UHGV virus genome: UHGV-0077154 | DNA: 13,459 nt | Strand: one strand, 5' to 3' | Source of the DNA: a virus | Part shown: piece by piece, positions 1 through 13,459 of the stretch | Position numbering within the stretch: the first letter of the stretch is position 1 | How the letters are laid out: each line of letters begins with the position of its first letter | Notes under the pieces: generated by a model | The model's input: the letters and a program-made list of their open reading frames with translations, nothing else | Told to the model about the DNA's origin: nothing | Databases searched by the model: none | Program-made: the position numbers and the translations under genes

Positions 1-54
1 GAACGAGAGCTTCCCAAGCTCTATACGAGGGTTCGATTCCCTTCGCCCGCTCCA
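1..54 (+). tRNA. glyU: 3' 54 nt of tRNA-Gly (anticodon CCC); the 5' ~20 nt lie outside the window
   Basis: Sequence gaacgagagcttCCCaagctctatacgagggttcgattcccttcgcccgctcca matches from memory the 3' part of enterobacterial tRNA-Gly1: anticodon stem-loop AGAGC/TTCCCAA/GCTCT, T-arm GAGGG/TTCGATT/CCCTT, acceptor 3' strand CGCCCGC, discriminator T, CCA at 52-54. One extra matching base (g at position 1) compared with the right-hand copy suggests this is the genuine gene. Confidence 0.8.
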
Positions 55-85
55 GTCTCCTGATAAATCAACAAGTTATGATTTA
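2..85. repeat. attL: direct repeat, 60 bp perfect (2-61) plus 24 bp imperfect extension (62-85)
   Basis: 2-61 is identical to 13376-13435. The following 24 bp (62-85 vs 13436-13459) differ at only 3 positions, so 55-85 matches 13429-13459 at 28/31. Confidence 0.8.
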
Positions 86-89
86 TCAG
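60..89. promoter_or_regulatory. 9-bp perfect inverted repeat CTGATAAAT-N12-ATTTATCAG just past the tRNA end; candidate recombinase binding site
   Basis: ctgataaat (60-68) and atttatcag (81-89) are exact reverse complements separated by 12 bp. Confidence 0.35.
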
Positions 90-621
90 TTAGTTACGTT
101 GCCCCGCTTTAGCAGGTACAACTTAAACTACCCATTGTTCTACGCCCGCACCTGTCGCGTGATTGGTCTGTGGTACAAGGGAGCATATCATCACGCTGGC
201 GGTGGTTCCAAGTTCTTACCGCGACAGTACAACAACGAACAAAAAGCCGCATACCTGGCATAACTCCCGAACTGATTGATCACACGCATTTAAGCCCGAT
301 GTGTGGCCCTATGAGCCACGTAAACAGGTGAATAGTGGTAATGCCCCGGTAGCTACAGATCCGGCTCTGCCAGCGCTTCGCTCACGCTCCGAAAGGTACA
401 CGAGCACCCTGATAAGGTGTGATCCATCTGACAATCTGATGATGTCGCTACGCTCCGCTTGTTGCTTGTACCACTAACGGGGCTTTATGGTTTCTATTGA
501 CTTAAATTAGATAGTTGCAAGGAAATAAACTAAGGATAATTTAAGTGTTGAGCGGTTTACTCATACTGCTTGAGGGCAGTATCATTACAACATTAATGGG
601 ATTTTTAAGGGACTGATGTGA

Positions 622-1257
622 ATGGCTGAGTATCATCCTGCGGTATTTAATGCTGAGGCTTTTAACTGTCCTTACTGCGGTGTATATGCCCGTCAGTTCT
701 GGCGCAATTTGTTTGGTAGCGGAAATGCGTTGGCAACTGTTGCGACTGCGTTCCGTATGTCAACATGTTCTCATTGTGATGAAGATTCTTATTGGTATGA
801 GGGCAATATGATGGTCCCTGCTGCTGGAAATGTGGAACTACCTAGTCCTGACATGCCTGAAGACTGCAAGTTCGACTATATGGAAGCAAGAAGCATCGTT
901 AATCTGTCCCCTAAAGGTGCTGCTGCACTCCTTCGCCTGAGTCTGCAAAAACTGATGGTCCACCTTGGCGAACCGGGTAAACATATTGACACGGACATAA
1001 AATCTCTCGTGGCTAAAGGCTTGTCTCCGTTGGTCCAAAGAGCCGCAGATATTTGTCGCATTGTCGGTAATCAGGCTGTTCACCCCGGAGAAATTAATCT
1101 TGATGATGACCCGCAATTAGCACATGGCCTCTTCAAATTACTGAATATTATTGTCACGGAACAAATTACCAGACCCAAAGAGGTTGAAAAGATGTTCAAT
1201 AGTATGCCTGAAAGGGCGTTGAAGGGTATTGAAAACAGAGATAAACCTAAAACTTAA
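622..1257 (+). CDS. Zn-ribbon plus DUF4145-like domain protein (211 aa), possible defence/abortive-infection cargo
   Basis: ORF with two CxxC pairs at the N-terminus (CPYC, CSHC). The C-terminal half has the pattern [13 protein letters not shown]...[33 protein letters not shown], which I recall as the DUF4145 signature (R-x-GN-x-a-H). Weak SD (AAGG about 12 nt upstream). Followed by a hairpin at 1263-1276. Confidence 0.6.
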
Positions 1258-1260
1258 ACT

Positions 1261-1280
1261 GAGGGGCTTAAGCCCCTTTA
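1261..1280. terminator. Palindromic hairpin GGGGCTTAAGCCCC between convergent genes; candidate bidirectional terminator
   Basis: Perfect 14-bp palindrome at 1263-1276, flanked by an A-run upstream and TTTA downstream; lies between the stop codons at 1257 (+) and 1283 (-). Confidence 0.5.
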
Positions 1281-1282
1281 GA

Positions 1283-2101
1283 TTATTCAGAAAACCAAAT
1301 TTCTGGCCGTCTAAACTCCTTATTCTCAATAAAAAACAGAATATCTTTCCAGGCTTCTTCATTTTCTTCCCAGAATTTTTGTTTTTCATTCATTGTAAGG
1401 ACTTTACTATCATCTATTAACTTCTTGAGAATAGCAGGGATATCTTTATAGGGTTTTTTCCAGAAGGCATTACGTAATTCTTCAATTTCTGCATTTGCAT
1501 CCCGAACGGGTTTTAGAAGTTCAAGCTGTTTTTCTGTATCGGTAATAGGTTTATTTCCAACCCACTGATGATAGATTTTGCTAGCTTCTTCATGATGACC
1601 CCGAAGAATTGTTATTATTGTTTTTGAGAGTAACGAGCACATGTCAAAAGTAGTAAAGTAAAACCAATCGTGTTTGATTGCGGTTAATTCATCTTTTTTA
1701 ACCCCTATTTGTTCAAGTTCACTCGAAATTGAAGATACTAATTTATAAAGATCTTTGTTTGATGTTGCTGTATCTAGGCGTCCGGTTCTGGAGGCTAATG
1801 AAATAGCTACTTCAGAAATAGGTAAGGAAACTTTTCTTAAACTATCTAAAACTTTTTCAGCATCGTTAATAGTATCTCTTAATTTTGCCTCCATGCCTAA
1901 GAGCTTTATTTCATGCCATTCAAATTGAGTAAGTACCATCAACCCGAAGCCTGTTACAATGACAACAGTCCCTTCAGTTGCTCCTATTGTCAGAGTTACA
2001 ATTACACCAGCGCCTATAAGTAGCAATGCAATGAAAAACAAAAAATTCTTTATCCATTTATTTTTTAGCATATCACTGTCACCATTACGATTAAATTTCA
2101 T
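1283..2101 (-). CDS. Hypothetical membrane protein (272 aa, or 262 aa from the second Met), AT-rich cargo gene
   Basis: Long ORF in visibly AT-rich DNA. N-terminal hydrophobic stretch FLFFIALLLIGAGVIVTLTIGATEGTVVIVTGFGLMVL predicts 1-2 TM helices, followed by a charged, helical soluble domain. A GGTGA SD precedes the second Met (start about 2071). Confidence 0.65.
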   Translation of the reverse strand: MKFNRNGDSDMLKNKWIKNFLFFIALLLIGAGVIVTLTIGATEGTVVIVTGFGLMVLTQFEWHEIKLLGMEAKLRDTINDAEKVLDSLRKVSLPISEVAISLASRTGRLDTATSNKDLYKLVSSISSELEQIGVKKDELTAIKHDWFYFTTFDMCSLLSKTIITILRGHHEEASKIYHQWVGNKPITDTEKQLELLKPVRDANAEIEELRNAFWKKPYKDIPAILKKLIDDSKVLTMNEKQKFWEENEEAWKDILFFIENKEFRRPEIWFSE

Positions 2102-2124
2102 CCAATATGAAGTAAAGTAAGTAA

Positions 2125-2334
2125 CTATTTTTCGTTCTCTGATGCCTCAAACGTCTTGGAGTGAGGGCAGGACTGGGAGCGCGTCACCAGCGTGAACAGA
2201 TAAATGTTGCTTTCGTAAGTGCAAAGCCGTTTTCCGCCCTGTAACTCTTGTTCGTCGGGGTTGCTCATGGTGATTTTTCCTGCATGAGCCGCCAGCGGCA
2301 GCAGTGCCACAACAAATAGTAAAATTTTCTTCAT
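2125..2334 (-). CDS. Small signal-peptide protein (~69 aa), function unknown
   Basis: MKKILLFVVALLPLAAHA|GK... is a typical Sec signal peptide with an AHA-G cleavage site; the mature part has 2 Cys. The track ORF 2125..2340 begins with GTG; ATG at 2334 is the more likely start. Weak SD. Confidence 0.4.
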   Translation of the reverse strand: MKKILLFVVALLPLAAHAGKITMSNPDEQELQGGKRLCTYESNIYLFTLVTRSQSCPHSKTFEASENEK

Positions 2335-3325
2335 TTCCACAACCTGCCCCGTAGGTGTCCCGGCTCTTTATCCTCCAAGTTTACATTCTCCTGTTGAAAA
2401 TATCCCCGGCTCTGTTGGTGATCTGCTAGACCGTCAGCCCAGGCCCTCGGTGAAAAGCGCTTTTCTTCGCCAAATATCGCTACGTTATGCCTTCAGCGAC
2501 ACGCCTCACTGCAACAAGCAGTGCAGTTACACAATGCTGCTTTGGGCTGAGGCAAGGGAGATAACTTGATGTTTTGAAGTGCCTCTGTTCACTAATTGTA
2601 CAACCATTTAACATATTGTATCTTATAAGTACTTGACTGGAATGGTCAGGTATTGCTTTTCGGAGCGTTGATGCGAAGCGGAGTACACAACAACGATTTG
2701 ATCAACAGAAGGAAAGCATTCGGGAGGATTTGAGGTGAGTTCTCTTGTTCAAGGATTTTGGATGAGTTTGTCCGGTCACCACACAATTTCAGGTTTCAGG
2801 CCTTTGAAGCTGCCAGCGCATCTAACACGATGAAAGAGCATTTTTCTCTTTATCAGCAGAAAAAGAGCTACTACGGCGACGTTACCACAACGGGGTGAAG
2901 AACTATCGTCACCTGGCGAAATTCTCCCGCCCTTGCAGGTCACGGATACGTACCTTTTCCCGCACCAGCGCAAGCCTTCTCACCAATAGCCCCGTATGCT
3001 CCACCAGAAGCGCTACAGCGCGTCATCTCCACACAATTGTAAACTACACACCCATAGCACAGCGCCCCGCTGAGAAGCTCTGACACGCCCAGAAATGGAT
3101 GGTTTTTCGTTGATTTTGCGAAGAAAATTAATTTTTTCGGTATGGAAGGGCGGATCGGTAAACTGGTTTGACACGCATTTGGTTGACATATTTAACGCAT
3201 CCAGCCCCTGCGCGGGTTCGTTGTGTATCCGATACCATAACGATCACCACACCACACAGGCGAGCCAGTGACAACAGACAGGATTTTCTAGCAATTAACC
3301 GCAATTAACAGGTATTAAAGCTCTA

Positions 3326-3697
3326 TTATTTCCCGCCGAAAATCCAACCGATGATGGCACCGATTATCGCAGAGCGGGTCTCACCTGCTGCTCCTTTGAG
3401 AACGTTAATAACTGCATCGCCTGCACCAGGTGCCTGCTGTTGAAGTAAATTCAAACCACGAGGTGTTAACTTGGCGGCGGTATCCATGTCGGTTGAAGAG
3501 ATTATCTCCGTGTAACCCATATCGCTGAGAGCCTGGAGTGTGTTGCAAAGCAGGTCAATCTGAGTTCTGTCTCCTCTGGGCTTCCAGCCGAAGTCTGAAA
3601 ATTCGAAAGAAGAGTAAGCCGGATAGTCCGCAAACAGTTTCACCAGGATTCCAGTTGCCATCTCGTTAAAGCTGTCTTTGCCTTGGACGAATTCCAT
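3326..3697 (-). CDS. Hypothetical protein (123 aa) with C-terminal Gly-rich hydrophobic tail (tail-anchored?)
   Basis: Good SD (AAAGGAAA, about 8 nt upstream of ATG on the minus strand). C-terminus SAIIGAIIGWIFGGK looks like a single TM/GxxxG segment. Transcribed divergently from the iteron/promoter control region. Confidence 0.6.
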   Translation of the reverse strand: MEFVQGKDSFNEMATGILVKLFADYPAYSSFEFSDFGWKPRGDRTQIDLLCNTLQALSDMGYTEIISSTDMDTAAKLTPRGLNLLQQQAPGAGDAVINVLKGAAGETRSAIIGAIIGWIFGGK

Positions 3698-3821
3698 AAT
3701 GTTTCCTTTTGTTCACTGATTGAACGAGGTTACTTACTTACCGCTGGAAGTGCCAGCAAGAAGGGATGACGCTGTGCTGTTAATCACTAGGTGAGGGGGT
3801 GTCTTCTACCAGAGGGGAGGC

Positions 3822-3916
3822 CATTGGTAAAGAATCTTAACTAACGTTAGTAAAGATCCTTAACCAGCCATTAGTAAAGAATCTTAACTAACCATTGGTA
3901 AAGATACTTAACCGTA
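3822..3916. repeat. Four tandem ~24-bp iterons (consensus about CATTG-GTAAAGA-ATCTTAAC), followed by an AT-rich stretch (3917-3970)
   Basis: GTAAAGA recurs at 3827, 3850, 3874 and 3898 (spacing 23/24/24 bp), with conserved flanks cattgGTAAAGAatcttaac. Downstream AT-rich DNA contains TAGATCA x2 and CTATATCA x2. Confidence 0.7.
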
Positions 3917-3985
3917 CTATATCACTTACTAGATCATCTTTAGATCACTGCCTATATCAGTAAAAACATTAAGGTCAAAGACAGA

Positions 3986-4001
3986 TTGAACATGCGTTCA
4001 A
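3986..4001. promoter_or_regulatory. Inverted repeat TTGAAC-ATGC-GTTCAA, operator-like
   Basis: 6-bp arms are exact reverse complements with a 4-bp spacer; located in the divergent control region. Confidence 0.35.
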
Positions 4002-4296
4002 TTGTTGGAGTTGTTAGGTGTTATGTAGACAGGCTTCGCCTGTTTACACTCTGTGTGGAAGACAAGCGCAAGCGCGTCAGTCCAATGTGGATCGAGCACG
4101 GCGCAGAGGAGCTTTAAACGCGACGTAACTCCCCCCTTGGAGGGGCGGCGCACCCCCCTCAACCCTGCGCTCTAACAACATCTCTAGAGTCCTCTATCGC
4201 GTTCTGAGCGTCTTTCTCTTATTGTTGGTGACTTTGTACCGTTCCGCTTACAGCGTTGAATCTGAAGCGTCTGAGAGCGTTTTGTGATTACGGGGC

Positions 4297-4410
4297 TTGA
4301 CAAAGAAAATGTATGTGTATAAGGTTGCGGGGTATTGACACAAAACATTTATATCTCTTTATTCATTAAATGAGTTATCGGTTGACAAAGAAACTAATTT
4401 ACTATAAAAT
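4297..4410 (+). promoter_or_regulatory. Three tandem TTGACA-containing repeats/promoters upstream of the rightward operon
   Basis: TTGACAAAGAAA at 4297-4308 and 4382-4393, TTGACACAAAAC at 4335-4346. The third has a good -10 (TAAAAT at 4405-4410, 17-bp spacer); the first has TATAAG at 4318-4323. All are oriented toward the CDS at 4469. Confidence 0.55.
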
Positions 4411-4468
4411 ATATATTATCAAATGAGATGATTTTATGACTAAACAATAACTTAAATAGGAGAGATAC

Positions 4469-4897
4469 ATGGGGAAACCTGTTCTGTTCGATTTCTCGAG
4501 CGCCACTGCCTCAGAGATTGTCGCTGCAATCGATGCAAAAATTACCACAGCTCAAAATCTGCACGCCTTCCGCACTCGTATGGGTGGTGCCAAGAAAGCC
4601 GATAAGCTCTATCCAGCTACTCGCGAAGCACTGAACATCATTAAACGCCTGCGTCAGCAAGCGAAAGACGCAAAAATCATCCGGGATATTCTTAAACCGT
4701 ACTCAGCAGAGTTGGCAAAAGGCCGTGATGTTATGGAAATCATTGAACCAGTGCTGTCTGCCTGGCGTGTCTATTACGCCTCTCATGGCATTGGTTTGAT
4801 GAATGAGCAGATCCTCCTGTTGAAAATGATTGAGGCGGGCGGTGAACTCGAAGGTATTACCGGAAAACCCATTCCCGAACTGACCACAACCGAATAA
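4469..4897 (+). CDS. Hypothetical protein (142 aa), first gene of rightward operon
   Basis: Strong SD AGGAGA with a 5-nt spacer to ATG; no family recognised. Confidence 0.7.
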   Translation: MGKPVLFDFSSATASEIVAAIDAKITTAQNLHAFRTRMGGAKKADKLYPATREALNIIKRLRQQAKDAKIIRDILKPYSAELAKGRDVMEIIEPVLSAWRVYYASHGIGLMNEQILLLKMIEAGGELEGITGKPIPELTTTE

Positions 4898-5072
4898 CCA
4901 TTCTCTTCTTTACGGTGCGAAGCACTTTACCAGAGGTAAACACCTCCGGTGCTATTAGCTTTACTCTGTTGGCAGCAACGCCACCAAACGAAATCGCCGT
5001 AAACACGGCTCCTTACCCCTGATCAATTCCATGATCGCAGGGGCGCACCCGCATATCTAACGCACAGGAGAG

Positions 5073-5264
5073 ATGATTGTGAAACTGTCACTAGACGATG
5101 AAACATATGCAATTTTACGCGAAGAATCTGACCGTTTGGGGATGCCAGTTCCGAGGATGATCCGGAACATGTGCCAGAACCTGGCGAAACACATTCAGAA
5201 ACGCAATGAACAACCACTGACGAACCCACAGGGAGAACAACATGACAGAGACAGTAGAAGCTAA
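5073..5264 (+). CDS. Ribbon-helix-helix-like small DNA-binding protein (~61-63 aa)
   Basis: IVKLSLDDETYAILREESDRLGMPVPRMIRNM fits the beta-strand plus two-helix pattern of CopG/Arc/MetJ-type RHH proteins. GGAG lies 8 nt upstream of GTG at 5079, which may be the true start rather than ATG at 5073. Confidence 0.55.
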   Translation: MIVKLSLDDETYAILREESDRLGMPVPRMIRNMCQNLAKHIQKRNEQPLTNPQGEQHDRDSRS

Positions 5265-5886
5265 TCTGCCAGACGAACAGGACGGCACTTTTGATCGCAA
5301 TTATACCGAGATTAAGCGCTTGAAAGTGTTGGTTGCCGACGATGGAACTAAAATTCCGTTCAGCGCGAACATGAAAGTAGTCTACGCCTACCTCTACACC
5401 TTCCAGACAAATAAAGAGCGGCGGAACTACCCTGAGCCAATTTATCCTAATATGGAAATAATCGCGTGGGAAAATGGCATTACTAAACCCACGGCGCAAA
5501 AGGCTGTGGATGATTTGATGCGGGCGGGGGTGTTGATTAAGGACCAAATTCAGGTTGGGAGCGGGTTTAAGTCCAACAATTACGTTGTGTTGAAACCCTC
5601 GAAAGTGGTGGCGCGTGGCGTCACTCCACCGCATCCAAATGCTTCTAAATATTCAACTGCCGAGGAGAGCGGTAAGAATGAACAAAAACGTGCTGTGGTG
5701 GAACCTGCCGCGCCTGTTGCTGGAAAACCAGACGGCATACCTGTTGTGGATATTCCTGTCGATGCTGATGTACCTGCCGATGATGATGCGGTGATCGGAG
5801 ACTTTAGTGATCCTTACCTTGATGCTGAAGTAAAAGAATGGCAGAAACAAAAACATAGTGGAGGATTGAATTGTGTGAACACGTAA
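5242..5886 (+). CDS. Putative winged-helix-like DNA-binding protein with acidic C-terminal tail (214 aa); candidate iteron-binding initiator or regulator
   Basis: SD GGGAGAA 4-5 nt before ATG; overlaps the upstream gene by 23 nt. Segment MEIIAWENGITKPTAQKAVDDLMRAGVLIK resembles a wHTH; C-terminus is D/E/P-rich (DIPVDADVPADDDAVIGDF). Function is inferred only. Confidence 0.6.
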   Translation: MTETVEANLPDEQDGTFDRNYTEIKRLKVLVADDGTKIPFSANMKVVYAYLYTFQTNKERRNYPEPIYPNMEIIAWENGITKPTAQKAVDDLMRAGVLIKDQIQVGSGFKSNNYVVLKPSKVVARGVTPPHPNASKYSTAEESGKNEQKRAVVEPAAPVAGKPDGIPVVDIPVDADVPADDDAVIGDFSDPYLDAEVKEWQKQKHSGGLNCVNT

Positions 5887-6347
5887 GCGTTGAACTGACC
5901 GCAGATGAAGAACAAAAGCTATCTCGCCTTTTCTCCGTCCTGGAGAAACCGACATATAAATCCCGATCCAAACCTTCCGATCCGGAAACACAACGCAAAG
6001 CCCGTTTATTGCTTAATCGTGGATTTTCACCGCATATTGTCGCTAATACCCTAGATCTGCCGTTCGCTGAAGTCTGGCGGCTCGCACGTCAAAAACAAGC
6101 GGTGACCTGGGCGATGATGACACCGACAGCCCGGACAGAATTTGTCCGTGAAATGTGGTCACATCGGATGCACCCGGAACAGATCCGCAAGCGTTGCGAT
6201 GGTCTGTCATACGTCAGTCTGAGATATTACCTGCATAACGCCGGGATCACTGACGCTGAAATGTTGGGTTACTACCCAGACGTGTTCGTGAATATCTGCA
6301 AGCTGCCGACAGTGAAGAAGAAGCGCACTAAGTGTAAGGCCCGTTAG
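5871..6347 (+). CDS. Hypothetical basic protein with HTH-like segment (158 aa)
   Basis: TTG start 6 nt after GGAGG (5860-5864), overlapping the upstream gene end (coupled translation). KARLLLNRGFSPHIVANTLDLPFAEVWRLARQ is HTH-like; lysine-rich C-terminus. Could be a regulator or a small-terminase-like DNA-recognition protein; not resolved. Confidence 0.55.
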   Translation: MCEHVSVELTADEEQKLSRLFSVLEKPTYKSRSKPSDPETQRKARLLLNRGFSPHIVANTLDLPFAEVWRLARQKQAVTWAMMTPTARTEFVREMWSHRMHPEQIRKRCDGLSYVSLRYYLHNAGITDAEMLGYYPDVFVNICKLPTVKKKRTKCKAR

Positions 6348-6349
6348 GG

Positions 6350-6365
6350 TGAACGTTAACGTTCA
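6350..6365. promoter_or_regulatory. 16-bp perfect palindrome TGAACGTTAACGTTCA
   Basis: Exact self-complementary 16-mer immediately after the stop codon at 6347; shares the TGAAC/GTTCA half-site with the palindrome at 3986-4001. Confidence 0.4.
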
Positions 6366-6511
6366 TCACTTTGTGACCGGATCGCCAATCCAAATAATCC
6401 CACATCGGGAGCCAATGAACTTTGAAGCAATCCTTTCTTACCTGCCCGTTGTCTGGCTGGCGTATCGCTGCGTCCGTGATGGGCTGATCCTACTTTGGAG
6501 ACACCATAAAA

Positions 6512-6892
6512 ATGACATTGAACAGCATTAAAAATGCTCTGTTTGCCGCTATGCACGGCATGACACCGGAGGAATACGAACTCCAAAAGGCGCGGGACAA
6601 TCTCAAGAGCGTCACCGATAACTTTCTGGATCAACATCCGGAGTTGCTCAAATCAGCCTCGTCTGACACCCCCACGGATAAACGGGGCGAAGCCCTCTCG
6701 CCAATGCGAGACACCTTTGGTGCTGAACAACGGATTAAAAAATCTTTGGGCGCTGATAGCCGTCCGGCGGTAAGTCATACCGCTGATCACATCGATCCTG
6801 AAATGCTGGCGAAAGCTAAAGCAGCGGCTGCTGCTCTCGCAAAATCTGACCCTGATCGTTACGGCAATATCATCAAGCAGCAGGGGGTGTGA
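6512..6892 (+). CDS. Hypothetical protein (126 aa)
   Basis: ORF with GGAG about 11 nt upstream; its stop overlaps the start of the next gene (GTGATGA), suggesting translational coupling. Ala/Lys-rich C-terminus. Confidence 0.55.
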   Translation: MTLNSIKNALFAAMHGMTPEEYELQKARDNLKSVTDNFLDQHPELLKSASSDTPTDKRGEALSPMRDTFGAEQRIKKSLGADSRPAVSHTADHIDPEMLAKAKAAAAALAKSDPDRYGNIIKQQGV

Positions 6893-9036
6893 TGGCGAAT
6901 GGCAATATCATAGTGACTGAAACCGTAAACGAGGTGACATGGTCTGTCGATCGGACAGCCTTCGGTCGCGCCCTGAAAGCTGTTAAATCCATCAAGGCTG
7001 CTCATGAGAAACCAGCTAAGGCGCTTGAGAAGGCCCAGAAGCGGACCGTCCAGAGTGAAGGCAAAGCCGCACTAGCAGCAGCGAAAGCCCAGACAGCGAA
7101 GCTACGCCAGGCTGAACAATTGTCTAAACAGCAACAGAAACAAGCTCAGATACAAGCCAAAATGGAGCGGGACGCAGTAGCCCACGCCAATAAAATGACC
7201 TCATTACAGGCGCGTCAGTTATCCCAACAGGAACAGGCAGCACGTCAGAATGCCCGTTTAGCAGCAATATCTGAAAAGGTGAGACAGGCGAGTCGCTCCC
7301 GCGCGATGACCTACACCCCAAACATGGGCGGTCAACATTACGATCCTGGTCTTGTTTCCCGTCAGACTGACGCAATGAACCGTGGTCACGGCGCTGTTGC
7401 TGCCGACATCGCAGCCACCAAAAAGGCGATGGCCCTGGAGGAGAAGCGCCAGCGTGAGAAAGAGGCAGGACTTAAGCGTGAGGTGACTTATTACAACAGT
7501 TTGCGCCGTAGCGCTTTGACTCTGGCAAACGTGAACGGCGCTGACGTTGCAACCCGTTATAAAGCGATCAGTGCAGCAAAAGAGGCACTCAAAGCCCAGA
7601 AAGAAGAGCGTTATACGGTCGAAGAGACCCGTTTCGAAATGGCCCGTATCACTACAGAATTACGCAAGCAGGCTCGTCTGCAACAACGTATTACCCGTGA
7701 GCAGAAAGCCGCAGGTGTTCGTGCTGGTCGTGTACGCACAGAAAGCCGTGGTGGAAGTGTAGGTCTGGCTGCCGCTGGTGTTGTTGGTGGTGCGGCGTTA
7801 GTAGGTAGTATGGGCGTTTCTCGTGTTGGTCAGACCCTTCAGGGAAGCCTTGAGCGTTCTCGCGATGTGAAAAAACTCCAGCAGTATGGGATCAGCAACC
7901 TTGAGTTCGCAGCACTTCAGGATCTATCAATGAGCCGTGTTGGTTACTCACTGAGTGCTGACAAGCTGGCTGACCTCAACAAGGACACAACCGAAAAGGC
8001 CGGGGAATTGCTGAATACTGGCTCTTTCAAACGTAACAAGAAAACTGGACAGGTGAATTTCAGCGGCGGTGGTGAGTTTGCAGATATCATCAATAACGTA
8101 CTGACCTCCACCAACGGCAACCAGAAGGTAGCCCAAAAGGTGATCGGGGAACTGCAAAAACTGGATTTTCCAACATTTATCACTTATCTAAAGCAATTAC
8201 AGAAAACTTTCGGCTGGACTGATCGACAGGTGCGACACCTGGCCGAGGCTGTGAATGATGGTTCGGTCTTCCTCGAAGTGTTCAATGATGAGGGGCAGGG
8301 ACTTATCCAGCGTATGAATCAACTCGCTTCTGAAGGATGGACCCTATCTGATGCACAGCAGGCCAACCTTGATAAGCTGGCAGCTTTGGGTGCTGAGTAC
8401 AGTCGCGTGCAGATGTCGCTTGCTGACCACTTCAGCGCCAGCTTCGTGCAGGGTCTGGGAGAATATGCAGCTAATACTGACACTCTACGTCAGAAGATGA
8501 CTGGACTGATCCCAATTTCCGATGCTCTCGGCGTTGCCCTTGGTGAGCTAACCACCAACATTCTCTCCTTCGCTGGTCGAGTCGGTGAAGAACTCAAGAA
8601 AGGCGCGACACTGCCGGATGCAGTCTACAACACCGTAGTGGATGACTCTGCAAATAGCACCGCCGATTGGATTAAGGAAAAGACCGGATTTGATCCACGC
8701 AGCATCGGTCAGACGCTCAAACAGATTTACCCGTGGCTGGATAGTTTCGCTCCGAGCAATATCGGCTCAGGCACGGCGTATAACGATCCAGCGCTAGCGT
8801 TGAATGTTCCTGGTTTCAACTCAATACAACCCCAGCAACCAACGTTTACGATTCCGACAATTGACAGCATGACGCAGCGACAGCCGATTCCTGTTGCGGT
8901 CACTGGCGAAGCTGAGATTAAACTCTCACCGCTTGATATTAACGTGAATGACGGCGCTATTAACGGTTTGATTGATACAAAACTGAGGAGCTATGAGCAG
9001 GCACAGAACAACATGATCCTTGGTATTGCTCAATGA
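6889..9036 (+). CDS. Large coiled-coil protein with central Gly/Ala-rich hydrophobic segment (715 aa); tape-measure-like or scaffold-like structural protein
   Basis: N-terminal ~270 aa are A/K/Q/R-rich heptad-like repeats (KAQTAKLRQAEQLSKQQQKQAQIQAKMERD). Central segment GGSVGLAAAGVVGGAALVGSMGV is TM-like. Sits immediately upstream of the D/E-like capsid genes. ATG at 6892 is the more likely start (GGGGG 4 nt upstream). Assignment is by architecture only. Confidence 0.55.
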   Translation: MMANGNIIVTETVNEVTWSVDRTAFGRALKAVKSIKAAHEKPAKALEKAQKRTVQSEGKAALAAAKAQTAKLRQAEQLSKQQQKQAQIQAKMERDAVAHANKMTSLQARQLSQQEQAARQNARLAAISEKVRQASRSRAMTYTPNMGGQHYDPGLVSRQTDAMNRGHGAVAADIAATKKAMALEEKRQREKEAGLKREVTYYNSLRRSALTLANVNGADVATRYKAISAAKEALKAQKEERYTVEETRFEMARITTELRKQARLQQRITREQKAAGVRAGRVRTESRGGSVGLAAAGVVGGAALVGSMGVSRVGQTLQGSLERSRDVKKLQQYGISNLEFAALQDLSMSRVGYSLSADKLADLNKDTTEKAGELLNTGSFKRNKKTGQVNFSGGGEFADIINNVLTSTNGNQKVAQKVIGELQKLDFPTFITYLKQLQKTFGWTDRQVRHLAEAVNDGSVFLEVFNDEGQGLIQRMNQLASEGWTLSDAQQANLDKLAALGAEYSRVQMSLADHFSASFVQGLGEYAANTDTLRQKMTGLIPISDALGVALGELTTNILSFAGRVGEELKKGATLPDAVYNTVVDDSANSTADWIKEKTGFDPRSIGQTLKQIYPWLDSFAPSNIGSGTAYNDPALALNVPGFNSIQPQQPTFTIPTIDSMTQRQPIPVAVTGEAEIKLSPLDINVNDGAINGLIDTKLRSYEQAQNNMILGIAQ

Positions 9037-9132
9037 TGAAACAGAGGGTGGCGAATTCGTCGCCCCTATCTCAACACCACAATGCGTATGTATCAAATTT
9101 AGCGACAAATCAAATACTTTTCGTGAAATTTG

Positions 9133-9161
9133 TTGTAAATGATAATCATTCGTGTTAAAAT
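9133..9161 (+). promoter_or_regulatory. Sigma70-like promoter (TTGTAA-17-TAAAAT) overlapped by a Fur-box-like element
   Basis: AATGATAATCATT at 9138-9150 matches the central 13 of the 19-bp Fur consensus GATAATGATAATCATTATC (14/19 overall); -35 at 9133-9138, -10 at 9156-9161. Confidence 0.4.
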
Positions 9162-9167
9162 AATATA

Positions 9168-9542
9168 CAAGGTGAATTACAACAGCCAAATGTTTTTCCC
9201 TTCTCCTTAGGAATCAAAGTGCGCTTTTCCCAGAGCGCCTTTTCTCATACAGCCAATATCCGCACCCTCTCACGGTAAGGTTAGGCCATTGCCGCTGGCT
9301 GTATCAGAAAAGCATCGCAGAGCGATTAGCCAGCAGGCTAACCCGTTCTCGTGTGTAGAAAATTTCCACCTAAGGTGGATTTGCCAAAAGTCCTGTCCTC
9401 CTCGGCGGGCTGTCAGCCGGACACTAACGGCATCAGGTGGCAACGTTTTTGGGTCTCCTTACCCATTCTTTGGAGCGTTGCCGCCTCCTCATTCCTACCA
9501 GTGAAATTCACACCGGACGACTCTCCGTCCGGTCACTTTTTT
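9168..9542 (+). ncRNA. Candidate non-coding transcript/leader between the Fur-box promoter and a strong terminator; possibly a short ~80-nt form ending at a weak hairpin (9221-9246)
   Basis: No credible ORF here (the track ORFs are R/P-rich with no SD). Several hairpins: TTAGCC-AGCA-GGCTAA, TCCACC-TAA-GGTGGA, GCGCT-N8-AGCGC followed by CTTTTCTC. Ends at the intrinsic terminator 9513-9542. Confidence 0.3.
9513..9542 (+). terminator. Rho-independent terminator
   Basis: Stem CCGGACG (9513-9519), loop ACTCTC, stem CGTCCGG (9526-9532), then TCACTTTTTT. Confidence 0.7.
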
Positions 9543-9610
9543 CATCGGAACAATTCTAAAGGCTGGCCCTGTCGCCGTTTACGGCTCAAGCAGGCGCTGG
9601 CCTTTTGTTT

Positions 9611-9622
9611 ACATAGCTATGT
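9611..9622. promoter_or_regulatory. 12-bp perfect palindrome ACATAGCTATGT about 22 bp upstream of the D-like gene SD
   Basis: Exact self-complementary 12-mer; candidate operator/activator site for the capsid operon. Confidence 0.35.
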
Positions 9623-9645
9623 GAAATTTAACGGGAGTTAATTAT

Positions 9646-9987
9646 ATGAAAATGGGAAGCCTTGAGCGCTCTTACAATGACGTGATCGCGTATGCAGCCG
9701 ATCCGAATTTTGACCGCAAGACTATTACTGTCGATCTAGCTGTAGAAGTCCAGCCGGGTAGTTGCATTACCAGCACTGGAGCTGCTTATGTCTCTGGTGA
9801 TGACTGCCTGCTGGTCCTGAGCCACCACAGGGCCGAAGATGCTGCTCATATCATCGTTGCTGATCGCGGGATTTACATCAAACAAGACACCATCACCGCT
9901 GTTATGGGCGCTACCGCTGGCGCTAATGCTATTGCCGCACTCACCAAAACGGGCGCAATCCGTACTAGCGCACCGGACGCAGAATAA
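9646..9987 (+). CDS. Lambda gpD-like head decoration protein (113 aa), tentative
   Basis: Size (113 aa vs 110 for lambda D), position directly upstream of the E-like gene, and a Gly/Ala/Thr-rich beta-type composition (TITVDLAVEVQPGSCITSTGAAYVSGDD...TAGANAIAALTKTGAIRTS). SD GGGAG 8 nt before ATG. Confidence 0.45.
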   Translation: MKMGSLERSYNDVIAYAADPNFDRKTITVDLAVEVQPGSCITSTGAAYVSGDDCLLVLSHHRAEDAAHIIVADRGIYIKQDTITAVMGATAGANAIAALTKTGAIRTSAPDAE

Positions 9988-10005
9988 TAATAAGGAGAAG
10001 ACAAC

Positions 10006-11040
10006 ATGGGACTATCAACCAATTTCAGCTACGCGGATTACACCAACACCTTTGTGAACATGGATGCAAAGAACACTTTGCTGTCCACGCTTAATGTTTT
10101 CAGTGATCGTCAGACTTCTGCAAGTCCGAAGGTGAGCCTCGATATCATTGATGAAGTCGCTCAGAAGGTGGCAAGCTCTGTTAATCGTTACGGTTCAGAG
10201 TGGTCAACCATTCCTAAGCGTAGCGCTAGCAATCACCTGATTGAAGCTCCACTTTATGCTTTTCAAGACCGGATTACAGCGGCAGACGTGCAACCATATC
10301 GCAAACCAGGCTCCGACCTGCAAATGTCTGTAATGGATGCGGTCACTTCTTCTGCTGTCGCAATGCACGATAAGTACATGCGTACTAAAGAGAAAATTTT
10401 CGCTGACGCACTCTTCCGAAATACTGTCGAAGCGACCTACACCCAGCAGCCGATCATTTCCTGGGAAGATGAATTTGGATACCAACAGGCAACCGGAACG
10501 ATCAAAACCAGCGTTAGCTCTGGTGACCCACTTCGCAGCCTCGATGATGCAGTAACCGCTGCTAAAGTGCGCATGGGGGGCCTGGCTGGTCAGCTTGATG
10601 GATTTATCCTGTTTGCAGGTAGCAATGTTTATCGCGGCATTAAGTATCACCCTGATGTTCGTCAGAATGTTCAGTTCGGTGTGCTTGATCGGGATGTTCT
10701 GTTTAATAAAGAAGTGCTTCCGGCATTCTCAACATTCATCATTGAAAATGTTCGAGTGGTGGAGGTCACGGATCAGGCACTTTACGGAATTGGTCCGGAT
10801 GAATCCTTCCTGGTTCCACGTTTCAGCCGCCCACTGTCCTCTGATATTGCTCTACCTTTCGGTTATGTAGCAACGGCTACCAGCCGCAATCTTGATCTGG
10901 CATTTGCTGATCCGGTTGATTTCCGTATCTGGAGCGTACAGGACAAGTTTAAGAACGTGGAGCTATTCGCGGAAAGCTCAATCTTGCCTGTGGTGTACCG
11001 TCCGGATTTCGTTACAAAACTGACGAACGACGCAGCGTAA
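10006..11040 (+). CDS. Major capsid protein, lambda gpE-like family (344 aa)
   Basis: Strong SD AAGGAGAAG. Length 344 aa vs 341 for lambda E. C-terminal region ...VVYRPDFVTKLT resembles lambda E ...LADPDEFVSVQLA. Gene order decoration-then-capsid as in lambda. A hairpin at 11053-11074 (TGGGGC-N10-GCCCCA) follows the stop. Confidence 0.6.
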   Translation: MGLSTNFSYADYTNTFVNMDAKNTLLSTLNVFSDRQTSASPKVSLDIIDEVAQKVASSVNRYGSEWSTIPKRSASNHLIEAPLYAFQDRITAADVQPYRKPGSDLQMSVMDAVTSSAVAMHDKYMRTKEKIFADALFRNTVEATYTQQPIISWEDEFGYQQATGTIKTSVSSGDPLRSLDDAVTAAKVRMGGLAGQLDGFILFAGSNVYRGIKYHPDVRQNVQFGVLDRDVLFNKEVLPAFSTFIIENVRVVEVTDQALYGIGPDESFLVPRFSRPLSSDIALPFGYVATATSRNLDLAFADPVDFRIWSVQDKFKNVELFAESSILPVVYRPDFVTKLTNDAA

Positions 11041-11121
11041 GACAGCGGATTTTGGGGCTGACTATTTGGCCCCACCGTGAAGAATGGCCTGAAAAGGCGA
11101 GGCAAAGAAGAGGTGATTACT

Positions 11122-11325
11122 ATGAAAATTCAATTTCAGACTAACAACGGCTTCCCGTTGCTGACAGTTGCAGACGAGCGCGTTTTAGATTTTCTGAACG
11201 TTAGCGCAGTGTGTCGGTTCCTGAAGGTTCCGCGTTCCTCGTTCATGATGGACGTTGAGCAATACGGGCTTGAAAAGGCAATCAGTGAAGCCCTGCTGAA
11301 GTTAAGAAAGAATAAAAATTGTTAA
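11122..11325 (+). CDS. Hypothetical small protein (67 aa)
   Basis: ATG at 11122 preceded by GAGGTGA with a 5-nt spacer; the track ORF's upstream Met at 11077 has no SD. No family recognised. Confidence 0.5.
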   Translation: MKIQFQTNNGFPLLTVADERVLDFLNVSAVCRFLKVPRSSFMMDVEQYGLEKAISEALLKLRKNKNC

Positions 11326-11379
11326 TAATCAATCTGTTGGTATTTGTTGTCAAAAGAATCATTGTGTTTGTTTTTCGCG

Positions 11380-11450
11380 CATTTACTTGACACTATGATG
11401 CAGATTGCGTAGGCTGAACATAAAATAATTGACTATTCTATATTCAAACC
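11380..11450 (+). promoter_or_regulatory. Putative promoter region for the small AT-rich cassette
   Basis: TTGACA at 11387-11392 with a weak -10 (TAGGCT, 17-bp spacer); AT-rich surroundings; precedes a strong SD at 11499-11504. Confidence 0.3.
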
Positions 11451-11509
11451 GGACTTCAACTTGAGAATGCTTCGTTCCTACATCTCCCTTCAAGGGGTAG
11501 GAGGATTAT

Positions 11510-11719
11510 ATGAACTTTGATATGCGTACAAACCAAAATTGTGCATCTTTTTTTAACCCAGCAACCAAGGCGTTTGTCGTCGTCGATTCGTTTGACAACT
11601 ACGAGTTCGATGTTCGTGCTGGTACTTTATCACGCACTGAATTTGTAGGCACAATCACAGCTTCGAACGATGAAGAGTTGAACAAGAAATTAGCTGAGAT
11701 CACGGCTGCTCATATATGA
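11510..11719 (+). CDS. Hypothetical small protein (69 aa), cargo cassette gene 1
   Basis: Excellent SD AGGAGG with a 5-nt spacer; AT-rich codon usage; stop overlaps the next start (ATGA). Confidence 0.65.
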   Translation: MNFDMRTNQNCASFFNPATKAFVVVDSFDNYEFDVRAGTLSRTEFVGTITASNDEELNKKLAEITAAHI

Positions 11720-12090
11720 TAACTCAACAGCAAATTGATGATTTAGTTGCAGATATTAACGATATCTTAGAAGAAGATAGAGCTAGACTGAAGATGTCAT
11801 TTCATTTTGCTGTTGATAGACTCAATGATCAGCGTAACAAACCTCCAATCACGCTAGATGAATTGAGAGTGATTTTTACAAATTTCATTGAACAACACTT
11901 GCAGACCATTTTAGGCAAAGATGAGGGGTTCTCCTTCACTATTAAGTGCCAGAAATCAGGTATTGCTATACCTTGCGCCATAGAGCATGAACTTGAGATT
12001 GGTGCAACGTGGGTAGTACAGCAAGTGATCACCATCATGCGGAATCCGAACTTTAACCCATACCATGGTGATGTCATCTTCGAAATCTAA
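11716..12090 (+). CDS. Hypothetical protein (124 aa), cargo cassette gene 2
   Basis: Translationally coupled to the upstream ORF; AT-rich; followed immediately by a strong intrinsic terminator. Confidence 0.65.
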   Translation: MITQQQIDDLVADINDILEEDRARLKMSFHFAVDRLNDQRNKPPITLDELRVIFTNFIEQHLQTILGKDEGFSFTIKCQKSGIAIPCAIEHELEIGATWVVQQVITIMRNPNFNPYHGDVIFEI

Positions 12091-12092
12091 GT

Positions 12093-12118
12093 AAAAAGGC
12101 GCAATAGCGCCTTTTTTT
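12093..12118. terminator. Bidirectional rho-independent terminator (AAAAAGGCGC-AATA-GCGCCTTTTTTT)
   Basis: Perfect GGCGC/GCGCC stem with a 4-nt loop, flanked by an A-run and a T-run; sits between the convergent cassette gene 2 and integrase 3' ends. Confidence 0.8.
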
Positions 12119-13313
12119 ACAAATCCGGATAACACGCCAACTCGACATACTCCGATAGTTCCTTCATCCCTGGCCCTTTGCTGTAGGTTCTGAATGCTTC
12201 GGTTTTCGCTTTTTGTTCGGTATGTCCAGTGATGGCTCCGATCCGTTGTTCTGGCACCCCTGCACGGTCTAAGCAGGTGATGAACATTCCCCGTAAGCTG
12301 TGAAAACATTGCCGATCTGTAGCGGTTGGCAATGTGCTGTCACGTAGCCGGGTAAACTTTTGGCTGTACCACGGACCCCGCTTACCATCCTTCCGAATGA
12401 TGTTATTAGACTGAGCCAGAAGATATTCACCGCTGTTATTTGCCAGATGCTTATCAACAATCCCCATCAGCAGCGAGTGGATCGGAACATACCGCACCCC
12501 GGCTACAGTCTTGGACTTGCTGACAAAGAAACATCTGACACCCTCCAACATTACAATTTCATCCCGCTTGATGCTGGCGATCTCATCAAGTCGCATTCCT
12601 GAATACAGCCCAATCAGTATGACATCGCGTAGAACGTCATCCGCTTCTCTGACAAGTGTTTGCAATTGTTCAGGTTCAAACGGCTGATAACTTTCTATCG
12701 TGCGACGTGCTTCGAGGTTATGACCGTGAAACGGGTTACTGTCGGGGATTGCGTCATATCGACGTTTGGCGAACTCGTACAGACTCCCTAAAGAGGTTAG
12801 CCAGTTTTGCACGGTCTGCGGTGCTGCCTTTTTCTGTTGGCCTTCAATGAAGTCTGTAACCGTTCTGCGTCCTATCTTGTTCAGACTAATATCAACTTTA
12901 CCGATACTCTGGAGAAATACTTCCACCGCTCGCGCGGATTTGCTGAGTGTGGAAAATGCCCGACGTTCACTATAAACCGTCATGTATTCATCACGGATGA
13001 CTGCCAACGTTGGGATAGGGGAGACTGCTACAGGCGTACTCTTGGCCTGTTTGATTGTGGTGTGGAGTGTGGTGATCGCATTCTGGATGCGAATGTCTTC
13101 CCGATCAGGATTCAACAGGGCTTTCAGATTGTTGAACTCAATCAACATGTGATTTCTGAAGTGACGAGCCTTAAGGATGTCTTTTGTCCCGGTGGATTTT
13201 CGCCAGGCTCGTTTGTTGTCAAACAGGTGACGCATGTACGCAGGTACAAAGACCTGAAAGATCCATACGCCCGAATGACTTTGAAAAAGATACTGATTGT
13301 TCTTGATAGACAT
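12117..13313 (-). CDS. int: Tyrosine recombinase / phage-type integrase (398 aa)
   Basis: C-terminal catalytic motifs: GMRLDEI (Arg box I), HSLRGMFITCLDRAGVPEQRIGAITGH (H-x-x-R box II), FRTYSKG (catalytic Tyr). SD AGAGGA about 8 nt upstream of ATG; gene lies next to attR. Confidence 0.9.
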   Translation of the reverse strand: MSIKNNQYLFQSHSGVWIFQVFVPAYMRHLFDNKRAWRKSTGTKDILKARHFRNHMLIEFNNLKALLNPDREDIRIQNAITTLHTTIKQAKSTPVAVSPIPTLAVIRDEYMTVYSERRAFSTLSKSARAVEVFLQSIGKVDISLNKIGRRTVTDFIEGQQKKAAPQTVQNWLTSLGSLYEFAKRRYDAIPDSNPFHGHNLEARRTIESYQPFEPEQLQTLVREADDVLRDVILIGLYSGMRLDEIASIKRDEIVMLEGVRCFFVSKSKTVAGVRYVPIHSLLMGIVDKHLANNSGEYLLAQSNNIIRKDGKRGPWYSQKFTRLRDSTLPTATDRQCFHSLRGMFITCLDRAGVPEQRIGAITGHTEQKAKTEAFRTYSKGPGMKELSEYVELACYPDL

Positions 13314-13375
13314 GATTTCGATCCTCTAAAATCACGCCATCAGGTACAGCCATATGTACAATGTCGGGATGGAGT

Positions 13376-13459
13376 AACGAGAGCTTCCCAAGCTCTATAC
13401 GAGGGTTCGATTCCCTTCGCCCGCTCCAGTCTCCTCATAAATTAACAAGTTATAATTTA
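13376..13459. repeat. attR: partial tRNA-Gly 3' copy (60 bp perfect to 13435) plus imperfect extension to the window end
   Basis: Identical to 2-61; the sequence upstream (caatgtcgggatggagt) does not match the tRNA 5' half, so this is the truncated copy. Confidence 0.8.

Follow-up and report, generated by a model that had tools for sequence, protein, structure and literature searches.

A tRNA-Gly-integrated element with lambda-like capsid genes and its own tape-measure gene is probably a phage satellite of an undescribed enterobacterial family

P4 controls its late genes through the helper and has RNA-based immunity. The capsid-forming PICIs (cf-PICIs) reportedly have all the genes needed for head formation and packaging (portal, protease, connectors and terminase) and take only tails from the helper. 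PICMIs are minimal islands of about 5–6 kb, described as lacking capsid-remodelling genes. The PLEs use the ICP1 coat protein together with the external scaffold TcaP, encode a large serine recombinase, and place their own tape-measure protein (TMP) in virions. EPIPs (Extracellular Prophage-Inducing Particles) of Mycolicibacterium are 11-kb satellites with major capsid, scaffolding and tape-measure proteins and further genes for a small terminase, a head-to-tail adaptor, a stopper and a serine integrase, and they live in Actinobacteria with a temperate helper (bioRxiv 10.64898/2025.12.02.691453).

Here we analysed a window (the whole stretch of DNA under study, 13,459 nt; UHGV virus genome UHGV-0077154) that holds an element of 13.4 kb, integrated in the tRNA-Gly gene glyU and flanked by copies of this tRNA's 3′ end. 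Coordinates are window positions, with the strand given as (+) or (−). The element encodes four virion-type proteins, namely a scaffold-like protein, a TMP, a gpD-type decoration protein and a lambda-E-type capsid protein, and as a mobile element of this size without a full virion gene set it has the general make-up of a phage satellite. We consider it probable that this is an integrative phage satellite from an undescribed family, widespread in Enterobacteriaceae, and that it would depend on a helper for portal and packaging enzymes, because it carries none. A literature search found no published description of the element family.

The element shares with P4 a comparable size (P4 has 11.6 kb), a tRNA site, a tyrosine integrase and defence-gene hotspots, but P4 is without capsid-protein and TMP genes and the element has both. 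It resembles cf-PICIs in having its own capsid, identical copies across species and genera, enterobacterial hosts and a tyrosine integrase; unlike them it lacks the head and packaging set but has a TMP. In common with EPIPs are the capsid protein, a scaffold or scaffold-like protein and the TMP, whereas the other EPIP genes were not found in the element and its integrase is of the tyrosine type. The PLEs are likewise integrated islands, and the element is presumably a parasite of a virulent myovirus as they are; it also has an alternative TMP only distantly similar to phage TMPs and its own replication initiator, and the scaffold motif of its family occurs in Vibrio phages as well. It differs from the PLEs of Vibrio in its own capsid, decoration and scaffold-like genes, its tyrosine integrase in a tRNA gene and its enterobacterial hosts, and no homologue of a PLE-type tail chaperone or baseplate hub was recognised in it. 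With 13.4 kb and four structural genes, it also falls outside the PICMIs.

The first-pass annotation had set the element apart from P4-like elements, PICIs and cf-PICIs, and the defining genes of these families were indeed not found. The P4-like sid, psu, delta, epsilon and alpha are absent from the Pfam and PHROG annotations of the ORFs, and the non-coding DNA, where a P4-like cos site would lie, has no counterpart in phages. No Pfam or PHROG match is annotated as the classical PICI alpA, pri-rep or small terminase, the initiator being O-like or DnaD-like instead, and from the cf-PICI repertoire (portal, prohead protease, head–tail connectors, terminase) nothing is present beyond the capsid protein. 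As that annotation had also stated, searches of the element's ORFs against Pfam, PHROGs and NCBIfam returned no portal, terminase, prohead protease, lysis or primase/helicase match; the longest ORF other than those for TMP and integrase has 272 aa. That the element is a divergent cf-PICI, PLE or P4-like member with hallmark genes beyond detection is in our judgement highly unlikely. Four unassigned core ORFs of 60–158 aa and a 67-aa helix-turn-helix (HTH) protein leave room for a small terminase, an AlpA-like protein or a chaperone, and the element's own TMP is PLE-like. However, ORFs of at most 158 aa are too short to conceal a portal, large terminase or protease, no Sid, Psu, Delta, Alpha, AlpA, primase or small-terminase family was matched in Pfam, PHROGs or NCBIfam, and the element has its own capsid protein where PLEs use the helper coat protein.

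Direct repeats at 2–85 and 13376–13459 (84 nt, 96% identical, the first 60 nt exact) correspond to the 3′ part of tRNA-Gly(CCC). The attL core (2–54, +; repeat D1) is the 3′ two-thirds of this tRNA and gives an Rfam tRNA match at 1–51 (model positions 21–71), which is 5′-cut because the tRNA 5′ end is cut off by the window edge. By comparing junctions in five hosts, we found that the shared att core spans only 2–53/54, up to the tRNA CCA, and that other hosts diverge immediately past the CCA. The 60-bp att repeats proposed earlier are thus exact as a repeat, but the true core ends at the CCA. The attR core (13376–13428, +), located by the repeat and the junction comparison, is a copy of the tRNA 3′ end. 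In the window the repeat is longer than the att core because a second, related element is represented in the right flank by its left arm. The remnant of that arm begins at 13429–13459 (+), outside the present element; in a locus with the same junction (L015), the similarity to window 55–370 runs on for at least 310 nt at about 92% identity.

The integrase (12117–13313, −) is a full-length tyrosine integrase of 398 aa (Pfam Phage_integrase 3.9e-9; phrog_1 1.2e-35), intact as first described. Four loci (L012, L013, L015 and L016), all behind glyU, show 3–13 base differences from the window over 13.4 kb, while the gene content to the right of attR differs among them and the flanks are unrelated. 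The exact capsid and integrase proteins bear multispecies Enterobacteriaceae protein names. The locus is not a fixed remnant in all strains, the outcome that the first-pass annotation had named as speaking against its reading: among 5426 complete E. coli genomes only 22 have the capsid module, and the genomic surroundings of near-identical copies differ. In all, 5411 genomes match the window, nearly all over a short stretch only that we take to be the tRNA, the individual matches being uninspected. By these comparisons the element has been mobile recently and moves between species, and the near-identical copies across genera suggest a dedicated vehicle. Counting against the satellite reading, no circular or permuted contig was found, and element-sized contigs end at the att sites. 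The earlier picture holds in that the element is small, sits in a tRNA gene, moves horizontally and has capsid genes but neither portal nor terminase.

The major capsid protein (10006–11040, +) belongs to the lambda E family with the HK97 fold (Pfam Phage_cap_E 4.6e-14). It scores 52.6 bits against a PF03864 gathering score of 22.9 bits, and its profile matches the solved capsid proteins of PhiTE (7e-17) and phi92 (3e-16). It is only about 22–24% identical to any phage capsid protein, which counts against the satellite reading and for which reason its fit to a helper portal can only be presumed; the capsid proteins of relatives are 32–53% identical. The preceding gene (9646–9987, +) encodes a 113-aa head decoration protein of the gpD or beta-tulip type. 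Its AlphaFold model (pLDDT 78) matches the decoration proteins of Bas63, Sf14 and PhiTE, lambda gpD and the phage 21 SHP in Foldseek (probability 1.0, best E 3e-4). No sequence-level match was found, Pfam HDPD matches being insignificant, and the protein is placed in the gpD family by its predicted fold only. Lambda D- and E-like capsid genes had been proposed at the outset, and both assignments are borne out, the capsid by Pfam and profile and the decoration protein by this predicted fold.

Upstream of these genes lie two overlapping ones. The first (6512–6892, +), whose stop codon overlaps the TMP gene start, encodes a scaffold-like protein of 126 aa that occurs in 87 clusters from many enterobacterial genera. 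In its AlphaFold model, for which no fold match was obtained, a helical hairpin at the N-terminus is connected through a long disordered linker to a helix at the C-terminus. The positional counterparts of this protein in L019, L005 and L001 bear a motif 67–70% identical to the N-terminus of PVP-SE1 gp072, whose gene sits between the protease and decoration genes, and a weak link connects the window's protein to these motif-bearing proteins. The motif is present in 310 phage records; it also occurs in 82 records of Vibrio phages, for 19 of which V. cholerae is given as host. In the window's own protein this helper-like motif is absent and no phage match was found, a further point against the satellite reading.

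The largest ORF (6889–9036, +; 715 aa) encodes a full-length TMP homologue (PHROG TMP families, 3e-17 and 5e-11), contrary to the earlier statement that no tail gene is present. Beyond it no tail gene was found (no sheath, tube or baseplate). Residues 6–193 and 640–713 are collinear with both ends of the BIS47 TMP and form Vequintavirinae-type termini, and residues 308–569 match the FBKp34 TMP of Stephanstirmvirinae at 32%. The TMP is of mosaic origin, and in a relative (L022) the same end motifs flank another middle part. In BIS47 and FBKp34 alike, the TMP gene follows those for sheath, tube and chaperones and precedes the baseplate genes.

The nearest relatives of the four virion-type proteins point to large virulent myoviruses of the Vequintavirinae and Stephanstirmvirinae (rV5, PhiTE, PVP-SE1 and phi92 types). 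These subfamilies are virulent, with genomes of about 140–150 kb and T=13 heads (PMC11972413). The head modules of PVP-SE1, PhiTE and phi92 have the same order of scaffold-position, decoration and capsid gene as the element, together with an E-family capsid, a beta-tulip decoration protein and the TMP end motifs, although identity to the element proteins is low outside short motifs.

Across the element's own relatives, the ordered set of scaffold-like, decoration and capsid genes is retained. Gene order is identical at tRNA-Gly and tRNA-Thr sites, where the integrases differ, and total length stays within 12.4–13.6 kb despite differing cargo and even where the TMP gene is missing. We give very little credence to a decaying prophage remnant that kept a few structural genes by chance. 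Such a remnant would account for the absence of most virion genes, for about 1 kb of conserved DNA without an ORF, for a second remnant adjoining attR and for L001, the E. coli thrW copy examined, in which the integrase is a broken pseudogene. Against it, the same reduced set and order recur with intact ORFs at different tRNA sites in many genera, near-identical copies lie in differing genomic backgrounds, the closest relatives detected among phages are large virulent myoviruses without an integrated state, and no phage capsid protein reaches 25% identity to that of the element.

The decoration and capsid genes are preceded by an extended −10 promoter (9133–9161, +; TTGTAA-17-TGnTAAAAT) and a structured RNA leader of about 480 nt (9168–9645, +; fold z-score −7.9). 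All 10 loci compared carry the TGnTAAAAT element, and the promoter is found likewise in L010 and L002. The leader has terminator-like hairpins at 9221–9246 and 9512–9543 and a conserved core at 9386–9501, which consists of hairpin A (loop CUCCUC), an H-type pseudoknot and a long helix D that encloses hairpin E (loop CUCCUUA), followed by a CCUCCUCAUUCC tail. A hand-made check found the helices retained via compensatory changes in 10 of 10 loci; the RNA has no Rfam family match.

The control region was described earlier as divergent. We found four iterons, T[T/G]RGTAAAGAnnCTTAAC, with a period of 23–24 nt (3820–3916; repeat family D2) followed by an AT-rich stretch with GATC sites, and three tandem TTGACA promoter-like sites from a promoter scan (4298–4410, +), the strongest of which (4382–4410, TTGACA-17-TAAAAT, 11 of 12 matches) stands ahead of the main rightward operon. 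A leftward ORF of 123 aa (3326–3697, −; phrog_2266, an unknown-function family, 1.6e-6) is not recognisable as a repressor and is variable, being found only in L001 among relatives. No repressor or induction switch was recognised in the element, which also counts against the satellite reading.

The iteron array is a putative origin of replication. The operon encodes a winged-helix, O-like or DnaD-like replication-initiator-like protein (5242–5886, +; PHROG replication-initiator families, 8e-6 to 4e-3); the initiator allele varies in the family, and the counterparts in L001, L002, L010 and L028 match DUF6945 or O-like initiator families. For the following ORF (5871–6347, +; 158 aa), Pfam, PHROGs, PADLOC, NCBIfam and PDB sequences gave no match, and its place after the initiator gene is the only ground for guessing at a helicase-loader analogue. 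The first operon gene (4469–4897, +) encodes 142 aa and is present in 9 of 10 loci compared, being absent from the truncated L006; among 1.84 billion proteins it is represented by just 22 clusters (representatives), almost all of small proteins (at most 150 aa). A 63-aa protein (5073–5264, +), kept in L003, L004 and L007, is possibly of the ribbon-helix-helix type by its weak Pfam RHH_1 match (0.007).

The iterons, the O-like initiator gene, the structured leader with its promoter and the RAZR defence gene at the left end did not figure in the first-pass annotation, which held that the element supplies only its capsid shell and decoration proteins. That view is too narrow, since the element also has a TMP, a scaffold-like protein, an initiator with a putative iteron origin, a capsid operon that may be RNA-gated, and defence cargo. 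Nor is the strategy without precedent, as had been supposed, the nearest cases being two satellite groups: PLEs encode their own TMP, and EPIPs encode capsid protein, scaffold and TMP.

As a satellite, the element would be excised upon infection by an rV5/phi92-type helper and would replicate from its own origin. Transcription from the strong promoter would pass the terminators of the structured leader RNA into the decoration and capsid genes, and the element's proteins would build a small shell for about 13 kb on the helper portal with helper protease and terminase. The element TMP may then take the place of the helper TMP in helper-made tails, as in PLEs, because its N- and C-termini are helper-like. 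Variable cargo sites at both ends would carry defence genes that repay the host. More tentatively, this would be the first satellite family of large virulent rV5/PhiTE/phi92-type Enterobacteriaceae myoviruses, with chimeric virions (own shell, decoration, mini-scaffold and tape measure; helper portal, terminase and tail) and a new structured RNA (pseudoknot, three CUCCU loops) that acts as a switch passing the capsid-gene terminators only in helper infection. Against the satellite reading we count that no packaging signal or small terminase was found in the element, that its non-coding DNA matches nothing in phages, that the integrase of the L001 copy is broken and that four core proteins could be given no function.

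At the left end, the cargo is a RAZR / PD-T7-4 gene (622–1257, +) with a zinc finger and a DUF4145/HEPN domain (PADLOC PD-T7-4 4e-98, full length; Pfam DUF4145 3.9e-13), an anti-phage abortive-infection RNase (PMC13017515). A relative (L019) carries DarTG. Such cargo raises the alternative of a defence island rather than a transducible satellite, in which the virion homologues would be decoy or poison subunits against rV5/phi92-type head and tail assembly and spread would occur by generalised transduction or transformation. The missing packaging gene or site fits this alternative, as does the resemblance of the TMP ends and scaffold motif to the presumed target phages, and mobile elements are known to interfere with tail assembly (PMC11364771). 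We nevertheless regard it as unlikely, given that relatives with capsids only 32–53% identical retain the scaffold-like, decoration and capsid genes as a complete ordered set, that length is confined to 12.4–13.6 kb, that the element owns an initiator and putative origin, and that near-identical copies occur across genera. Known satellites combine interference with self-transfer, so the two readings are not exclusive.

The left end also carries a cargo ORF of 272 aa (1283–2101, −), confined to the closest relatives and, among ten diverse loci, to L001 alone; it has no significant family match in Pfam, PHROGs, PADLOC or NCBIfam. Next to it lies a gene for a 71-aa protein (2125–2340, −; phrog_4641 2e-8) with an N-terminal hydrophobic signal-like stretch and homologues in L001, L002, L004, L006, L007 and L010. 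The conserved non-coding stretch of about 1 kb (2341–3325) is 71–89% identical at the nucleotide level in five relatives, with no preferred reading frame, no RNA-structure signal (z −0.35 to −0.69) and nothing similar in phage DNA; its candidate roles, as a site for packaging or an accessory site for replication, are speculation. To the right of the capsid gene, a family-wide 67-aa HTH protein (11122–11325, +; from Met16 by alignment, with weak matches to HTH families only) is a possible excisionase or regulator. A second variable cargo site, beside the integrase, holds two accessory ORFs of 69 and 124 aa (11510–12090, +; phrog_14630 4e-39 and phrog_14518 1e-63), and the same site in other elements carries DarT-NADAR, a GNAT enzyme or a YafO toxin.

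The capsid gene (10006–11040) encodes a protein that matches Pfam Phage_cap_E (4.6e-14), and a profile of its family matches the solved capsid proteins of PhiTE (9cul; 7e-17) and phi92 (gp124; 3e-16), and also those of Bas63 and Sf14. A tblastn search found no phage capsid protein more than about 22–24% identical to that of the window. For the 113-residue product of the decoration gene (9646–9987), proof of a gpD relationship failed at the sequence level (Pfam 0.06 in 2 of 31 members), and its family gave no PDB profile match. The best matches of its AlphaFold model (pLDDT 78, pTM 0.71) are decoration proteins, first those of Bas63, Sf14, and PhiTE (E 3e-4 to 1e-3, probability 1.0) and then lambda gpD and phage 21 SHP, so that the protein appears gpD-like, by predicted fold only. 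The description of the two genes as lambda D/E-like in the first-pass annotation is therefore correct at the level of the fold.

That annotation had also recorded no tail gene, which does not hold: the 715-residue ORF at 6889–9036 matches PHROG families of tape-measure proteins (TMP; 3e-17 and 5e-11). Residues 6–193 and 640–713 are collinear with the N- and C-termini of the 802-residue TMP of BIS47 (Vequintavirinae), with about 75% identity over the first ~40 residues, and residues 308–569 align with residues 271–529 of the TMP of FBKp34 (Stephanstirmvirinae; 32% identity, 3e-38). The TMP genes of BIS47 and FBKp34 both stand in the order sheath, tube, two small ORFs, TMP, baseplate. One relative of the window element (L022) has a TMP with a different middle, in which the N- and C-terminal motifs are kept. 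The TMP of PhiTE has its N-terminus at the neck and its C-terminus at the baseplate (PMC11972413), and the conserved TMP ends are therefore the parts that would be expected to contact other tail proteins.

The gene preceding the TMP (6512–6892) encodes a 126-residue scaffold-like protein. At this position in three relatives (L019, L005, and L001), small proteins carry the motif KGIALCH(E/Q)xQGYSANLRPxSL, which is 67–70% identical to residues 2–50 of PVP-SE1 gp072. The gp072 gene is flanked on one side by an XkdF-like protease gene and on the other by the decoration and capsid genes, a position typical of scaffold genes. The motif occurs in 310 phage records, including Vequintavirinae and Vibrio and Campylobacter phages. 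The L019 protein is labelled PF26210 (Phage_phiTE_211) in precomputed Pfam annotation, a match that was not reproduced in a separate Pfam search. The window's protein has no central part of the motif, and we found no phage match to it; it aligns weakly with the L019 protein (31% over 51 residues, E 8e-5) and carries what we read as a shortened motif, RIKKSLG..SRPxV..IDPE. In its model, a disordered linker of 50 residues connects a helical hairpin to a C-terminal helix, and no fold match was found; this predicted shape is typical of scaffolds and not diagnostic. A 60-residue ORF (6349–6531) encoding a hydrophobic helix overlaps the start of the scaffold-like gene. In L022 (184–663) the same segment is fused in frame to the scaffold-like N-terminus, possibly also in three proteins of 157–158 residues (P0070, P0082, and P0087), and its other frame in the window would be compatible with a separate peptide, with a frameshift, or with decay. 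In a 278-residue protein from an ENA contig (P0013), a natural deletion joins the scaffold-like protein, just past the helper-like motif, to the middle of the capsid protein.

The relationships of all four virion-type genes lead to a single group of large virulent myoviruses, the rV5, PhiTE, PVP-SE1, and phi92 types of the Vequintavirinae and Stephanstirmvirinae. We consider this group the best helper candidate; common ancestry of modules is no proof that the element depends on such phages today. The rV5, PhiTE, and phi92 groups consist of virulent phages with broad host ranges, which are candidate agents for the therapy and biocontrol of E. coli, Klebsiella, Salmonella, Cronobacter, and Enterobacter. 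We know of no satellite of these phages, and a literature search found none. If the reading is true, a satellite family that parasitises them, with near-identical copies spreading between genera and with abortive-infection cargo such as RAZR or DarTG, would influence both phage efficacy and gene flow among clinically important bacteria.

Relatives were drawn from GTDB genomes, IMG/VR, E. coli genomes, and assembly records. They sit at tRNA-Gly and tRNA-Thr, with one truncated copy adjoining tRNA-Pro, and their integrases are 40–82% identical. Four relatives with a visible tRNA are flanked by 23–61-nt repeats of the tRNA 3′ end and measure 13,577, 13,249, 13,117, and 12,410 bp; the window element measures 13,374 bp. 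The common order is variable cargo, a 71-residue protein whose N-terminus is signal-like, about 1 kb of conserved non-coding DNA, iterons and promoters, a 142-residue protein, a small, possibly ribbon-helix-helix protein, an initiator, an uncharacterised protein, the scaffold-like protein, TMP, a promoter and structured leader, decoration, capsid, a 67-residue helix-turn-helix protein, a second variable cargo site, and the integrase. The TMP gene is confined to one clade and is missing from L005 and L008–L010. Identity between the window and L002 is 32% for the capsid protein, 69% for TMP, and 91% for the scaffold-like protein; modules are swapped between elements. Searches of Pfam, PHROGs, PADLOC, NCBIfam, and PDB sequences, together with a single structure prediction and fold search, gave the core proteins of 142, 158, 126, and 67 residues no function, and no description past 'helix-turn-helix' or 'helical plus disordered' for any of them.

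In HMM searches of Pfam, PHROGs, and NCBIfam, no match of the window's ORFs was annotated with the function of a hallmark gene of P4-like satellites (sid, psu, delta, and alpha), of PICIs (alpA, pri-rep, and small terminase), or of cf-PICIs (portal, protease, connectors, and terminase), and the unassigned ORFs are too small to contain the larger of these genes. The poor fit to all three families noted in the first-pass annotation is thereby borne out, and its core idea, a satellite that brings its own capsid shell and decoration proteins and would take the rest from a helper, stands once corrected for the overlooked TMP and for an att core shorter than proposed. PICMIs are described as minimal islands with no capsid-remodelling genes, from which the window element differs in having structural genes. 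Closest in working principle are PLEs and EPIPs. PLEs use the coat protein of ICP1, whereas the window element has its own capsid gene. Like the window element, PLEs bring their own TMP: all encode an alternative TMP, which is found in PLE virions (PMC11838301). The EPIPs of Mycolicibacterium encode a capsid protein, scaffold, and TMP (bioRxiv 10.64898/2025.12.02.691453), a gene set like that of the window element; unlike it, they additionally have a small terminase, adaptor, stopper, and serine integrase. A description of the window element's own family was not found in the literature. If the satellite reading is true, the family would fill a gap, being intermediate between satellites that reshape the capsid of their helper (P4, SaPI, and PLE) and those equipped with a complete head (cf-PICI), and would be a second, independent case of tape-measure replacement.

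Four copies of the element (L012, L013, L015, and L016) show 3–13 base differences from the window in 13.4 kb, and another (L014) shows 259. Their right neighbours vary by copy: an MFS transporter plus a LysR regulator, LysR plus a tagatose/PTS cluster, a cluster for type III secretion, or a PA-IL lectin. The exact capsid and integrase proteins carry multispecies Enterobacteriaceae names at NCBI, Klebsiella michiganensis included, and their 90% identity clusters span Citrobacter, Enterobacter, E. coli, Serratia, and Cronobacter. Some match to the window is present in 5411 of 5426 complete E. coli genomes; none of the 5426 matches over at least 80% of its length, the capsid module is present in only 22, and a further 13 match part of the leader only. 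The alternative raised in the first-pass annotation, a fixed prophage remnant shared by all strains, is contradicted by the varied right flanks and by the 22 of 5426 count; the window element is not a fixed remnant. The integrase gene (16988–18193) of the E. coli ECOD1 copy at thrW (L001) bears a pseudogene annotation because of an internal stop, so an immobilised copy may be what the 22 E. coli genomes with the capsid module carry. Two contigs that begin and finish at att sites, QFQQ01000107 (13.8 kb) and a Logan contig (13.4 kb), were rejected as circular or excised forms, because assemblies break at a repeat and such ends are expected. Judged from sequence comparison, this is a real, mobile, and conserved element family.

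The window begins inside the target tRNA: by Rfam, positions 1–51 correspond to tRNA model positions 21–71, interrupted by the window edge, which is why ARAGORN found no complete tRNA in the window. The sequence is that of glyU, with CCC in the anticodon loop. It recurs at 13376–13459 over 84 nt at 96% identity, exact in the first 60 nt, and the att repeats reported earlier are present in this sense. To the right of attR, host copies agree only as far as the tRNA CCA and then diverge host by host, which sets the att core at 2–53/54. The integrase described as intact is full length (12117–13313, minus strand, 398 residues), with matches to Phage_integrase and phrog_1. Among the retrieved copies only L015 shares the window's right junction, and its sequence past attR (13430–13740) is about 92% identical to the element's own left arm (window 55–370) over at least 310 nt. 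The host therefore has, downstream of attR, the left-arm stump of a second, related element (window 13429–13459), which makes the repeat look longer than the att core. The stump is suggestive of two elements once inserted in tandem at glyU, one of which a later deletion reduced to a remnant.

Between the TMP and decoration genes lie 610 nt free of ORFs, which include the leader (9168–9645). In all ten loci examined, an extended −10 promoter (TGnTAAAAT) stands 446–596 nt upstream of the decoration gene. Two to three terminator-like hairpins come after the promoter and are also found in the distant relatives L010 and L002. Folding of the window leader against shuffled controls gives a z of −7.9. 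A 116-nt core (9386–9501) has five helices kept via compensatory changes in 10/10 loci; these were compared by hand, as the MAFFT alignment is one column off in several helices. Hairpin A (loop CUCCUC) occurs as CCUGUC/GGCGGG, CCGG/CCGG, CCUUUC/GGAAGG, and CCAGCC/GGCUGG. In an H-type pseudoknot, stem 1 changes from UGUC/GACA to CAUC/GAUG and stem 2 from GCCG/CGGC to GUUG/CAAC, GCCA/UGGC, or GUCA/UGGC. Helix D (10–11 bp) has three sequence versions, and hairpin E (loop CUCCUUA) changes from GGGU/ACCC to GAGG/CCUC. The core is followed by the tail CCUCCUCAUUCC. No Rfam family matches the leader RNA. In L002-type elements the leader DNA is 87% identical, versus 32% for the capsid protein, and in some relatives the leader is thus better conserved than the capsid genes downstream. 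In the resting state the leader promoter would yield a short, terminated RNA, and the capsid genes would be reached only once a factor of the helper or of the element itself overrides termination, an arrangement that resembles lambda PR′/tR′/Q. The three CUCCU(U) motifs in the stretch from promoter through leader (9133–9645) are complementary to Shine-Dalgarno sequences and therefore might act on translation too. The leader is an unclassified, well-conserved RNA structure whose possible regulatory role is testable.

Four iterons of 23–24 nt (3820–3916), bordered downstream by AT-rich DNA containing GATC sites, lie 550 nt upstream of the main operon. The product of the initiator-like gene (5242–5886) and its variable counterparts match O-like, DnaD-like, and DUF6945 initiator families. 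The operon promoter (4382–4410) is near consensus, and no recognisable repressor was found in the window element. Three tandem TTGACA promoter-like sites lie at 4298–4410 upstream of the operon; two share TTGACAAAGAAA, which could be operator sites for some repressor. The ~1 kb segment at 2341–3325, conserved across relatives and C-rich on the plus strand, showed no sign of being a gene (no preferred frame by tblastx), a structured RNA (z about −0.5 for either strand), or DNA that came from a helper (no match in phages), and these readings were rejected.

The cargo gene at 622–1257 encodes a full-length homologue of RAZR/PD-T7-4 (4e-98). RAZR is an abortive-infection RNase activated by ring-shaped phage proteins, portals included (PMC13017515). 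A portal-triggered RAZR is carried here by an element that is itself without a portal and would need the helper's. In other members the two cargo sites are occupied by DarT-NADAR, a GNAT enzyme, a resolvase, or a YafO toxin. Two accessory ORFs (11510–12090) strongly match PHROGs 14630 and 14518, and homologues of the 124-residue one occur in the 19-kb record entitled 'Escherichia phage Phi05_1387 B' as well as in Klebsiella phage Kp4865-1. At 12060–12117, Rfam gives a weak match to STnc40, a Salmonella sRNA, that falls short of the gathering score (29 bits, where 45 are required). It overlaps the terminator-like hairpin between these genes and the integrase (12093–12116) and is probably just that hairpin.

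Follow-up and report, generated by a model that had tools for sequence, protein, structure and literature searches.

The left end of the island analysed here carries two accessory genes. Our main reading, to which we assign a probability of roughly 0.8, is that the gene at positions 622-1257 is a functional allele of RAZR, that the gene at 1283-2071, encoding a membrane protein designated TM262, is an independent single-gene cassette, and that both are exchangeable cargo of the element. The evidence for this reading comes from profile and structure matches of the first gene product, from the unequal divergence of the two genes between closely related islands, and from their distributions among E. 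coli genomes and mobile elements.

Layout of the left end

The window (the whole stretch of DNA analysed, 13,459 nt of UHGV virus genome UHGV-0077154) contains a satellite-like integrative element of 13.3 kb, and the two accessory genes are situated at the tRNA-proximal end of this island (Table 1). The sequence-only reading that preceded this work had placed the stand-alone gene next to an att site, and the 84-nt repeat at the ends of the window agrees with that placement: the attL and attR copies are 96% identical over 84 nt, an Rfam tRNA match covers positions 1-51 with its 5' end cut off, and in locus L024 an identical island is preceded by a complete tRNA-Gly(CCC). A literature search on such islands returned nothing specific.

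The two open reading frames, at 622-1257 on the plus strand and at 1283-2101 on the minus strand, coincide with those described earlier. Their stop codons are separated by 25 nt, and the GC-rich hairpin between them (dG -12.7 kcal/mol, z -2.84), which was matched by equally good folding in 2 of 200 shuffles, is a probable bidirectional terminator; its T tract is weak, and the terminator scan did not call it.

Table 1. Features of the left end of the island and the partner att copy, in window positions.
Feature	Position	Strand	Description
attL	2..85	+	84-nt direct repeat, consisting of the 3' portion of tRNA-Gly(CCC) and some 30 nt more
Promoter candidate	556..585	+	sigma-70-like, TTTACT-18-TATCAT, 37 nt 5' of the RAZR start codon; from a consensus scan alone, in which the site count was not above that of shuffled sequence
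RAZR / PD-T7-4 gene	622..1257	+	211 aa
Zinc-finger sensor domain	622-816	+	aa 1-65
Hypervariable sensor loop	706..750	+	codons 29-43, positions contacting the phage trigger in RAZR-Ec
RAZR linker	817-858	+	aa 66-79
HEPN-like DUF4145 RNase domain	from 859	+	aa 80-211
GC-rich hairpin	1255..1285	.	between the convergent genes, overlapping both stop codons
TM262, membrane protein	1283..2071	-	262 aa from the probable start; open frame to 2101 (272 codons)
sec71, small secreted protein	2125..2334	-	69 aa from the ATG at 2334; upstream of TM262
attR	13376-13459		partner copy of the attL repeat

The stand-alone gene is an allele of RAZR

Judged by its sequence, the gene at 622-1257 is the already characterised RAZR (PD-T7-4) and not a new system. 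Its product matched the PADLOC PD-T7-4 profile PDLC04109 with an E value of 4e-98, protein residues 1-209 falling on profile positions 1-209 of 211, and it aligned without gaps to the RAZR structure (PDB 9y9c, chain OA; E 1.9e-111), with which it shares 159 of 208 residues (76%). Residues 88-163 matched the Pfam family DUF4145 (PF13643) with an E value of 3.9e-13 and a score of 49.7 bits, the Pfam cut-off being 23.1 bits. The predicted zinc ligands of the N-terminal Cys4 ribbon are C16-x2-C19 and C49-x2-C52. The sequence-only reading had described a stand-alone protein in which such a ribbon precedes a DUF4145 domain; the Pfam check that it suggested confirmed the domain, and the alignment to 9y9c, with C16, C19, C49 and C52, bears out the rest of the description. 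Its assignment of the protein to an abortive-infection family is likewise upheld by the PD-T7-4 match and by published work, albeit it overlooked that PD-T7-4/RAZR is a named and mechanistically solved system.

The zinc and catalytic residues are conserved. C16, C19, C49, C52, R146, N150, Q151 and H154 are invariant across 121 homologues, and the stretch R146-IVGNQAV-H154 is the same, residue for residue, as that of the E. coli protein RAZR-Ec. Of the linker and dimer-dimer interface residues on which higher-order assembly depends, V21, AGN at 68-70 and R184 are retained, whereas D179/D180, two of the three oligomer-interface positions examined in RAZR-Ec, are replaced by T179/E180. This alteration, together with the replacement of all five mapped trigger contacts (see below), is what one might expect if the copy were a decaying or inactive remnant, a possibility that we consider very improbable given that (i) the open reading frame is intact and of full length, (ii) the zinc and catalytic residues are invariant, (iii) the overall dN/dS value is 0.1, with 0.03-0.05 for the HEPN core, indicating purifying selection, (iv) the identical protein was found in at least 24 contigs from several Enterobacteriaceae species, and (v) the changed positions are those at which the family is hypervariable, and T179 and E180 are common variants, present in 50 and 56, respectively, of the 121 homologues.

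Proposed mechanism and trigger range

RAZR, the product of a single gene, is an RNase that causes abortive infection and assembles around rings formed by phage portals or Erf-like proteins (Nature 2026, PMC13017515). It defends alone in MG1655 and is non-toxic alone (PMC13017515). The mechanism proposed for the window protein is transferred from this published work on a 76%-identical protein. By homology to RAZR-Ec, the idle protein would exist as oligomers of HEPN dimers, and its Cys4 zinc-finger domains would bind around a large ring-shaped phage protein, of which T7-type portals and Erf-like rings are the known examples. The oligomer would then pass from a linear to a curved form, turning on the RNase sites formed by R146 and H154, and single-stranded mRNA, tRNA and rRNA would be cut non-specifically, with the result that translation stops and the infection is aborted.

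The window allele probably differs from RAZR-Ec in its trigger range. RAZR-Ec is triggered by Gp77 of SECphi27 and by the portals of T7, T3 and SECphi18, and its substitutions R29A/E and R35E abolish defence against both tested trigger classes (PMC13017515). The residues with which RAZR-Ec contacts its triggers, R29, Y31, R35, T41 and E43, correspond to N, F, N, A and A in the window allele. Since all five differ and sit in a hypervariable loop, other triggers are probably sensed; since R29A/E and R35E are sufficient to kill the defence of RAZR-Ec and the loop is different here, the range itself has probably shifted. Across the 121 homologues the mean column entropy of loop codons 29-43 is 2.99 bits, versus 0.33 bits in the HEPN core, and the five contact columns have entropies of 2.9-3.6 bits across the family. 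The trigger-contact residues are a trait of one allele, RAZR-Ec, and do not define the family. The dN/dS value of the sensor loop, which was examined for values >1, is 0.2-0.3, above that of the core but with dS saturated, and it does not demonstrate positive selection.

The window RAZR, a naturally occurring allele whose sensor loop is entirely different, represents a modest but concrete gain. Its location also deserves attention: no portal gene was found in the island, and therefore the island presumably relies on the ring-shaped portal of a helper phage. RAZR as cargo of a satellite-like island raises the question of whether the allele must avoid the portal of the helper.

RAZR and TM262 are exchanged independently

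Both genes are accessory cargo, as had been supposed from the sequence alone: in related islands their slots are filled by other genes, that of RAZR, for instance, by an uncharacterised gene of 244, 171 or 88 aa. The exchange is most clearly seen when the window is compared with an E. coli island. The flanks of the two islands are 97-100% identical and their TM262 DNA is 98.5% identical (dS 0.03), whereas their RAZR DNA is only 79.5% identical (dS 1.13). Region 401-600 still shows 97-99% identity to the E. coli island, unlike the RAZR open reading frame behind it. Such diverged RAZR genes in near-identical flanks show that RAZR alleles are swapped as cassettes, and the window and the E. coli island thereby constitute a ready pair for testing the relation between loop and trigger range. 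RAZR has no conserved partner gene, and its neighbours vary.

Nevertheless, the arrangement in the window could suggest one two-gene system, in which, for example, RAZR serves as the sensor and RNase and TM262 acts as a further effector, as an anchor or in regulation. The two genes are adjacent and convergent, lie 25 nt apart and have the hairpin in common; two island lineages, ~23% apart in DNA, both contain the pair (the window and L001 on the one hand, L008-L011 on the other); and TM262 was never encountered without RAZR in complete E. coli genomes. The reverse does not hold, as RAZR-like DNA was detected in 324 of 5426 E. coli genomes and TM262 in 22, TM262 being missing from 302 of the 324 RAZR-positive genomes. 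Beyond E. coli genomes, TM262 homologues occur without RAZR in loci L002-L007 and L023, in P2-like prophages and in other islands. RAZR defends without a partner and is non-toxic by itself, a convergent layout is not an operon, the base compositions are unlike (GC 34% in TM262 and 45% in RAZR), and the synonymous divergence of the two genes differs ~40-fold within one island pair. The two-gene reading is thus largely refuted, and we judge it highly unlikely. The earlier suggestion that the membrane protein is independent of its neighbour fits the many RAZR genomes without TM262, the presence of TM262 elsewhere without RAZR, and the dS contrast.

TM262 represents a widespread, unnamed family of membrane proteins

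The true start of TM262 is most likely M11, at position 2071, giving a protein of 262 aa, because (i) M11 is invariant in the family and is the start residue of several homologues, (ii) the NCBI annotation has 262 aa, (iii) codon 1 of the 272-codon frame is Ile in the E. coli orthologue, and (iv) GGTGA is located 7 nt 5' of M11. The AT-rich, convergent protein with two transmembrane helices that the sequence-only reading had described is retained, but probably not its length of 272 aa. The GC content of the open reading frame is 33.9% (GC3 26%), compared with 46.9% for the window. Hydropathy placed the transmembrane helices at residues 20-40 and 46-63, and the AlphaFold2 model (mean pLDDT 92.3) at residues 15-38 and 41-59. 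The N-terminus is predicted to be inside, and the remainder, some 200 aa, to form a cytoplasmic domain that is helical throughout.

We found 556 clusters of TM262 homologues at 50% identity, of which 192 matched at E<=1e-10. Nearly all clusters are 255-285 aa in length and align end to end, and their alignment contains conserved motifs. On account of these clusters, end-to-end matches and motifs, and of the confident model, the TM262 family is real, widespread and unnamed. Its members combine an N-terminal membrane anchor, which is a two-helix hairpin in TM262 and most of the listed members, with a cytoplasmic helical domain. In a few members (P0099 and P0108) the hairpin is replaced by other anchors while the soluble domain is conserved; the longer members showed no informative domain fusions, just these alternative membrane anchors.

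The family did not resemble any described one in the searches performed. TM262 had no match in Pfam, NCBIfam or PHROG, families of SLATT/2-TM effectors, holins and superinfection exclusion included, and nothing better than E 0.02 in PADLOC v2. When 51 diverse relatives were searched, just scattered single matches (E>=7e-4) were obtained in PADLOC, and no Pfam family had matches to two or more of them. The sole match among PDB sequences was a chance-level one to an ion channel (E 0.047), Foldseek against viral structures gave none at E<=0.001, and the fold comparison yielded no informative structural neighbour. The alignment contains no conserved catalytic-looking motif, and a literature search by protein accession returned no papers. 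As for distribution, tblastn against 50,697 deposited phage records gave no match, none was found in IMG/VR, and a scan of species-representative genomes gave one locus.

Possible functions of TM262

The genomic contexts of the homologues offer a clue to function. One homologue lies beside a cyclase-TIR fusion and a type II methyltransferase, another near PycTM and Mrr, and a third beside Mrr and DUF6602, between IS91/integrase pairs; in P2-like prophages, homologues are found between gpS and gpV, the slot of the nonessential P2 gene orf30. Among ~11 contexts sampled, five (the window, L008, L014, the P0032 contig and L034) have known defence genes at most 1-3 genes away, and L017, L018, L022 and L033 have no recognisable defence gene. 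From these contexts, the chance that TM262 acts against phages seems to us somewhat below even. If it does, the cytoplasmic domain would serve as the sensor of infection, and the transmembrane hairpin would exert its effect at the inner membrane, by excluding phages or by aborting the infection; phage exclusion would be a plausible guess. It is attractive to speculate, if only tentatively, that TM262 founds a new and widespread single-gene anti-phage family, in which a helical sensor domain of new fold is coupled to a membrane anchor as effector, and which spreads as a cassette in satellites, P2-like prophages and defence islands.

Alternatively, TM262 could have nothing to do with phage defence and be of other use to the element or the host, for example in membrane stress, lysis timing or satellite transfer, or be a neutral passenger. 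We take this possibility seriously, as TM262 bears no likeness to any known defence protein, several contexts are devoid of defence genes (L017 is beside a beta-lactamase-family gene and L018 is in a Pantoea chromosome), and the homologues in P2-like prophages are positioned inside the late tail operon. It accords less well with the patchy distribution of this AT-rich gene over exchangeable slots in satellites, in prophages and in IS/integrase-bounded cassettes, which is typical of conflict genes, or with the defence genes found nearby in five of the ~11 contexts; TM262 also exceeds the length of a holin and has no endolysin in its vicinity. Whichever is the case, the good alignment and the confident model make the TM262 family a well-defined candidate for defence screens.

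The neighbouring gene sec71 bears on this issue. It encodes a protein with two Cys and a predicted signal peptide ending AHA/G, matches the phage family phrog_4641 (E 2e-8), and is on the same strand as TM262 at a spacing of 53 nt (23 nt to an upstream ATG), such that the two may be co-transcribed. With the sec71 product in the periplasm and TM262 in the inner membrane, the two might form an envelope module that keeps phage DNA from entering, the same logic as that of Sp plus Imm in phage T4. Their orientation and spacing, the signal peptide and the phage family would suit such a module, and so would the presence of sec71 directly 5' of TM262 in L001 and L008, and of a 3' remnant of it at the same place in L002 and L023. 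These remnants, however, keep only the last 26-40 sec71 codons and resemble a recombination scar rather than a functional partner. Moreover, the GC3 values (60% in sec71 vs 26% in TM262) argue for separate origins, sec71 is found away from TM262 at 14111-14323 of L002, the sec71 segment is present without TM262 in at least one of the listed E. coli genomes (H25), and distant TM262 homologues have no sec71 neighbour. We consequently regard the envelope module as unlikely and treat TM262 as a single-gene cassette.

Comparison with known systems

P2 Orf30 and the TM262 homologues of P2-like prophages use the same S-V slot, and each is a membrane protein about 261-264 aa long. Orf30 differs, however, in being encoded on the opposite strand and in having hydrophobic stretches at both ends; as a candidate remote homologue of TM262 it was rejected, the hhalign probability being 0.4%, and the two are not homologous. 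The two-TM effector modules of CBASS, Pycsar, retron and SLATT-type systems consist of a transmembrane hairpin and a cytoplasmic domain. TM262 resembles them in this respect and in being likewise found on mobile elements among defence genes, but the parallel is one of possible working only: TM262 matches none of them in sequence and, unlike them, has no conserved neighbouring cyclase, reverse transcriptase or other signal-generating partner.

RAZR shares with canonical HEPN RNases (Anantharaman et al. 2013, as cited in PMC13017515) an alpha-helical domain whose activity requires an Arg...His pair, and it was published as a HEPN-like dimer (PMC13017515). The canonical enzymes have an Rx4-6H motif and a composite active site formed by the dimer, whereas the spacing in RAZR is R-x7-H, its activity needs a higher-order oligomer bent round a phage ring, and Pfam places its domain under DUF4145, not HEPN. 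DS-38 (10.1101/2025.01.08.631726) is likewise a single-gene defence protein with a HEPN domain and a zinc finger. DS-38 and PD-T7-4 can be aligned in their HEPN domains alone, their zinc fingers being different (10.1101/2025.01.08.631726), and the window protein, which matches PD-T7-4 over its full length, is set apart from DS-38 by the description of the latter.

RAZR-Ec itself (PD-T7-4 of E. coli UMB1727; PDB 9y9c; Vassallo et al. 2022, PMC9519451; PMC13017515) is equal to the window protein in length and has the same architecture, namely a Cys4 zinc ribbon, a conserved linker and a HEPN-like DUF4145 domain. The likeness extends to the genomic setting, as both proteins are encoded by a single gene that is located on a mobile element, next to an att or integrase end: the RAZR-Ec gene overlaps an integrase gene, and the window gene lies at the tRNA end of a satellite-like island.

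The gene beside the att site encodes RAZR

The sequence-only reading had recognised, beside the att site, a stand-alone DUF4145-like protein with an N-terminal CxxC...CxxC ribbon. A Pfam search placed DUF4145 at residues 88-163 of the 211-aa protein (E 3.9e-13), and the ribbon corresponds to C16, C19, C49 and C52. The PD-T7-4 model of PADLOC covers the protein over its full length (E 4e-98, residues 1-209 of 211), and one solved structure, PDB 9y9c, matches it as well (E 1.9e-111; 159 of 208 residues identical, no gaps). This structure is RAZR, "ring-activated zinc-finger RNase", the name given in Nature 2026 (PMC13017515) to PD-T7-4, which was discovered by functional selection in E. coli (PMC9519451). 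By homology, the 211-aa protein is RAZR; the main gene of the region thus belongs to a defence system that already has a name and a solved mechanism.

The window protein keeps the four zinc cysteines, both catalytic residues (R146 and H154), AGN68-70 of the linker, and V21 and R184 of the interface. The four cysteines, R146, N150, Q151 and H154 are invariant in 121 homologues. Purifying selection acts on the gene, with a dN/dS of 0.1 overall and 0.03-0.05 for the HEPN core. A protein of identical sequence bears the annotation "MULTISPECIES ... Enterobacteriaceae"; in at least seven of eight listed locations it is encoded by this island, inserted at this tRNA.

Organisation of the island

The window is one integrative island of 13.3 kb at tRNA-Gly(CCC). 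An Rfam tRNA match at 1-51 has its 5' end cut off, and in assemblies with the identical island a complete tRNA-Gly(CCC) precedes the first gene of the island by ~570 nt. RAZR and TM262, the convergent membrane protein gene, are the first two genes after the tRNA; their stop codons are 25 nt apart, with a GC-rich hairpin across both (dG -12.7 kcal/mol, z -2.8).

Features of the island and segments compared with the island of E. coli 2016C-3878
Feature	Position	Strand	Remarks
Direct repeat, 84 nt	2-85 and 13376-13459		3' part of tRNA
Flank	401-600		DNA identity 97-99%
RAZR ORF, 211 aa	622-1257	+	
RAZR gene body	701-1100		DNA identity 67-81%; dS 1.13 (whole gene)
Flank including TM262	1201-2600		DNA identity 97-100%; dS 0.03 (TM262)
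TM262 ORF, 272 codons	1283-2101	-	Converges on RAZR ORF
sec71, 69 aa	2125-2334	-	phrog_4641; signal peptide, two cysteines
Four tandem repeats of ~24 nt	3820-3916		GCCATTGGTAAAGAATCTTAACTAAC and variants; palindromic core
Rep/O-like initiator	5242-5886		
Tape-measure-like protein, 715 aa	6889-9036		
113-aa gene			Just upstream of major capsid gene
Lambda-E-like major capsid protein	10006-11040		PF03864
Divergent right end	11434-13459		Versus 24973-27000 in the E. coli locus
Tyrosine integrase	12117-13313	-	Opposite end of island from RAZR

No portal, terminase or tail gene was found in 1-13459, and the island looks like a phage satellite. It does not seem to fit among P4-like, PICI, cfPICI or PLE elements. 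The tandem repeats, which occupy the gap between divergent genes at 3326-3697 (-) and 4469-4897 (+), could be iterons or operator sites. In one metagenome contig (L031, 5936-7186), the identical island directly follows another DUF6538-type integrase and a Dit-like tail gene, an arrangement suggesting tandem elements at the same tRNA.

TM262, an independent membrane protein family

The TM262 ORF is AT-rich (GC 33.9%, GC3 26%, versus 46.9% GC for the window). Its start is most likely M11 at position 2071, yielding 262 aa, because five observations agree: (i) M11 is invariant in the family, (ii) several homologues begin there, (iii) the NCBI annotation has 262 aa, (iv) the E. coli orthologue has Ile at codon 1, and (v) GGTGA lies 7 nt upstream. 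Hydropathy indicates two TM helices (20-40 and 46-63), and since five Lys/Arg precede the first, the N-terminus and the ~200-aa C-terminal domain should be cytoplasmic. The AlphaFold2 model, built on a 51-sequence alignment, is all-helical and confident (pLDDT 92.3, pTM 0.72).

TM262 had no match in Pfam, PADLOC, NCBIfam, PHROGs, PDB sequences, viral structures or deposited phage genomes, and 51 relatives searched against the same profile libraries matched no known family consistently. When 1.84 billion representatives were searched with a profile, 556 clusters nevertheless passed E<=1e-3 and 192 of them E<=1e-10. Almost all have 255-285 aa and match end to end, which indicates a real family; every source name is "hypothetical protein". 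Conserved motifs follow the second TM helix (FK.FG.EAEL, EAD..L..LR..S.P.SE, AR.GR) and occur in mid-protein (K.DW, D...P) and at the C-terminus (FRRP..W). A few members carry other anchors instead of the TM hairpin; it is therefore the soluble domain that defines the family.

We rejected the possibility that RAZR and TM262 form one system: of 5426 complete E. coli genomes, 324 contain RAZR-like DNA and 22 contain TM262, all 22 with the same island, and outside E. coli TM262 is found without RAZR. In related islands, the RAZR slot is filled by a 244-aa (phrog_31894), 171-aa or 88-aa protein. Homologues without RAZR also lie (i) between the tail genes S and V of P2-like prophages, (ii) beside a cyclase-TIR fusion and a type II methyltransferase, (iii) together with an integrase, PycTM and Mrr on one contig, and (iv) beside Mrr and DUF6602 between IS91/integrase pairs; further sampled contexts held no defence gene nearby. 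The S-V slot is the place of the nonessential orf30 in P2, whose product is not homologous to TM262. These contexts fit an independent, horizontally moving accessory cassette, and moderate guilt by association points to a possible role in phage conflict, though not to any particular mechanism. The sequence-only reading, which had suggested that the AT-rich two-TM protein could be an independent abortive-infection or superinfection-exclusion effector and that both genes look like accessory cargo, saw the region correctly and interpreted it sensibly.

That TM262 forms a two-gene envelope module with sec71, the small secreted protein gene upstream on the same strand, seems improbable. sec71 accompanies TM262 in close relatives, but its composition is far from that of TM262, it is reduced to a 3' scar in two lineages, and distant TM262 contexts lack it. 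Among deposited phages, sec71 matched only Citrobacter phage Tr1 (42% identity), and a second copy lies in another island (L002, 14111-14323).

In a degraded island relative (L007), a UDG-superfamily gene at 7355-7981 (208 aa; PF03167, E 3.8e-9; no PADLOC match) lies directly upstream of TM262, where the window has sec71. An assembly titled Chryseobacterium sp. 18061 (CACSKA010000001.1) has proA/proB of enterobacterial type, a gene resembling Hcp and a TM262 copy with 90% identity, and is probably mislabelled or contaminated. TM262 belongs to a widespread family that occupies exchangeable mobile-element slots; the family is unannotated, and its fold has no recognisable relatives.

Allele exchange and comparison with RAZR-Ec

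Positions 264 to 11434 of the window are collinear with the island of E. coli 2016C-3878, which lies at tRNA-Thr adjoining proA. The low identity and high dS of RAZR amid near-identical flanks indicate that a deeply diverged allele has been exchanged within conserved surroundings. The E. coli integrase shares 40% aa identity with that of the window and has a different target, and a GNAT acetyltransferase replaces 11510-12090 (phrog_14630 and phrog_14518 genes), so the integration module and right-end cargo slot are swapped too. A second low-identity patch (52-75%) at 2900-3300, within 97-100% identical DNA, held no ORF with a database match and may represent a variable stretch with regulatory functions or small genes.

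The mechanism is known from published work (PMC13017515) on RAZR-Ec, the studied E. coli protein, which is 76% identical to the window protein. RAZR-Ec is non-toxic by itself and needs no second gene when expressed under its own promoter. It forms linear oligomers of HEPN dimers that bind, through their zinc-finger domains, around large rings made by phages; known triggers are the T7, T3 and SECphi18 portals and Gp77 of SECphi27, which is Erf-like (PMC13017515). The ring-bound form is a 24-mer with a bent oligomer, and its activated HEPN sites cut single-stranded RNA (mRNA, tRNA and rRNA), stopping translation and aborting infection (PMC13017515). Given the close homology, the window allele most likely works in the same way: idle linear oligomers, harmless alone, would bend as the zinc-finger domains close round a large phage ring, and the HEPN sites thereby switched on would cut single-stranded RNA, halt translation and abort infection.

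The two alleles differ at positions important in RAZR-Ec. D179/D180, which aid dimer-dimer contacts (PMC13017515), are T/E in the window allele, a variant seen in nearly half of the homologues. The trigger-contact residues R29, Y31, R35, T41 and E43, among which the substitutions R29A/E and R35E removed defence against each of the two trigger classes tested (PMC13017515), are N, F, N, A and A. All five fall where the family varies most (mean entropy 2.99 bits at residues 29-43 versus 0.33 bits at 80-170). Positive selection in this loop was not demonstrated, as dN/dS is 0.2-0.3, above the core and below 1, with dS saturated. Because the contact residues differ and sit in the most variable region, we expect the trigger range of the window allele to differ from that of RAZR-Ec.

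Follow-up and report, generated by a model that had tools for sequence, protein, structure and literature searches.

Two kinds of described regulator stand closest to the gene considered here. In position, these are Stl of the SaPIs and CI of phage lambda, whose genes are likewise leftward and face the region from which the main rightward operon is controlled. Both have classical helix-turn-helix domains of the XRE type, are larger than the protein examined here, and act on operators that can be identified within the divergent promoters. In predicted topology, the closest are the PadR-like (subfamily 2) and MarR regulators (PDB 5h20, 1xma, 3u2r and 6pcp), which have about 100-140 residues and, in the case of the PadR-type proteins, dimerising C-terminal helices. 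A third likeness is to the C-tail anchors of ElaB and YqjD and to glycine-zipper helices, with which the protein has in common a Gly/Ala/Ile-rich C-terminus and a GxxxGxxxG motif. In tail anchors the uninterrupted apolar stretch is about 17-20 residues or longer, and that of ElaB has 17.

The gene in question encodes a 123-aa protein on the minus strand of a 13,459-nucleotide stretch of viral DNA, hereafter the window (Table 1). A sequence-only reading of the window had described the product as a tail-anchored protein in the position normally held by a repressor. We followed this up with comparative genomics of related loci, family-level searches and structure prediction, and found in the literature no account of the protein or of the island family to which it belongs. 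The gene proved to be a core component of a mosaic family of phage-satellite-like islands. Its product very probably begins with a winged-helix domain and probably does not end in a transmembrane anchor, and we tentatively propose that it regulates the island.

Table 1. Features of the window and of the 123-aa protein; positions are those of the window
Feature	Position	Strand	Remarks
Direct repeat, exact, 59 bp	2-60 and 13376-13434		Island bounds; corresponds to the 3' end of a tRNA gene
PD-T7-4 defence gene	622-1257	+	Strand opposite to the 123-aa gene; PADLOC, E 4e-98
Further minus-strand genes	2125-2340, 1283-2101	-	Downstream of the 123-aa gene, after a 1-kb gap
Conserved non-coding DNA, about 400 nt	2921-3325		Directly 3' of the gene and moving along with it in most loci
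CDS, 123-aa protein	3326-3697	-	Stop codon 3326-3328; ORF list, homologues, dN/dS
C-terminal tail, residues 95-123	3329-3415	-	Two predicted short helices; ends in SAIIGAIIGWIFGGK (GxxxGxxxG)
Linker QQQAPGAGD, residues 86-94	3416-3442	-	Conserved Gln/Pro/Gly; recombination junction of N-domain and tail
Predicted winged-helix domain, residues 1-90	3428-3697	-	AF2 model; acidic, pI 4.4
Conserved 5' region, about 70 nt	3698-3766	-	Only upstream DNA travelling with the gene; 24-locus alignment, segment BLAST
Shine-Dalgarno AGGA	3704-3707	-	Six bases 5' of the ATG; conserved in relatives
Inverted repeat GTTCA-N5-TGAAC (proximal palindrome)	3711-3725		In the gene's own leader, at -28; palindrome scan
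Iterons, four of about 24 bp	3820-3916		Repeat finder; sites of the island Rep
Distal TGAAC/GTTCA palindrome	3987-4000		Within the structured element, about 3968-4170
Rightward operon start	4469		First gene encodes a 142-aa protein (p142)
Rep-like winged-helix initiator	5242-5886		In the rightward operon
Major capsid protein, lambda gpE type	10006-11040		After the gene of the 715-aa protein
Integrase	12117-13313		Far end of the island
Tail type 1			SAIIGAIIGWIFGGK; as in the window protein
Tail type 2			AAISSTVNAAINWIFSGIK or AAISSMVGAAINRIFSDGK; Pantoea
Tail type 3			GGAVAGSTMSALLDWIFKGNKSR; L025, L027, L029, L037

The gene and its place in a mosaic island family

The ORF begins with ATG, has 123 codons and lies exactly where the sequence-only reading had placed it. 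It has a ribosome-binding site and homologues, is 64-100% conserved, and is under purifying selection, pairwise dN/dS values being 0.10-0.31 and low in the N-terminal 90 codons and in the tail alike. It is a genuine gene. Its product has no signal peptide.

An integrated island of about 13.4 kb makes up the window. Beyond the genes listed in Table 1, the rightward operon contains an ORF that by eye appears ribbon-helix-helix-like, with no family match, and a gene for a 715-aa protein with tape-measure-like matches; family scans recognised no terminase or portal gene in the island. The left arm carries genes for a 71-aa secreted protein and a 272-aa membrane protein, along with PD-T7-4. A region of 92% identity is present in 27 of 5,426 complete E. 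coli genomes, and in one E. coli locus that we inspected (L001) the island lies at the tRNA-Thr gene adjoining proA.

We mapped the window proteins by tblastn onto 38 related loci. The 123-aa gene is divergent from a p142 homologue in 29 of these, across a gap of about 730-1010 bp. The same 29 loci are mosaic, with a major capsid protein that is only 31-53% identical in many of them, p142 at 29-99% and integrase at 40-94% identity, and the capsid, Rep, integrase and promoter modules have been swapped between islands. The fixed divergent position of the 123-aa gene despite this mosaicism marks it as a core gene of the island family. No capsid-bearing relative that we sampled lacks it, and it ranks with the best conserved genes. 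Thus the repressor-type position that had been proposed is not only confirmed but strengthened: the leftward gene beside the origin and promoter region is conserved, and across the 29 loci it is placed, as a master repressor would be, divergently from the operon to be controlled. It had also been called the only gene transcribed divergently from this region, which is accurate in so far as it is the promoter-proximal leftward gene, and inaccurate in that two further genes lie downstream on the same strand. None of the other leftward genes has a match to a DNA-binding family in Pfam, PHROG or NCBIfam scans, and the 1-kb gap downstream of the 123-aa gene holds no conserved small ORFs.

Intact copies of the gene are also seen without an island core. 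In L004 and L023 they lie by a truncated integrase and PAAR toxins, and in L021 by Hcp-Tlde1, while another intact copy belongs to a Pantoea island of a different kind, which bears an integrase as well as genes for Dam and DUF4062. Taken as a family, the islands are mosaic, integrase-bearing and capsid-gene-carrying; they are phage-satellite-like and reside at tRNA genes of Enterobacterales.

A word-indexed search of 5.8 billion proteins recovered 179 homologues with at least 89% identity, nearly all of them of 123 aa, from hosts in the Enterobacteriaceae such as E. coli, Klebsiella, Enterobacter, Cronobacter, Citrobacter, Serratia and Lelliottia. Clades at 58-83% identity, one of them from Pantoea, came to light in additional searches. 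When 1.84 billion representatives were searched exhaustively with phmmer, just 10 matches emerged at E up to 0.001; these are close relatives or fragments except for one chance-level match in a 2,685-aa protein, and a deep alignment of the family could consequently not be built. By these searches the family appears to be a narrow one. Relatives were found at no fewer than three loci in a scan of genome contigs, and none was found among IMG/VR viral contigs or in 72,556 plasmids.

The sole significant sequence-family match of the protein is to phrog_2266, a phage protein family without known function, over residues 8-90 (E 1.6e-6). The same family is matched by 22 of 22 diverse homologues (best E 4.7e-8). 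This likeness is confined to the N-domain and is a remote one, given that tblastn with the 123-aa protein found no relative in 50,697 phage genomes. Neither Pfam nor NCBIfam has a family for the protein, with Pfam tried at E up to 10 and also with 32 homologues, and the MarR and PadR profiles of both collections gave no sequence match. Sequence and profile searches of the PDB produced chance-level matches only, and there was no match to the defence and exclusion profiles of PADLOC. Four homologous clusters bear the name DUF2513 (PF10711) in UniRef. We could not reproduce this assignment: hmmscan against Pfam-A at E up to 10 gave no match to PF10711 for the window protein, the 32 homologues or the four clusters so named.

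Predicted fold of the N-terminal domain and nature of the C-terminal tail

An initial AF2 model built on a shallow alignment had a pLDDT of 47.8 and was discarded. The second alignment (A7) gained the Pantoea clade and two metagenomic variants, and resulted in a model with a pLDDT of 66 and a pTM of 0.59, the means of 10-residue blocks being 61-86 over residues 11-90. In residues 1-90 the model has helices at 3-23, 33-36, 44-59 and 79-88 and strands at 28-32, 63-68 and 72-77. Their order, H-strand-H-H-strand-strand-H, is that of a canonical winged helix, in agreement with the expected topology H1-B1-H2-H3-B2-wing-B3. The best Foldseek matches of the model are the MarR protein BpsR and a PadR-like protein; Foldseek against BFVD gave no informative match. 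We regard it as very probable that residues 1-90 adopt a winged helix of MarR/PadR-like topology, the confidence of the model being moderate. Such a fold is of the DNA-binding type and suggests that the protein may bind DNA. The sequence-only reading had seen no recognisable DNA-binding motif and had named structure prediction as a check. Its statement is correct at the level of sequence, where Pfam and NCBIfam gave no match, and does not extend to the predicted fold.

The predicted domain differs from MarR and PadR proteins in several ways. It is acidic in every clade (pI 4.4-4.8, net charge -3 to -6), has a wing tip that is an invariant T-D-M-D in the alignment of homologues, lacks Pfam or NCBIfam membership and is followed by a Gln/Pro/Gly linker and an exchangeable small-residue tail; moreover, we identified no operator for it. 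The exposed positions of the putative recognition helix vary among homologues, and on the surface conservation is highest at acidic or aromatic residues (E12, D35, W38, D70 and D72). Basic residues are present at the start of helix 3 (K39, R41 and R44) and flanking the wing (K76 and R80). The acidity, the T-D-M-D wing tip and the variable recognition helix weaken the case for sequence-specific DNA binding.

Confidence of the AF2 model falls at the linker, with block means of 71 for residues 81-90 and 52 for residues 91-100, and the tail, with predicted helices at 92-102 and 108-120, is poorly modelled (pLDDT block means 41-53). The GxxxGxxxG motif is literally present at the end of the protein (G113, G117 and G121). 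The longest run without D, E, K, R, N, Q or H is one of 14 apolar or small residues, SAIIGAIIGWIFGG, which in the window variant directly precedes the terminal Lys. The best Kyte-Doolittle means of the tail are 1.08 over 19 residues and 1.45 over 15 residues, and its position-independent sum on the Hessa scale is +7.0 kcal/mol. With a hydrophobic moment of only 0.09, the tail of the window protein does not qualify as a classic amphipathic helix for membrane targeting either.

The homologues have three types of tail (Table 1). G113, G117 and G121 are aligned with S/N/S or S/D/K in the other types, and the segment equivalent to the apolar run contains R, N, D and K in homologous tails. Even within type 1, 5 of the 116 aligned full-length sequences of 123 aa have R in place of W118 (...AIIGRIFGGK). 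Common to all types are a [hydrophobic]2-x-W-I-F-x-G motif at the extreme C-terminus and a richness in small residues. The L025 protein is identical to the window protein over residues 1-82, except for R80M, and then continues into a type-3 tail; a near-identical N-domain joined to a different tail indicates that the tails are exchanged by recombination at the QQQAPGAGD linker.

The replacement of the glycines by S/N/S or S/D/K and of W118 by R points to a small-residue helix and not to a transmembrane segment. In C-tail anchors some 18-20 or more apolar residues are expected and their hydrophobicity is conserved among homologues, and in glycine-zipper families the GxxxGxxxG is itself conserved. 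Here the apolar run stops at 14 residues, is interrupted by R, N, D or K in homologues, unlike the anchors of the ElaB type, and the Gly positions are substituted in other clades. Searches at E up to 10 gave no match to the Pfam Gly-zipper families (Gly-zipper_Omp, _OmpA and _YMGG) or to membrane families. Judged from the protein sequences, a transmembrane tail anchor can probably be rejected as too short and, among homologues, too variable in polarity. The motif behind the earlier description of a Gly-zipper membrane anchor is real, then, and the anchor probably is not: a 14-residue run with a Kyte-Doolittle mean of 1.08 and a Hessa sum of about +7 kcal/mol, with polar counterparts in homologues, does not bear out a tail-anchored protein. 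The tail would rather behave as a helix-packing or partner-binding element, and a spanning anchor is unlikely.

Iterons, promoters and palindromes around the gene

Wherever a Rep was detected, three types of iteron pair with three types of Rep N-domain. Type I is seen in the window, L005 and L020, type II in nine Rep-bearing loci and also in L035, a short contig without a detected Rep, and type III in five loci. The main type of the 123-aa protein is found with all three. As the iterons co-vary with the Rep N-domain and not with the 123-aa protein, they are the origin repeats of Rep, and we rejected them as operators of the 123-aa protein. The three Rep types have a common conserved C-terminal segment, which is acidic. 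The Pantoea island has iterons of its own (CCTCTATTTTnGnGGGG, in three copies) just upstream of the homologue. The core of the structured element (AGACAAGCGCAAGCGCG) is there as well, and its relative orientation is the same. Since an iteron array is always beside the gene, in Pantoea too, the conserved unit consists of the structured element, the iterons and the 123-aa gene; in other words, the gene always adjoins the replication origin.

The operators of a repressor are expected to be kept wherever the repressor is kept, and the rightward promoters do not behave in this manner. In L002, L003, L018, L019, L022 and L024, where the 123-aa protein is 89-98% identical, the promoter segment (4291-4468) is missing or has been replaced. 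In this the islands differ from the Stl and CI systems: their rightward promoters vary independently of the 123-aa protein, and no repeated operator-like motif tracks it.

TGAAC/GTTCA palindromes are over-represented, with 2 found against 0.05 expected, and were considered as operators. The distal one has compensatory variants, namely TTGAAC/GTTCAA, GTGAAC/GTTCAC and, in L025, TAGAC/GTCTA. These changes occur with the N-domain unchanged but for one residue (L025), so that the palindrome behaves as a hairpin in the conserved structured element. The proximal one varies independently of protein type in the 24-locus alignment, and in Pantoea its arms are preserved around a longer loop. A role of either as an operator of the 123-aa protein is thus not supported. 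Overall, no operator that follows the type of the 123-aa protein was found among the iterons, the rightward promoters and the palindromes. The 70-nt leader (3698-3766) contains no sigma-70 promoter detectable by scan or by eye.

Candidate functions of the protein

We tentatively favour the reading that the 123-aa protein regulates the island from the cytoplasm as a winged-helix protein, probably a dimer, in the classical repressor position; its DNA binding, its dimerisation and its regulatory role are all three points that we infer. The architecture would comprise the winged helix (residues 1-90), the QQQAPGAGD linker and about 30 small-residue-rich residues with two short helices. The protein would act as a dimer or oligomer that self-associates through helix 1 and the C-terminal helices, which could serve for dimerisation as they do in small PadR-type proteins, and the terminal GxxxGxxxG would furnish a helix-packing surface instead of a transmembrane anchor. 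It may be the island's own maintenance or repressor-type factor, or an autoregulator. Among the roles put forward in the sequence-only reading was that of a membrane-tethered regulator, of which the regulator remains the most plausible option and the membrane tether falls away.

Several observations weigh against a regulator. They are the acidic domain with its T-D-M-D wing tip and variable recognition helix, the failure to find an operator, the lack of MarR/PadR sequence membership and the moderate confidence of the model, together with the intact copies that persist without an island core in L004, L021, L023 and the Pantoea island.

The main rival, in our view a rather unlikely one, is that the winged helix is an adaptor that binds protein and not DNA, with a role in sensing or interference. 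Rep itself could be the partner, at the adjacent origin and through its conserved acidic C-terminal part, as could a protein of a helper phage. This accords with the acidity of the domain in all clades, with a conserved surface that is acidic and aromatic (E12, D35, W38 and the T-D-M-D wing) beside a variable recognition helix, and with the finding that no operator tracks the protein. It is also consistent with the linkage of the gene to iteron arrays of four types, including that of the otherwise unrelated Pantoea island, and with the C-terminal segment common to the three Rep types, and the recombination-swapped tails are what one would expect of a specificity module. However, the linkage to the origin may merely reflect module boundaries, the closest structural neighbours of the domain are DNA-binding regulators, and there are basic residues at the start of helix 3.

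An elaboration of the adaptor reading, which we hold to be improbable, is an origin-linked adaptor in which the acidic winged helix binds the conserved C-terminal part of Rep, a replication factor of the host or a protein of the helper phage, and the exchangeable helix, attached through a flexible linker, provides a second specificity. If this were true, the second specificity could be self-assembly or peripheral attachment to the membrane, replication or induction of the satellite would be coupled to the helper or to the cell envelope, and the unit would represent a new kind of satellite control module that sits beside iterons of any type.

The probable loss of the spanning anchor still leaves room for a quite improbable form of membrane association, in which the C-terminal helix is a peripheral or monotopic anchor in the inner membrane, comparable in place to the amphipathic membrane-targeting helices at the extreme C-termini of MinD and FtsA. 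The protein could then block superinfection, act in abortive infection, or tether island DNA or a regulator to the membrane. The 14 apolar or small residues with GxxxGxxxG before the terminal Lys of the window variant would suit such a role, as would the retention of [hydrophobic]2-x-W-I-F-x-G in all tail types. The neighbourhood is also suggestive, with the secreted 71-aa protein and the membrane protein encoded on the same strand, followed by PD-T7-4 on the opposite one, and intact copies survive in island remnants. Against this stand the shortness of the run, its low 19-residue hydrophobicity and unfavourable Hessa sum, the R, N, D and K inside homologous tails, the hydrophobic moment, which is not that of a classic amphipathic helix, and the lack of matches to Pfam Gly-zipper or membrane families and to PADLOC. 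Superinfection exclusion, one of the roles first suggested, has lost its main support along with the tail anchor.

That the gene is accessory cargo or a moron, kept for a benefit to the host and without a role in the island life cycle, is very unlikely. It does lie at the border of the accessory arm with PD-T7-4, the membrane protein and the secreted protein, intact copies are found beside orphan T6SS effectors without the island core, and one is present in the different Pantoea island. Yet the cargo genes of the family are highly variable, while the 123-aa gene is in every capsid-bearing relative sampled and in a fixed place adjoining the origin. The suggestion of unrelated cargo in the sequence-only reading thus sits poorly with a core gene, even though remnants still carry it intact.

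In small terminase subunits, a helical or winged-helical DNA-binding domain at the N-terminus is joined to a helical oligomerisation part, and the pac or cos site is often in or beside the gene. A packaging-specificity factor, with the non-coding block 2921-3325 as a site of the pac or cos type, would fit the winged helix with C-terminal helices, the joint travel of the gene with its 70-nt leader and the roughly 400 nt of downstream non-coding DNA, and an island with a capsid gene and no recognisable terminase or portal gene, but it is highly improbable in view of the absence of terminase-family matches in Pfam, PHROGs and fold searches, transcription directed away from the morphogenesis genes, the acidity of the protein and the copies in islands or remnants without capsid genes.

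Thus, the 123-aa protein belongs to a very common kind of protein, is itself uncharacterised and, with a predicted winged helix and an exchangeable C-terminal helix in place of a tail anchor, is most likely an ordinary-looking island regulator. The reading of a membrane anchor is corrected accordingly: the GxxxGxxxG of a single sequence is one variant of an exchangeable helix that ranges from polar to apolar. If the protein is a regulator, it would be the entry point to the silencing and induction of an island family that is widespread in E. coli, Klebsiella, Enterobacter, Cronobacter, Serratia and Pantoea and yet undescribed, and whose members combine a capsid gene with defence cargo, for example PD-T7-4. 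The specificity pairs of iterons and Rep, along with the module of structured element, iterons and 123-aa gene, provide markers by which such islands can be found and classified.

Capsid genes, boundaries and cargo of the island

The capsid region codes for a lambda gpE-type major capsid protein, has a 113-aa ORF upstream of it and also codes for a 715-aa protein whose matches are tape-measure-like; no portal, protease or terminase is recognisable in the island. Among the related loci with which this region was compared (L002-L036), the major capsid proteins are just 31-53% identical. The gene content of the island differs from that of each of the P4-like, PICI, cfPICI, PLE and PICMI satellites, and fits none of these described types. 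An exact direct repeat marks its boundaries, with the integrase gene lying at the end away from the intact tRNA.

PD-T7-4 is an anti-phage defence system made of a single gene, and a DUF4145 protein of the left arm matches it over its full length; therefore, defence cargo is present at the tRNA-proximal end of the island. A second protein of this arm, with a signal peptide, recurs in many relatives on the same strand as the target gene (the 123-aa predicted winged-helix protein), 1.1-2.1 kb downstream of it.

Features of the island and target-gene copies elsewhere
Feature	Position	Strand	Details
Direct repeat, exact, 59 bp	2-60 and 13376-13434		island boundaries; tRNA gene 3' end
DUF4145 protein, PD-T7-4	622-1257	+	PADLOC E 4e-98
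71-aa protein, phrog_4641	2125-2340	-	signal peptide
Conserved non-coding DNA, ~400 nt	2921-3325		downstream of target gene
Iterons	3820-3916		compared across L001-L036
Structured non-coding element	~3968-4170	+	between iterons and rightward promoters
Sigma-70-like promoter, rightward	4382-4410	+	11/12 match
Sigma-70-like promoter, leftward	4442-4415	-	9/12 match
Rep	5242-5886		compared across L001-L036
Perfect palindrome TGAACGTTAACGTTCA, 16 bp	6350-6365		junction after 158-aa gene
Capsid region	6889-11040
Integrase	12117-13313	-
Region with target-gene copy, L004	10001-13433		away from core
Region with target-gene copy, L021	5791-7996		away from core
Region with target-gene copy, L012	8567-15678		away from core

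The target gene away from the island core

Intact copies of the target gene also adjoin orphan effectors of the T6SS, namely PAAR toxins or Hcp-Tlde1, where a truncated fragment is all that there is of the integrase. Another copy is found in a ~7-kb Pantoea island (L012), which also encodes Dam, an integrase and a DUF4062 protein. Each of these loci is a remnant of one and the same gene module or an alternative host for it. In the remnant L004, the target gene is likewise followed by a comparable small secreted ORF.

Non-coding elements, promoters and origin specificity

The DNA downstream of the target gene is conserved at 70-93% identity across the mosaic relatives, in which it contains no conserved ORF, and its conserved blocks alternate with variable hairpin-like blocks. 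This stretch may be a cos/pac site, or it may specify a non-coding RNA. In the structured element, compensatory changes preserve the hairpins (e.g. GGCTTC/GAAGCC versus GACTGC/GCAGTC), and GNRA-like loops (GCAA, GCGA) are seen on the plus strand. Its core also occurs in the unrelated Pantoea island (L012 9641-9660), and the element has no match in Rfam, plasmids or phages; as part of the origin, it could be a single-strand initiation signal, or else it could act as a regulatory RNA.

Beyond it, the leftward promoter match overlaps the rightward one face to face, and the 12-mer TTGACAAAGAAA is present in two copies, at 4297 and 4382. The facing pair is possibly a promoter-competition switch, but the count of promoter matches is no higher or lower than expected by chance. 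The 16-bp palindrome shares its arms with the palindromes near the target gene, and has an identical copy in L020 and variant forms in L019 and L027.

Wherever Rep, the winged-helix initiator, was detected, the loci fall into three specificity types, in which the iteron sequence co-varies with the Rep N-terminal domain, and an acidic central/C-terminal segment (nt 5660-5772) is conserved and common to all three. This co-variation is a textbook-like swap of origin/initiator specificity inside one island family.

Follow-up and report, generated by a model that had tools for sequence, protein, structure and literature searches.

The window analyzed here, a stretch of 13,459 nucleotides from UHGV virus genome UHGV-0077154, corresponds to exactly one integrated island of ~13.4 kb. 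The island is flanked by an 84-nt direct repeat, the left copy of which (attL; positions 2 to 85, plus strand) is 96% identical to the right copy (attR; 13376 to 13459, plus strand). attL holds the 3' half of a tRNA gene (Rfam tRNA match at 1 to 51, its 5' end cut off), and a tRNA-like match is also found at the right border (13365 to 13424). The anticodon loop TTCCCAA in attL, as read from the sequence, points to tRNA-Gly(CCC) as the integration site; an Escherichia coli relative of the island (L001) is integrated at tRNA-Thr. A tyrosine integrase (Pfam Phage_integrase) is encoded at 12117 to 13313 on the minus strand. The hosts of the island family are Enterobacteriaceae.

The island has a capsid gene of its own, encoding a lambda-E-like major capsid protein (10006 to 11040) and preceded by the gene of a 113-aa protein (9646 to 9987), and no portal, protease, or terminase was recognized on it. 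Another gene encodes a 715-aa coiled-coil protein (6889 to 9036), the central part of which is swapped between relatives. This ORF was considered as a primase-helicase and rejected, as it has no Walker-A motif and only weak matches to coiled-coil or tape-measure-like PHROGs. A 26-nt stretch inside the 715-aa gene (7842 to 7867) recurs as a direct repeat with 85% identity at the start of the 113-aa gene (9654 to 9679), which may be a chance match. Toward the left end, a 211-aa DUF4145 protein (622 to 1257) is a full-length match (E = 4e-98) to PD-T7-4, a single-gene antiphage defense system. This cargo gene adjoins a segment of low G+C content (~1200 to 2100; 33 to 36% G+C) with a 272-aa predicted membrane protein. 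A stretch of ~1 kb (2340 to 3326) contains no ORF longer than 65 aa, and the matching stretch of the E. coli relative (L001, 6151 to 7131) is unannotated; it could be a decayed gene or a further noncoding element. No Walker-A motif was found in any island ORF of at least 80 aa, and no island protein matched a helicase or primase family. The absence of a helicase that had been noted originally was thus confirmed and extends to P-loop primase-helicases. With no helicase-type ATPase, recognizable helicase loader, or primase of its own, the island must borrow a replisome.

The feature under study is an array of four ~24-bp iterons (3820 to 3916; here called type A) in a divergent intergenic region, ~120 bp upstream of a gene for a 123-aa protein. 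The repeat units (3820 to 3845, 3843 to 3868, 3867 to 3892, and 3891 to 3916) start 23, 24, and 24 bp apart. Tandem Repeats Finder reported 4.0 copies with a period of 24 (score of 104) and 2 copies with a period of 47 (score of 153). The core TTRGTAAAGANNCTTAAC has four exact matches on the plus strand and two more on the minus strand, the latter within units 1 and 3; each unit is hence an imperfect palindrome (TTAGTAAAGA / TCTTAACTAA), proposed as the site for a dimer of the 214-aa protein discussed below. Six matches were observed against 0.02 expected, none of 200 shuffled sequences gave six, and the window contains no further copy. We took at least three evenly spaced direct repeats, above chance, as one mark of an iteron origin, and the array has this structure. 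The four repeats of the original prediction are therefore real. The same array occurs in two related loci (L010 and L059), and a slightly drifted form is found in six others (L053 to L057 and L060). At the left edge of the array lies a single GGTGTCTTCTACCAGAGGGGAGG box (3797 to 3819), with a 10-nt inverted partner at 4055 to 4064. The box equals repeat type I of three relatives (L003, L019, and L020), where it is present in three or four tandem copies, and its lone copy in the window is probably either a remnant of a different specificity or the mark of a recombination boundary.

To the right of the iterons, an A+T-rich segment (3917 to 3984) is the candidate unwinding zone. It includes ~12-bp repeats of the TAGATCAC type (3915 to 3949), has GATC sites at 3932 and 3943, and is closed by TTAAGGTCAAAGACAG (3969 to 3984), which is conserved in the family. 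The three 60-bp segments starting at 3850, 3880, and 3910 (together 3850 to 3970) are among the least stable 1.5 to 3% of the window. The A+T-rich stretch that had been predicted is borne out in its composition (67 to 70% A+T against ~52% for the island), but its distinctness is moderate, as the iterons are equally A+T rich and a promoter zone near 4398 is less stable still. The segment is followed by an 18-bp palindrome, ATTGAACatgcGTTCAAT (3985 to 4002), with 7-nt arms and a 4-nt loop (ATTGAAC-atgc-GTTCAAT). Neither a DnaA box (one mismatch allowed) nor an IHF consensus was found within 3790 to 4010, and their counts across the window are at chance level; such sites are present in many plasmid origins and are not obligatory. 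We considered GATC clusters as a mark of the origin across the family and dropped them, as types A, B, and G have two or three sites and the others have none or one.

Just right of these elements lies a G+C-rich, conserved noncoding core (4028 to 4170), the most stable DNA of the window. The core is ~85 to 95% conserved across the family and is kept even in a distant relative (L032). Its hairpins change between relatives as whole cassettes (e.g., GGCTTCgatGAAGCC versus GACTGCgatGCAGTC), which is probably why RNAalifold, run on a MAFFT alignment of the core, gave no covariation support. Changes in the stems that were noticed by eye are not numerous enough to serve as evidence, and the core matches no Rfam family. 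It may lie outside the origin proper. Farther right, three promoter-like sites of the TTGACA...TATAA type (4290 to 4420, plus strand) are located upstream of a gene for a 142-aa protein. A promoter scan recovered one of them (4382 to 4410; 11 of 12 positions matching); the remaining two were identified by eye, and the sites are conserved in the E. coli relative. The cluster is the probable start of a rightward operon comprising the 142-aa gene, a gene for a 63-aa protein resembling ribbon-helix-helix (RHH) proteins, and the gene of the 214-aa protein, and a search between the 142-aa and RHH genes yielded no promoter.

To place the array in its family, we gathered 31 related loci from Escherichia, Pseudenterobacter, Citrobacter, and gut metagenomes, with the conserved 142-aa protein beside the repeats as the anchor. 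The family is a mosaic. Between the window and the E. coli island, the flanks are ~85 to 95% identical; two blocks are exchanged, that of the repeats (3764 to 3962), for which the E. coli island has other repeats, and that spanning the 63-aa and 214-aa ORFs (5025 to 5858). Across the loci, at least 10 unrelated types of repeat (A to J; two to five copies per array) occupy the slot that is bordered by the left flank and a conserved TTAAGGTCAAAG motif; type B, for example, has TCATCGGTAAYGGTTAC. In every type inspected, the repeats are followed by an A+T-rich stretch and then by the palindrome, which occurs in four compensated variants (in relatives, GTGAAC/GTTCAC, ATAGAC/GTCTAT, and AATGAC/GTCATT). 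In the rows with a correctly placed palindrome, the A+T-rich segment measures 55 to 99 bp with 63 to 77% A+T; four rows (L014, L018, L019, and L024), in which the script had picked wrong hairpins, were unreliable and left out. Lone copies of other repeat types are also seen at the left edges of arrays: one type A unit in L022 (4144 to 4161), A-like and G-like units in L002 (~9085 to 9125), one type C unit in L016 (~9137 to 9158), and the type I unit of the window. These stray units suggest repeated recombination within or beside the arrays.

Next, we determined which protein varies with the repeats. The ORFs downstream of the anchor gene were clustered, the loci were reduced to 24 distinct mosaics, and the agreement between protein cluster and repeat type was expressed as the adjusted Rand index (ARI) with a permutation P value. 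The second ORF after the anchor gene (ORF2), the position of the 214-aa protein, stood out: its N-domain followed the repeat type with an ARI of 0.82 (P of ~5e-4). The values were 0.34 for the RHH gene (P of ~5e-4), 0.11 for the 142-aa gene (P = 0.04), and 0.06 for ORF3, which encodes a 158-aa HTH-like protein (P = 0.16). The C-terminal part of ORF2 itself reached only 0.07 (P = 0.18). As the 142-aa and RHH genes physically separate the repeats from ORF2, the link between repeats and N-domain has outlasted the recombination that scrambled the genes in between, which argues for selection on a functional pair. The sole clear mismatch (L006; ERZ773149 NODE-7427, a metagenome contig with 2.6x coverage) combines type B repeats with a D-like ORF2 N-domain and may be a chimeric assembly or a recent noncognate recombinant. 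In another exception (L005), the protein groups with type I (50% identity) but differs in the predicted recognition region.

The association also held in a prospective test, in which loci were fetched via homologues of the 214-aa protein and not via the anchor gene. Five homologues had N-domains 75 to 95% identical to that of the window, and all five were accompanied by four type A or slightly drifted repeats with a 24-bp period, 1.33 to 1.6 kb upstream of the gene. These five carried four different C-terminal tails and different flanking genes. A 66% homologue had a related but shifted repeat, and two proteins with the tail of the window but an unrelated N-domain (26% identity) had no type A repeats. 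The other neighboring genes were rejected as repeat binders. The 63-aa RHH-like protein (5073 to 5264, plus strand; RHH assignment read from the sequence), which had been named for binding tests on the repeats, falls in a cluster (c2) of near-identical proteins that accompany six repeat types (A, C, E, F, G, and I). The 123-aa and 142-aa proteins are each 95 to 99% identical across several repeat types. The RHH-like gene overlaps the start of the 214-aa gene by 23 nt. CopG and RepB are arranged similarly in some plasmids, which suggests a role for the RHH protein in regulating expression of the putative initiator.

The 214-aa protein (5242 to 5886, plus strand) is encoded ~1.3 kb to the right of the iterons. 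Its AlphaFold model, built from an alignment of 52 sequences, comprises a confident winged helix (residues ~20 to 125), a disordered acidic linker (136 to 196), and a short C-terminal helix (191 to 205). The N terminus has the RepA_N/DnaD-NTD-like winged-helix fold that marks initiators of the PLE RepA/DUF6945 kind. The best match of this domain, by both structure and profile, is PDB 4RO3, the N-terminal, DNA-binding domain of RepA from the Vibrio cholerae satellite PLE (PMC7145576), a proven initiator that binds iterons. The nearest neighbors of 4RO3 (4PTA, 4PT7, and 2V79; PMC7145576) are structural neighbors of our model as well, and MarR/ArsR-like regulators are also close. The family profile finds 4RO3 at an E value of 1.7e-4 (hhalign probability of 88%), and the 4RO3 sequence itself matches Pfam DUF6945 (PF22182) at 6e-22. 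Membership in DUF6945 is clear for the ORF2 proteins of four types (B, E, F, and G; 50 to 76 bits). The type A protein of the window falls below the Pfam DUF6945 threshold and has no Pfam match at an E value of ≤0.01; its phmmer homologues carry PF22182, and it is predicted to be a remote member of the same family. Nine of the 10 ORF2 types matched PHROGs of replication initiators, and no named match was a repressor family; the 214-aa protein has weak matches to O-like PHROGs (E values of 5e-4 to 1e-3). Neither it nor ORF2 matched Pfam RepA_N (PF06970) at the sequence level.

Taken together, the data point to 3820 to 4002 as the vegetative replication origin of the island and to the 214-aa protein as its cognate initiator, a reading to which we assign a probability of roughly 0.8. 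The original prediction had seen no initiator on the island, a statement that does not hold given the match of the 214-aa protein to PLE RepA and the covariation of its N-domain with the repeats. Its alternative suggestion, that the winged-helix protein might be a minimal initiator, gains strong support from the same two lines of evidence. By the proposed mechanism, dimers of the N-terminal winged helix would bind the four dyad-symmetric 24-bp iterons, as the covariation and the homology to PLE RepA suggest, and the bound array would destabilize the adjacent A+T-rich segment. The initiator would then recruit the replisome of the host or of a helper phage, the likely recruiting part being a short C-terminal peptide at the end of the acidic linker.

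The most serious competing explanation, which we consider improbable, is that the repeats form an operator array and that the 214-aa protein is a transcription regulator, e.g., a master repressor, whose variable tails would respond to proteins of the helper or host in the manner of the Stl repressors of SaPIs. Repressor-operator pairs are equally expected to covary, the location of the repeats between divergent genes, ~120 bp upstream of the 123-aa gene, is compatible with an operator, and the resemblance to MarR/ArsR-like regulators fits such a role. However, the protein to which it comes closest in fold and profile is a proven initiator, and the named PHROG matches are all replication proteins. 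The rightward promoters are also 380 to 560 bp away from the repeats, no promoter-like site overlaps the repeats, and islands without the 123-aa gene retain the repeats, the A+T-rich segment, and the palindrome. One protein could fill both roles, since repression of their own genes is common among initiators that bind iterons.

Two further explanations seem very unlikely to us, and to a similar degree. The island could copy the origin of a helper phage and be replicated by the initiator of that helper, the 214-aa protein being unrelated to the repeats. The lambda-like layout of the region and the lack of a helicase are compatible with such mimicry, which had been raised at the outset, but no phage or plasmid record matches 3760 to 4470, and in IMG/VR (2.9 million viral contigs) the repeat core TTRGTAAAGANNCTTAAC is present only as single chance copies. 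Moreover, the repeats covary with a protein encoded by the island itself, for which no phage or plasmid relatives were found. A search for Odn-like DUF6945 nucleases in enterobacterial phages (types A, B, F, and G) likewise found none and matched Vibrio phages only: the type G N-domain matches 40 phages of the ICP1 group, in a gene that fuses DUF6945 to T5orf172. Odn, the nuclease by which ICP1 cleaves the PLE origin at the iterons through mimicry of RepA, has this architecture (PMC8263062). Alternatively, the repeats could be a packaging (pac/cos) or partition site bound by another island protein, such as the RHH protein or the HTH-like ORF3. The capsid genes on an island with no recognizable terminase would suit a packaging site, and RHH proteins often bind tandem repeats. 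Against this, the RHH cluster c2 accompanies six repeat types (ARI of 0.34), ORF3 is not associated with the repeats (ARI of 0.06), and the adjoining A+T-rich segment and palindrome are features of origins. The earlier suggestion of a packaging-recognition site found no support.

The C termini of the ORF2 family deserve separate treatment, as they are modular: among 106 homologues (P0001 to P0106), interchangeable tails follow the disordered acidic linker. The survey of tails also took in nine loci (L004, L005, L012, L014, L016, L019, L020, L022, and L024). In at least 39 of the 106 homologues, an acidic tail ends in ...D[FY]xxxIPF-COOH, which closely resembles the C-terminal tip of E. coli SSB (DFDDDIPF); the tail of P0026, for example, is ...EDFDDSIPF. 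The SSB tip recruits at least 17 partner proteins, including PriA (PMC10018359, PMC5531588). The tail of the window, ...DAEVKEWQKQKHSGGLNCVNT, represents a recurrent module of the type ...KEWQKQKHSGG(LNCVNT/IIV), and further recurrent tails are ...ADFDAALENL, ...KWKDFDMATTCDFL, ...ELAAAVASLGGIIV, and ...ESHGIFDHIAEGVY. We also considered a truncated C terminus in the 214-aa protein and rejected it, as more than 20 clusters of homologues share this tail although their N-domains differ. The tails could be docking peptides for replisome partners.

A more speculative extension, which we put forward tentatively and regard as rather unlikely, is a plug-and-play initiator, in which the acidic linker connects two interchangeable parts, a DNA-binding domain with at least 10 iteron specificities and a C-terminal docking peptide that, in one common form, copies the SSB tip. 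If so, an initiator with no helicase would plug directly into SSB-binding proteins such as PriA, DnaG, and Pol III chi, and the tail of the window (...DAEVKEWQKQKHSGGLNCVNT) would be a different docking peptide. The many specificities would then reflect an arms race with origin-directed nucleases of helpers (cf. ICP1 Odn) or, alternatively, incompatibility between coresident islands.

Under the origin reading, the 214-aa protein, which lacks an annotation, gains a putative function that extends to the DUF6945/HTH_36 proteins in its place in a family of islands with capsid genes (Enterobacter, Klebsiella, Citrobacter, and Escherichia). The at least 10 natural pairs of DNA-binding domain and iteron offer material for studying how winged-helix specificity evolves. 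The alternative tails, including the look-alike of the SSB tip, could reveal the way in which a replisome is recruited by RepA_N-type initiators, a question that the authors of the PLE study raise as open (PMC7145576). As PD-T7-4 is part of their cargo, the mode of replication of these islands bears on the spread of defense genes. Neither the island family nor DUF6945 is mentioned in any paper of the literature searched, and the family is apparently undescribed so far. It fits none of the P4, PICI, cfPICI, PLE, and PICMI families.

Several known systems share parts of this arrangement. Analyzed with the same tool, ori lambda has four dyad-symmetric iterons spaced 20, 24, and 23 bp apart, an A+T-rich run of ~40 bp, and a palindrome, i.e., the same parts in the same order as 3820 to 4002 of the island, with the palindrome in the same position. 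The original comparison of the layout with ori lambda was therefore apt. In lambda O, the N-domain is iteron specific and a separate C-terminal part serves for partners, and among lambdoid phages the O N-domain and the iterons covary. The lambda origin, however, lies inside the O gene, whereas that of the island would be intergenic and 1.3 kb upstream of the initiator gene. The 214-aa protein has no meaningful BLASTP similarity to O and no match to the Pfam O family, and no homologue of a P-like helicase loader was found on the island. The RepA_N initiators of staphylococcal plasmids (pSK41 and pTZ2162; PDB 4PTA, 4PT7, and 5KBJ) and the DnaD N-domain are also close, although those initiators belong to Gram-positive plasmids and not to an integrated enterobacterial island. 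SaPI/PICI elements and P4 are also integrated islands of the satellite type, and each has an origin in which iterons are combined with an A+T-rich region, as proposed for this island. Their initiators have helicase as well as primase activity and are sufficient for replication to be autonomous (PMC7145576), whereas no Walker-A protein is encoded here (ORFs of at least 80 aa).

The closest counterpart is the PLE of V. cholerae. RepA of PLE provides the best match to the N-domain, and several island types belong to the same Pfam family (DUF6945). Both elements have semipalindromic iterons in a noncoding region upstream of the initiator gene (NCR3 in PLE; PMC7145576, PMC8263062), and both are integrated satellite-like islands with no helicase or primase in the initiator or elsewhere on the element. 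PLE RepA has no helicase or primase activity and works only during infection by the helper phage ICP1, a helper dependence that has been shown for PLE (PMC7145576). Exchange in both affects the DNA-binding domain together with the origin, as one module, and leaves out the remainder of the element. In PLEs, the RepA_N domain covaries with the intergenic origin, and origin swaps prove cognate specificity (PMC8263062). PLEs have been reported only from V. cholerae (PMC10085698), and in the literature searched, helicase-less PLE-type replicons are known only from that species. The island is nevertheless not a PLE: besides the initiator, there were no PLE-like matches to core genes such as the large serine recombinase, capR, nixI, and lidI. 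It has a tyrosine instead of a serine integrase and its own lambda-E-like capsid gene, and it measures 13.4 kb versus ~18 kb. The C-terminal domain is conserved in PLE, whereas the C-terminal tail of the island family is modular, and at least 10 specificities are found here versus two in PLE. By these comparisons, the island is predicted to carry a modular replicon of the PLE type in a new host clade, the Enterobacteriaceae.

Follow-up and report, generated by a model that had tools for sequence, protein, structure and literature searches.

The region in front of the main rightward operon of a satellite-like island is probably the control region of that operon, with two co-oriented sigma-70 promoters lying 85 bp apart. 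The window analysed here is the whole stretch of 13,459 nucleotides that contains the island. In the proposed arrangement the distal promoter, P1, would be TTGACA-17-TAAGGT with a start near 4332, and the proximal promoter, P3, would be TTGACA-17-TAAAAT, close to consensus, with a start near 4417. Both would transcribe one operon coding for a 142-aa protein, a ribbon-helix-helix-like protein, a DUF6945 initiator-like protein, a 715-aa protein and a capsid protein of the lambda gpE type. A third box, P2, would not form a complete promoter and would sit over the predicted P1 start, and the bases that lengthen the hexamers to 12-mers would be spacer, alike in copies 1 and 3 in this sublineage only. 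Repression of P3 would most plausibly act via the AAATGAG/CTAATTT/AAATGAG motifs that lie around its -35 and start. The sequence features, with their conservation and spacing, are direct observations on the window and its relatives; that the promoters are active, where they start, what the operators do and which regulator might act on them we infer from these.

Three TTGACA boxes and two probable tandem promoters

4297-4308, + strand: box 1, copy 1 of the 12-mer, TTGACAAAGAAA, 172 bp upstream of the ATG at 4469
4335-4346, + strand: box 2, copy 2, TTGACACAAAAC, 134 bp upstream of the same ATG
4382-4393, + strand: box 3, copy 3, TTGACAAAGAAA, 87 bp upstream of the same ATG

The sequence-only reading had described three stacked copies of a 12-mer, two of them identical, in front of the rightward operon, and this description proved accurate. 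Exact matches of TTGACAMARAAM number three, all on the + strand and at the three box positions (4297, 4335 and 4382), the identical copies are 1 and 3 (both TTGACAAAGAAA), and all boxes face the first + strand gene, which starts with the ATG at 4469. With at most one mismatch allowed, the degenerate 12-mer occurs six times in the window against 0.88 expected, a count reached in 0 of 200 shuffles, and the TTGACA hexamer alone is not enriched (13 found versus 10 expected). Three TTGACA on the same strand within 100 bp appeared in 5 of 600 first-order Markov simulations, and a chance origin of the three-hexamer cluster is unlikely. TTGACA boxes are also carried by related islands in E. coli and in metagenomes.

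As -35 elements all three boxes are perfect (6/6 to TTGACA), and position 4410, where the stretch singled out by the sequence-only reading ends, is the final base of the -10 hexamer behind copy 3. For comparison, the sequence upstream of the gene for the 142-aa protein homologue was taken from 46 of 48 loci, which together with the window gave 38 distinct regions. These fall into four groups: A, alignable with the window; B, with a different upstream sequence; C, Rahnella-like; and D, distant and Winslowiella-like. The group A footprint was built from 12 distinct sequences, and the window's own subgroup within group A comprises L001, L011-L014 and L018.

4297..4302, + strand: P1 -35, TTGACA; 6 of 6 columns invariant in 12 of 12 group A sequences, also found in group C and in L004, L030 and L032
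4320..4325, + strand: P1 -10, TAAGGT, 17 bp after the -35; 5 of 6 columns invariant in group A (TAAnGT)
4382..4387, + strand: P3 -35, TTGACA; 6 of 6 columns invariant in 12 of 12 group A sequences
4405..4410, + strand: P3 -10, TAAAAT, 17 bp after the -35; 4 of 6 columns invariant in group A (TAAnnT)

The spacer and flank segments in group A hold 0-2 invariant columns each, and the proximal hexamer is exactly TTGACA in 30 of the 38 distinct upstream regions, the window included. P3 (TTGACA-17-TAAAAT) is the top sigma-70 match of the whole window (11/12) and the only site to pass a strict scan, and P1 combines a perfect -35 with a -10 that has the key T1, A2 and T6. A hexamer with A2 and T6 located 16-18 bp downstream is present behind both P1 and P3, and the T1, A2 and T6 columns are invariant. 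Agreement with the consensus does not say much on its own, since a simple promoter scan of the whole window gave as many sites (17) as shuffled sequence (17.8).

The footprint in group A, together with the recurrence of the promoter pair across the family, argues for two tandem sigma-70 promoters, P1 and P3, whose -35 elements would be boxes 1 and 3. The spacing between P1 and P3 is 85 bp in group A, and in group B a pair of ATGACA-18-AATTAT and TTGACA-17-CATAAT lies 85 bp apart in nearly all loci, with DNA between the promoters that is unalignable with group A. The spacing is 76 bp in most of group C and 31 bp in two group-D loci. In group C the P1 -10 reads TATATT, TACATT or TAAGTT, with T1, A2, T6 and the 17-bp spacing kept; because this element changes in sequence yet stays TAnnnT at 17 bp, it follows the pattern of a promoter and not that of a sequence-specific protein site. 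The P3 -10 is TAAACT in group C and CATAAT in group B.

Other kinds of site were considered around the boxes. A lambda CII-type site would have a direct TTGC-N6-TTGC repeat on either side of the -35, and on inspection of the sequence none of the boxes has a further TTGC or TTGA at a distance of 10 bp. A sigma-54 reading of the TGGCA-N-TGCCA found upstream of P1 in group C was rejected, the GG-to-GC spacing being 10 bp and not 12. Immediately upstream of P1, within 4200-4296, GAGCGT/AGCGTCT motifs are repeated (CTGAGCGTCT and GAAGCGTCTGAGAGCGTTTTG), and group-C relatives have related ACAGAGCG repeats and an invariant GCGTTT.

The middle box and the 12-mer extension

4335..4340, + strand: P2, TTGACA, a -35-like box; TGAC core invariant in 12 of 12 group A loci

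The sequence-only reading had also proposed that the boxes are triple tandem promoters. This held for boxes 1 and 3, with their invariant -35 and conserved TAnnnT 17 bp on, and failed for box 2. The hexamer 17 bp after P2 (4358-4363) is TTTATT, in which A2 is missing and only one of six columns is invariant, and no hexamer with both A2 and T6 was found 16-18 bp behind the box. The A at position 2 is the most critical -10 base of sigma-70 promoters. Lacking a usable -10, P2 is an incomplete promoter. A known triple array is that of phage T7, in which the early promoters A1, A2 and A3 are all complete and mapped, in a virulent phage in which repression is not needed. An array of this type, with every repeat a conserved complete promoter, was not found here, as two of three repeats are complete, and the relatives have two complete promoters and 0-2 bare TTGAC boxes. 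It is rather unlikely that the boxes are three independent functional sigma-70 promoters, combined to give very strong expression in the way that virulent phages arrange their early regions. Three perfect TTGACA on one strand in 91 bp, a cluster rare by chance, would fit such a stack, as would the invariance of the P2 TGAC core in 12 loci and the good -10 (TATATT) behind the P2 box of L002. However, the window has TTTATT at this place and no alternative -10 at 16-18 bp, and in L002 and L019 the P2 -35 itself is ATGACA within a palindrome.

P2 begins 10 bp past the end of the P1 -10 and would thus cover the predicted P1 start, and it sits about 82 bp upstream of the predicted P3 start. The box varies as ATGACA in L002 and L019 and as TTGACG in L017. 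Three relatives, L002, L019 and L033, have a palindrome (TGACAATTGTCA, GTGATGACAATCATCAC and GTGTTGACAGTTAACAC, respectively) whose centre falls no more than 2 bp from the P2 position and which scores highest in the 200-bp region (7/8), and in L016 and L017 the palindrome at this position is moderate. No palindrome above background was found at the P2 position in the window's subgroup. A strong palindrome at this place in three relatives looks like an operator over the P1 start there, and in some relatives the P2 position is most likely the binding site of a regulator, as judged from these dyads. The P2 of the window may be a relic or decayed remnant of such a site, a weak site or a weak auxiliary contact for RNA polymerase.

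Most group-C loci have two TTGAC boxes without a -10, and the recurrence of bare boxes hints at a function that the two-promoter model leaves unexplained. One suggestion is that the bare TTGAC boxes are sites for a dedicated regulator, or capture sites for RNA polymerase; P1 and P3 would then share the motif because this regulator competes with or mimics sigma region 4. TTGAC boxes without a -10 recur in two mutually unalignable subgroups, the distance from the P2-like box to the P3 -35 is similar among them (47 bp in group A, 49 bp in five of six group-C loci, 40 bp in L039), and the box lies within strong palindromes in three relatives, all of which would agree with this suggestion. We nevertheless give it a low probability, as the palindromes differ in sequence and none is present in the window, no candidate regulator co-varies with the palindromes, and promoter-like hexamers arise easily in AT-rich regulatory DNA.

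4303..4308, + strand: AAGAAA, extension of copy 1 (positions 7-12 of the 12-mer), part of the P1 spacer; 1 of 6 columns invariant
4388..4393, + strand: AAGAAA, extension of copy 3, part of the P3 spacer; 1 of 6 columns invariant

The repeated 12-mer could also be a binding site in itself. According to the sequence-only reading, TTGACA(A/C)A(G/A)AA(A/C) might be a repeated site for an activator or repressor, possibly a helper-encoded factor, with a -35-like motif as its target. Over 12 nt, copies 1 and 3 are indeed identical, and both are preceded by GG, and this identity is kept in L001, L011-L014 and L018. The comparison of relatives spoke against the proposal, and we regard it as very unlikely. 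Positions 7-12 have one invariant column of six at each copy, and only the A at position 7 is conserved. The copy 1 extension in relatives is purine-rich and variable (AAGGAA, ATGGAA, AGGGGA, AGAGAG, AAGGGG), and the copy 3 extension in the other group-A loci is ATCATC, ATCATT or AATTAA. Within single loci the two extensions disagree:

L016: copy 1 ATGGAA, copy 3 ATCATC
L017: copy 1 AAGGAA, copy 3 ATCATT
L002: copy 1 AGGGGA, copy 3 AATTAA
L019: copy 1 AGAGAG, copy 3 AATTAA
L033: copy 1 AAGGGG, copy 3 ATCATT
L006: copy 1 ATCGGT, copy 3 AATTAA

The AAGAAA/AAGAAA identity of copies 1 and 3 is thus seen only in the window's subgroup, and the two extensions are discordant in every relative outside it. 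They differ at 4-5 of six positions in the five group-A loci outside the subgroup and in the six group-C loci with P1 and P3, which indicates that the copies do not evolve in concert. A repeated operator or an iteron, with the 12-mer conserved at each copy and the copies changing together, was not seen, and extensions that are both variable and discordant argue that the 12-mer is not a recognition unit. In addition, the copies follow one another at 38 and 47 bp, neither of which makes a whole number of helical turns, and a fourth TGACAAAGAAAC inside the integrase gene (12521) is at about chance level. The exact 12/12 identity of copies 1 and 3, otherwise unexplained, would come from chance in an A-rich spacer or from a short conversion patch.

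A candidate operator around P3

4368..4374, + strand: AAATGAG, upstream repeat, candidate operator half-site; 5 of 7 columns invariant in group A
4394..4400, + strand: CTAATTT, inverted AAATGAG partner inside the P3 spacer; conserved in group A
4421..4427, + strand: AAATGAG, downstream repeat, at about +4 to +11 of the predicted P3 start; 6 of 7 columns invariant
4428..4468, + strand: conserved leader; 25 of 41 columns invariant, mean majority fraction 0.95, in group A
4458-4462, + strand: Shine-Dalgarno AGGAG, within the leader and before the ATG at 4469

While the 12-mer is unlikely to be a protein site, the region is likely to be regulated by a DNA-binding protein through other motifs. AAATGAG occurs only twice in the 13.4-kb window, and the two copies flank P3 and are 53 bp apart, the upstream one ending 7 bp before the P3 -35. 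The counterpart of CTAATTT is CTCATTT in most relatives and TCTCATAT in group C. In the relatives AAATGAG pairs with CTCATTT across the P3 -35, with arms that become longer and co-vary (AATGAGAAT/ATTCTCATT in L017, AATGAGAGTG/CACTCTCATT in L041 and TGAGA/TCTCA in group C). The AAATGAG/CTAATTT motifs are conserved in groups A and C, and the set AAATGAG/CTAATTT/AAATGAG is most likely the P3 operator, a candidate suggested by its position and co-variation.

As both this dyad and the P2 palindrome of the relatives lie inside the predicted P1 transcript, they might instead act as RNA, forming hairpins that attenuate or stabilise the P1 transcript. Compensatory changes in the arms of both dyads among relatives would be expected from such hairpins, and the group C leader contains a further hairpin that co-varies. 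In the window, however, the P1 leader has no significant RNA structure (z = -0.17 versus shuffles) and its minimum-free-energy structure lacks these hairpins; the AAATGAG/CTAATTT dyad would have a 19-nt loop, an arm mismatch and no U-tract after it, and the promoter region has no Rfam match at the gathering threshold or at E <= 1. An action as RNA is highly improbable, and the P3 operator remains the preferred reading of the motifs.

No protein that could read this operator was singled out by the comparison. Among the relatives, none of the 123-aa, 142-aa and 63-aa proteins tracks the variants of the operator or promoter motifs, and since no element-encoded protein does so, the proposed repressor is hypothetical. 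The divergent gene for the 123-aa protein is missing in many relatives, independently of promoter type, and its product has a poor single-sequence model (pLDDT 49) and no family match. The 63-aa ribbon-helix-helix-like protein may be a DNA-binding regulator; in L001 an unrelated gene of the same size is found in its place. It is a distinctly unlikely reading that the bare TTGAC boxes and the AAATGAG repeats together make up a switch whose reader is encoded elsewhere than beside it. Such a reader could come from a helper phage or from the host, and would compete with sigma region 4, or take its place, at -35-like sites. If this were true, the stacked boxes would be the induction sensor of an undescribed family of capsid-encoding satellite-like islands of Enterobacterales.

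The leader is conserved beyond the need of a plain untranslated leader, and a three-codon mini-ORF (ATG ATT TTA TGA) lies in this region at 4425-4436. An antisense promoter, TAGTCA-16-GATAAT (4442-4415), was rejected as the cause of the leader conservation, its -35 not being conserved in L001.

The island and its likeness to known systems

2-61 and 13376-13435: direct repeat of at least 60 bp bounding the island, formed by the 3' part of tRNA-Gly(CCC) and downstream bases
622-1257: PD-T7-4 anti-phage cargo gene, next to the left attachment repeat; full-length match, E = 4e-98
4469 to about 11325, + strand: rightward gene string of about 7 kb
4469..4897, + strand: first operon gene, coding for a 142-aa all-helical protein with 119 homologues
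5073-5264, + strand: second operon gene, coding for a 63-aa protein (MIVKLSLDDETYAILREESDRLGMPVPRMIRNM...); weak RHH_1 match, E = 0.007, below the cut-off
10006-11040, + strand: lambda gpE-type major capsid protein; Pfam Phage_cap_E, E = 5e-14
12117-13313, - strand: tyrosine integrase

The window is a 13.4-kb island integrated at tRNA-Gly, and it begins with the 3' part of the tRNA-Gly(CCC) gene; the bounding repeats give an element of about 13.37 kb. The contigs on which several homologues lie were assembled at 12.8-13.8 kb, although L005 (13,766 bp) is integrated and has the same tRNA-Gly sequence at its flanks. Islands of related type are found in E. coli at several sites (tRNA-Thr, rcnR and tRNA-Gly neighbourhoods), one carrier being strain 2016C-3878 (NZ_CP029747, island at 684-697 kb), and further in Klebsiella, Enterobacter, Citrobacter, Rahnella, Winslowiella and gut metagenomes. 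The homologues of the 142-aa protein that carry names are all from Enterobacterales, and the protein has a confident model (pLDDT 88) and no fold match. The DUF6945 replication-initiator-like protein has weak initiator PHROG matches, and the DUF6945 annotation is that of its homologue in E. coli islands of the related type; the 715-aa protein has only weak tape-measure-like PHROG matches. The capsid protein had no tblastn match at 1e-5 among 50,697 phage records. Of a head module the island shows Phage_cap_E only, and a portal, protease, small terminase or head-tail connector could not be recognised. Homologues of PD-T7-4 often adjoin an integrase according to a defence-screen preprint. Neither the island family nor DUF6945 was described in the literature that we searched.

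The island also has conserved non-coding stretches apart from the promoters. A GC-rich block at 4000-4200 (core 4052-4162) is kept in 24-28 of 48 loci, versus 16 for the 123-aa gene, and its core is almost invariant (GGAGCTTTAAACGCGACGTAACTCCCCCCTTGGAGGGGCGGCGCnCCCCCCTCA). Within the block lies GGGCGGCG, with which the lambda cohesive end begins, as well as a small hairpin whose stem shows compensatory changes (GACTGC-GAT-GCAGTC versus GGCTTC-GAT-GAAGCC). Searches with the block gave no Rfam match and no phage blastn match, and it has no significant overall fold (z = -0.6 and -0.7 on the two strands). The block might serve in packaging, for instance as cos, or as a cis element of another kind, and GGGGCGGCGC (4141-4150) may be a candidate cos cleavage site. 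A second conserved stretch, at 2900-3300, has no convincing ORF and a match in 18-24 of 48 loci; the ORFs in the 1 kb at 2340-3326 are all at most 65 aa, and in many relatives no ORF exceeds 55 aa over 1-2 kb ahead of the promoter region. At 3820-3916 a sequence of about 26 nt is repeated directly four times, 23-24 bp apart (GCCATTGGTAAAGAATCTTAACTAAC, with variants). In the E. coli relative L001 the equivalent place is taken by another set of repeats, of the CATCGGTAACGG type, and the DUF6945 protein of L001 is also divergent. These repeats look like iterons of a replication origin that is exchanged along with its initiator.

By analogy with known systems, the layout seems familiar in principle, with tandem promoters and interleaved likely operators before an early operon. 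Like T7 A1-A3, the region has co-oriented host sigma-70 promoters with TTGAC-type -35 elements within a few hundred bp before the first operon. In contrast to T7, only two of the three boxes have a -10, and putative operator repeats are interleaved with them. Being integrated, the island presumably has to be kept silent, unlike the virulent T7. In the satellite P4, the left operon is transcribed from PLE and PLL, about 400 bp apart, one promoter being early and the other under separate control; PLL needs Delta/Ogr-type activators that bind a dyad near -55, and P4 immunity is RNA-based. The island resembles P4 as an enterobacterial satellite-type island with tandem promoters on one replication and regulatory operon, but none of the spacing of about 400 bp, the Delta/Ogr-type dyad activation or the RNA-based immunity was found here. 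The P4 core genes (alpha primase-helicase, Sid, Delta, Psu and Epsilon) gave no Pfam, PHROG or NCBIfam matches among the proteins searched.

The overlap of dyad or repeated sites with the -35 and start of a strong promoter is shared with lambdoid/P22-type and lac-type operators, and the palindrome over the P1 start in relatives resembles lac-type operators located over the start. Unlike in the lambdoid/P22 type, no cI/Cro-type gene adjoins the region, and the half-sites are about 25 bp apart instead of forming 17-bp operators. With capsid-forming PICIs and phage satellites (PMC10085698; bioRxiv 10.1101/2022.09.08.507074) the window shares an island of about 13 kb integrated at a tRNA gene, with an integrase and a replication module, as well as its own capsid protein and an anti-phage cargo gene, here PD-T7-4. 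A full head module of the capsid-forming PICI kind was not found, as only the major capsid protein is recognisable. The layout is satellite-like, and the gene sets of P4, PICI and cf-PICI do not fit.

Taken alone, the regulatory layout is ordinary. It seems, however, that the region marks the control point of a widespread, apparently uncharacterised family of 13-kb islands, hosted by E. coli, Klebsiella, Enterobacter, Citrobacter and their relatives. These islands bring their own lambda gpE-type capsid gene, and this copy brings also an anti-phage gene. Sorting the conserved promoters from the candidate operators would guide the choice of mutations towards finding the induction signal and the helper.

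Follow-up and report, generated by a model that had tools for sequence, protein, structure and literature searches.

A tape measure protein homologue encoded by a small integrative satellite of enterobacteria

Experimental proof that a phage satellite manipulates tail assembly dates, to our knowledge, only from 2025–2026 and concerns a single family, the PLEs with their helper phage ICP1. PLE1, PLE4 and PLE11 of Vibrio cholerae are small integrative satellites that carry a gene (tmp) for a tape measure protein (TMP) (PMC12987554). PLE particles contain the satellite TMP and have tails ~11 nm shorter, and deletion of tmp lowers transduction by 96–99.9%. Genes for a tail-assembly chaperone (tac) accompany tmp in all PLEs, and a hub protein gene is present in some (PMC12987554). 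Genes for a major capsid protein (MCP) and a predicted TMP occur together in cf-PICIs with a predicted tmp and in the EPIPs of Mycolicibacterium (PMC12987554, Extended Data Fig. 10; PMC12822802). Both groups possess packaging and head-completion genes (TerS, head-tail adaptors), to which cf-PICIs add portal and protease genes and EPIPs add a scaffold gene. EPIPs parasitise the temperate phage HerbertWM, and EPIP tails are longer (PMC12822802).

The island and its comparison with described satellites

Judged from its organisation, the window, which is the whole 13,459-nt stretch of virus genome UHGV-0077154 analysed here, is a ~13.4-kb integrative phage satellite of enterobacteria and not a phage. 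Att repeats, an integrase gene and a replication-like gene lie together with tmp within 13.4 kb (Table 1); the counterpart of the replication-initiator-like protein in an E. coli island is annotated as DUF6945. The only structural genes detected are those for the MCP, the decoration-like ORF and the TMP. The MCP is ~20% identical to the MCPs of phages BIS47 and FBKp34. The 113-aa ORF preceding it gave no family match in Pfam or PHROGs; it occupies the position of the head decoration gene of BIS47, FBKp34 and naswa, and is kept in the related islands L009 (60%) and L025 (43%). Searches of the window with Pfam, PHROGs and NCBIfam detected no portal, protease, terminase, chaperone, lysis or other tail genes, BLAST found no Dit or hub homologue among its ORFs, and no further ORF is long or similar enough to be a portal or terminase. 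Rfam revealed nothing in the window beyond the tRNA fragment. The first-pass annotation had stated that tail genes are absent; this holds for the rest of the window but not for the gene that it discussed, which is itself a tail gene by its homology to TMPs (see below).

Table 1. Features of the island and segments of the TMP gene (positions in the window).
Feature	Coordinates	Strand	Basis
attL, 3' part of tRNA-Gly, 60-bp direct repeat	2..61	+	Exact repeat; Rfam tRNA at 1-51; tRNA-Gly match
PD-T7-4 anti-phage defence gene (cargo)	622..1257	+	PADLOC PDLC04109 4e-98, full length; Pfam DUF4145
Replication-initiator-like protein, same operon as TMP	5242..5886	+	PHROG 270 'replication initiation protein' 8.4e-6
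Small upstream ORF, 126 aa	6512..6892	+	Stop overlaps TMP start, translationally coupled; variable partner
Satellite TMP gene	6892..9036	+	ORF; PHROGs TMP families; BLASTP/tblastn to tail-module TMPs; dN/dS; alternative start GTG 6889
N-terminal module, aa 1-50, Vequintavirinae/Mydovirus-like	6892..7041	+	Identity of residues 4-49 to myovirus TMPs
Helical A/R/Q/E/K-rich 'ruler' region, aa 51-285	7042..7746	+	Composition; AF2 helices; alignment to BIS47
Gly/Val/Ala hydrophobic segment, aa 286-312	7747..7827	+	Hydropathy maximum
Central domain, aa 313-575, FBKp34/KP13-16 TMP type	7828..8616	+	BLASTP; tblastn
C-terminal region, aa 576-714, with TMP motif aa 575-611 and terminal helix ending N-x-ILG	8617..9033	+	Alignments
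Sigma-70-like promoter, TTGTAA-17-TAAAAT with TG extension and palindrome AATGATAATCATT in the spacer	9133..9161	+	Conserved; 3' of TMP gene
Structured leader before head genes, terminator-like hairpins 9221-9247, 9512-9542 and ~9556-9610	9165..9610	+	Conserved
113-aa ORF at decoration-protein position, MCP partner	9646..9987	+	Position; conservation
MCP, lambda-E family, 344 aa	10006..11040	+	Pfam Phage_cap_E 4.6e-14; phrog_29 3.4e-14
Tyrosine integrase	12117..13313	-	Pfam Phage_integrase 3.9e-9; phrog_1 1.2e-35
attR, copy of 60-bp repeat	13376..13435	+	Exact repeat

As in PLE1, PLE4 and PLE11, the tmp gene lies on a small integrative satellite, for which a virulent myovirus helper is presumed. 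The PLE TMP has 582 aa and that of its helper 677 aa, and the island TMP has 714 aa compared with 778–811 aa in the presumed helper lineage, so that both satellite proteins are roughly 90 residues shorter; in both systems the TMP alleles fall into divergent groups. The helper lineage and the host family differ. PLEs have a tail-assembly chaperone and a baseplate hub protein, whereas neither is detectable in the island, where the ORF upstream of tmp resembles a chaperone in neither sequence nor fold. PLEs use the helper coat protein remodelled by TcaP, whereas the island has its own capsid protein. Particle incorporation and a transfer phenotype have been shown for PLEs; for the island they are predicted. 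Of the cf-PICI set (MCP, protease, portal, head-tail connectors and TerS), the island has the MCP, accompanied by the decoration-like ORF only, and the packaging, head-completion and scaffold genes found in cf-PICIs or EPIPs are not detectable in it.

The TMP copies of Klebsiella, Enterobacter and E. coli include near-identical ones (100% after rounding), and islands of the same size (~13.4 kb) are found across many genera. Contigs of island size (13.2–13.9 kb) were considered as evidence of excision or packaging and set aside, as assembly breakage at the 60-bp repeat can explain them; of two such contigs checked, L013 is an att-bounded copy of the island and L015 a linear variant without terminal repeats. 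Matches in IMG/VR were likewise discarded as packaging evidence, since they lie inside contigs of 28–62 kb. Two ORFs near the integrase gene with strong PHROG matches gave no usable clue to the helper, as their only other matches are to a 41-kb Klebsiella phage and to an unannotated Escherichia phage record of 19 kb.

Sequence and architecture of the tape measure protein

The ORF listing of the window contains an uninterrupted ORF on the + strand at 6889–9036, for which the mechanical start, GTG at 6889, gives 715 aa. An ATG at 6892 shares one base with the TGA stop codon that ends the preceding ORF, and a G-rich ribosome-binding stretch, GCAGGGGGTG, lies just 5' of it. Because the homologues of the TMP all open with MANGN... 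or MSGN..., the true product is most likely a 714-aa protein starting at ATG 6892 (coding region 6892–9033, stop codon 9034–9036). Apart from this likely shift of the start, the ORF reported by the first-pass annotation is real. As many as 870 database proteins match the TMP at E≤1e-3, and dN/dS values against six TMP alleles are 0.12–0.26, with the same result in every segment. The gene is therefore under purifying selection and is not an ORF that arose by chance. It includes no meaningful tandem repeats.

Most of the homologues are named 'chemotaxis protein' by NCBI, and in island L005 inversion of the 5' half has disrupted the gene, both of which would suit an inert remnant of a defective prophage or a mis-annotated host protein. 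Either origin is scarcely credible in view of the dN/dS values, of an ORF that is intact in nearly all islands examined, and of the constant location of the gene in the same small integrative element, ~13.4 kb across genera. Pfam and NCBIfam gave no match of any kind to the TMP, including chemotaxis-type MCP signalling, HAMP and other chemotaxis domains. The name 'chemotaxis protein' is probably an artefact of coiled-coil composition.

Alignments indicate that homology to TMPs extends over the entire 714-residue protein. Tape-measure families of PHROGs match it at 2.8e-17, 5.2e-11 and 8.6e-06. In BLASTP searches, residues 5–192 align with residues 3–220 of the TMP (gp35) of the Klebsiella phage BIS47, a Mydovirus (4.6e-18), and residues 307–568 with residues 271–529 of gp168 of vB_KpM_FBKp34, a Klebsiella phage classified in the Stephanstirmvirinae (32% identity over ~260 aa, E=4e-37); the FBKp34-type TMP was also found by tblastn of the central domain (8e-30). 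When phages nearer to the centre of either island allele were sought among known ones, only FBKp34 and the Klebsiella phage KP13-16 matched, at ~32%. Residues 533–703 match the TMP of Jedunavirus SBP, which is 30% identical to the C-terminal region over 89% of the length of that region, and residues 639–712 match residues 745–800 of the BIS47 TMP weakly (E from 2e-5 to 0.02 across alleles, in a very small database). The motif at aa 575–611 is 54–77% identical to short stretches in TMPs and related proteins of many phages of 36–49 kb. Some phage proteins that share this motif carry a transglycosylase-domain annotation.

Sheath, tube and chaperone genes flank the homologous phage genes at one end, and baseplate hub genes at the other. 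The matches to PHROGs tape-measure families, and those by BLASTP to genes at the TMP position of myovirus tail modules, bear out the first impression of a protein typical of tape measures. In the window, the gene does not lie between a tail-assembly chaperone gene and a hub or Dit gene, neither being present; in the distant relatives L025 and L028, a Dit-like gene adjoins tmp, and the chaperone-TMP-hub arrangement is partly found there.

Residues 4–49 are 63–69% identical to the N-termini of TMPs from myoviruses of ~140–150 kb, and the identity of the N-terminal module is 64% with BIS47, 36% with phiTE, 22% with naswa and 13% with FBKp34. The N-termini of the island TMPs are 53–64% identical to those of Mydovirus, whereas Mydovirus and other Vequintavirinae genera share only 33–44%. 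The idea that N-terminal alleles correspond to the genus of Vequintavirinae of their host was rejected, as the E. coli allele is 28% identical to rV5-like naswa and 53% to BIS47. In a single-sequence search, the N-terminus matched that of the phiTE TMP (PDB 9cuy_W) with E=0.011; a PDB search with the island TMP profile gave no better match to this protein (E=0.86), probably because composition-bias correction suppresses it. At the other end, the island TMP and BIS47 have in common a terminal N-x-ILG motif, and FBKp34 also ends with ILG. In phiTE, the connector accommodates the N-terminal region of the TMP, and the hub encloses its C-terminal tip (PMC11972413); hence the conserved parts of the island TMP appear to be the two docking ends. 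By analogy, the N-terminal module would sit at the head-proximal end of the tail, and the C-terminal region is presumed to be the end that docks in the hub.

The A/K/Q-rich coiled coil and Gly-rich hydrophobic core described in the first-pass annotation were confirmed by composition, hydropathy and predicted helices. In residues 51–285, where A, R, Q, E and K abound (19% Ala, 30% charged), three very long helices are predicted. Residues 286–312 (GGSVGLAAAGVVGGAALVGSMGV) are the sole hydrophobic maximum (30% Gly, 22% Val, 19% Ala), and the remainder of the protein is mixed in composition. In the low-confidence AF2 model nearly all of the protein is helix, with helices at 21–137, 153–214 and 219–278; as the full-length model has a pLDDT of 40 and a pTM of 0.20, only its secondary structure was used. 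By composition and hydropathy, and by AF2 at pLDDT 40, the protein is long, mostly α-helical and extended, with a hydrophobic Gly-rich segment, as is characteristic of TMPs.

Like the Vequintavirinae TMPs, among them gp35 of BIS47 (802 aa) and 9cuy_W of phiTE (811 aa), the island TMP is almost wholly helical, but it is 64–97 aa shorter than the three compared (778–811 aa). Its N-terminal ~45 aa are 53–64% identical to BIS47, its first ~190 aa can be aligned, and its C-terminal ~70 aa can be aligned weakly. The central domain is of a different type, the hydrophobic segment lies at 0.40 of the length and not at 0.76 as in BIS47, and the gene is chromosomal, without nearby sheath, tube, chaperone or hub genes. 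The TMPs of FBKp34 (647 aa) and KP13-16 share with it the central domain, the position of the Gly-rich segment (0.38 in FBKp34, as also in L025) and the ILG end, whereas the island N-terminus is only 13–24% identical to that of FBKp34 and the island protein is 67 aa longer. The TMP of the distant island L025 is colinear with that of FBKp34 from end to end.

Flanking sequences and exchange of alleles

The 126-aa ORF upstream of tmp has 87 homologues, all of them small proteins from Enterobacterales genomes or metagenome assemblies; in the E. coli island, a 'phiTE-211 family' variant takes its place. The AF2 model of this ORF comprises a helical hairpin, a disordered linker and a helix. A role as tail-assembly chaperone was rejected as unsupported: tblastn gave no match in phages, hhalign showed no relation to the chaperone (TAC) or scaffold of BIS47, and the best Foldseek hit of the model in the PDB had E=4.2. 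In a sister island, the small ORF at this position includes a stretch of 33–37 aa that is 76–88% identical to the N-terminus of a Vequintavirinae scaffold-like protein, a similarity that points to the Vequintavirinae as the helper lineage.

Downstream, a conserved non-coding stretch of 609 nt (9037–9645) separates tmp from the capsid genes. The promoter-like site in it is conserved also in the TMP-less island L009 and in L015, an island with an MCP of only 33% identity. RNAalifold of the leader gave 112 pairs, 17 of them with compensatory changes, and the last hairpin is invariant in five islands. Since this stretch has its own promoter-like site and terminator-like hairpins, tmp and the head genes probably belong to different transcription units. 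The tmp gene closes the upstream operon, preceded by a small conserved ORF and followed by the head-gene promoter and leader. It is thus upstream of the capsid genes, as noted at first, but not directly so, and its location where a scaffold or protease might be expected is coincidental.

This location, in an island with no recognised scaffold or protease, and the long, helical and charged character of the protein could suggest a scaffold or size determinant that makes the satellite or helper capsid protein form a small shell, as Sid, CpmB, TcaP or Nu3/gpO do. This role, which had been proposed from the sequence alone, is very improbable. The homology to TMPs spans the whole length, and Pfam, PHROGs and NCBIfam gave no match to scaffold or protease families; neither homology to Nu3, gpO, Sid, CpmB, TcaP or S49/ClpP/XkdF proteases nor obligatory co-occurrence with the MCP was found. 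In the sister island L009, which lacks tmp, the conserved leader is present together with the decoration-like ORF and the capsid gene. In L025, tmp is located downstream of the MCP gene and adjoins the Dit-like tail gene, and in L023 no MCP gene lies between tmp and the integrase gene. The probable separation of transcription units also argues against a scaffold. The MCP of HB42 is 97% identical but its TMP only 67%, and conversely L015 has a TMP that is 94% identical with the MCP divergent as above. These mismatched pairs, together with L009, indicate that tmp reassorts independently of the capsid gene and of the head module.

Sequence comparison further shows the TMP alleles to be strongly mosaic. 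Compared segment by segment, island alleles are 47–100% identical, with the central domain among the most mosaic parts, and the central region is probably an interface of an arms race or of host compatibility. The length is held at 709–720 aa although some segments share just 42–48% identity. The Dit-like gene of the distant relatives is homologous to the gene that follows tmp in FBKp34 (2e-24) and BIS47 (9e-12); in L028 it is 51% identical to the BIS47 gene directly after tmp (1.5e-62). The pairs of tmp and Dit-like gene are located in integrase-bearing islands.

A foreign interior between a helper-like N-terminal module and a weakly helper-like C-terminal tip would also be compatible with an interference decoy. 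Such a TMP would be absent from satellite particles, and its ends would compete for the hub, chaperone and terminator, poison or mis-size helper tails and cut the helper yield, in a role in defence or competition. Interference with helper assembly is common among satellites, defence systems are known to target tail assembly (Rta, PMC12987554; Tai, PMC11364771), and the island bears a defence gene. For a decoy, however, the interacting ends would suffice, yet every segment is under purifying selection, including the hydrophobic segment, the central domain and the motif at aa 575–611. The constant length, the addition of a Dit-like structural gene in distant relatives and the precedent of PLE, whose TMP is a structural component of the particle (PMC12987554), likewise make a decoy unlikely. 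The decoy and structural roles are not mutually exclusive.

Proposed role in tail assembly and its implications

The preferred interpretation, to which we assign a probability of about 0.6, is that tmp specifies a functional TMP with which the satellite assembles chimeric tails out of components of a large rV5-like helper. Of the three candidate roles raised in the first-pass annotation, that of a tape-measure-like protein altering helper tails is thus the best supported, with PLE as precedent (PMC12987554), and that of a scaffold is disfavoured. The third, an ejection protein, is no alternative, since TMPs are ejected in their normal function.

Under this interpretation, a large virulent myovirus of the rV5/Vequintavirinae type, most likely Mydovirus-like as judged from both ends of the TMP, would infect the cell, and the satellite TMP would replace the helper TMP in tail assembly. 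The C-terminal tip would dock in the helper baseplate hub, and helper tube and sheath subunits would polymerise round the helical body. Growth would stop at the helper-like N-terminal module, where helper terminator proteins would cap the tail. In the resulting chimeric tail, the length and the ejected 'needle' protein would be set by the satellite. Given 714 aa compared with 778–811 aa, such a tail would be ~8–12% shorter than a Vequintavirinae tail. Chimeric tails would then join small capsids made of the satellite's own E-type capsid protein. In a new infection, the Gly-rich segment and the central domain would leave first and may aid passage of the satellite DNA across the envelope.

Particle incorporation, control of tail length, docking of both ends and the identity of the helper are predicted here from homologous TMPs and from PLE. 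As no chaperone was found in the island, the satellite TMP would need that of the helper. Its fit in a Mydovirus tail is not assured, because the interior is FBKp34-like and the position of the hydrophobic segment, at 40% of the length, differs from that in BIS47 (76%). The direction of the change in tail length would depend on the helper, the TMP of FBKp34 having 647 aa.

A wider proposal can be offered only tentatively, and we consider it somewhat doubtful. The islands may represent an undescribed superfamily of enterobacterial satellites of large virulent rV5-like (Vequintavirinae) myoviruses. As the hallmark gene for hijacking the helper, these satellites would carry a tape measure, accompanied or not by a Dit-like hub gene, in place of a capsid-redirecting protein. 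The TMP would serve as an adaptor, in which helper-type ends plug into the helper tail machine and a recombining interior acts as a DNA-delivery device that diversifies against TMP-targeting defences or envelope entry factors.

The identification of the TMP corrects the widespread database name 'chemotaxis protein'. Searches based on markers of known satellite families probably miss small capsid-bearing satellites without the cf-PICI set. The island system is simpler than PLE, with the TMP alone and no chaperone or hub gene found, and the contrast between helper-like ends and a mosaic interior provides a testable map of the docking and free parts of a TMP. If the proposed role is correct, the strategy extends to clinically important Enterobacterales (Klebsiella, Enterobacter, E. 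coli, Citrobacter and Cronobacter) and to rV5-like phages, which are used in therapeutic cocktails. If the superfamily proposal also holds, satellites would control the entry of DNA into the next cell, beyond its packaging alone.

Organisation of the island and of the tape-measure gene

By its features, the ~13.4-kb element is a phage satellite, putative as to mobilisation, and its layout is given in the Table. Several small ORFs lie elsewhere between the repeats, and a few more follow the gene for the major capsid protein (MCP). Family searches detected no portal, protease, terminase, connector, sheath, tube, chaperone, hub or lysis families in the window. The second of the two small ORFs in the interval between the MCP and integrase genes has matches in the phage collection only to a 41-kb Klebsiella phage and a 19-kb unannotated Escherichia phage record. 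The PD-T7-4 gene sits in a low-GC (36–38%) part of the island near attL, and together with the 272-aa ORF it has the appearance of a typical satellite defence-cargo hotspot.

Table. Features of the island in UHGV-0077154 (TMP, tape-measure protein; MCP, major capsid protein)
Feature	Coordinates	Strand	Remarks
Direct repeat (3' part of tRNA-Gly)	2–61 and 13376–13435		exact copy
PD-T7-4 defence gene	622–1257	+	PADLOC 4e-98, full length; DUF4145
Unannotated 272-aa ORF	1283–2101	-	neighbour of the PD-T7-4 gene
Operon of abutting or overlapping genes	~5073–9036		includes a replication-initiator-like protein; last gene encodes the TMP homologue (most likely 714 aa)
Small ORF coupled to the TMP gene	6512–6892		type B
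TMP gene (ORF)	6889–9036	+	no interruption
Non-coding stretch, 609 nt	9037–9645		between the TMP gene and the head genes
Putative sigma-70-like promoter	9133–9161		TTGTAA-17-TAAAAT; perfect palindrome AATGATAATCATT in spacer
Structured leader, ~450 nt	after promoter		three terminator-like hairpins
Last leader hairpin	~9556–9610		invariant; ~40 nt before the 113-aa ORF
113-aa ORF and lambda-E-type MCP gene	after the 609-nt stretch		MCP: Pfam 4.6e-14
Two small ORFs	11510–12090		phrog_14630 (3.6e-39) and phrog_14518 (1.4e-63), PHROG families of unknown function
Tyrosine integrase	adjoins right repeat		

The earliest possible start of the TMP reading frame is the GTG at 6889. Since the ATG at 6892 shares 1 base with the TGA that ends the upstream ORF and is preceded by a G-rich ribosome-binding stretch, and since the corresponding Met is the start in all TMP homologues, the product most likely comprises 714 aa. 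Pairwise dN/dS values against six alleles were 0.12–0.26 overall and below 0.36 in each computable segment, which indicates that the reading frame is a real gene under purifying selection. The view that the gene is an inert remnant is contradicted by these values and by the conservation of the protein.

Residues 51–285 are rich in A, R, Q, E and K, the hydropathy maximum is the single Gly/Val/Ala hydrophobic segment at residues 286–312 (GGSVGLAAAGVVGGAALVGSMGV), and the second half is of mixed composition. This agrees with the architecture described in the first-pass annotation, namely a long coiled coil followed by a Gly-rich hydrophobic core and a further C-terminal part. An AF2 model of low confidence (pLDDT 40) gives a secondary structure that is almost all helix, with three long helices in residues 21–278, more in 310–617 and a terminal one at 688–713.

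Relationship to phage tape measures

The protein has no match in Pfam or NCBIfam. In PHROGs, it falls in four tape-measure families, the best matches being to the N-terminus (2.8e-17 and 5.2e-11) and to residues 533–612 (8.6e-06). Three parts of the protein were matched in a set of 50,697 phage records. Among the matches listed, residues 4–49 are 63–69% identical to the annotated TMP N-termini of 140–150 kb Klebsiella and Proteus myoviruses, and a Salmonella phage TMP is also among them. In residues 311–568, the identity is 31% (8e-30) to a protein found in the Klebsiella phages KP13-16 and FBKp34, and residues 533–703 match the TMP of Jedunavirus SBP. The match in the Klebsiella Mydovirus BIS47 (Vequintavirinae) is gp35 (802 aa), which is encoded downstream of the sheath, tube and chaperone genes and upstream of the hub and spike genes; that in FBKp34 is gp168 (647 aa), annotated as 'TolA', the gene for which occupies exactly the same position in the tail module. 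SBP and the rV5-like phage naswa are matched in their annotated TMPs.

Using BLASTP, residues 5–192 were aligned with residues 3–220 of the BIS47 protein (33% identity, 4.6e-18) and residues 307–568 with residues 271–529 of the FBKp34 protein (32%, 4e-37). Residues 639–712 showed a weak match to BIS47 745–800, with E values that varied among the island alleles from 2e-5 to 0.02; the database was very small. All three proteins have similar C-terminal ends: NMILGIAQ (island), NLILGVPD (BIS47) and QSILGE (FBKp34). The solved TMP of phiTE (PDB 9cuy_W, 811 aa) matches the N-terminus of the island protein. The phiTE structure shows the N-terminal part of its TMP in the connector region near the head; a C-terminal fragment is enclosed within the baseplate hub, where its very tip is wedged between subunits of hub and spike (PMC11972413). 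Judged from the alignments with phage TMPs, the shared termini and the phiTE structure, the island protein is homologous to TMPs over its full length, and it is most phage-like at its two ends, which are predicted to dock in the tail machine. The likeness to tape measures seen initially is therefore borne out, both by the PHROGs families and by the BLASTP alignments to TMPs at the tail-module position.

Most homologues are named 'chemotaxis protein' in NCBI and UniRef records, and some are named 'coiled-coil domain-containing protein' in RefSeq PGAP. The former name has no domain support, and neither reflects the TMP homology.

The N-terminal ~45 residues of the island alleles are 53–64% identical to those of BIS47 (40% for one allele), as compared with 22–39% to naswa, 35–41% to phiTE and 13–24% to FBKp34. 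The BIS47 N-terminus is itself merely 33–44% identical to those of the other two genera, represented by naswa and phiTE. Unlike the Mydovirus-like N-terminus, the interior of the protein is of the FBKp34 type, to which the central domain is matched. The position of the hydrophobic segment relative to protein length is 0.40 in the island, 0.38 in FBKp34 and 0.76 in BIS47.

Distribution and reassortment

E. coli carries the same ~13.4-kb element, with gene order kept, at a tRNA-Thr site, and the element is also found in Citrobacter, Enterobacter and Pseudenterobacter. TMP homologues are on record from Klebsiella and Cronobacter, and copies that are 100% identical (rounded identity) are shared by different genera. 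A related gene is present in 38 of 5426 complete E. coli genomes, as a single chromosomal copy every time. As judged by sequence searches, the family is narrow; a search of 1.84 billion representative proteins gave only 62 clusters at E≤1e-3, of which about 30 represent full-length relatives (578–732 aa).

The island alleles are strongly mosaic. Identity of segments to the window protein ranges from 42% to 100% in combinations that differ by island, and synonymous divergence between segments of one allele pair ranges from ~0.1 to >1.5; in spite of this, the length is constant at 709–720 aa. Although residues 1–50 (6892–7041) resemble phage TMPs more than any other part does, they are the segment with the lowest conservation in comparisons with the closest alleles (62–72% identity, dS ~1) and are of at least four types. 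The N-terminal alleles showed no simple tracking with the Vequintavirinae genus of the host species.

The island of E. coli HB42 has an MCP 97% and a 113-aa ORF product 95% identical to those of the window, and a TMP that is just 67% identical. In the metagenomic island L015, which has its integrase at the opposite end, the TMP is 94% and the MCP just 33% identical. The Winslowiella island L009 has an MCP 77% identical and the same gene order, promoter and leader as the window; it has no TMP, and the leader directly follows the small upstream ORF. More distant TMP relatives (about 30% identity) occur in three integrase-bearing islands with differing partners. In L025, on a 5.97-Mb chromosome, the order (8567–12584) is MCP, a 650-aa TMP that is 31% identical to that of the window and colinear with FBKp34 gp168, and then a Dit_like gene homologous to the post-TMP gene of FBKp34 (2e-24) and BIS47 (9e-12). 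In L028 (8192–11294), a Dit-like gene 51% identical to BIS47 gp34 adjoins a 732-aa TMP, with integrase-like genes nearby. In L023 (1370–6520), which includes an HNH gene, a 695-aa TMP and an integrase 94% identical to that of the window are separated by a few genes, none of which is a capsid gene. Because of these patterns, the TMP is seen as a recurrent tail-related module that moves among small integrative elements unlinked to the capsid gene, and a wider superfamily of satellites with tail genes is suggested.

In Citrobacter amalonaticus P55 (L005, 6550–9047), the 5' half of the TMP gene is inverted together with the 3' part of the upstream ORF, and the TMP is disrupted. This island is otherwise near-identical to the window (MCP 98%).

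The 609-nt stretch that precedes the head genes is kept across islands, including L009 and L015, and has no match in Rfam. With its putative promoter and hairpins, the head operon looks like one under repressor and antitermination control. The first-pass annotation had also raised a capsid-size-determining scaffold, given the place of the gene directly upstream of the capsid genes. Such a role is contradicted by the TMP homology, by the presence of head genes without a TMP in L009, by the independent reassortment of TMP and MCP and by the putative separate transcription unit.

The small ORF that is coupled translationally to the TMP gene in the window is found at 10353–10685 in island L001 and at 8504–8956 in L009. 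It is of two types, which have little in common apart from weak similarity at the N-terminus and, in some islands, a few final residues (...QGV). Type A, found in E. coli HB42 ('phiTE-211 family' in RefSeq) and L009, includes the stretch KTIKEKGIALCHxxQGYSANLRPVSLxMK, which is 76–88% identical to residues ~8–41 of a Vequintavirinae scaffold-like protein encoded between the gene for an XkdF-type protease and the decoration and capsid genes. The type A product may be a helper-scaffold mimic. The type B product of the window has no known phage matches and no chaperone-like fold.

Proposed role in helper-built tails

The best-supported reading is that the protein would serve as the tape measure in tails built mostly of helper parts. 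Among the options first raised, this corresponds to a tape-measure-like protein altering helper tails, and experiment has provided a direct precedent in the PLE satellites of Vibrio cholerae (helper ICP1). Besides a TMP, PLEs encode a chaperone and a hub protein; their particles contain the PLE TMP, with the helper TMP excluded, and have tails ~11 nm shorter, consistent with 582 versus 677 residues (PMC12987554). Deletion of tmp lowers transduction by 96–99.9%, and predicted tmp genes were noted by the same authors in some cf-PICIs (PMC12987554). EPIP satellites of Mycolicibacterium carry an MCP together with a TMP (PMC12822802).

By analogy with these systems and from the anatomy of the protein, the C-terminal tip would dock in a Vequintavirinae-type hub, the tube and sheath would grow along the helical body, and the helper terminator would cap the tail at the Mydovirus-like N-terminus. 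The island has no chaperone or hub gene, and therefore the helper's chaperone would have to serve. The satellite tail would be ~8–12% shorter than that of a Vequintavirinae-type helper (714 versus 778–811 residues); if the helper were FBKp34-like (647 aa), the tail would be the longer of the two. At ~1.3–1.6 Å per residue, the shortening relative to a helper with an 802-aa TMP would be ~10–14 nm. Heads would be small, and a rough scaling from a 142-kb capsid of T=13 suggests T=3 or T=4 for 13.4 kb. The hydrophobic segment and central domain have a role in DNA delivery in other TMPs and would act likewise here. It may be speculated that these mosaic parts form an interface under diversifying pressure, for example from TMP-targeting defences or envelope factors.

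The TMP may instead be a pure decoy that poisons the tails of the helper, a role with which its helper-like ends would agree. However, this role leaves unexplained the purifying selection on every segment, the kept length and the Dit-like partners in relatives.

Satellites linked to Vequintavirinae helpers were not found in the literature searched. The defining genes of cf-PICIs are absent from the island, and family searches detected in it no P4-like or PLE-type hijacking families. Chimeric tails resulting from a satellite TMP are already published for PLE, and predicted tmp genes have likewise been noted in other satellites. Whereas PLE combines the TMP with a chaperone and a hub protein, the island is simpler, with a TMP only. 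The interest lies in this reduced version, present in hosts of clinical relevance, and in helper-like ends that are clearly set apart from a variable interior.

Follow-up and report, generated by a model that had tools for sequence, protein, structure and literature searches.

The window analysed here is the whole 13,459-nt stretch of viral DNA (UHGV virus genome UHGV-0077154), and it holds an enterobacterial, phage-satellite-like island of ~13.4 kb integrated at tRNA-Gly. An integrase is encoded at 12117–13313, and 84-nt direct repeats lie 13,374 bp apart. An integrase, att repeats, a size within 10–15 kb and a PF03864-type capsid gene are all as expected of PICI-type elements; for an alpA regulator and a primase/replicase gene, expected of them as well, searches of Pfam, NCBIfam and PHROG gave no match. 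PF03864 capsid proteins have been reported for 356 published PICIs (PMC13230959). Iterons resembling an origin are present at 3820–3916. The capsid genes of the island consist of a 113-aa gene occupying the place of lambda D (9646–9987, + strand), which matches no family, and a major capsid protein gene of the lambda E type (10006–11040, + strand; PF03864, E = 4.6e-14). Similarity between the D-like protein and the product of the upstream 715-aa ORF was considered and rejected, as the two have only the hexapeptide GSLERS in common.

Between the 715-aa ORF and the 113-aa ORF lies a non-coding stretch, 9037–9645. Mechanically defined ORFs inside it gave no Pfam match, and in relatives the homologous region measures 105–129 nt, with length differences that are not multiples of 3 and so argue against a reading frame there. 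A coding test based on stop-free frames was discounted as uninformative, since stop codons are scarce in this sequence.

A promoter scan placed promoter P1 at 9133–9161 on the + strand, with a −35 hexamer TTGTAA (9133–9138), a 17-nt spacer and a −10 hexamer TAAAAT (9156–9161) that is extended, through the TG at 9153–9154, to TGtTAAAAT. The hexamer spacing falls within the 16–18 nt range of sigma-70 promoters. In most related loci TGnTAAAAT occurs as one copy at a shared position, and TGNTAAAAT is likewise single in most loci, 850–1000 nt 5′ of the capsid ATG. Judged by this conservation, promoter P1 is real. Scanning the + strand of the window and of the relatives included revealed no second sigma-70-like promoter before the capsid genes. 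An early transcribed motif, A(A/G)GGTGAT, which contains TAGGGT/CAAGGT, is also conserved. Three related boxes can be read from the sequence: GTGAAATTT (9123–9131, + strand) adjoins the −35 hexamer on its 5′ side, a second, perfect palindrome GTGAA-A-TTCAC occupies 9501–9511, and a third, GTGAAATTTAAC (9621–9632), lies 14 nt 5′ of the D-like ATG. Boxes akin to the first (CGTCAAAT.. and CGTGAAATTT) hold the equivalent position in relatives, and CGTCAATTCTGACG, placed after terminator T3, is the counterpart of the third in other clades.

The spacer of promoter P1 carries a candidate Fur-box operator (9135–9153) that overlaps the core promoter. Its core, AATGATAATCATT, is exact at 9138–9150 (13/13) and unique within the window, where 0.03 matches with at most one mismatch are expected by chance; the full 19-mer agrees with the Fur consensus GATAATGATAATCATTATC at 14 of 19 positions. 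Of 40 distinct promoter variants, 17 have a Fur-like box (13/19 or better) in the −35/−10 slot, and these span two deep clades and two unrelated types of upstream gene. Matches of 16–17/19 are found in the equivalent slot of six loci (L034, L036, L038, L043, L063 and L064), and the seven sites that score 16/19 or better in ~0.5 Mb of sequence from 69 loci all lie at or just upstream of promoter P1. By these counts the candidate Fur box is not a chance occurrence. The remaining alleles, the L003 type among them, have other palindromes, and no Fur box, in the spacer. This comparison shows the 17-bp spacer to be an exchangeable operator slot, with the putative Fur box as its occupant in the window island. 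Since the Fur box is one of several interchangeable operators, iron control would be limited to some islands and would not extend to the family. There is a precedent in E. coli CFT073, where Fur directly represses the island regulator alpA (PMC7157518).

Two or three intrinsic terminators separate promoter P1 from the capsid genes, and six terminator-like sites were found where 1.3 are expected. The computed terminator T1 (9221–9238 followed by CUUUUCU, + strand) is followed by T2 (9512–9543, + strand), a hairpin at 9512–9533 with the loop ACUCUC and then U6, and by T3 (9558–9610, + strand), a long GC-rich hairpin at ~9558–9605 followed by UUUUGUUU. T3 ends only 34 nt before the D-like ATG in the window. 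T2 is present in all clades and T3 usually, with unrelated stem sequences: at the T2 position other clades have a terminator with a different stem and again a CU-rich loop (AUCUCC, UCUCCC), and their T3 counterpart is AGGUCGCC..GGCGACCU plus CUUUUG. A riboswitch-like alternative pairing of the 3′ domain with T2 was sought by inspection, and none was conserved. The first-pass annotation had described a near-consensus promoter with a 13/13 core Fur-box match, followed by about 400 nt without coding potential and ending in terminators; each of these elements is borne out by the findings above. Its further proposal of iron-responsive, Fur-dependent control gains from the recurrence of Fur-like boxes in the slot and would hold for a subset of islands, not family-wide.

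From its predicted start at ~9167–9169, the non-coding RNA would run on the + strand to T2 (9168–9542, 375 nt) or, with read-through, to T3 (~9168–9610, ~445 nt). The + strand folds at −171.6 kcal/mol with z = −7.1, compared with z = −3.6 for the − strand. A covariance model matched 45 loci, once each and always on the + strand, with E values from 1e-40 to 0.03, and 3 more matches were found beyond these loci. In an alignment fitted to the structure of the model (stem S1 of the pseudoknot excepted), 94.9% of cells were paired, against 74.5% in shuffled controls and at most 54% when partners were slid, and 29 of 34 pairs, within a 3′ domain that includes an H-type pseudoknot, had double-sided, compensatory changes. 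Many of the pairs are G-U pairs that would read A-C on the opposite strand. Rfam 15 gave no match in the region at gathering or permissive thresholds for the window and six diverse homologues; the families scored included C4/CI, RyhB, IsrK, riboswitches and ribozymes, none of which reached its gathering threshold. The covariation analysis across related islands, which had been proposed in the first pass as a check, argues that the predicted RNA has a real, strand-specific fold. The family is sizeable, occurs in Enterobacterales including E. coli and is missing from Rfam; E. coli 90-1 and LWY24 and Citrobacter amalonaticus P55 are examples of strains with the island.

In the 5′ part of the RNA, hairpin P1 (distinct from promoter P1) coincides with terminator T1 (9221–9245, + strand; GCGCU..AGCGC plus CUUUUCU). 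Its stem has compensatory changes among alleles, and its U-tract is confined to the clade of the window. The 5′ domain proper (9247–9304, + strand) is closed by a long-range stem, P2, formed by 9247–9255 with 9296–9304, which encloses a hairpin (9260–9262/9273–9275) with the loop CACCCUCUCA; RNAalifold on 9 alleles found 7 of 23 pairs of this domain to be compensatory. Hairpin Ha (9365–9385, + strand) pairs 9365–9370 with 9374–9379 and runs into the conserved single-stranded GGAUUUGCC; the sequence GGRUUUGCC at this hairpin is nearly invariant. Hairpin Hb (9392–9409, + strand) presents a pure-pyrimidine loop, CUCCUC (9398–9403), has compensatory changes in 4 of 6 pairs, and keeps its loop 98% pyrimidine over 34 distinct sequences. 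In the adjoining H-type pseudoknot (9411–9431, + strand), S1 joins 9411–9414 to 9420–9423 and S2 joins 9416–9419 to 9428–9431. All four S2 pairs are compensatory, and S1, a stem outside the model, shows 96% pairing, with CG/UA and GC/AU swaps among its pairs. The long stem P5 (9435–9449 with 9472–9486, + strand), in which 15 of 15 pairs are compensatory, carries the cap hairpin P6 (9450–9454 with 9461–9465), the two together spanning 9435–9486. The P6 loop is CUCCUU, and with the next base it reads CUCCUUA, which we take to be the 3′-terminal heptamer of E. coli 16S rRNA. An unpaired pyrimidine tract, CCUCAUUCCUACCA (9487–9500, + strand), with CCGCCU just before it, is pyrimidine-rich in all clades and has a mean P(unpaired) of 0.81.

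The loops and single strands of the RNA hold 5–6 pyrimidine motifs that resemble anti-Shine-Dalgarno (anti-SD) sequences. UCUCCU is the top enriched hexamer of the family; in 20 representative RNAs there are 39 copies of TCTCCT (4.3 expected) and 34 of CTCCTC (4.6 expected), but only 0–2 copies of GGAG per RNA. The C content of the RNAs (0.26–0.31) exceeds their G content (0.21–0.24), and the motifs have predicted P(unpaired) values of 0.81–0.96. As modelled, the folded scaffold of hairpins, pseudoknot and 15-bp stem is shown to display these anti-SD-like motifs.

One of the motifs lies in a 5′ single-stranded pyrimidine segment, AUGUUUUUCCCUUCUCCUUA (9190–9209, + strand), that is antisense to the RBS and start codon of the capsid gene; the predicted target is UAAGGAGAAG with the start codon (9991–10008, + strand). 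Within the segment, CTTCTCCTTA at 9200–9209 has its exact reverse complement at 9991–10000. Of 2000 shuffles of the RNA, 18 contained a contiguous complement of at least 10 nt to the region where capsid translation starts (p ~0.009). The pairing can be extended by AUGUU (9190–9194) with AACAU (10003–10007), covering two start-codon bases and giving 15 bp in total. Close alleles keep pairing with the capsid RBS over 9–13 contiguous nt, with 13 in L006, and six alleles of the window clade gave duplex z scores of −2.3 to −4.8. Two further measures were less discriminating. Folding of the full transcript paired the SD with the 5′ segment at P ~1.0, but shuffles of the first 110 nt gave a mean of 0.49 with 3 of 14 at 0.9 or above, so the long-range fold is a weak test of this pairing. 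When all start regions of the island were ranked by RNAduplex, the energy for the capsid was unremarkable, and the analysis turned to the length of the contiguous complement. The conserved 5′ motif CUGCGUACNACAGCC was also inspected for pairing with GGCUGU or with the start codon of the capsid gene; neither pairing was kept in other clades.

The extended pairing is absent from L001 and L017, in which the motif is deleted, from L002, L007 and L008, and from the clades whose capsids are 53% and 31% identical; a deletion removes the 10-nt motif from the E. coli LWY24-type allele, although its capsid RBS is unchanged. Missing from so many alleles and clades, it cannot be the function of the family as a whole, and the predicted extended pairing is confined to the window's own clade. 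The first-pass annotation had proposed that the exact 10-nt complementarity masks capsid translation, or else is chance pairing with a purine-rich SD. The complementarity itself is exact, and the shuffles together with the 9–13 nt kept in close alleles argue against chance; masking may apply in the window's clade, and the lack of extended pairing in the LWY24-type allele and the distant clades sets the limit of the claim. The proposal must also be broadened, in that 9200–9209 is one of 5–6 anti-SD-like motifs. Similarly, the idea of a simple ~400-nt sRNA or leader was right in that the RNA is non-coding and terminator-bounded, but it overlooked a conserved, covarying, pseudoknotted fold for which a simple antisense model is insufficient.

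In every relative that retains enough intact sequence 5′ of the capsid genes, the RNA precedes the D-like/E-like pair. This holds in three capsid clades, with protein identity as low as 31%, and whatever the upstream genes. No copy of the RNA without the D/E pair next to it was found, including in a scan of viral contigs for the promoter-plus-leader pattern that was independent of the capsid genes. The E. coli G3/10 locus was set aside as uninformative, being a remnant with IS elements in place of the RNA. BLAST against 50,697 phage records returned only 33-nt chance matches for the region and no homologue of the capsid protein, so no helper or phage counterpart can be named.

Our leading explanation, held tentatively, is that the interval comprises a promoter and the 5′ end of a structured leader RNA that would gate the capsid genes primarily through termination and secondarily through RBS masking; the leader may well be part of the capsid module formed with the D-like and lambda-E-like genes. 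Once the operator is freed, here by Fur leaving the DNA under iron limitation, promoter P1 would become active, and RNA polymerase would yield mostly terminated non-coding RNAs of ~80 and 375 nt, with capsid gene expression arising through read-through alone. The 5′ segment 9190–9209 would then pair with the capsid RBS and start codon, in the read-through transcript or in trans, and mask translation. With termination and RBS masking combined, the element would be a default-off switch at two levels, relieved by a signal that is probably derived from the helper phage. Because the capsid RBS begins 3 nt past the D-like stop codon, ribosomes translating D could open the mask. From the sequence evidence, the leader RNA most likely keeps the capsid genes off until conditions change. 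The large, conserved, pseudoknotted scaffold exceeds the needs of plain termination plus antisense pairing.

Parts of this arrangement have known parallels. In P1/P7 c4 and P4 CI, a leader-encoded small RNA pairs with downstream sequences of its own transcript, including an RBS, and turns the downstream genes off. P4 is a satellite, as is the window island, but the window RNA has no Rfam match to the C4 family, is 4–5 times longer, displays several anti-SD loops, has a scaffold with a pseudoknot, and would target a capsid gene in place of an antirepressor or replication gene. Short IsrK of Gifsy-1 controls translation of a long mRNA, as an activator. One promoter reportedly gives both the short terminated RNA and, when its terminator is read through, the long mRNA (PMC4825925). 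The window 5′ segment would instead repress, and there is no sequence relation to IsrK. The RNAs S. aureus RNAIII and RsaE and B. subtilis FsrA are regulators with C-rich loops, FsrA being under Fur control. Like the window RNA, they are multi-hairpin molecules with C/U-rich apical loops complementary to SD sequences; they belong to another phylum and lack homology to it, and the window RNA is tied to the capsid genes of a mobile element. A weak, sub-threshold RsaE match at 9123–9245, with 18 bits where the gathering score is 79, is due to C/U composition only. Enterobacterial RyhB, a Fur-repressed sRNA, shares with the window a Fur box overlapping the promoter of a non-coding RNA; the window RNA has no Rfam RyhB match, is 4 times longer and structured, and has the Fur box in some alleles.

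Folded nascent RNA upstream of terminators within an operon is also the layout of HK022 put and Bacillus EAR, the latter pseudoknotted, and a processive antitermination RNA in their style, whose 3′ domain would bind its own RNA polymerase so that T2 and T3 are bypassed, is an unlikely though serious alternative. It accommodates a structured RNA, tandem strong terminators and promoterless essential structural genes in all three clades, as well as the failure of inspection to find alternative terminator/antiterminator pairing; moreover, conservation of the RNA exceeds that of the capsid protein (31% identity), which would follow if the RNA worked with a conserved host machine, for instance RNA polymerase. 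Capsid expression would then, improbably in our estimate, hinge solely on derepression of promoter P1. T1, however, precedes the folded domain, the pyrimidine loops would be left without a role, and the likeness to put or EAR is one of layout, with no demonstrated sequence or structural similarity. We also doubt that the RNA is a stand-alone, trans-acting, Fur-controlled regulator in the manner of RNAIII/RsaE or FsrA, whose C/U-rich loops would pair with host or helper-phage SD sequences, its position by the capsid genes being mere synteny. Its own strong regulated promoter and terminators, several unpaired anti-SD-like loops on a covarying scaffold, and a start-to-T1 segment laid out as seed region plus terminator would suit such a role. 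Against it stand the constant company of the D/E pair, which held in the capsid-independent contig scan, the lack of any other visible promoter for the capsid genes, and the GGAG-type RBSs on many island genes, which make target specificity doubtful.

The lambda PR′-6S RNA-tR′ unit resembles the window in its strong promoter, short terminated leader and structural genes expressed by read-through. We judge it improbable that promoter P1 is a PR′-type late promoter hijacking a Q-like or AlpA-like antiterminator of the helper. In such a scheme the factor would load onto the DNA at the variable spacer, the conserved −10-like element at the start of the transcript would serve as a sigma-dependent pause, and the terminated RNA would be left over as a by-product, as is 6S RNA in lambda. 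The order of strong promoter, variable −35/−10 element, early motif, terminators and structural genes is that of PR′-tR′, but a by-product would not maintain a pseudoknot, and covariation in 29 of 34 pairs, from clade to clade. Lambda 6S RNA is not known to be a conserved structured RNA, whereas the window RNA is under strong structural selection; its spacer matches Fur and not a Q-binding element, the 16–17/19 spacers of relatives likewise favour Fur over Q, and no sequence homology to PR′ was seen. It is very improbable that the 5–6 pyrimidine loops titrate a host factor with pyrimidine specificity, for example Rho with its YC-rich sites, as decoy or loading site. Repeated CU-rich loops on a conserved scaffold recall sponge RNAs, and C does exceed G, but the case is one of analogy with no named partner, and with such strong intrinsic terminators Rho is not needed. 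We give almost no credence to a DNA-level element (a packaging site or replication origin) or chance similarity: a satellite requires cos/pac, none was located and the region is non-coding, yet covariation is strand-specific with G-U pairs included, covariance-model matches lie on the + strand, a search for lambda-type cosN gave no match in the region, and the origin-like iterons lie elsewhere.

Beyond the default-off leader that we favour, there is a bolder possibility, to which we assign a rather low likelihood: a new class of satellite regulatory RNA acting on a conserved host machine, as a self-contained antiterminator that binds RNA polymerase for the sake of the capsid genes, or as a multivalent mimic of the 16S 3′ end. 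In the latter version, CUCCUUA/CCUCCU loops would capture SD sequences and re-programme translation during helper infection, with Fur and other regulators plugging into the operator slot.

To our knowledge, little is understood of how phage satellites time the expression of the capsid genes they carry, and few of them (P4, PLE) are known to use RNA-based control. The locus offers a well-defined and testable RNA, with its promoter, operator slot, pseudoknot, anti-SD loops and tandem terminators, and its alleles provide natural variation. It suggests a plausible link from host iron status, through Fur, to the morphogenesis genes of a mobile element, and it adds a structured RNA family, missing from Rfam, to those of the Enterobacterales, E. 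coli included.

The window corresponds to a single unit of an integrative island. Direct repeats of 84 nt with the 3′ part of tRNA-Gly lie at 2–85 and 13376–13459 (96% identical, 13,374 bp apart); their extension ~30 nt past the tRNA end suggests one member of a tandem array or, alternatively, attL and attR sites whose identity is extended. The island's products include a tyrosine integrase (12117–13313, minus strand) and a major capsid protein of lambda-E type (10006–11040; PF03864, E = 4.6e-14). A 113-aa gene occupies the lambda D position (D-like; 9646–9987), a 715-aa protein (6889–9036) matches no Pfam or NCBIfam family and has weak 'tape measure' PHROG matches only, and several further proteins are of unknown function. 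The 715-aa protein and the D-like N-terminus share an in-frame hexapeptide, GSLERS, within a 26-nt DNA repeat (7842–7867 and 9654–9679, 85% identical), beyond which the two proteins have no significant similarity. Because neither AlpA nor a primase was recognised among its proteins, we regard the island as satellite-like and not a canonical PICI; 356 published PICIs are reported to carry PF03864 capsid genes (PMC13230959). A tblastn search of 50,697 deposited phage genomes (E ≤ 1e-5) gave no match to the capsid protein, although it matches Pfam Phage_cap_E, and its lineage appears restricted to islands. In a non-coding gap at 3820–3916, a ~24-nt repeat (GCCATTGGTAAAGAATCTTAACTAAC and variants) occurs four times in tandem and has the appearance of an iteron-type replication origin for the island. 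A second non-coding gap (9037–9645, 609 nt), directly upstream of the D-like/capsid pair, holds the leader RNA.

For comparison, 69 related loci were gathered from genomes, metagenomes and viral contigs, mostly via the capsid protein. Relative to the island of E. coli LWY24, the flanks of the gap are ~98% identical and the centre (9206–9486) is heavily diverged, its stems swapped for different complementary sequences. Folding of 9168–9612 gave z = −7.1 against shuffles on the plus strand and −3.6 on the minus strand. A covariance model built from 11 close relatives of 9375–9500 found exactly one match per locus, always on the plus strand, in 45 loci and 3 further ones. Standard pairs fill 94.9% of cells in its alignment, compared with 74.5% after shuffling and at most 54% with slid partners, and 29 of 34 pairs show double-sided changes. 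Pseudoknot helix S1 provides an independent check of the fold, since it was left out of the model and is nevertheless 96% paired; its changes include CG/UA and GC/AU swaps. The strand of the RNA follows from its many G-U pairs. Compensatory changes also occur among window-clade alleles in the 5′ domain, which comprises the T1 terminator hairpin, long-range stem P2 and an inner hairpin. That the region is non-coding, as first annotated, is borne out by internal ORFs without a family match and by length differences between homologues that are not multiples of three.

The third clade, represented by L067 (2655–4610, minus strand), has a capsid only 31% identical to that of the window, yet its promoter, leader RNA and terminators closely resemble the window's; the RNA is therefore better conserved than the capsid protein downstream of it. 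Many relatives (such as L036 at 3090–3110, and L042) have a GAAA-tetraloop hairpin (GGAUUC-GAAA-GAGUCU) ~20 nt into the RNA that is absent from the window. Aligned with 8990–9570 of the LWY24 island, 9030–9650 is a mosaic in which the promoter and 5′ end and the part from T2 through T3 to the RBS are ~98% identical and the 280 nt between them belong to a different allele; the window's central allele recurs in other E. coli strains, such as 90-1, without its flanks. Judged from these alignments, the leader RNA is assembled from recombining modules. The degenerate island copy at tRNA-Phe of E. coli G3/10 (8683–9156) has IS elements in place of promoter and RNA, with the D-like and capsid genes still present.

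The promoter described in the first-pass annotation, here P1, is present as TTGTAA (9133–9138), a 17-nt spacer and TAAAAT (9156–9161), with TG at 9153–9154. The Fur core placed in its spacer, AATGATAATCATT (9138–9150), occurs once in the window (0.03 expected by chance), and the 19-mer at 9135–9153 matches the Fur consensus at 14/19 positions. One TGNTAAAAT lies 850–1000 nt upstream of the capsid ATG in most of the 69 loci, irrespective of upstream genes, and the 17-bp spacer behaves as an exchangeable operator slot when these sequences are compared. Of 40 distinct promoter variants, 17 match the Fur consensus at 13/19 positions or better; in one of them (L007) the box is upstream of the −35 hexamer, not in the slot. 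The best reach 16–17/19, e.g. TTGATAATGATTATCATTAGTGGTAAAAT in L034, which is built like the aerobactin promoter. Scores within the slot are bimodal (8–12 versus 13–17), Fur-like variants occur in two deep clades beside two unrelated upstream gene types, and matches of at least 16/19 across all 69 loci fall only at P1. Non-Fur variants carry other palindromes in the slot, such as TGAAAG-N5-GTTTCA. From these slot statistics, Fur control as first proposed is likely for the window's island and optional across the family. In E. coli CFT073, Fur has been shown to repress the island regulator alpA directly (PMC7157518).

A conserved A(A/G)GGTGAT(T)AAT, which includes TAGGGT or CAAGGT, lies in the first transcribed bases (9162–9180 and relatives) at constant spacing from the −10; it could act as a sigma-dependent pause site close to the promoter, as at lambda PR′. 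Boxes of the form GTGAAATT, probably a protein-binding site, occur at 9123–9131 (upstream of the −35), 9501–9511 and 9621–9632 (just before the D-like RBS); the middle one is a perfect palindrome, GTGAA-A-TTCAC, between a pyrimidine tract and T2, and in relatives the first and third boxes read CGTCAAT(T/A)NTGACG. A minus-strand promoter-like sequence, TTGGCT-16-TATATT (9160–9189), overlaps the P1 start region and points away from the RNA.

Terminators annotated earlier were found at 9221–9238 (T1) and 9512–9533 (T2), and a third one, a long hairpin ending in a U-tract, lies at ~9558–9610 (T3), only 34 nt from the D-like ATG. Almost all loci have a strong terminator after the folded domain, usually with a second one behind it; the stems are unrelated between clades and the loop is again CU-rich. 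On this strand, P1 was the only sigma-70-like promoter found before the capsid genes in the window, L036 and L067. Transcription therefore seems to reach the capsid genes only by reading through the leader's terminators, and no other evidence speaks as strongly for a functional cis link between the RNA and the capsid operon.

CUUCUCCUUA is one among several copies of a recurrent pyrimidine motif. TCTCCT (39 versus 4.3 expected) and CTCCTC (34 versus 4.6) are the most over-represented hexamers in 20 representative RNAs, counts that overstate independence because the RNAs are related; GGAG occurs 0–2 times per RNA. Window copies lie in a 5′ single strand (9200–9209), loop CACCCUCUCA (9263–9272), the Hb loop CUCCUC (9398–9403), the P6 loop CUCCUU(A) (9455–9461), tract CCGCCUCCUCAUUCC (9481–9495) and the T2 loop (9519–9525). 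All except 9200–9209 are predicted to be unpaired in the read-through transcript (0.81–0.96). The Hb loop is 98% pyrimidine over 34 distinct sequences, on a stem that covaries. CUCCUUA and CCUCCU presumably correspond to the 3′ end of 16S rRNA.

As first noted, CTTCTCCTTA (9200–9209) is the exact reverse complement of 9991–10000 at the capsid RBS. Among 2000 shuffles, 18 gave an equally long contiguous complement to the capsid start region, and pairing of AUGUU with AACAU extends the duplex to 15 bp, covering the SD and part of the AUG. Six window-clade alleles have 9–13 contiguous complementary bases (duplex z −2.3 to −4.8), and the L006 5′ segment is a nearly complete antisense copy of the capsid start region. 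Elsewhere the pairing is lost or shrunken: L001 (LWY24) and L017 have deleted the motif and kept the window's capsid RBS, L002 and L007 retain a generic 6–7-nt anti-SD core and L008 ~4 nt, and the clades at 53% and 31% capsid identity show no significant capsid-RBS pairing. In L007 and L008 the pyrimidine tract instead matches the D-like RBS over 9–10 nt. In folds of the read-through transcript of seven close alleles, the first 110 nt pair with the capsid SD (P ~1.0), which is supportive only, because shuffled 110-nt segments still pair often (mean 0.49; 3/14 at least 0.9). RBS masking is thus plausible as a lineage-specific layer in the window's clade, and not as a conserved function.

Our leading reading, to which we give somewhat less than even weight, is a default-off leader that controls the D/E capsid genes. 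P1 would fire once its operator is free, in the window when Fur leaves the DNA. Most transcripts would stop at T1, T2 or T3 as non-coding RNAs of ~80 and 375–445 nt, D/E mRNA would arise by read-through, and in the window's clade the 5′ segment could mask the capsid RBS. The analysis establishes the promoter, operator, fold, motifs and terminators; transcription, dependence on Fur, efficiency of termination, masking and the inducing signal are inferred. Alternatively, the folded domain could act as a put/EAR-like antiterminator, an idea that gains appeal from the RNA being more conserved than the capsid; we consider this unlikely overall. We would put a similarly low probability on a stand-alone trans-acting RNA with anti-SD loops, by analogy with RNAIII or FsrA, a reading weakened by the RNA's invariable association with the capsid genes and by the absence of a visible promoter for those genes. 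A PR′-type promoter that exploits a Q or AlpA-like factor of a helper would leave conservation of the RNA unexplained and is improbable, a protein or Rho decoy RNA still more so, and a DNA element or chance, contradicted by strand-specific covariation, can hardly be credited.

Compared with the default-off leader proposed here, the systems closest in working are the leader-encoded riboregulators P1/P7 c4, P4 CI and Gifsy-1 IsrK (PMC4825925). The promoter-leader-terminator order resembles lambda PR′-6S-tR′, and the loop design resembles RNAIII, RsaE and FsrA. The window's RNA is longer, pseudoknotted and multivalent, and neither this region of the window nor six diverse homologues matched Rfam 15, so we assign it to none of them. 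The first-pass observation is confirmed and its interpretation partly supported, the real object being larger than described: we rate it as a new structured RNA family among the regulatory leader RNAs that phages and satellites carry.

Follow-up and report, generated by a model that had tools for sequence, protein, structure and literature searches.

Satellites of bacteriophages have found several ways to obtain small heads, and the two known systems closest to the locus described here, SaPIbov5 with its Ccm protein and the cf-PICIs, each differ from it: the element fits neither. SaPIbov5 is a cos-type staphylococcal island without portal or terminase, which encodes in Ccm a homologue of the HK97-fold major capsid protein (MCP) of its helper and uses it for satellite-sized heads (PMC8569155, PMC5052747). 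Ccm forms only the pentamers, and the remaining shell is helper capsid protein. The cf-PICIs are integrative elements of ~10-15 kb, Enterobacterales included, whose small capsids are satellite-encoded (bioRxiv 10.1101/2022.09.08.507074; PMC10085698). PMC10690885 describes them as encoding MCP, protease, portal, head-tail connectors, TerS/TerL and HNH and as stealing tails only. P4 and PLE, Gram-negative satellites of 11-18 kb, also make small heads, but they encode no MCP and reshape that of the helper with an external scaffold (Sid in P4, TcaP in PLE). P4 further supplies a capsid-stabilising decoration protein, Psu, and PLE parasitises a lytic myovirus, ICP1. Finally, E-family MCPs that work with a trimeric beta-tulip cement protein are found in lambda (gpE with gpD) and in the Vequintavirinae (phiTE, 9cul; rV5-like ECP26), where the two genes are adjacent, decoration gene (Dec) first and MCP second, within a full module of terminase, portal, protease and scaffold.

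Here we describe a Dec-MCP pair from which that module is missing. The window, that is the whole stretch of 13,459 nt that was analysed (UHGV-0077154), holds a complete integrative element of 13,374 bp with 84-nt tRNA-derived direct repeats at both ends. We propose that Dec and MCP are the head-shell module of a ~13-kb satellite, which would build its own small shell on the portal of a helper phage and leave filling and tailing to the helper, a proposal to which we give about an even chance. The ends of the element and its mobility and replication functions are the following:

2..85, plus strand: attL, an 84-nt direct repeat with the 3' part of a tRNA gene, 96% identical to 13376-13459
3820..3916, no strand assigned: iteron-like array, putative replication origin, with 4 repeats at ~24-nt spacing in a gene-poor stretch
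5242..5886, plus strand: Rep-like protein of the HTH_36/DUF6945 type, with weak PHROG matches to replication initiation O-like and DnaD-like families
12117..13313, minus strand: tyrosine integrase (Pfam Phage_integrase and DUF6538; phrog_1, E 1e-35)
13376..13459, plus strand: attR, the right copy of the 84-nt repeat, with a weak Rfam tRNA match at 13365-13424

The attL copy has an Rfam tRNA match at 1-51, its 5' end cut off, and matches the tRNA-Gly of a Salmonella record. The E. coli homologue of the Rep-like gene is annotated DUF6945, and weak HTH_36 matches are present in two related loci (L002 and L006), the first of which also keeps the iteron-like array.

The element belongs to a family of ~25 related loci, which share its compact architecture with intact ORFs across many genera (Enterobacter, Escherichia, Klebsiella, Raoultella, Citrobacter, Rahnella, Biostraticola and Winslowiella); clinical genomes of Enterobacter, Klebsiella and E. 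coli contain islands of this family. Carriers include E. coli 2016C-3878 (NZ_CP029747.1, island at 684.0-697.6 kb) and Enterobacter hormaechei/asburiae. From att to att its members measure 12.4-13.6 kb, with or without the tape-measure gene described below and whatever their cargo. One variant (L002) is circular, 12.79 kb in size, and carries ParA and no integrase; its circularity follows from a second locus (L003) that bridges its two ends, and no terminal overlaps of contigs were found. Matches in IMG/VR are metagenome or prophage-region contigs and as such are not proof of packaging. In the literature open without subscription we found no published satellite with this gene set and no description of such an architecture, and these loci are apparently an undescribed family of enterobacterial phage satellites. 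The context supports a satellite-like nature on several counts: the integrase between its att repeats, the Rep-like gene and its iterons, the cargo of defence genes, the narrow size range and the short peptides copied from phage structural proteins. A decaying prophage, its head genes surviving by chance, might also leave phage-derived genes beside an integrase at a tRNA site, and the MCP gene of one Klebsiella copy is interrupted by IS1. Such decay is very hard to reconcile with precise att ends, uniform sizes, a replication module of the family's own with its circular ParA variant, and an architecture that recurs intact from genus to genus; nor does it account for the selection on the MCP and its distance from known phages, to which we now turn, and we give a remnant hardly any credence.

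Two adjacent genes make up the shell module:

9646..9987, plus strand: head decoration (cement) protein, Dec, 113 aa, predicted gpD-type beta-tulip fold, starting at ATG after the Shine-Dalgarno sequence GGGAG
10006..11040, plus strand: major capsid protein of the E family (HK97 fold), 344 aa, without delta domain, with the Shine-Dalgarno sequence AAGGAG

An earlier note on this DNA had read these ORFs, found again at 9646-9987 and 10006-11040, as a lambda D-like decoration protein and a lambda E-like capsid protein, to be given up if profile searches placed the 344-aa protein outside the E family. The searches did the opposite. The protein matches Pfam PF03864 (Phage_cap_E) from end to end, its residues 15-340 aligning with positions 8-328 of the 329-position profile, with 52.6 bits (cut-off 22.9) and E 4.6e-14. 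The likeness to lambda E holds at the level of Pfam family and fold only. It also matches PHROG 29, 'major head protein'. Its relatives with solved structures, by PDB sequence search, are the PhiTE MCP 9cul (E 6e-6), phi92 gp124 and the MCP of ICP1 (8g1r), the helper of PLE, a top match within the same structural clade. Profile comparisons align it with the rV5-like MCP over 313 columns (probability 97.7) and with the phi92-like MCP (probability 96). An AF2 model built from a 23-sequence alignment is of low confidence (pLDDT 46.6); its best 10 Foldseek matches are all HK97-fold MCPs, at TM-scores of 0.31-0.36, which we count as weak support because the model is poor. The MCP is the slowest-evolving and most conserved gene of the element (dN/dS 0.03-0.08).

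For Dec we found no sequence match in Pfam, PHROG, NCBIfam or PDB, and Pfam is equally without a match for the solved phiTE Dec and the rV5-like Dec. Its predicted fold, however, is gpD-like and agrees with the trimeric proteins of the gpD type, as the lambda D reading had it; the best matches in the BFVD viral structure library are entries named 'head decoration protein'. Aligned by hhalign with the rV5-like Dec of phage ECP26, it covers 95 columns, of which 32% are identical, with E 1e-4 and a probability of 58%. Dec is under purifying selection (dN/dS 0.11-0.39). Gene order and protein sizes agree with those of the helper phages proposed below. Compared with the pairs of lambda and the Vequintavirinae, the MCP is only ~22% identical and the likeness of Dec lies in its fold and a weak profile similarity; nevertheless, Dec and MCP are confirmed as a real capsid-shell pair. 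Searched by tblastn against 50,697 phage records, the MCP finds a single match, 21.8% identical, and Dec and the other core proteins find none, which rejects a recent capture from a sequenced phage and also argues against a prophage remnant.

HK97-fold shells without portals exist as encapsulins, and encapsulins do appear far down the Foldseek list of the MCP, so that a domesticated compartment with a purpose other than DNA transfer has to be considered. Those matches are weak (E 0.05 or worse) and come from the same poor model, the element has no gene for a cargo enzyme, and the presence of an E-family MCP together with a cement protein of the gpD type, in a mobile element whose head and tail peptides mimic those of a helper, speaks for a viral shell. 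A non-viral compartment is accordingly very improbable. A second possibility concerns the composition of the shell. The island MCP lies in the same structural clade as the MCPs of the candidate helpers and might join the helper protein, for example at pentons, and force a smaller triangulation number, for which SaPIbov5 Ccm with phage phi12 is the precedent (PMC8569155, PMC5052747). However, mixed capsomer contacts are less plausible at an identity of 22% to the helper MCPs, no other gene of the element is as constrained as the MCP, and the element has kept its own cognate Dec, whose expected binding at the three-fold sites of the lattice would be simpler to account for if that lattice were island MCP. 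We therefore consider co-assembly unlikely. In contrast to Ccm, which belongs to another MCP lineage and to a Gram-positive siphovirus system, the island MCP probably forms the whole lattice; SaPIbov5 also lacks the decoration protein, the scaffold-mimic adaptor and the tape-measure gene that the present element has.

The absence of portal and terminase, already asserted in the earlier note, holds for the complete att-to-att element in profile searches of the window ORFs. Family searches found no portal, terminase or protease among these ORFs or in the ~25 related loci, and the portals and TerL proteins of phiTE and ECP26, used as tblastn queries, had no match in 20 related loci. Neither head-tail connectors nor TerS were detected in the window or the related loci, and the cf-PICI gene set is thus absent; apart from the tape-measure homologue, no tail genes were found in the element. 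The longest window ORF without assignment has 272 aa at most, and the remaining ORFs are too short for a portal or terminase. Without these functions, and with no protease or tail genes either, the element cannot make virions alone. Where a cf-PICI brings its packaging kit, this one is limited to MCP, Dec, adaptor and tape-measure homologue, and it must steal portal, terminase, protease and connectors as well. As for the other known satellites, no window ORF has a family match to Sid, Psu, a Delta/Ogr-type activator, an alpha primase-helicase or TcaP, and no homologues of AlpA, TerS, Cpm or Rpp were detected among these ORFs. The classical-PICI gene set is represented by the integrase and the Rep-like gene, and small unknown ORFs could hide analogues of the others. 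No cos/pac site and no TerS-like or Rpp-like specificity factor was identified in the element, and mimicry of phage DNA (cos/pac) in non-coding DNA was rejected when blastn of 2341-4468 against phages gave no match.

The earlier note had missed three companions of the Dec-MCP pair, a long structured leader, to which we return below, and two genes that bear on the identity of the helper, a tape-measure homologue and a scaffold-mimic gene:

6512..6892, plus strand: adaptor gene o126, other alleles of which bear the N-terminal motif of the helper's scaffold-position protein
6889..9036, plus strand: tape-measure-protein homologue, 715 aa, of mosaic origin and accessory in the family (PHROG tape-measure families, best E 3e-17)

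The tape-measure homologue carries two different phage signatures. At the N-terminus, 72% of residues 3-38 (36 aa) agree with the start of the tape measure of Mydovirus BIS47; further on, residues 312-569 show 31% identity to the protein in tape-measure position in phi92-like Klebsiella phages. The gene is missing from three loci (L003, L006 and L009), and distant family members have PF20155 TMP_3 proteins. Adaptor alleles other than the window's carry the motif IKEKGIALCH.AQGYSAN.RPVSL, which reaches 83% identity, across 29 aa, with the N-terminal end of a phage protein whose gene sits between portal and Dec in 225 phage records. Over residues 2-41 of ECP26_83, the allele of the E. coli island (L001) shows 70% identity, and the alleles of L003, L015 and L030 are flagged PF26210 / phrog_2970. 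In phiTE the corresponding helper protein, phiTE_211, has no Pfam or PDB relative and falls into phrog_2970, a family without assigned function; we call it a scaffold from synteny and one depositor's note. All 87 clusters of the adaptor family span 83-158 aa and none is phage-sized. The dN/dS of the adaptor gene is 0.22-0.36, and in L030 tape measure, adaptor, Dec and MCP follow one another contiguously. The window's own allele differs from the others in its C-terminal half, which is unmatched. A helper match for this allele was sought and rejected (no phage tblastn match at E up to 10), as was a similarity to the phi92-like scaffold-position protein, which leaves the tape-measure N-terminus as the sole mimic peptide linking the window element to a helper. 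The MCPs of the window and of the E. coli island L001 are 97% identical and their adaptor motifs are different; thus, what the motif follows is not the satellite's own MCP but something else.

These similarities all point to large lytic myoviruses of the rV5, phiTE, Mydovirus and phi92 types, and the lambdoid helper implied by the earlier note finds no support. Lambda gpE is not among the PDB sequence matches of the MCP, and the lambda likeness is confined to the gpD fold. The MCP is only ~22% identical to those of the candidate helpers, and its fit with the portal, scaffold, protease, terminase and neck of such a phage is putative.

The capsid genes are preceded by a conserved promoter and a long leader region:

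9133..9161, plus strand: conserved sigma-70 promoter with extended -10 (TTGTTG/TTGTAA ... TGnTAAAAT) for the leader-Dec-MCP unit, from a promoter scan
9168..9645, plus strand: long structured RNA preceding Dec, a 5' leader or a non-coding RNA

In 16 loci the promoter motif recurs between -515 and -620 relative to the start codon of Dec, and in the window its spacer contains a Fur-box-like palindrome, AATGATAATCATT. A T4-type late promoter was also considered and rejected, TATAAATA being absent from the window. The leader folds with an MFE of -180.7 kcal/mol (z = -7.8 against shuffles). It has a conserved, covarying core at ~9386-9500 and CU-rich loops, and a terminator scan finds at 9512-9533 a hairpin of the terminator type that runs into a stretch of T. 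In the covariation analysis 92% of cells are paired, a share that falls to 34-52% once the partners are slid; helix 3 reaches 100%, and 4 of its 5 pairs have changed on both sides. Between close relatives the leader varies in length by amounts not divisible by three (window, 478 nt; L001, 437 nt), and we treat the region as non-coding. No known RNA family was matched in Rfam at E up to 1, and the conserved leader is a candidate new cis-regulatory RNA.

How might these pieces work together? The gene identities, the completeness and conservation of the element, its constrained size, the missing portal and terminase, the helper-mimic peptides and the structured leader are our observations, and from them we infer that the helper induces the element and that the shell is assembled on its portal and filled by its terminase, as well as the T number and what adaptor and tape measure do. 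The element would lie silent at its tRNA att site until a lytic myovirus of the rV5, phiTE, Mydovirus or phi92 type infects, upon which it would excise and replicate through integrase, Rep-like protein and iterons. The conserved promoter would then drive Dec and MCP through the long structured leader with its terminator, and the island's E-family MCP and gpD-type trimers would assemble into a small shell fit for ~13 kb, perhaps of about T=4 by analogy with P4, SaPI and PLE. This shell would form on the helper's portal, the connection being made by the adaptor with its copied scaffold-position N-terminal peptide, of which the shared motif would bind a helper component and the N-terminal half of the adaptor the island MCP; the helper terminase would fill the head and helper tails would join it. 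In members like the window, the satellite might contribute its own tape-measure homologue to the building of these tails. As portals and tails are diverted, the yield of the helper would also fall.

That loss could also be the whole point. MCP, Dec, adaptor and tape-measure homologue might serve only to poison the assembly of helper heads and tails, by sequestering its portal, scaffold, chaperones or hub, and so protect the host population while the island itself stays unpackaged, a role close to the decoy capsid that the earlier note had offered as an alternative. The mimic peptides of the adaptor and the tape-measure homologue would suit a competitive inhibitor, the island bears bona fide defence genes, and interference of mobile elements with tail assembly is documented (PMC11364771). 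A pure decoy, however, leaves unexplained why divergent members with different cargo keep to the same size range, why MCP and Dec remain full-length and strongly constrained, and why the family maintains an autonomous replication module with integrase or ParA. Moreover, interference with the helper is a by-product of hijacking in all known satellites. We consider a decoy improbable; the mobility apparatus and the size constraint lead us to favour a transfer function, with interference as its by-product.

Extending the transfer reading to the whole family, we tentatively envision an undescribed group of enterobacterial satellites of large, strictly lytic myoviruses (Vequintavirinae, possibly Stephanstirmvirinae), standing between the PICI/P4 type and the cf-PICIs. 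Its members would make the entire lattice from an E-family MCP of their own that has diverged strongly, with its gpD-type cement protein, and capture the helper portal by means of a modular adaptor; the C-terminal peptide of this adaptor would be exchangeable and a copy of the scaffold-position N-terminus. Their own tape measure could replace that of the helper, and a new structured RNA leader of ~450 nt would gate the capsid genes. This is a possibility that we put forward with caution. If true, the family would fill a gap among satellite strategies, which so far comprise reshaping of the helper capsid (P4, SaPI, PLE), a single MCP paralogue (Ccm) and the full kit of the cf-PICIs. It would show, by a shell and a docking mimic peptide alone, how little it takes to own a capsid, its natural chimeras would make recognition between portal, scaffold and MCP testable, and it would be, as far as we searched the literature, the first satellite tied to rV5-, phiTE- or phi92-type lytic phages.

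Phage therapy and biocontrol make wide use of phages of these three types, with E. coli, Klebsiella, Enterobacter, Salmonella, Cronobacter and Pectobacterium as targets. The presence of the islands in clinical genomes together with their defence cargo means that they could blunt such phages and spread defence genes. Two regions of the window carry cargo:

622..1257, plus strand: RAZR / PD-T7-4 anti-phage defence gene (zinc finger and DUF4145/HEPN RNase; PADLOC PDLC04109)
11510..12090, plus strand: variable cargo slot of two genes between MCP module and integrase (phrog_14630, phrog_14518)

The RAZR gene matches PADLOC PDLC04109 over its full length at E 4e-98 and Pfam DUF4145; its function in anti-phage defence is taken from PMC13017515. 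In place of the two slot genes, the E. coli island has a GNAT gene and an Enterobacter locus (L034) has DarT/NADAR, which adds DarTG as further defence cargo of the family. Defence cargo of the RAZR and DarTG kind is typical of satellites.

The remaining features are smaller genes and a second promoter:

2125..2340, minus strand: conserved 71-aa protein whose N-terminus resembles a signal peptide, matching phrog_4641 (function unassigned)
4382..4410, plus strand: strong sigma-70-like promoter of the o142-to-tape-measure operon, TTGACA-17-TAAAAT, 11/12 matches, called from consensus match only
4469..4897, plus strand: core gene o142, 142 aa, without family match
5073..5264, plus strand: ribbon-helix-helix (CopG-like) small regulator, Pfam RHH_1 at E 0.007, below cut-off
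5871..6347, plus strand: o158, 158 aa, without significant family match
11077..11325, plus strand: small protein of 82 aa (67 aa from an internal ATG), 3' of MCP

The 82-aa protein has no family match in profile searches; its position is conserved, with weak similarity across loci, and it is possibly an excisionase-like HTH protein. A 95% identical copy of o158 is present in L001, and o142 occurs in all family loci tested. The ribbon-helix-helix regulator is conserved in the family, with its L015 copy annotated RHH_1 (weak), and the 71-aa protein is kept in six related loci (L001, L002, L009, L010, L012 and L013).

The window is one complete mobile element, flanked by 84-nt direct repeats lying 13,374 bp apart. 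Between them, a RAZR/PD-T7-4 defence gene is followed by a gene-poor stretch with four iteron-like repeats, a strong promoter and an operon of small conserved genes, whose members include an RHH protein and a replication-initiator-like protein. Then come the 126-aa "adaptor" gene o126, a tape-measure protein (TMP) homologue, a 600-bp gene-free gap, the genes for a decoration protein (Dec) and a major capsid protein (MCP), a small conserved gene, a two-gene cargo slot and a tyrosine integrase. The main features are:

2-85 and 13376-13459: direct repeats that include the 3' portion of a tRNA
622-1257, plus strand: RAZR/PD-T7-4 defence gene (PADLOC, E 4e-98)
6889-9036, plus strand: TMP homologue, 715 aa, mosaic
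9133-9161: capsid-gene promoter (promoter scan)
9168-9645: structured leader, 478 nt
about 9386-9500: conserved core of the leader
9512-9533: terminator-like hairpin and T-run (intrinsic-terminator-like)
9646-9987, plus strand: Dec, 113 aa, good Shine-Dalgarno
10006-11040, plus strand: MCP, 344 aa, good Shine-Dalgarno, adjoining Dec
11510-12090: cargo slot with two genes, phrog_14630 and phrog_14518

The earlier note had proposed that the adjacent Dec and MCP frames encode a lambda-like capsid shell without portal or terminase. Both frames lie where it placed them, and the pairing is borne out. The MCP matches Pfam Phage_cap_E over its full length (52.6 bits, cut-off 22.9), PHROG profile searches also include it in PHROG 29, and the top Foldseek matches of its AF2 model, a poor one (pLDDT 47), are all HK97-fold MCPs of the same clade. 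Dec has no match in any sequence-family search; its best matches in a viral structure library are head decoration proteins, and hhalign aligns it with an rV5-like decoration protein over 95 columns (32% identity, E 1e-4). Fold and Pfam family are as far as the label "lambda-like" goes; the solved sequence relatives of the MCP are the MCPs of PhiTE (E 6e-6), phi92 and ICP1. The MCP family profile aligns end to end with rV5-like (probability 97.7) and phi92-like (probability 96) MCPs, each at ~22% identity. Purifying selection acts on both genes, that of the MCP (dN/dS 0.03-0.08) being better conserved than any other in the element. The proposed absence also stands: family searches found no portal, terminase, prohead protease, connector, sheath, tube or baseplate look-alike among the window ORFs, the longest unassigned of which is at most 272 aa. 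That the shell might be an encapsulin-like compartment is at odds with the cement protein and the genomic context.

Among 50,697 phage records the best tblastn match to the MCP is 21.8% identical and Dec has none; by this measure no sequenced phage is close to the element. This distance from any phage speaks against a prophage remnant, as does conservation across a whole family. Related elements occur in 37 of 5,426 complete E. coli genomes (in strain 2016C-3878 the island adjoins thrW), in species representatives of Enterobacter, Citrobacter, Pseudenterobacter, Dryocola, Raoultella, Rahnella, Biostraticola and Winslowiella, and in many assemblies of Klebsiella, Enterobacter, Leclercia, Cronobacter, Serratia and Salmonella. 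They share a core of o71, o142, the RHH gene, a variable Rep, o60, a gene at the o126 position, a gap of ~600 bp, Dec, MCP and a small downstream gene. The recombinase differs, with several tyrosine-integrase clades and a serine recombinase in one locus (L015). One member (L002, ENA NODE_599, 12,790 bp) carries ParA and no integrase; this ParA variant (L002/L003) is circular (plasmid-like) or tandemly repeated, because one end of its 12.79-kb contig runs on into the other in an independent contig. More distant members (MCP profile E 1e-50 to 1e-101) show the same design, with TMP_3-domain proteins and, again, no portal or terminase. Some copies are decaying, as shown by a Klebsiella island (GCA_900452045.1; L033 10350-11524) in which an IS1 has inserted in the MCP gene.

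The best-supported reading is that the element is a phage satellite that would build its own capsid lattice from MCP and cement protein and draw on a helper myovirus for the rest, namely portal, terminase, protease, connectors and tail. Both its architecture and the evidence for helper mimicry are unusual as well as strong. Dependence on a helper, the make-up of the particles and what the adaptor, TMP homologue and leader do are inferred. The order of Dec and MCP and the sizes of both proteins are those of the candidate helpers, and the family is tied to large lytic myoviruses by this gene order and by two short, highly similar peptides, the TMP N-terminus and an adaptor motif.

The first peptide comprises the N-terminal 36-46 residues of the TMP homologue, which are 63-72% identical to the extreme N-terminus of Mydovirus/Vequintavirinae TMPs (for example, 72% over 36 aa with the 802-aa TMP of Mydovirus BIS47). 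The middle of the protein is 31% identical over ~255 aa to the TMP-position protein of phi92-like Klebsiella phages, and its C-terminal part shows a weak resemblance to siphovirus TMPs. Having kept helper-like termini, the homologue could enter helper tails. Its gene is present in only some members, and TMP_3 proteins recur in the distant ones.

The second peptide lies in the gene at the o126 position, flagged as PF26210 "Phage_phiTE_211" in an E. coli island (L001), the ParA variant and loci L015/L016, L023 and L030. These genes share the motif IK(E/S)(K/R)GIAL.H..QGYSAN.RP.SL, which recurs in 225 phage records (identity up to 83% over 29 aa) as the N-terminal stretch of a protein of 326-369 aa whose gene lies between those of the portal and of the Dec-MCP pair. 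One phi92-like genome labels the gene in this place "possible scaffold protein", and its neighbour there is an XkdF-type protease. In L030, TMP, adaptor, Dec and MCP are contiguous in that order, the last three mirroring the phages. Since the MCPs of the window and the E. coli island are 97% identical but the C-terminal halves of their adaptors are unrelated, the variable peptide tracks a factor external to the island, for which the helper is the simplest candidate. The window allele found no phage match, so the helper link of this particular element is its TMP N-terminus and its family membership. In the phages themselves (phiTE_211, at 6974-8083 of phage locus L017; ECP26_83, at 5983-6963 of phage locus L018), the N-terminal ~45 residues of these portal-to-Dec proteins are very strongly conserved across the 225 records, Campylobacter phages as well as those of Escherichia, Klebsiella and Pectobacterium among them, which points to a conserved interaction peptide in the assembly of their heads.

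In the satellite reading, the adaptor would join the island shell to parts of the helper, of which the portal is the most plausible. From att to att, members measure 13,374, 13,578, 13,117, 12,410 and 12,397 bp, a narrow range that holds despite differing cargo and with or without the TMP gene. A small head, about T=4 by analogy with P4, SaPIs and PLE, would impose such limits (12.4-13.6 kb). A pure decoy or defence role of the capsid genes would account for the mimic peptides, yet not for the limits on size, the presence of replication and partition modules or the strong constraint on a full-length MCP. Co-assembly of island and helper MCPs in the manner of Ccm (PMC8569155) is less attractive, given that the island has retained a cement protein of its own and that the two MCPs are only 22% identical.

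Compared with known satellites, the element lacks the portal, protease, terminase and connectors that define cf-PICIs and the Sid, Psu, delta and alpha of P4-like elements, and holds only part of the classical PICI gene set. Its way of working would come closest to that of SaPIbov5 Ccm or of a stripped-down cf-PICI, from which it differs in its MCP lineage, in its own Dec, scaffold-mimic adaptor and TMP homologue, and in its probable lytic-myovirus helpers. Searches of full texts open without subscription turned up no report of such a satellite, or of any satellite tied to Vequintavirinae or Stephanstirmvirinae.

The gap upstream of Dec is itself conserved. In every enterobacterial member, a conserved sigma-70 promoter with an extended -10 (TTGTTG-N17/18-TGnTAAAAT) lies ~470-620 nt upstream of the Dec start codon and precedes a highly structured leader of 440-590 nt. 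Against shuffled controls the window leader is much more stably folded (z = -7.8), and it displays CU-rich (CCUCC) loops. The helices of its core covary: 92% of cells pair, a share that drops to 34-52% once the pairing partners are slid, and one 5-bp helix is 100% paired with both sides changed in four of its five pairs. Matching no Rfam family, the leader is a candidate new cis-regulatory or non-coding RNA that would gate capsid-gene expression, possibly by read-through or antitermination upon helper infection. The promoter spacer also holds a palindrome, AATGATAATCATT (9136-9154), which agrees with the Fur-box consensus at ~14 of 19 positions by hand count. Similar sequences occur in loci L012, L013 and L021 and are absent from L002, L006 and L009; they could reflect iron- or Fur-dependent control in some lineages, or chance.

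The 13-kb element spares ~1.7 kb for gene-free DNA (2341-3325 and 3698-4468), which holds the iterons and the strong promoter and resembles no phage DNA; it could harbour a packaging site or more RNAs. Equivalent gaps in L002, L006 and L009 measure 1.8-2.3 kb. Next to it, on the minus strand (2125-2340), a 71-aa protein with a signal-peptide-like N-terminus and two cysteines (phrog_4641) is a core gene kept in almost every member.

Cargo varies between the MCP module and the integrase: in this slot the E. coli island (L001 15445-16212) has a GNAT acetyltransferase and an Enterobacter island (L034 13815-15168) has DarT with a NADAR partner, the DarTG defence system. A second slot adjoins attL. 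According to PMC13017515, assembly around phage portal rings activates RAZR, an HEPN RNase with a zinc finger; such a portal sensor is notable in a portal-less element that presumably relies on a helper's portal.

Follow-up and report, generated by a model that had tools for sequence, protein, structure and literature searches.

The two-gene cassette beside the integrase of a satellite-like viral island corresponds to the KreTA toxin-antitoxin system

Introduction

What is encoded by an AT-rich pair of small genes that lies between the capsid genes and the integrase gene of a viral genome? We addressed this question for UHGV virus genome UHGV-0077154, a 13,459-nt stretch of DNA that we call the window. 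The initial annotation, made from the sequence, had described the pair as a candidate novel defence, toxin-antitoxin or anti-helper module in a P4-like satellite. Here we examine what the pair is, how it is exchanged between islands, how its toxin relates to known nucleases and what role it is likely to have.

Results

Identity and layout of the cassette

The two open reading frames (ORFs) are exactly as the initial annotation had described them (Table 1), and the stop and start codons of kreA and kreT overlap in the sequence ATGA, also as described. The near-consensus Shine-Dalgarno (SD) sequence noted ahead of kreA is present, in consensus form, and is also conserved in the alignment with an E. 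coli copy (L001). Since kreT has no SD of its own, its translation is probably coupled to that of kreA. An SD-sequestering structure in the 5′ UTR was considered and rejected, as the fold is no better than that of shuffled sequence (z +1.03).

Downstream of kreT, a hairpin of the form GGCGC-loop-GCGCC lies between an A-run and a T-run and ends 1 nt from the stop codon of the convergent integrase gene. The claim of a strong bidirectional terminator is borne out by folding energies of -14.4 kcal/mol on the + strand and -15.5 kcal/mol on the - strand (z -3.8 and -4.8, respectively, against shuffles). The lower GC content reported for the cassette is real (0.400 versus 0.472 for the remaining island) but only moderate, as it falls at the 9.5th percentile of stretches of the same size; GC is even lower at 1283-2101 (0.339). 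Comparison with the kreA copy of an island with a different backbone (L005) revealed 8 synonymous and 0 non-synonymous codon differences, while kreT and a copy in a different island backbone differ by 21 synonymous and 10 non-synonymous codons. Both ORFs are real genes under purifying selection.

Table 1. Features of the window (positions are those of the 13,459-nt stretch)
Feature	Position	Strand	Remarks
Left end, with 3′ part of a tRNA gene (1-51)	1-85	+	Rfam tRNA, model positions 21-71, cut at its 5′ side
Left copy of 84-bp direct repeat, presumed attL	2-85	+	96.4% identical to 13376-13459
PD-T7-4, validated defence protein	622-1257		PADLOC, 4e-98
Replication-initiator-like protein	5242-5886
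Major capsid protein, lambda-E-type (Phage_cap_E)	10006-11040		Pfam
Promoter-like block	11386-11431	+	-35 TTGACA at 11387-11392, 17-nt spacer, -10-like TAGGCT at 11410-11415
SD sequence of kreA, AGGAGG	11499-11504	+	5 nt before the ATG; read from the sequence
kreA	11510-11719	+	Antitoxin, 69 aa, acidic (pI 4.64)
kreT	11716-12090	+	Toxin, 124 aa, RegB-fold putative endoribonuclease
Intrinsic terminator hairpin, bidirectional	12093-12116	both	Common to kreAT and the convergent integrase gene
Tyrosine integrase, 398 aa	12117-13313	-	Pfam Phage_integrase and DUF6538; phrog_1
Right copy of 84-bp direct repeat, presumed attR	13376-13459	+	95% match to the L002 tRNA-Gly region

A toxin, KreT (WP_000632671.1), and its antitoxin, KreA (WP_001008346.1), were named in a study published in October 2025 that describes them as a type II toxin-antitoxin system (Sci Adv 2025;11(40):eadz8560; PMC12487901). 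In E. coli BW25113, KreT was toxic, its toxicity was neutralised by KreA and it selectively blocked incorporation of 3H-methionine, while an AlphaFold prediction of the heterodimer placed KreA over a putative RNase site (PMC12487901). Neither protein had sequence relatives in those authors' viral database. They label the genomic context "prophage", and the legend of their Figure 6A lists an integrase, a major capsid protein and a "tape measure protein" (PMC12487901).

The 69-aa protein of the window is identical to the tested KreA at 69 of 69 positions. The 124-aa protein matches the tested KreT at 114 of 124 positions (92%), and all ten substitutions fall outside the positions that are invariant in the family. 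We connected the accessions to the E. coli copy L001 through its annotation and to the paper by accession match. The window pair is bicistronic in the order kreA-kreT, with the ATGA overlap and a convergent integrase gene, and the same arrangement occurs in all close homologues. Judged by these matches, the cassette is kreA-kreT, a system already described, and the novelty first proposed for it does not stand. Among the three options offered, however, toxin-antitoxin was the right one: toxicity, neutralisation and a selective block of translation have been demonstrated by others for a KreA that is 100% identical and a KreT that is 92% identical. No follow-up paper on KreTA was found in the literature searched.

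General searches did not reveal this identity. Neither protein was assigned to a family by Pfam (to E 10), NCBIfam or PADLOC; a cassette that looked dark to all three can now be annotated as kreAT. Within PADLOC-DB v2.0.0, KreA had no match and KreT matched only spbK at chance level (E 0.015 over 21 residues), and a profile search of PDB sequences returned chance matches only. The proteins fall in two PHROG families of unknown function (KreA in phrog_14630, 3.6e-39). Close relatives are scarce: of the 5.8 billion clusters searched, 6 contain relatives of the 124-aa protein and 12 contain relatives of the 69-aa protein. Searching phage records with the DNA sequence was negative, and the pair was detected only at the protein level. 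An early idea that KreT is a DUF4258-type toxin and KreA is HicB-like was dropped, as neither had a Pfam match and RegB was preferred for KreT. The AlphaFold2 model of KreA (pLDDT 92.7) has four beta-strands and a C-terminal helix; this predicted fold, that of a small immunity-like beta/alpha protein, agrees with the assignment to KreTA.

The island and its cargo slot

The window is one complete mobile element of 13.3 kb that is tRNA-integrated, capsid-encoding and satellite-like. Its left end resembles the tRNA-Gly region of L002, and related E. coli loci adjoin tRNA-Gly. In addition to the genes in Table 1, it encodes a 715-aa protein with weak matches to tape-measure PHROGs. The P4-like label of the initial annotation had to be abandoned. 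Homologues of Psu, Sid, delta and alpha were not found among the island ORFs with Pfam or PHROG, and a search for C4/CI RNA with Rfam over the island gave only the tRNA fragment; in place of P4 core genes, the island has its own lambda-E-type capsid and a replication-initiator-like protein.

The region upstream of kreA had been taken for a promoter specific to the cassette. The promoter-like block there runs TTGACA, 17 nt, TAGGCT and then ACATAAAA, with homology ending right after. By alignment, the block is common to L001, which has another backbone and the same cargo, and to L002 and L003, which have other cargo. As it is 88-96% identical in islands with different cargo, it belongs to the shared slot rather than to the cassette. 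The block scores 9/12 but misses the -10 requirement of our scan (at least 4 of 6 matches), and we treat it as a putative promoter.

Comparison of islands placed the cargo junction at ~11431-11435, since homology to L002 stops at 11431 and homology to L003 at 11434. L003 and L004, which have the same backbone as the window, both lose homology at 11434 and carry a 52-aa gene and a GNAT-like gene beside an integrase that is 40% identical (40.5%, protein). L002 has the flanks on either side (95.6% upstream; integrase protein 65%) but a different pair between them, encoding 58 and 155 aa. The cargo proteins of L002 and L003 had no PADLOC match, and of these proteins only the larger one of L003 matched Pfam, as a weak GNAT. 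Conversely, L001 and L005, islands of unrelated backbone, have the stretch 11396-12818 in common with the window. The window integrase shares only 58-65% identity with those encoded next to other copies of kreAT. That kreA DNA is 96% identical between backbones whose integrases share 63% of their protein sequence argues for recent exchange of the cassette. Among 5,426 complete E. coli genomes, one contains kreAT, while 24 others have only the ~100 nt upstream.

Together, these comparisons support the proposal of a variable slot: other two-gene cargo occupies it in islands that have the backbone of the window or its upstream block. The kreAT pair is one of several interchangeable two-gene cargoes of the integrase-proximal slot. 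Capsid-encoding islands that are not P4-like have a slot next to int, behind a conserved promoter-like block, where either kreAT or another, uncharacterised two-gene cassette is found.

The same data bear on whether both proteins are structural or assembly parts of the capsid module, as their location directly downstream of the capsid gene cluster and on the same strand could suggest. The initial annotation had itself raised the case of structural genes conserved in all related islands, and the island comparison revealed no such conservation. Twenty-four E. coli islands with the upstream block lack the genes, some of these islands having the same capsid module, and the genes are present in islands without the capsid module of the window. 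Moreover, the pair has been validated as a toxin-antitoxin system (PMC12487901). The structural reading is refuted by these comparative data, and we give it practically no weight.

Relationship of KreT to RegB

To characterize the toxin, we compared its predicted structure and its family alignment with those of known nucleases. A Foldseek search of viral models with the KreT model found a true homologue of RegB (E 1.6e-5, TM 0.63-0.69). The best KreT model has a pLDDT of 73.7 and a pTM of 0.72, the other four having pLDDTs of 40-61, and the input alignment contained 6 sequences. An exhaustive profile search recovered 368 representative clusters (50% identity) with a KreT-like domain of ~115 aa. 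Alignment of 133 domains revealed that H30, F31, R35, N37, D38, R40, N41, E49, P86, T106, M108, R109 and F113 are invariant. When this family alignment was compared with that of RegB using hhalign (P 1.2e-4, probability only 56%), KreT H30 fell on RegB H48 and D34-R35 on D51-R52, while RegB H68 aligned with KreT T55, a position that is K in most of the KreT family. H48 and H68 are the two catalytic histidines of RegB (PMC3014915), and H48 is the residue mutated in PDB entry 2hx6. Thus, two methods and a profile alignment assign KreT a predicted RegB-like fold; its RNase chemistry and target are putative.

KreT and RegB also differ. The Pfam domain PF10715 (REGB_T4), which all true RegB homologues carry, was detected neither in KreT, at a cutoff as loose as E 10, nor in any of 58 fused relatives of the KreT domain. 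KreT has a pI of 4.81 and a net charge of -8, as compared with a pI of 8.57 for RegB and a median of 9.3 for the fused KreT-like domains. Three positions that are near-invariant in the wider family are changed in the close KreT clade (N84A, K105I and K110N). The acidity of KreT, the alignment of H68 with T55, these three substitutions, the moderate confidence of the model and the missing PF10715 match are points against reading KreT as a RegB-fold nuclease.

A toxin that acts without catalysis, bound to the ribosome or to a translation factor after partial loss of an ancestral RNase site, would account for the acidic protein, the absence of an H68 equivalent and the changes at near-invariant positions, and the published data are of translation inhibition, not cleavage (PMC12487901). 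However, H30, D34, R35, N37, D38, R40, N41, T106 and R109 vary little or not at all across the paired clade and the wider family, as expected for an active site that has been maintained. In addition, C78 is invariant in the paired clade and H91, H117 and Y116 in the close clade, and these residues could complete the active site. We consider non-catalytic toxicity unlikely and favour a RegB-fold endoribonuclease.

Pairing of KreA and KreT

We determined how often the two genes occur together. In genomes, metagenomes and phage records, all 27 examined loci with a KreT relative of at least 31-33% identity had an adjacent KreA. A scan of IMG/VR for KreT gave an adjacent KreA at all 36 such loci, on contigs of 5-61 kb. 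A single locus (L028) retains kreA in an inverted, convergent orientation. Pairing is therefore obligate among the examined relatives at this level of identity. The KreA homologues are without exception acidic (pI 4.1-4.8).

More distant domains lack the antitoxin. KreA was found within ±5 kb of none of 44 KreT-like domains with at most 35% identity in IMG/VR, and it was also absent beside the KreT-like domains of Sinorhizobium phage ΦM12, Methylophilales phage Melnitz and one metagenomic contig. The 47 domains without KreA that we examined all come from large lytic phages or from metagenomic viral contigs, several of which are 100-242 kb long, and most distant domains form part of longer proteins, the longest of 1,304 aa. 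Pfam assigned the partners in the 58 fused proteins to Cytidylyltransferase-like (15), DUF5824 (11), Zeta_toxin (7), AAA_33 (6) and InPase (1). The KreT domain is thus part of a much larger family and is often fused, without KreA, to enzymes that process RNA ends or nucleotides. In large lytic phages, the domain may function alone or fused to a nucleotidyltransferase or P-loop kinase, with no antidote needed.

KreT could instead be an expression switch of the satellite or prophage, acting for example on early mRNAs of helper or host after induction, with KreA as its timing regulator. In favour of this, the closest characterised fold is that of RegB, which shuts off T4 early mRNAs, and the related domain occurs without KreA near replication genes in large lytic myoviruses. 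Several observations argue against this. The pair shows classical toxin-antitoxin behaviour in an uninfected host, islands of the same backbone can do without this cargo and carry other genes in its place, and the pair is found in backbones that are unrelated as well as in temperate phages of different lifestyles. Such a switch is improbable in our judgement.

KreA in jumbo phages

A KreA homologue (48-58% identical) is encoded by the Erwinia jumbo phage Kaldavass (366 kb) and by two IMG/VR contigs (355-358 kb). In Kaldavass (PQ464595), the homologue is at 320271-320483. The three loci are syntenic and lie downstream of a PhoH-like gene. Scanning ±4-5 kb around KreA in each of the three revealed no KreT-like domain, and two whole-genome tblastn queries of Kaldavass found none. 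A candidate KreT-like domain in the "nucleotidyltransferase" encoded two genes downstream of this KreA was rejected (hhalign probability 0.2%). By analogy with phage antitoxins that counter toxin-antitoxin defence, a solo KreA is the pattern expected of an antitoxin decoy or counter-defence gene. If that is its function, it predicts that KreTA restricts phage.

Discussion

The explanation that accommodates our data, and in which we have high confidence, is that the cassette is a type II toxin-antitoxin operon, kreA-kreT, with a RegB-fold toxin that KreA neutralises, carried as swappable cargo of a satellite-like island. The promoter-like block of the slot would drive transcription of both genes, and kreT would be translated through coupling to kreA at the ATGA overlap. 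Because of this coupling and the lack of an SD for kreT, toxin would not be made without antitoxin, and KreA would be made in amounts at least equal to those of KreT. KreT alone would arrest translation, most likely by cutting RNA, with H30 and D34-R35 serving as the equivalent of the RegB catalytic residues His48 and Asp51-Arg52. KreA would bind KreT and cover its predicted active site, presumably in the manner of the modelled complex, and so neutralise it.

The most likely role is phage defence of the abortive-infection type and/or stabilisation of the element. We favour such a role because the slot resembles a defence hotspot, the island also contains PD-T7-4 and lytic jumbo phages encode KreA alone; anti-phage defence by KreTA is plausible. 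Addiction is the classical role of type II toxin-antitoxin systems, and stabilisation of the island by post-segregational or post-excision killing could be the sole function of KreTA, with no anti-phage activity. The pair is directly beside the integrase in every island examined, PADLOC has no match and there is no published defence phenotype, all of which fit addiction. Yet related islands carry other cargo at this position, as is the case in known defence hotspots of phages and satellites (PMC9122126), and PD-T7-4 is a validated defence gene of the same island. Retention of KreA without a nearby KreT in three syntenic lytic jumbo phages also argues against addiction alone, as it is hard to explain unless these phages meet KreT during infection. 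We regard a purely stabilising role as possible but doubtful.

A broader proposal, which we put forward tentatively, is that KreTA is abortive-infection cargo whose toxin shares its lineage with RegB-type mRNA shut-off nucleases of large lytic phages and that jumbo phages of ~355-366 kb captured KreA as a decoy. If true, KreA would be the first naturally occurring protein to inhibit a nuclease of the RegB fold, with a bearing on the "anti-RegB partner" question posed for T4 (PMC3014915).

How does this cassette compare with known systems? It shares with the published KreTA (PMC12487901) the gene order, the 4-nt overlap and a neighbourhood of integrase, capsid and "tape measure" genes. It differs in that the window KreT is a 92% variant in another island backbone, the tested E. 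coli copy being in an L001-type backbone with a DEAD helicase, HNH and Endonuclease_7. Its context is also different from the "prophage" of that study: a 13.3-kb satellite-like island in which the pair is swappable cargo.

T4 RegB (PDB 2hx6; Pfam PF10715) acts alone in a lytic phage, and its cleavage of mRNA is GGAG-specific and stimulated by S1, whereas KreT has a dedicated antitoxin, has no match to the RegB Pfam family and no equivalent of H68, is acidic and is 29 aa shorter. The ribosome-dependent mRNA interferases RelE, YoeB, HigB and YafQ have no sequence similarity to KreT, which, unlike RelE-type toxins, carries an extra N-terminal helix, as does RegB. In KreA, no DNA-binding domain can be recognised, and the protein does not resemble RelB, YefM or HigA.

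Phage antitoxins that counter toxin-antitoxin defence include T4 Dmd, which acts against RnlAB and LsoAB, and an ICP1 mimic that acts against DarTG (PMC8266594, PMC11481870). The solo KreA of jumbo phages would fit the pattern of RnlAB-Dmd and DarTG-ICP1, a likeness drawn by analogy only.

Finally, P4-like satellites have an integrase-proximal defence hotspot (Rousset et al. 2022; PMC9122126). The likeness lies in variable small-system cargo beside int in a small integrative phage-related element. The island of the window differs from P4-like satellites in that it lacks P4 core genes and has its own lambda-E-type capsid gene. Compared with the P4-like hotspot, its cargo is swapped directly downstream of a conserved promoter-like block, and in some island comparisons cargo and integrase change together.

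Cargo loci of the island and its relatives

In related islands, the slot beside the integrase that holds kreA-kreT in the window carries other two-gene cargo (Table). The small-then-larger gene order of these cargoes is the layout of toxin-antitoxin-like modules. PADLOC, a library of anti-phage defence-system models, gave no match for either cargo, and the L002 pair had no family matches. Islands of differing backbone and cargo share a conserved promoter-like block, 17-nt spacer included, and homology between them ends directly 3′ of it. This pattern suggests that the block could be a common cargo promoter, possibly regulated, or a recombination junction.

At the opposite end of the island, we found the validated defence gene PD-T7-4. 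The adjoining 272-aa ORF lies in the window's most AT-rich part (GC 0.339) and had no match in Pfam, PHROGs, NCBIfam or PADLOC. The island may have a further locus for cargo or defence here. Annotations elsewhere call the 715-aa protein a tape measure protein, and its PHROG tape-measure matches are weak. As this 13-kb island has no other recognisable tail genes, we consider that role putative.

Features of the window and of related loci
Feature	Locus	Coordinates	Strand	Remarks
PD-T7-4	window	622-1257	+	match at 4e-98
272-aa ORF	window	1283-2101	-	convergent with PD-T7-4
715-aa protein	window	6889-9036		
Promoter-like block	window	11386-11431		
kreA Shine-Dalgarno	window	11499-11504		
52-aa gene + 192-aa gene	L003/L004, related islands	6156-6923		same slot; 192-aa: weak GNAT acetyltransferase match
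58-aa + 155-aa genes	L002, related island	6146-6746		same slot
kreA-like gene + kreT	L028, distant homologue	4835-5435	kreA-like gene opposite to kreT	convergent
KreT-like domain protein	L033	1040-2848		Sinorhizobium phage phiM12 gp159, 602 aa
KreT-like domain protein	L034	2405-2854		Melnitz, 149 aa
KreA homologue	L029	4001-4213		Erwinia phage Kaldavass PQ464595
KreA homologue	L057 and L059	each about 4992-5201		IMG/VR contigs, 355-358 kb

KreA and KreT homologues together and apart

In the distant homologue L028, the kreA-like gene overlaps the 3′ end of kreT from the other strand; the operon structure is gone, and the kreA-kreT partnership is retained. Three syntenic jumbo-phage genomes (74-83% nucleotide identity) encode KreA homologues (48-58% identity), in each case with a PhoH-like gene upstream. 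No KreT-like domain was found within ±4-5 kb of these genes or, by two tblastn queries, anywhere in Kaldavass. These jumbo-phage KreA homologues are candidates for an antitoxin decoy encoded by phages.

Large lytic phages and metagenomic viral contigs widely carry a KreT-like domain of a basic type (L033, L034, L101-L144), with no KreA nearby at any of these loci. This domain is often an N- or C-terminal module within proteins of 200-1,300 aa, fused to cytidylyltransferase-like, Zeta/AAA_33 kinase, DUF5824 or InPase domains. These proteins could be analogous to RegB, or they could be enzymes that process RNA ends.

The kreA 5′ UTR showed no significant secondary structure (z +1.03). Its Shine-Dalgarno contains GGAG, the cleavage motif of RegB, the phage T4 mRNA endoribonuclease whose fold KreT resembles. 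T4 RegB cuts its own Shine-Dalgarno, and it is pure speculation that KreT might likewise autoregulate by Shine-Dalgarno cleavage.

Follow-up and report, generated by a model that had tools for sequence, protein, structure and literature searches.

The att repeat of an integrative element at glyU extends past the tRNA end, probably into the arm of an older, decayed relative

Introduction

Why should the two ends of an integrative element go on resembling each other beyond the tRNA gene fragment that they share? The question is raised by a 13,459-nt stretch of viral DNA (UHGV virus genome UHGV-0077154), which we analysed over its whole length and call the window. An earlier note on this DNA had pointed out that its two ends are still about 88% identical over the 24 bp that follow a 60-bp perfect repeat, and had offered two explanations: either a second related element or remnant follows attR, as in a tandem array, or the integrase recognises a longer, degenerate site. 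The reading that we favour, with a probability of about 0.9, is that the element in the window integrated into the intact glyU gene of a lineage that already held a decayed, related element, and that the extended repeat consists of two P′ arms.

Results

The window holds a complete element whose terminal repeat runs past the tRNA end

A repeat search of the window found an 84-nt direct repeat with 96% identity between positions 2–85 and 13376–13459. The first 60 bases of the two copies are identical, comprising the 53-nt 3′ part of a tRNA gene and the heptamer GTCTCCT, and the last 24 nt contain three mismatches (G/C, C/T and G/A), which leaves 21 of 24 bases matching (87.5%) and bears out the identity first reported. 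At least 21 matches in 24 positions would arise by chance with a probability of 2e-10 at p = 0.25, or 1.6e-7 at p = 0.35; the extension of the repeat past the tRNA end is thus confirmed as genuine and beyond chance. The right copy reaches the window's final base, and its true extent is unreadable from the window alone. We read the downstream context from two contigs that carry the window's last 31 nt and are 99.9–100% identical to the window over 11.3 kb: one from Enterobacter hormaechei (L005, GCA_036581965.1; 99.9% identical over 2117–13459) and one from a metagenome (L009; 100% identical over the same positions).

One complete integrative element of 13.37 kb (E1) makes up the window, with attL at its left and attR at its right end, located at the glyU gene for tRNA-Gly(CCC), as identified by ARAGORN on full copies at related loci. 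Positions 1–54 (+ strand) are the 3′ part of glyU at attL (tRNA nt 21–74; Rfam tRNA match at 1–51), and contain the left copy of the 53-nt att core (2–54, +) as well as the anticodon loop TTCCCAA (11–17, +) between stem arms at 6–10 and 18–22. The right core copy, found by repeat search and Rfam at 13376–13428 (+) in attR, is the displaced 3′ fragment of the host's glyU and is identical to the tRNA of the E. hormaechei empty site (L092, L094 and L096). Both copies in the window are partial; ARAGORN calls no tRNA there, and Rfam detects both. Across related loci, ARAGORN finds a full tRNA-Gly(ccc) at attL in nine loci from six hosts and none at attR. The identity block begins at tRNA nt 22, which puts its start 4 nt 5′ of the anticodon stem, and where the flanks are unrelated it stops at CCA. 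Islander has described an anticodon-centred attP class of tRNA-targeting islands with a 3′ tDNA fragment (PMC4383910), and the geometry of E1 matches it: a tyrosine integrase lies inside the element beside one att site, and an intact tRNA at one end is paired with a 3′ tDNA fragment of the same orientation at the other, both being class A features.

The integrase (398 aa; 12117–13313, − strand) has a DUF6538 N-terminus and a Phage_integrase catalytic domain (Pfam PF20172, and PF00589 at 3.9e-9, above cutoff; PHROG 1 integrase at 1.2e-35). It starts 62 nt from the right repeat and is transcribed away from attR. The P arm of attR and attP (13241–13375, +) lies between the integrase start and the core, and overlaps the start of the gene. 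The P′ arm of E1 (55–520) is non-coding, and is found with 0–2 mismatches to window 1–621 in the attL loci of five hosts (K. michiganensis, E. coli, E. cloacae, E. hormaechei and K. aerogenes).

The first gene past the left arm is an anti-phage defence cargo gene, PD-T7-4 (622–1257, +; PADLOC E = 4e-98 over its full length; Pfam DUF4145), whose homologues often overlap an integrase gene according to the paper that named it (bioRxiv 10.1101/2022.05.12.491691). Together with a 272-aa ORF, it occupies a slot between the arm (to ~520) and the backbone (from ~2335). This slot looks like a cargo and defence hot spot, at which related elements and the remnant described below carry other genes. The interior of E1 holds a replication-initiator-like ORF, a 715-aa ORF (6889–9036, +) that matches tape-measure-like PHROGs only, and a lambda-E-type major capsid gene (10006–11040, +; Phage_cap_E at 4.6e-14). 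A 113-aa ORF stands directly upstream of the capsid gene, the pair spanning 9646–11040 on the + strand. E1 shares with cfPICI-like satellites its small size (13.37 kb, in a range of about 10–15 kb), an integrase and a major capsid gene of its own. Among the subset of E1 ORFs that were scanned, portal, protease, connectors and small terminase had no Pfam or PHROG match, and on that set of ORFs the capsid-encoding E1 would not fit the cfPICI gene set.

Several other observations concern E1 as a whole. Four direct repeats of ~24 nt (GCCATTGGTAAAGAATCTTAACTAAC and variants, with a 23–24-nt period) at 3820–3916 are flanked by divergent ORFs, and they form an overlapping palindrome too; from their arrangement, they look like putative iterons or operators. 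Rfam found nothing in the left arm besides the tRNA parts, and a match to STnc40 at 12060–12117 was sub-threshold and was disregarded. A phage database matched E1 and the remnant through the tRNA fragment only, and a limited literature search found no papers on either.

The shared core ends at CCA in other hosts

An exact-sequence look-up found the identical 398-aa integrase in 39 blocks of the sequence collection, and at all ten integrase loci among the matches listed the element DNA is >99.9% identical to the window. The hosts in which E1 occupies glyU are E. coli, K. pneumoniae, K. michiganensis, K. aerogenes, E. cloacae and E. hormaechei (L001–L010 and L103–L112; hosts were assigned from flanking proteins). 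The near-identity of its copies in four genera points to a very recent spread of a single defence-carrying, capsid-encoding element. In complete genomes of E. coli, E1 is absent and there are just 84–87% identical relatives of its integrase region.

In most hosts, the flank after attR departs from the left arm at the first or second base past CCA. The first bases after attR's CCA are AATTCAAG and AACTCAAG in Klebsiella (K. pneumoniae and K. michiganensis), ATTTATCTTC in E. coli, GACCTTTCTT in E. cloacae, GAATTTCTCT in K. aerogenes and GCTTTTCCTG at locus L010. These five attR flanks outside the window's own context are mutually unrelated and unlike window 55 onward at their start, and local alignments of the arm with the E. 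coli, E. cloacae, K. aerogenes and L010 flanks score no better than shuffles. Because the same arm stands at attL across hosts whose attR flanks differ, the arm (55 to ~520) belongs to the element. Because the attR flanks diverge right after CCA, the shared core is the 53-nt tRNA 3′ part only, and because E1 has integrated beside flanks unlike its arm, its integrase needs no similarity 3′ of CCA. Arms 93–96% identical to that of E1 are also found at glyU in related elements from E. coli (EC24), Kosakonia and Enterobacter, where the native flanks differ.

These observations bear on the proposal of an extended, degenerate core, according to which the integrase recognises and needs ~84 nt and the attB site naturally resembles attP past the tRNA. 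Such a core would account for the perfect identity over the 7 nt past CCA (GTCTCCT) and for the 87.5% identity over the next 24 nt. It could also draw on the native Klebsiella flanks (L001 and L002, reverse strand, first 75 nt past CCA), which in K. pneumoniae and K. michiganensis have GTCTCCTGA 7 nt after CCA, and on 33 nt of the K. michiganensis flank that weakly resemble the arm's hairpin region (0/500 shuffles). However, the identical integrase is found beside E. coli, E. cloacae, K. aerogenes and L010 flanks that are unlike the arm after CCA, and in the window's host the similarity extends for ~415 nt and is followed by collinear backbone, far past any core site. The probability of an extended core is therefore close to negligible, and the suggestion that the integrase recognises a longer site does not hold up for an identical element that sits beside five other, unrelated flanks. 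The short Klebsiella similarity could be an ancient scar, or a hint at the origin of the arm's first bases.

The sequence beyond attR continues as a probable, collinear remnant

Positions 13429–13459 (+) are the chromosomal flank (B′) and match the element-free glyU flank exactly; they are also the first 31 nt of a second P′ arm, that of the remnant. In the downstream sequence, similarity to the left arm of E1 runs for ~415 nt past the window (345 of 397 aligned bases, or 87%, against window 55–520), at ~90% identity per 50-nt bin and with one 51-nt deletion relative to window 277–327. The homology starts at the first base past the attR core, and the remnant arm is collinear with the left end of E1. 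In L005, the arm is followed by two cargo genes, encoding a 104/123-aa membrane protein and a 269-aa DUF4225 protein, in the slot that PD-T7-4 and the 272-aa ORF occupy in E1. Past this cargo, 94 nt match the segment of E1 backbone beyond its own cargo region (2335–2427; 83% identity by blastn against the L005 downstream sequence), in collinear order. The remnant is therefore made up of a ~415-nt P′ arm, a two-gene cargo and ~270 nt of backbone; it continues for ~1.95 kb past the window and ends ~1979 nt after CCA, where the E. hormaechei chromosome resumes with a 47-aa ORF, an isochorismatase, a Toluene_X porin and an HTH_46 regulator. The metagenome contig equals L005 at 1577 of 1578 bases past CCA, covering the arm and most of the cargo before the contig ends. 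The attL side on L005's contig (L110) has 0 mismatches to window 1–621.

Could these bases instead be the start of a complete second related element, of which the window shows only the first 31 nt? Arm similarity that starts immediately past the attR core is what tandem arrays display, and a genuine tandem of E1 exists elsewhere, where another integrase element is joined to its arm (L109, see below). In L005, nevertheless, the genes called within 9.9 kb past attR include neither an integrase nor any capsid or replication gene, and the tRNA core does not recur there, even with 5 errors allowed in the last 24 nt; conserved E. hormaechei chromosome is back ~2 kb past CCA. A true tandem array at this locus is therefore very improbable. 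The search for another integrase or island downstream, which the earlier note had recommended, came back empty over these 9.9 kb, and its suggestion that a second related element or remnant follows attR stands for a remnant, as the collinear ~415-nt arm indicates, but not for a complete element or an array, since there is neither an integrase nor a third tRNA fragment. [quoted passage not shown]

We call this sequence the probable remnant of an element from its collinearity with E1 and its polymorphism among strains, rather than from a known parent; no intact relative with this particular arm and cargo was found. A search by the remnant's DUF4225 protein found the identical protein on one short Logan contig only, with no glyU context.

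The DUF4225 gene and its 104-aa partner also recur with 90–95% identity at unrelated loci (L087 10001–11251 and L088 10001–11121): one context is the inside of a P4-type integrase island, and the other is the trp/yciO region beside the trp operon. The pair behaves as a roaming two-gene cassette.

The arm carries a co-varying hairpin and a repeated 8-mer

Beginning 6 nt past the tRNA's CCA end, the left arm carries a hairpin (60–89, +) with 11-nt arms at 60–70 (CTGATAAATCA) and 79–89 (TGATTTATCAG) and an 8-nt loop; the inverted repeat noticed here earlier is real, although its arms had been given as 9 bp. The hairpin folds at −12.2 kcal/mol (z = −4.4), and none of 200 shuffles folds as well. 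Its counterpart in the remnant is degraded (−3.5 kcal/mol), which fits a copy in decay. Four further glyU arm variants have kept the hairpin intact: that of the integrase-bearing element of E. coli EC24, L067 (Enterobacter), L081 (Kosakonia, an arm shared with the E. coli GDSC2227PM remnant) and L101 (the E. coli TKEC21-59 remnant). Across seven arm variants, compensatory double changes occur at 3 of 11 pairs, a number that 3 of 500 shuffles reach, and in L101 the hairpin arms differ in sequence yet still pair (CTGAATAATC/GATTATTCAG). One of the three mismatches in the direct repeat is half of a compensated pair (C-G to T-A), and another breaks a pair.

Such co-variation speaks for a hairpin that forms base pairs and against a half-site for a protein. 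The location of the hairpin, 6 nt past CCA, suggests that it may serve the rebuilt tRNA gene as a trailer or in a terminator-like way; in a terminator scan, it was not a canonical intrinsic terminator. As a separate matter, we considered the 11-8-11 hairpin as a recombinase core site and rejected it: it lies outside the block that is common to unrelated attB flanks, and its arms co-vary.

The 8-mer CAGGTACA is present in the window at 4 copies, compared to 0.34 expected (a ~12-fold excess; 0/200 shuffles). Three copies on the + strand (113–120, 13241–13248 and 13341–13348) flank the att cores within ~190 nt, and the fourth is on the − strand at 5769–5776. By number and placement, the copies at 113, 13241 and 13341 are candidate arm-type integrase sites. 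The copy at 113 is retained in the remnant arm, and by keeping it the remnant gives the attR of that host an attP-like P-core-P′ layout.

Element-free strains carry the same flank, and others replace it

We located element-free loci through the host isochorismatase gene. Element-free groups make up 12 of the 31 contigs read: in E. hormaechei L092, L094 and L096 and in nine similar places, actS is followed by a complete glyU and the remnant, and E1 is not there. Joining window 1–54 to 13429–13459 gives the 85 nt of the empty site without a single difference. Over the following 2.9 kb, these loci are 99.9% identical to the DNA downstream of attR in L005 and contain no integrase. Other E. hormaechei strains (L095 and L097–L100) have a different segment of 1.1–1.9 kb past CCA (starting with GAATTTCCCC), after which homology rejoins the common sequence at the same point, 1979 nt after CCA. 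Since the flank is present in some strains and replaced in others, the remnant is a strain-variable islet, not ancestral chromosome. At L098 and L099 (5900–7250), an Hcp and Ntox44 toxin pair and a 141-aa ORF stand in place of the remnant.

The direction of descent could conceivably be the reverse, the flank being ancestral chromosome from which the element family captured its P′ arm, with nothing ever integrated downstream. Element-free genomes do carry the flank without an integrase, tRNA-targeting elements must once have captured a tRNA 3′ end, and the native Klebsiella flanks are weakly similar to the arm's first ~70 nt. Against this, the flank comes and goes among E. hormaechei strains with other segments in its place, and it has a cargo slot at the position of E1's cargo, followed by the 94-nt match to 2335–2427. 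Its DUF4225 gene pair is a cassette found at unrelated loci too, and its hairpin is degraded compared to those of all the element-borne arms. In addition, the arms of the E. coli, Kosakonia and Enterobacter elements, which are 93–96% identical, stand beside different native flanks. We regard reverse descent as highly unlikely. The earlier note had named the comparison with an island-free glyU as the observation that could show the downstream sequence to be native chromosome with an accidental likeness to the island arm; the sequence is indeed native to that lineage, but the likeness is not accidental, and we read it as descent from a related element. As the remnant is common in element-free E. 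hormaechei, it could be named native sequence for that lineage.

Insertion and decay recur at glyU

Other loci show what else has entered this gene. At L093, a different DUF6538-integrase element has an att core consisting of the last ~24 nt of glyU only. At L091 (5440–5600), another island, which encodes a TIR protein, ends in a degenerate 23-nt core, and the same remnant arm follows that core immediately. At L109 (2300–2500; ENA ERZ27262646 k119_63454), an element with a 416-aa integrase is joined via a ~23-nt core to the arm of E1; this is a true tandem, in which E1 is without the anticodon-side part of its left core. Insertions such as those upstream of E1 at L109 and of the remnant at L091 strip the anticodon-side half of the left core from the distal element, which, judging from the junctions, should no longer excise. 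Core stripping by elements with a 3′ crossover is a possible route to remnant formation.

Decayed arms are found in other hosts as well. In K. aerogenes L007, the flank of E1's attR holds a homologue of the distal arm (window 193–518, 77% identity) and then an IS3. In E. coli GDSC2227PM (L090 18055–19460), a 520-nt arm truncated by an IS1 stands behind glyU, and in E. coli TKEC21-59 (L101 16061–20140) the gene is followed by another arm variant and then an IS3 and an IS1. The two E. coli cases are independent arm-only remnants, and serial insertion and decay at glyU is recurrent. Such recurrence agrees with how tandem arrays have been described: once both cores are restored, either can take in a second element (PMC7192596). 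Across Enterobacter, Klebsiella and E. coli, glyU is a hot spot where integrase elements of at least three kinds accumulate. The IS1 in GDSC2227PM abuts yqeG, and the ETT2 type III secretion region is deleted there.

We also scanned genome contigs for GCCCGCTCCAGTCTCCT, which returned 74 matches, of which 71 were chance ones in unrelated phyla; the relevant ones were in Enterobacter intestinihominis, Enterobacter sp. Cy-643 and Kosakonia arachidis.

Discussion

The proposed course of events begins with an older related element, which would have inserted at glyU and later lost its distal part by deletion, leaving its left end in an E. hormaechei lineage as a remnant that has neither an integrase nor a distal att site. 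The attP of E1 would carry a 53-nt 3′ end of glyU that starts just ahead of the anticodon stem and finishes with CCA. The E1 integrase, rather than RecA, would then have inserted E1 into the intact tRNA gene ahead of the remnant, with the crossover probably in the anticodon loop, so that the tRNA would be rebuilt at attL from element DNA and the host's 3′ fragment would stay at attR. With this crossover geometry, the DNA 3′ of the crossover is the element's at attL, and at attR it is the 3′ half of the host tRNA with its downstream sequence. As E1 would have been inserted ahead of the remnant, the flank of attR (13429 onward) would be a diverged copy of the attL arm (55 onward), and the three mismatches in 24 nt would follow from the divergence of the two arms, which is ~13% overall. 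The window's host is probably E. hormaechei, or a metagenome strain of that type. Entry through RecA would be compatible with the 60-nt identity and the 87% identical arm as well, and would leave the sequence identity of the parts unaffected.

When an att repeat apparently extends beyond the tRNA end, this is a signature of an older related insertion, and not of a longer recombination site. In tandem arrays at tRNA genes, each end has its core again after integration, and one of these cores then receives a later element (Islander/TIGER; PMC4383910, PMC7192596); likewise, the internal junction in those arrays joins the integrase-side arm of one element to the other arm of its neighbour.

Defective, or 'grounded', prophages and islands that have lost their integrase and one att site are immobile, and their cargo persists in the lineage. 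The one unusual feature here is that the surviving piece is the att-proximal arm, which is why the att repeat of the newer element appears extended. In tandem polylysogens of lambda, the junction between neighbours is likewise P-core-P′, and so attP-like. Unlike in lambda, the P′ part here is 13% diverged and partly decayed, and the second 'prophage' is truncated. CIMEs keep both att sites and are mobilisable in cis, whereas the remnant here is without a distal att site, and the elements concerned are small capsid-encoding islands rather than conjugative ones. For the ICESt1-type elements and CIMEs of Streptococcus thermophilus, tandem accretion followed by deletion reportedly leaves integrase-less cargo remnants, as Pavlovic et al. 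are said to have described in 2004. Tandem accretion, att-site remnants and anticodon-centred tRNA targeting are already well described, and E1 with its remnant is a further example. The findings have practical worth for boundary calling and for the turnover of the glyU hot spot, and leave the understanding of site-specific integration unchanged.

A more speculative set of ideas, which taken together we consider unlikely, is that the remnant is not inert and, separately, that rival islands immobilise each other. The attP-like attR could alter the directionality or efficiency of E1 excision, the remnant-bearing glyU allele could be a preferred landing pad, and the remnant could be kept in many E. 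hormaechei through a useful two-gene DUF4225 cargo. If the second idea were true, a more 3′ crossover in the same tRNA gene, as at L091 and L109, would be a general way for rival islands to immobilise one another.

The repeated arm can mislead the automatic calling of island boundaries, and it breaks short-read assemblies. Two short-read contigs, L086 (from Logan) and L017 (~290 nt past glyU), end inside the arm, as they would if those genomes had the arm in more than one copy.
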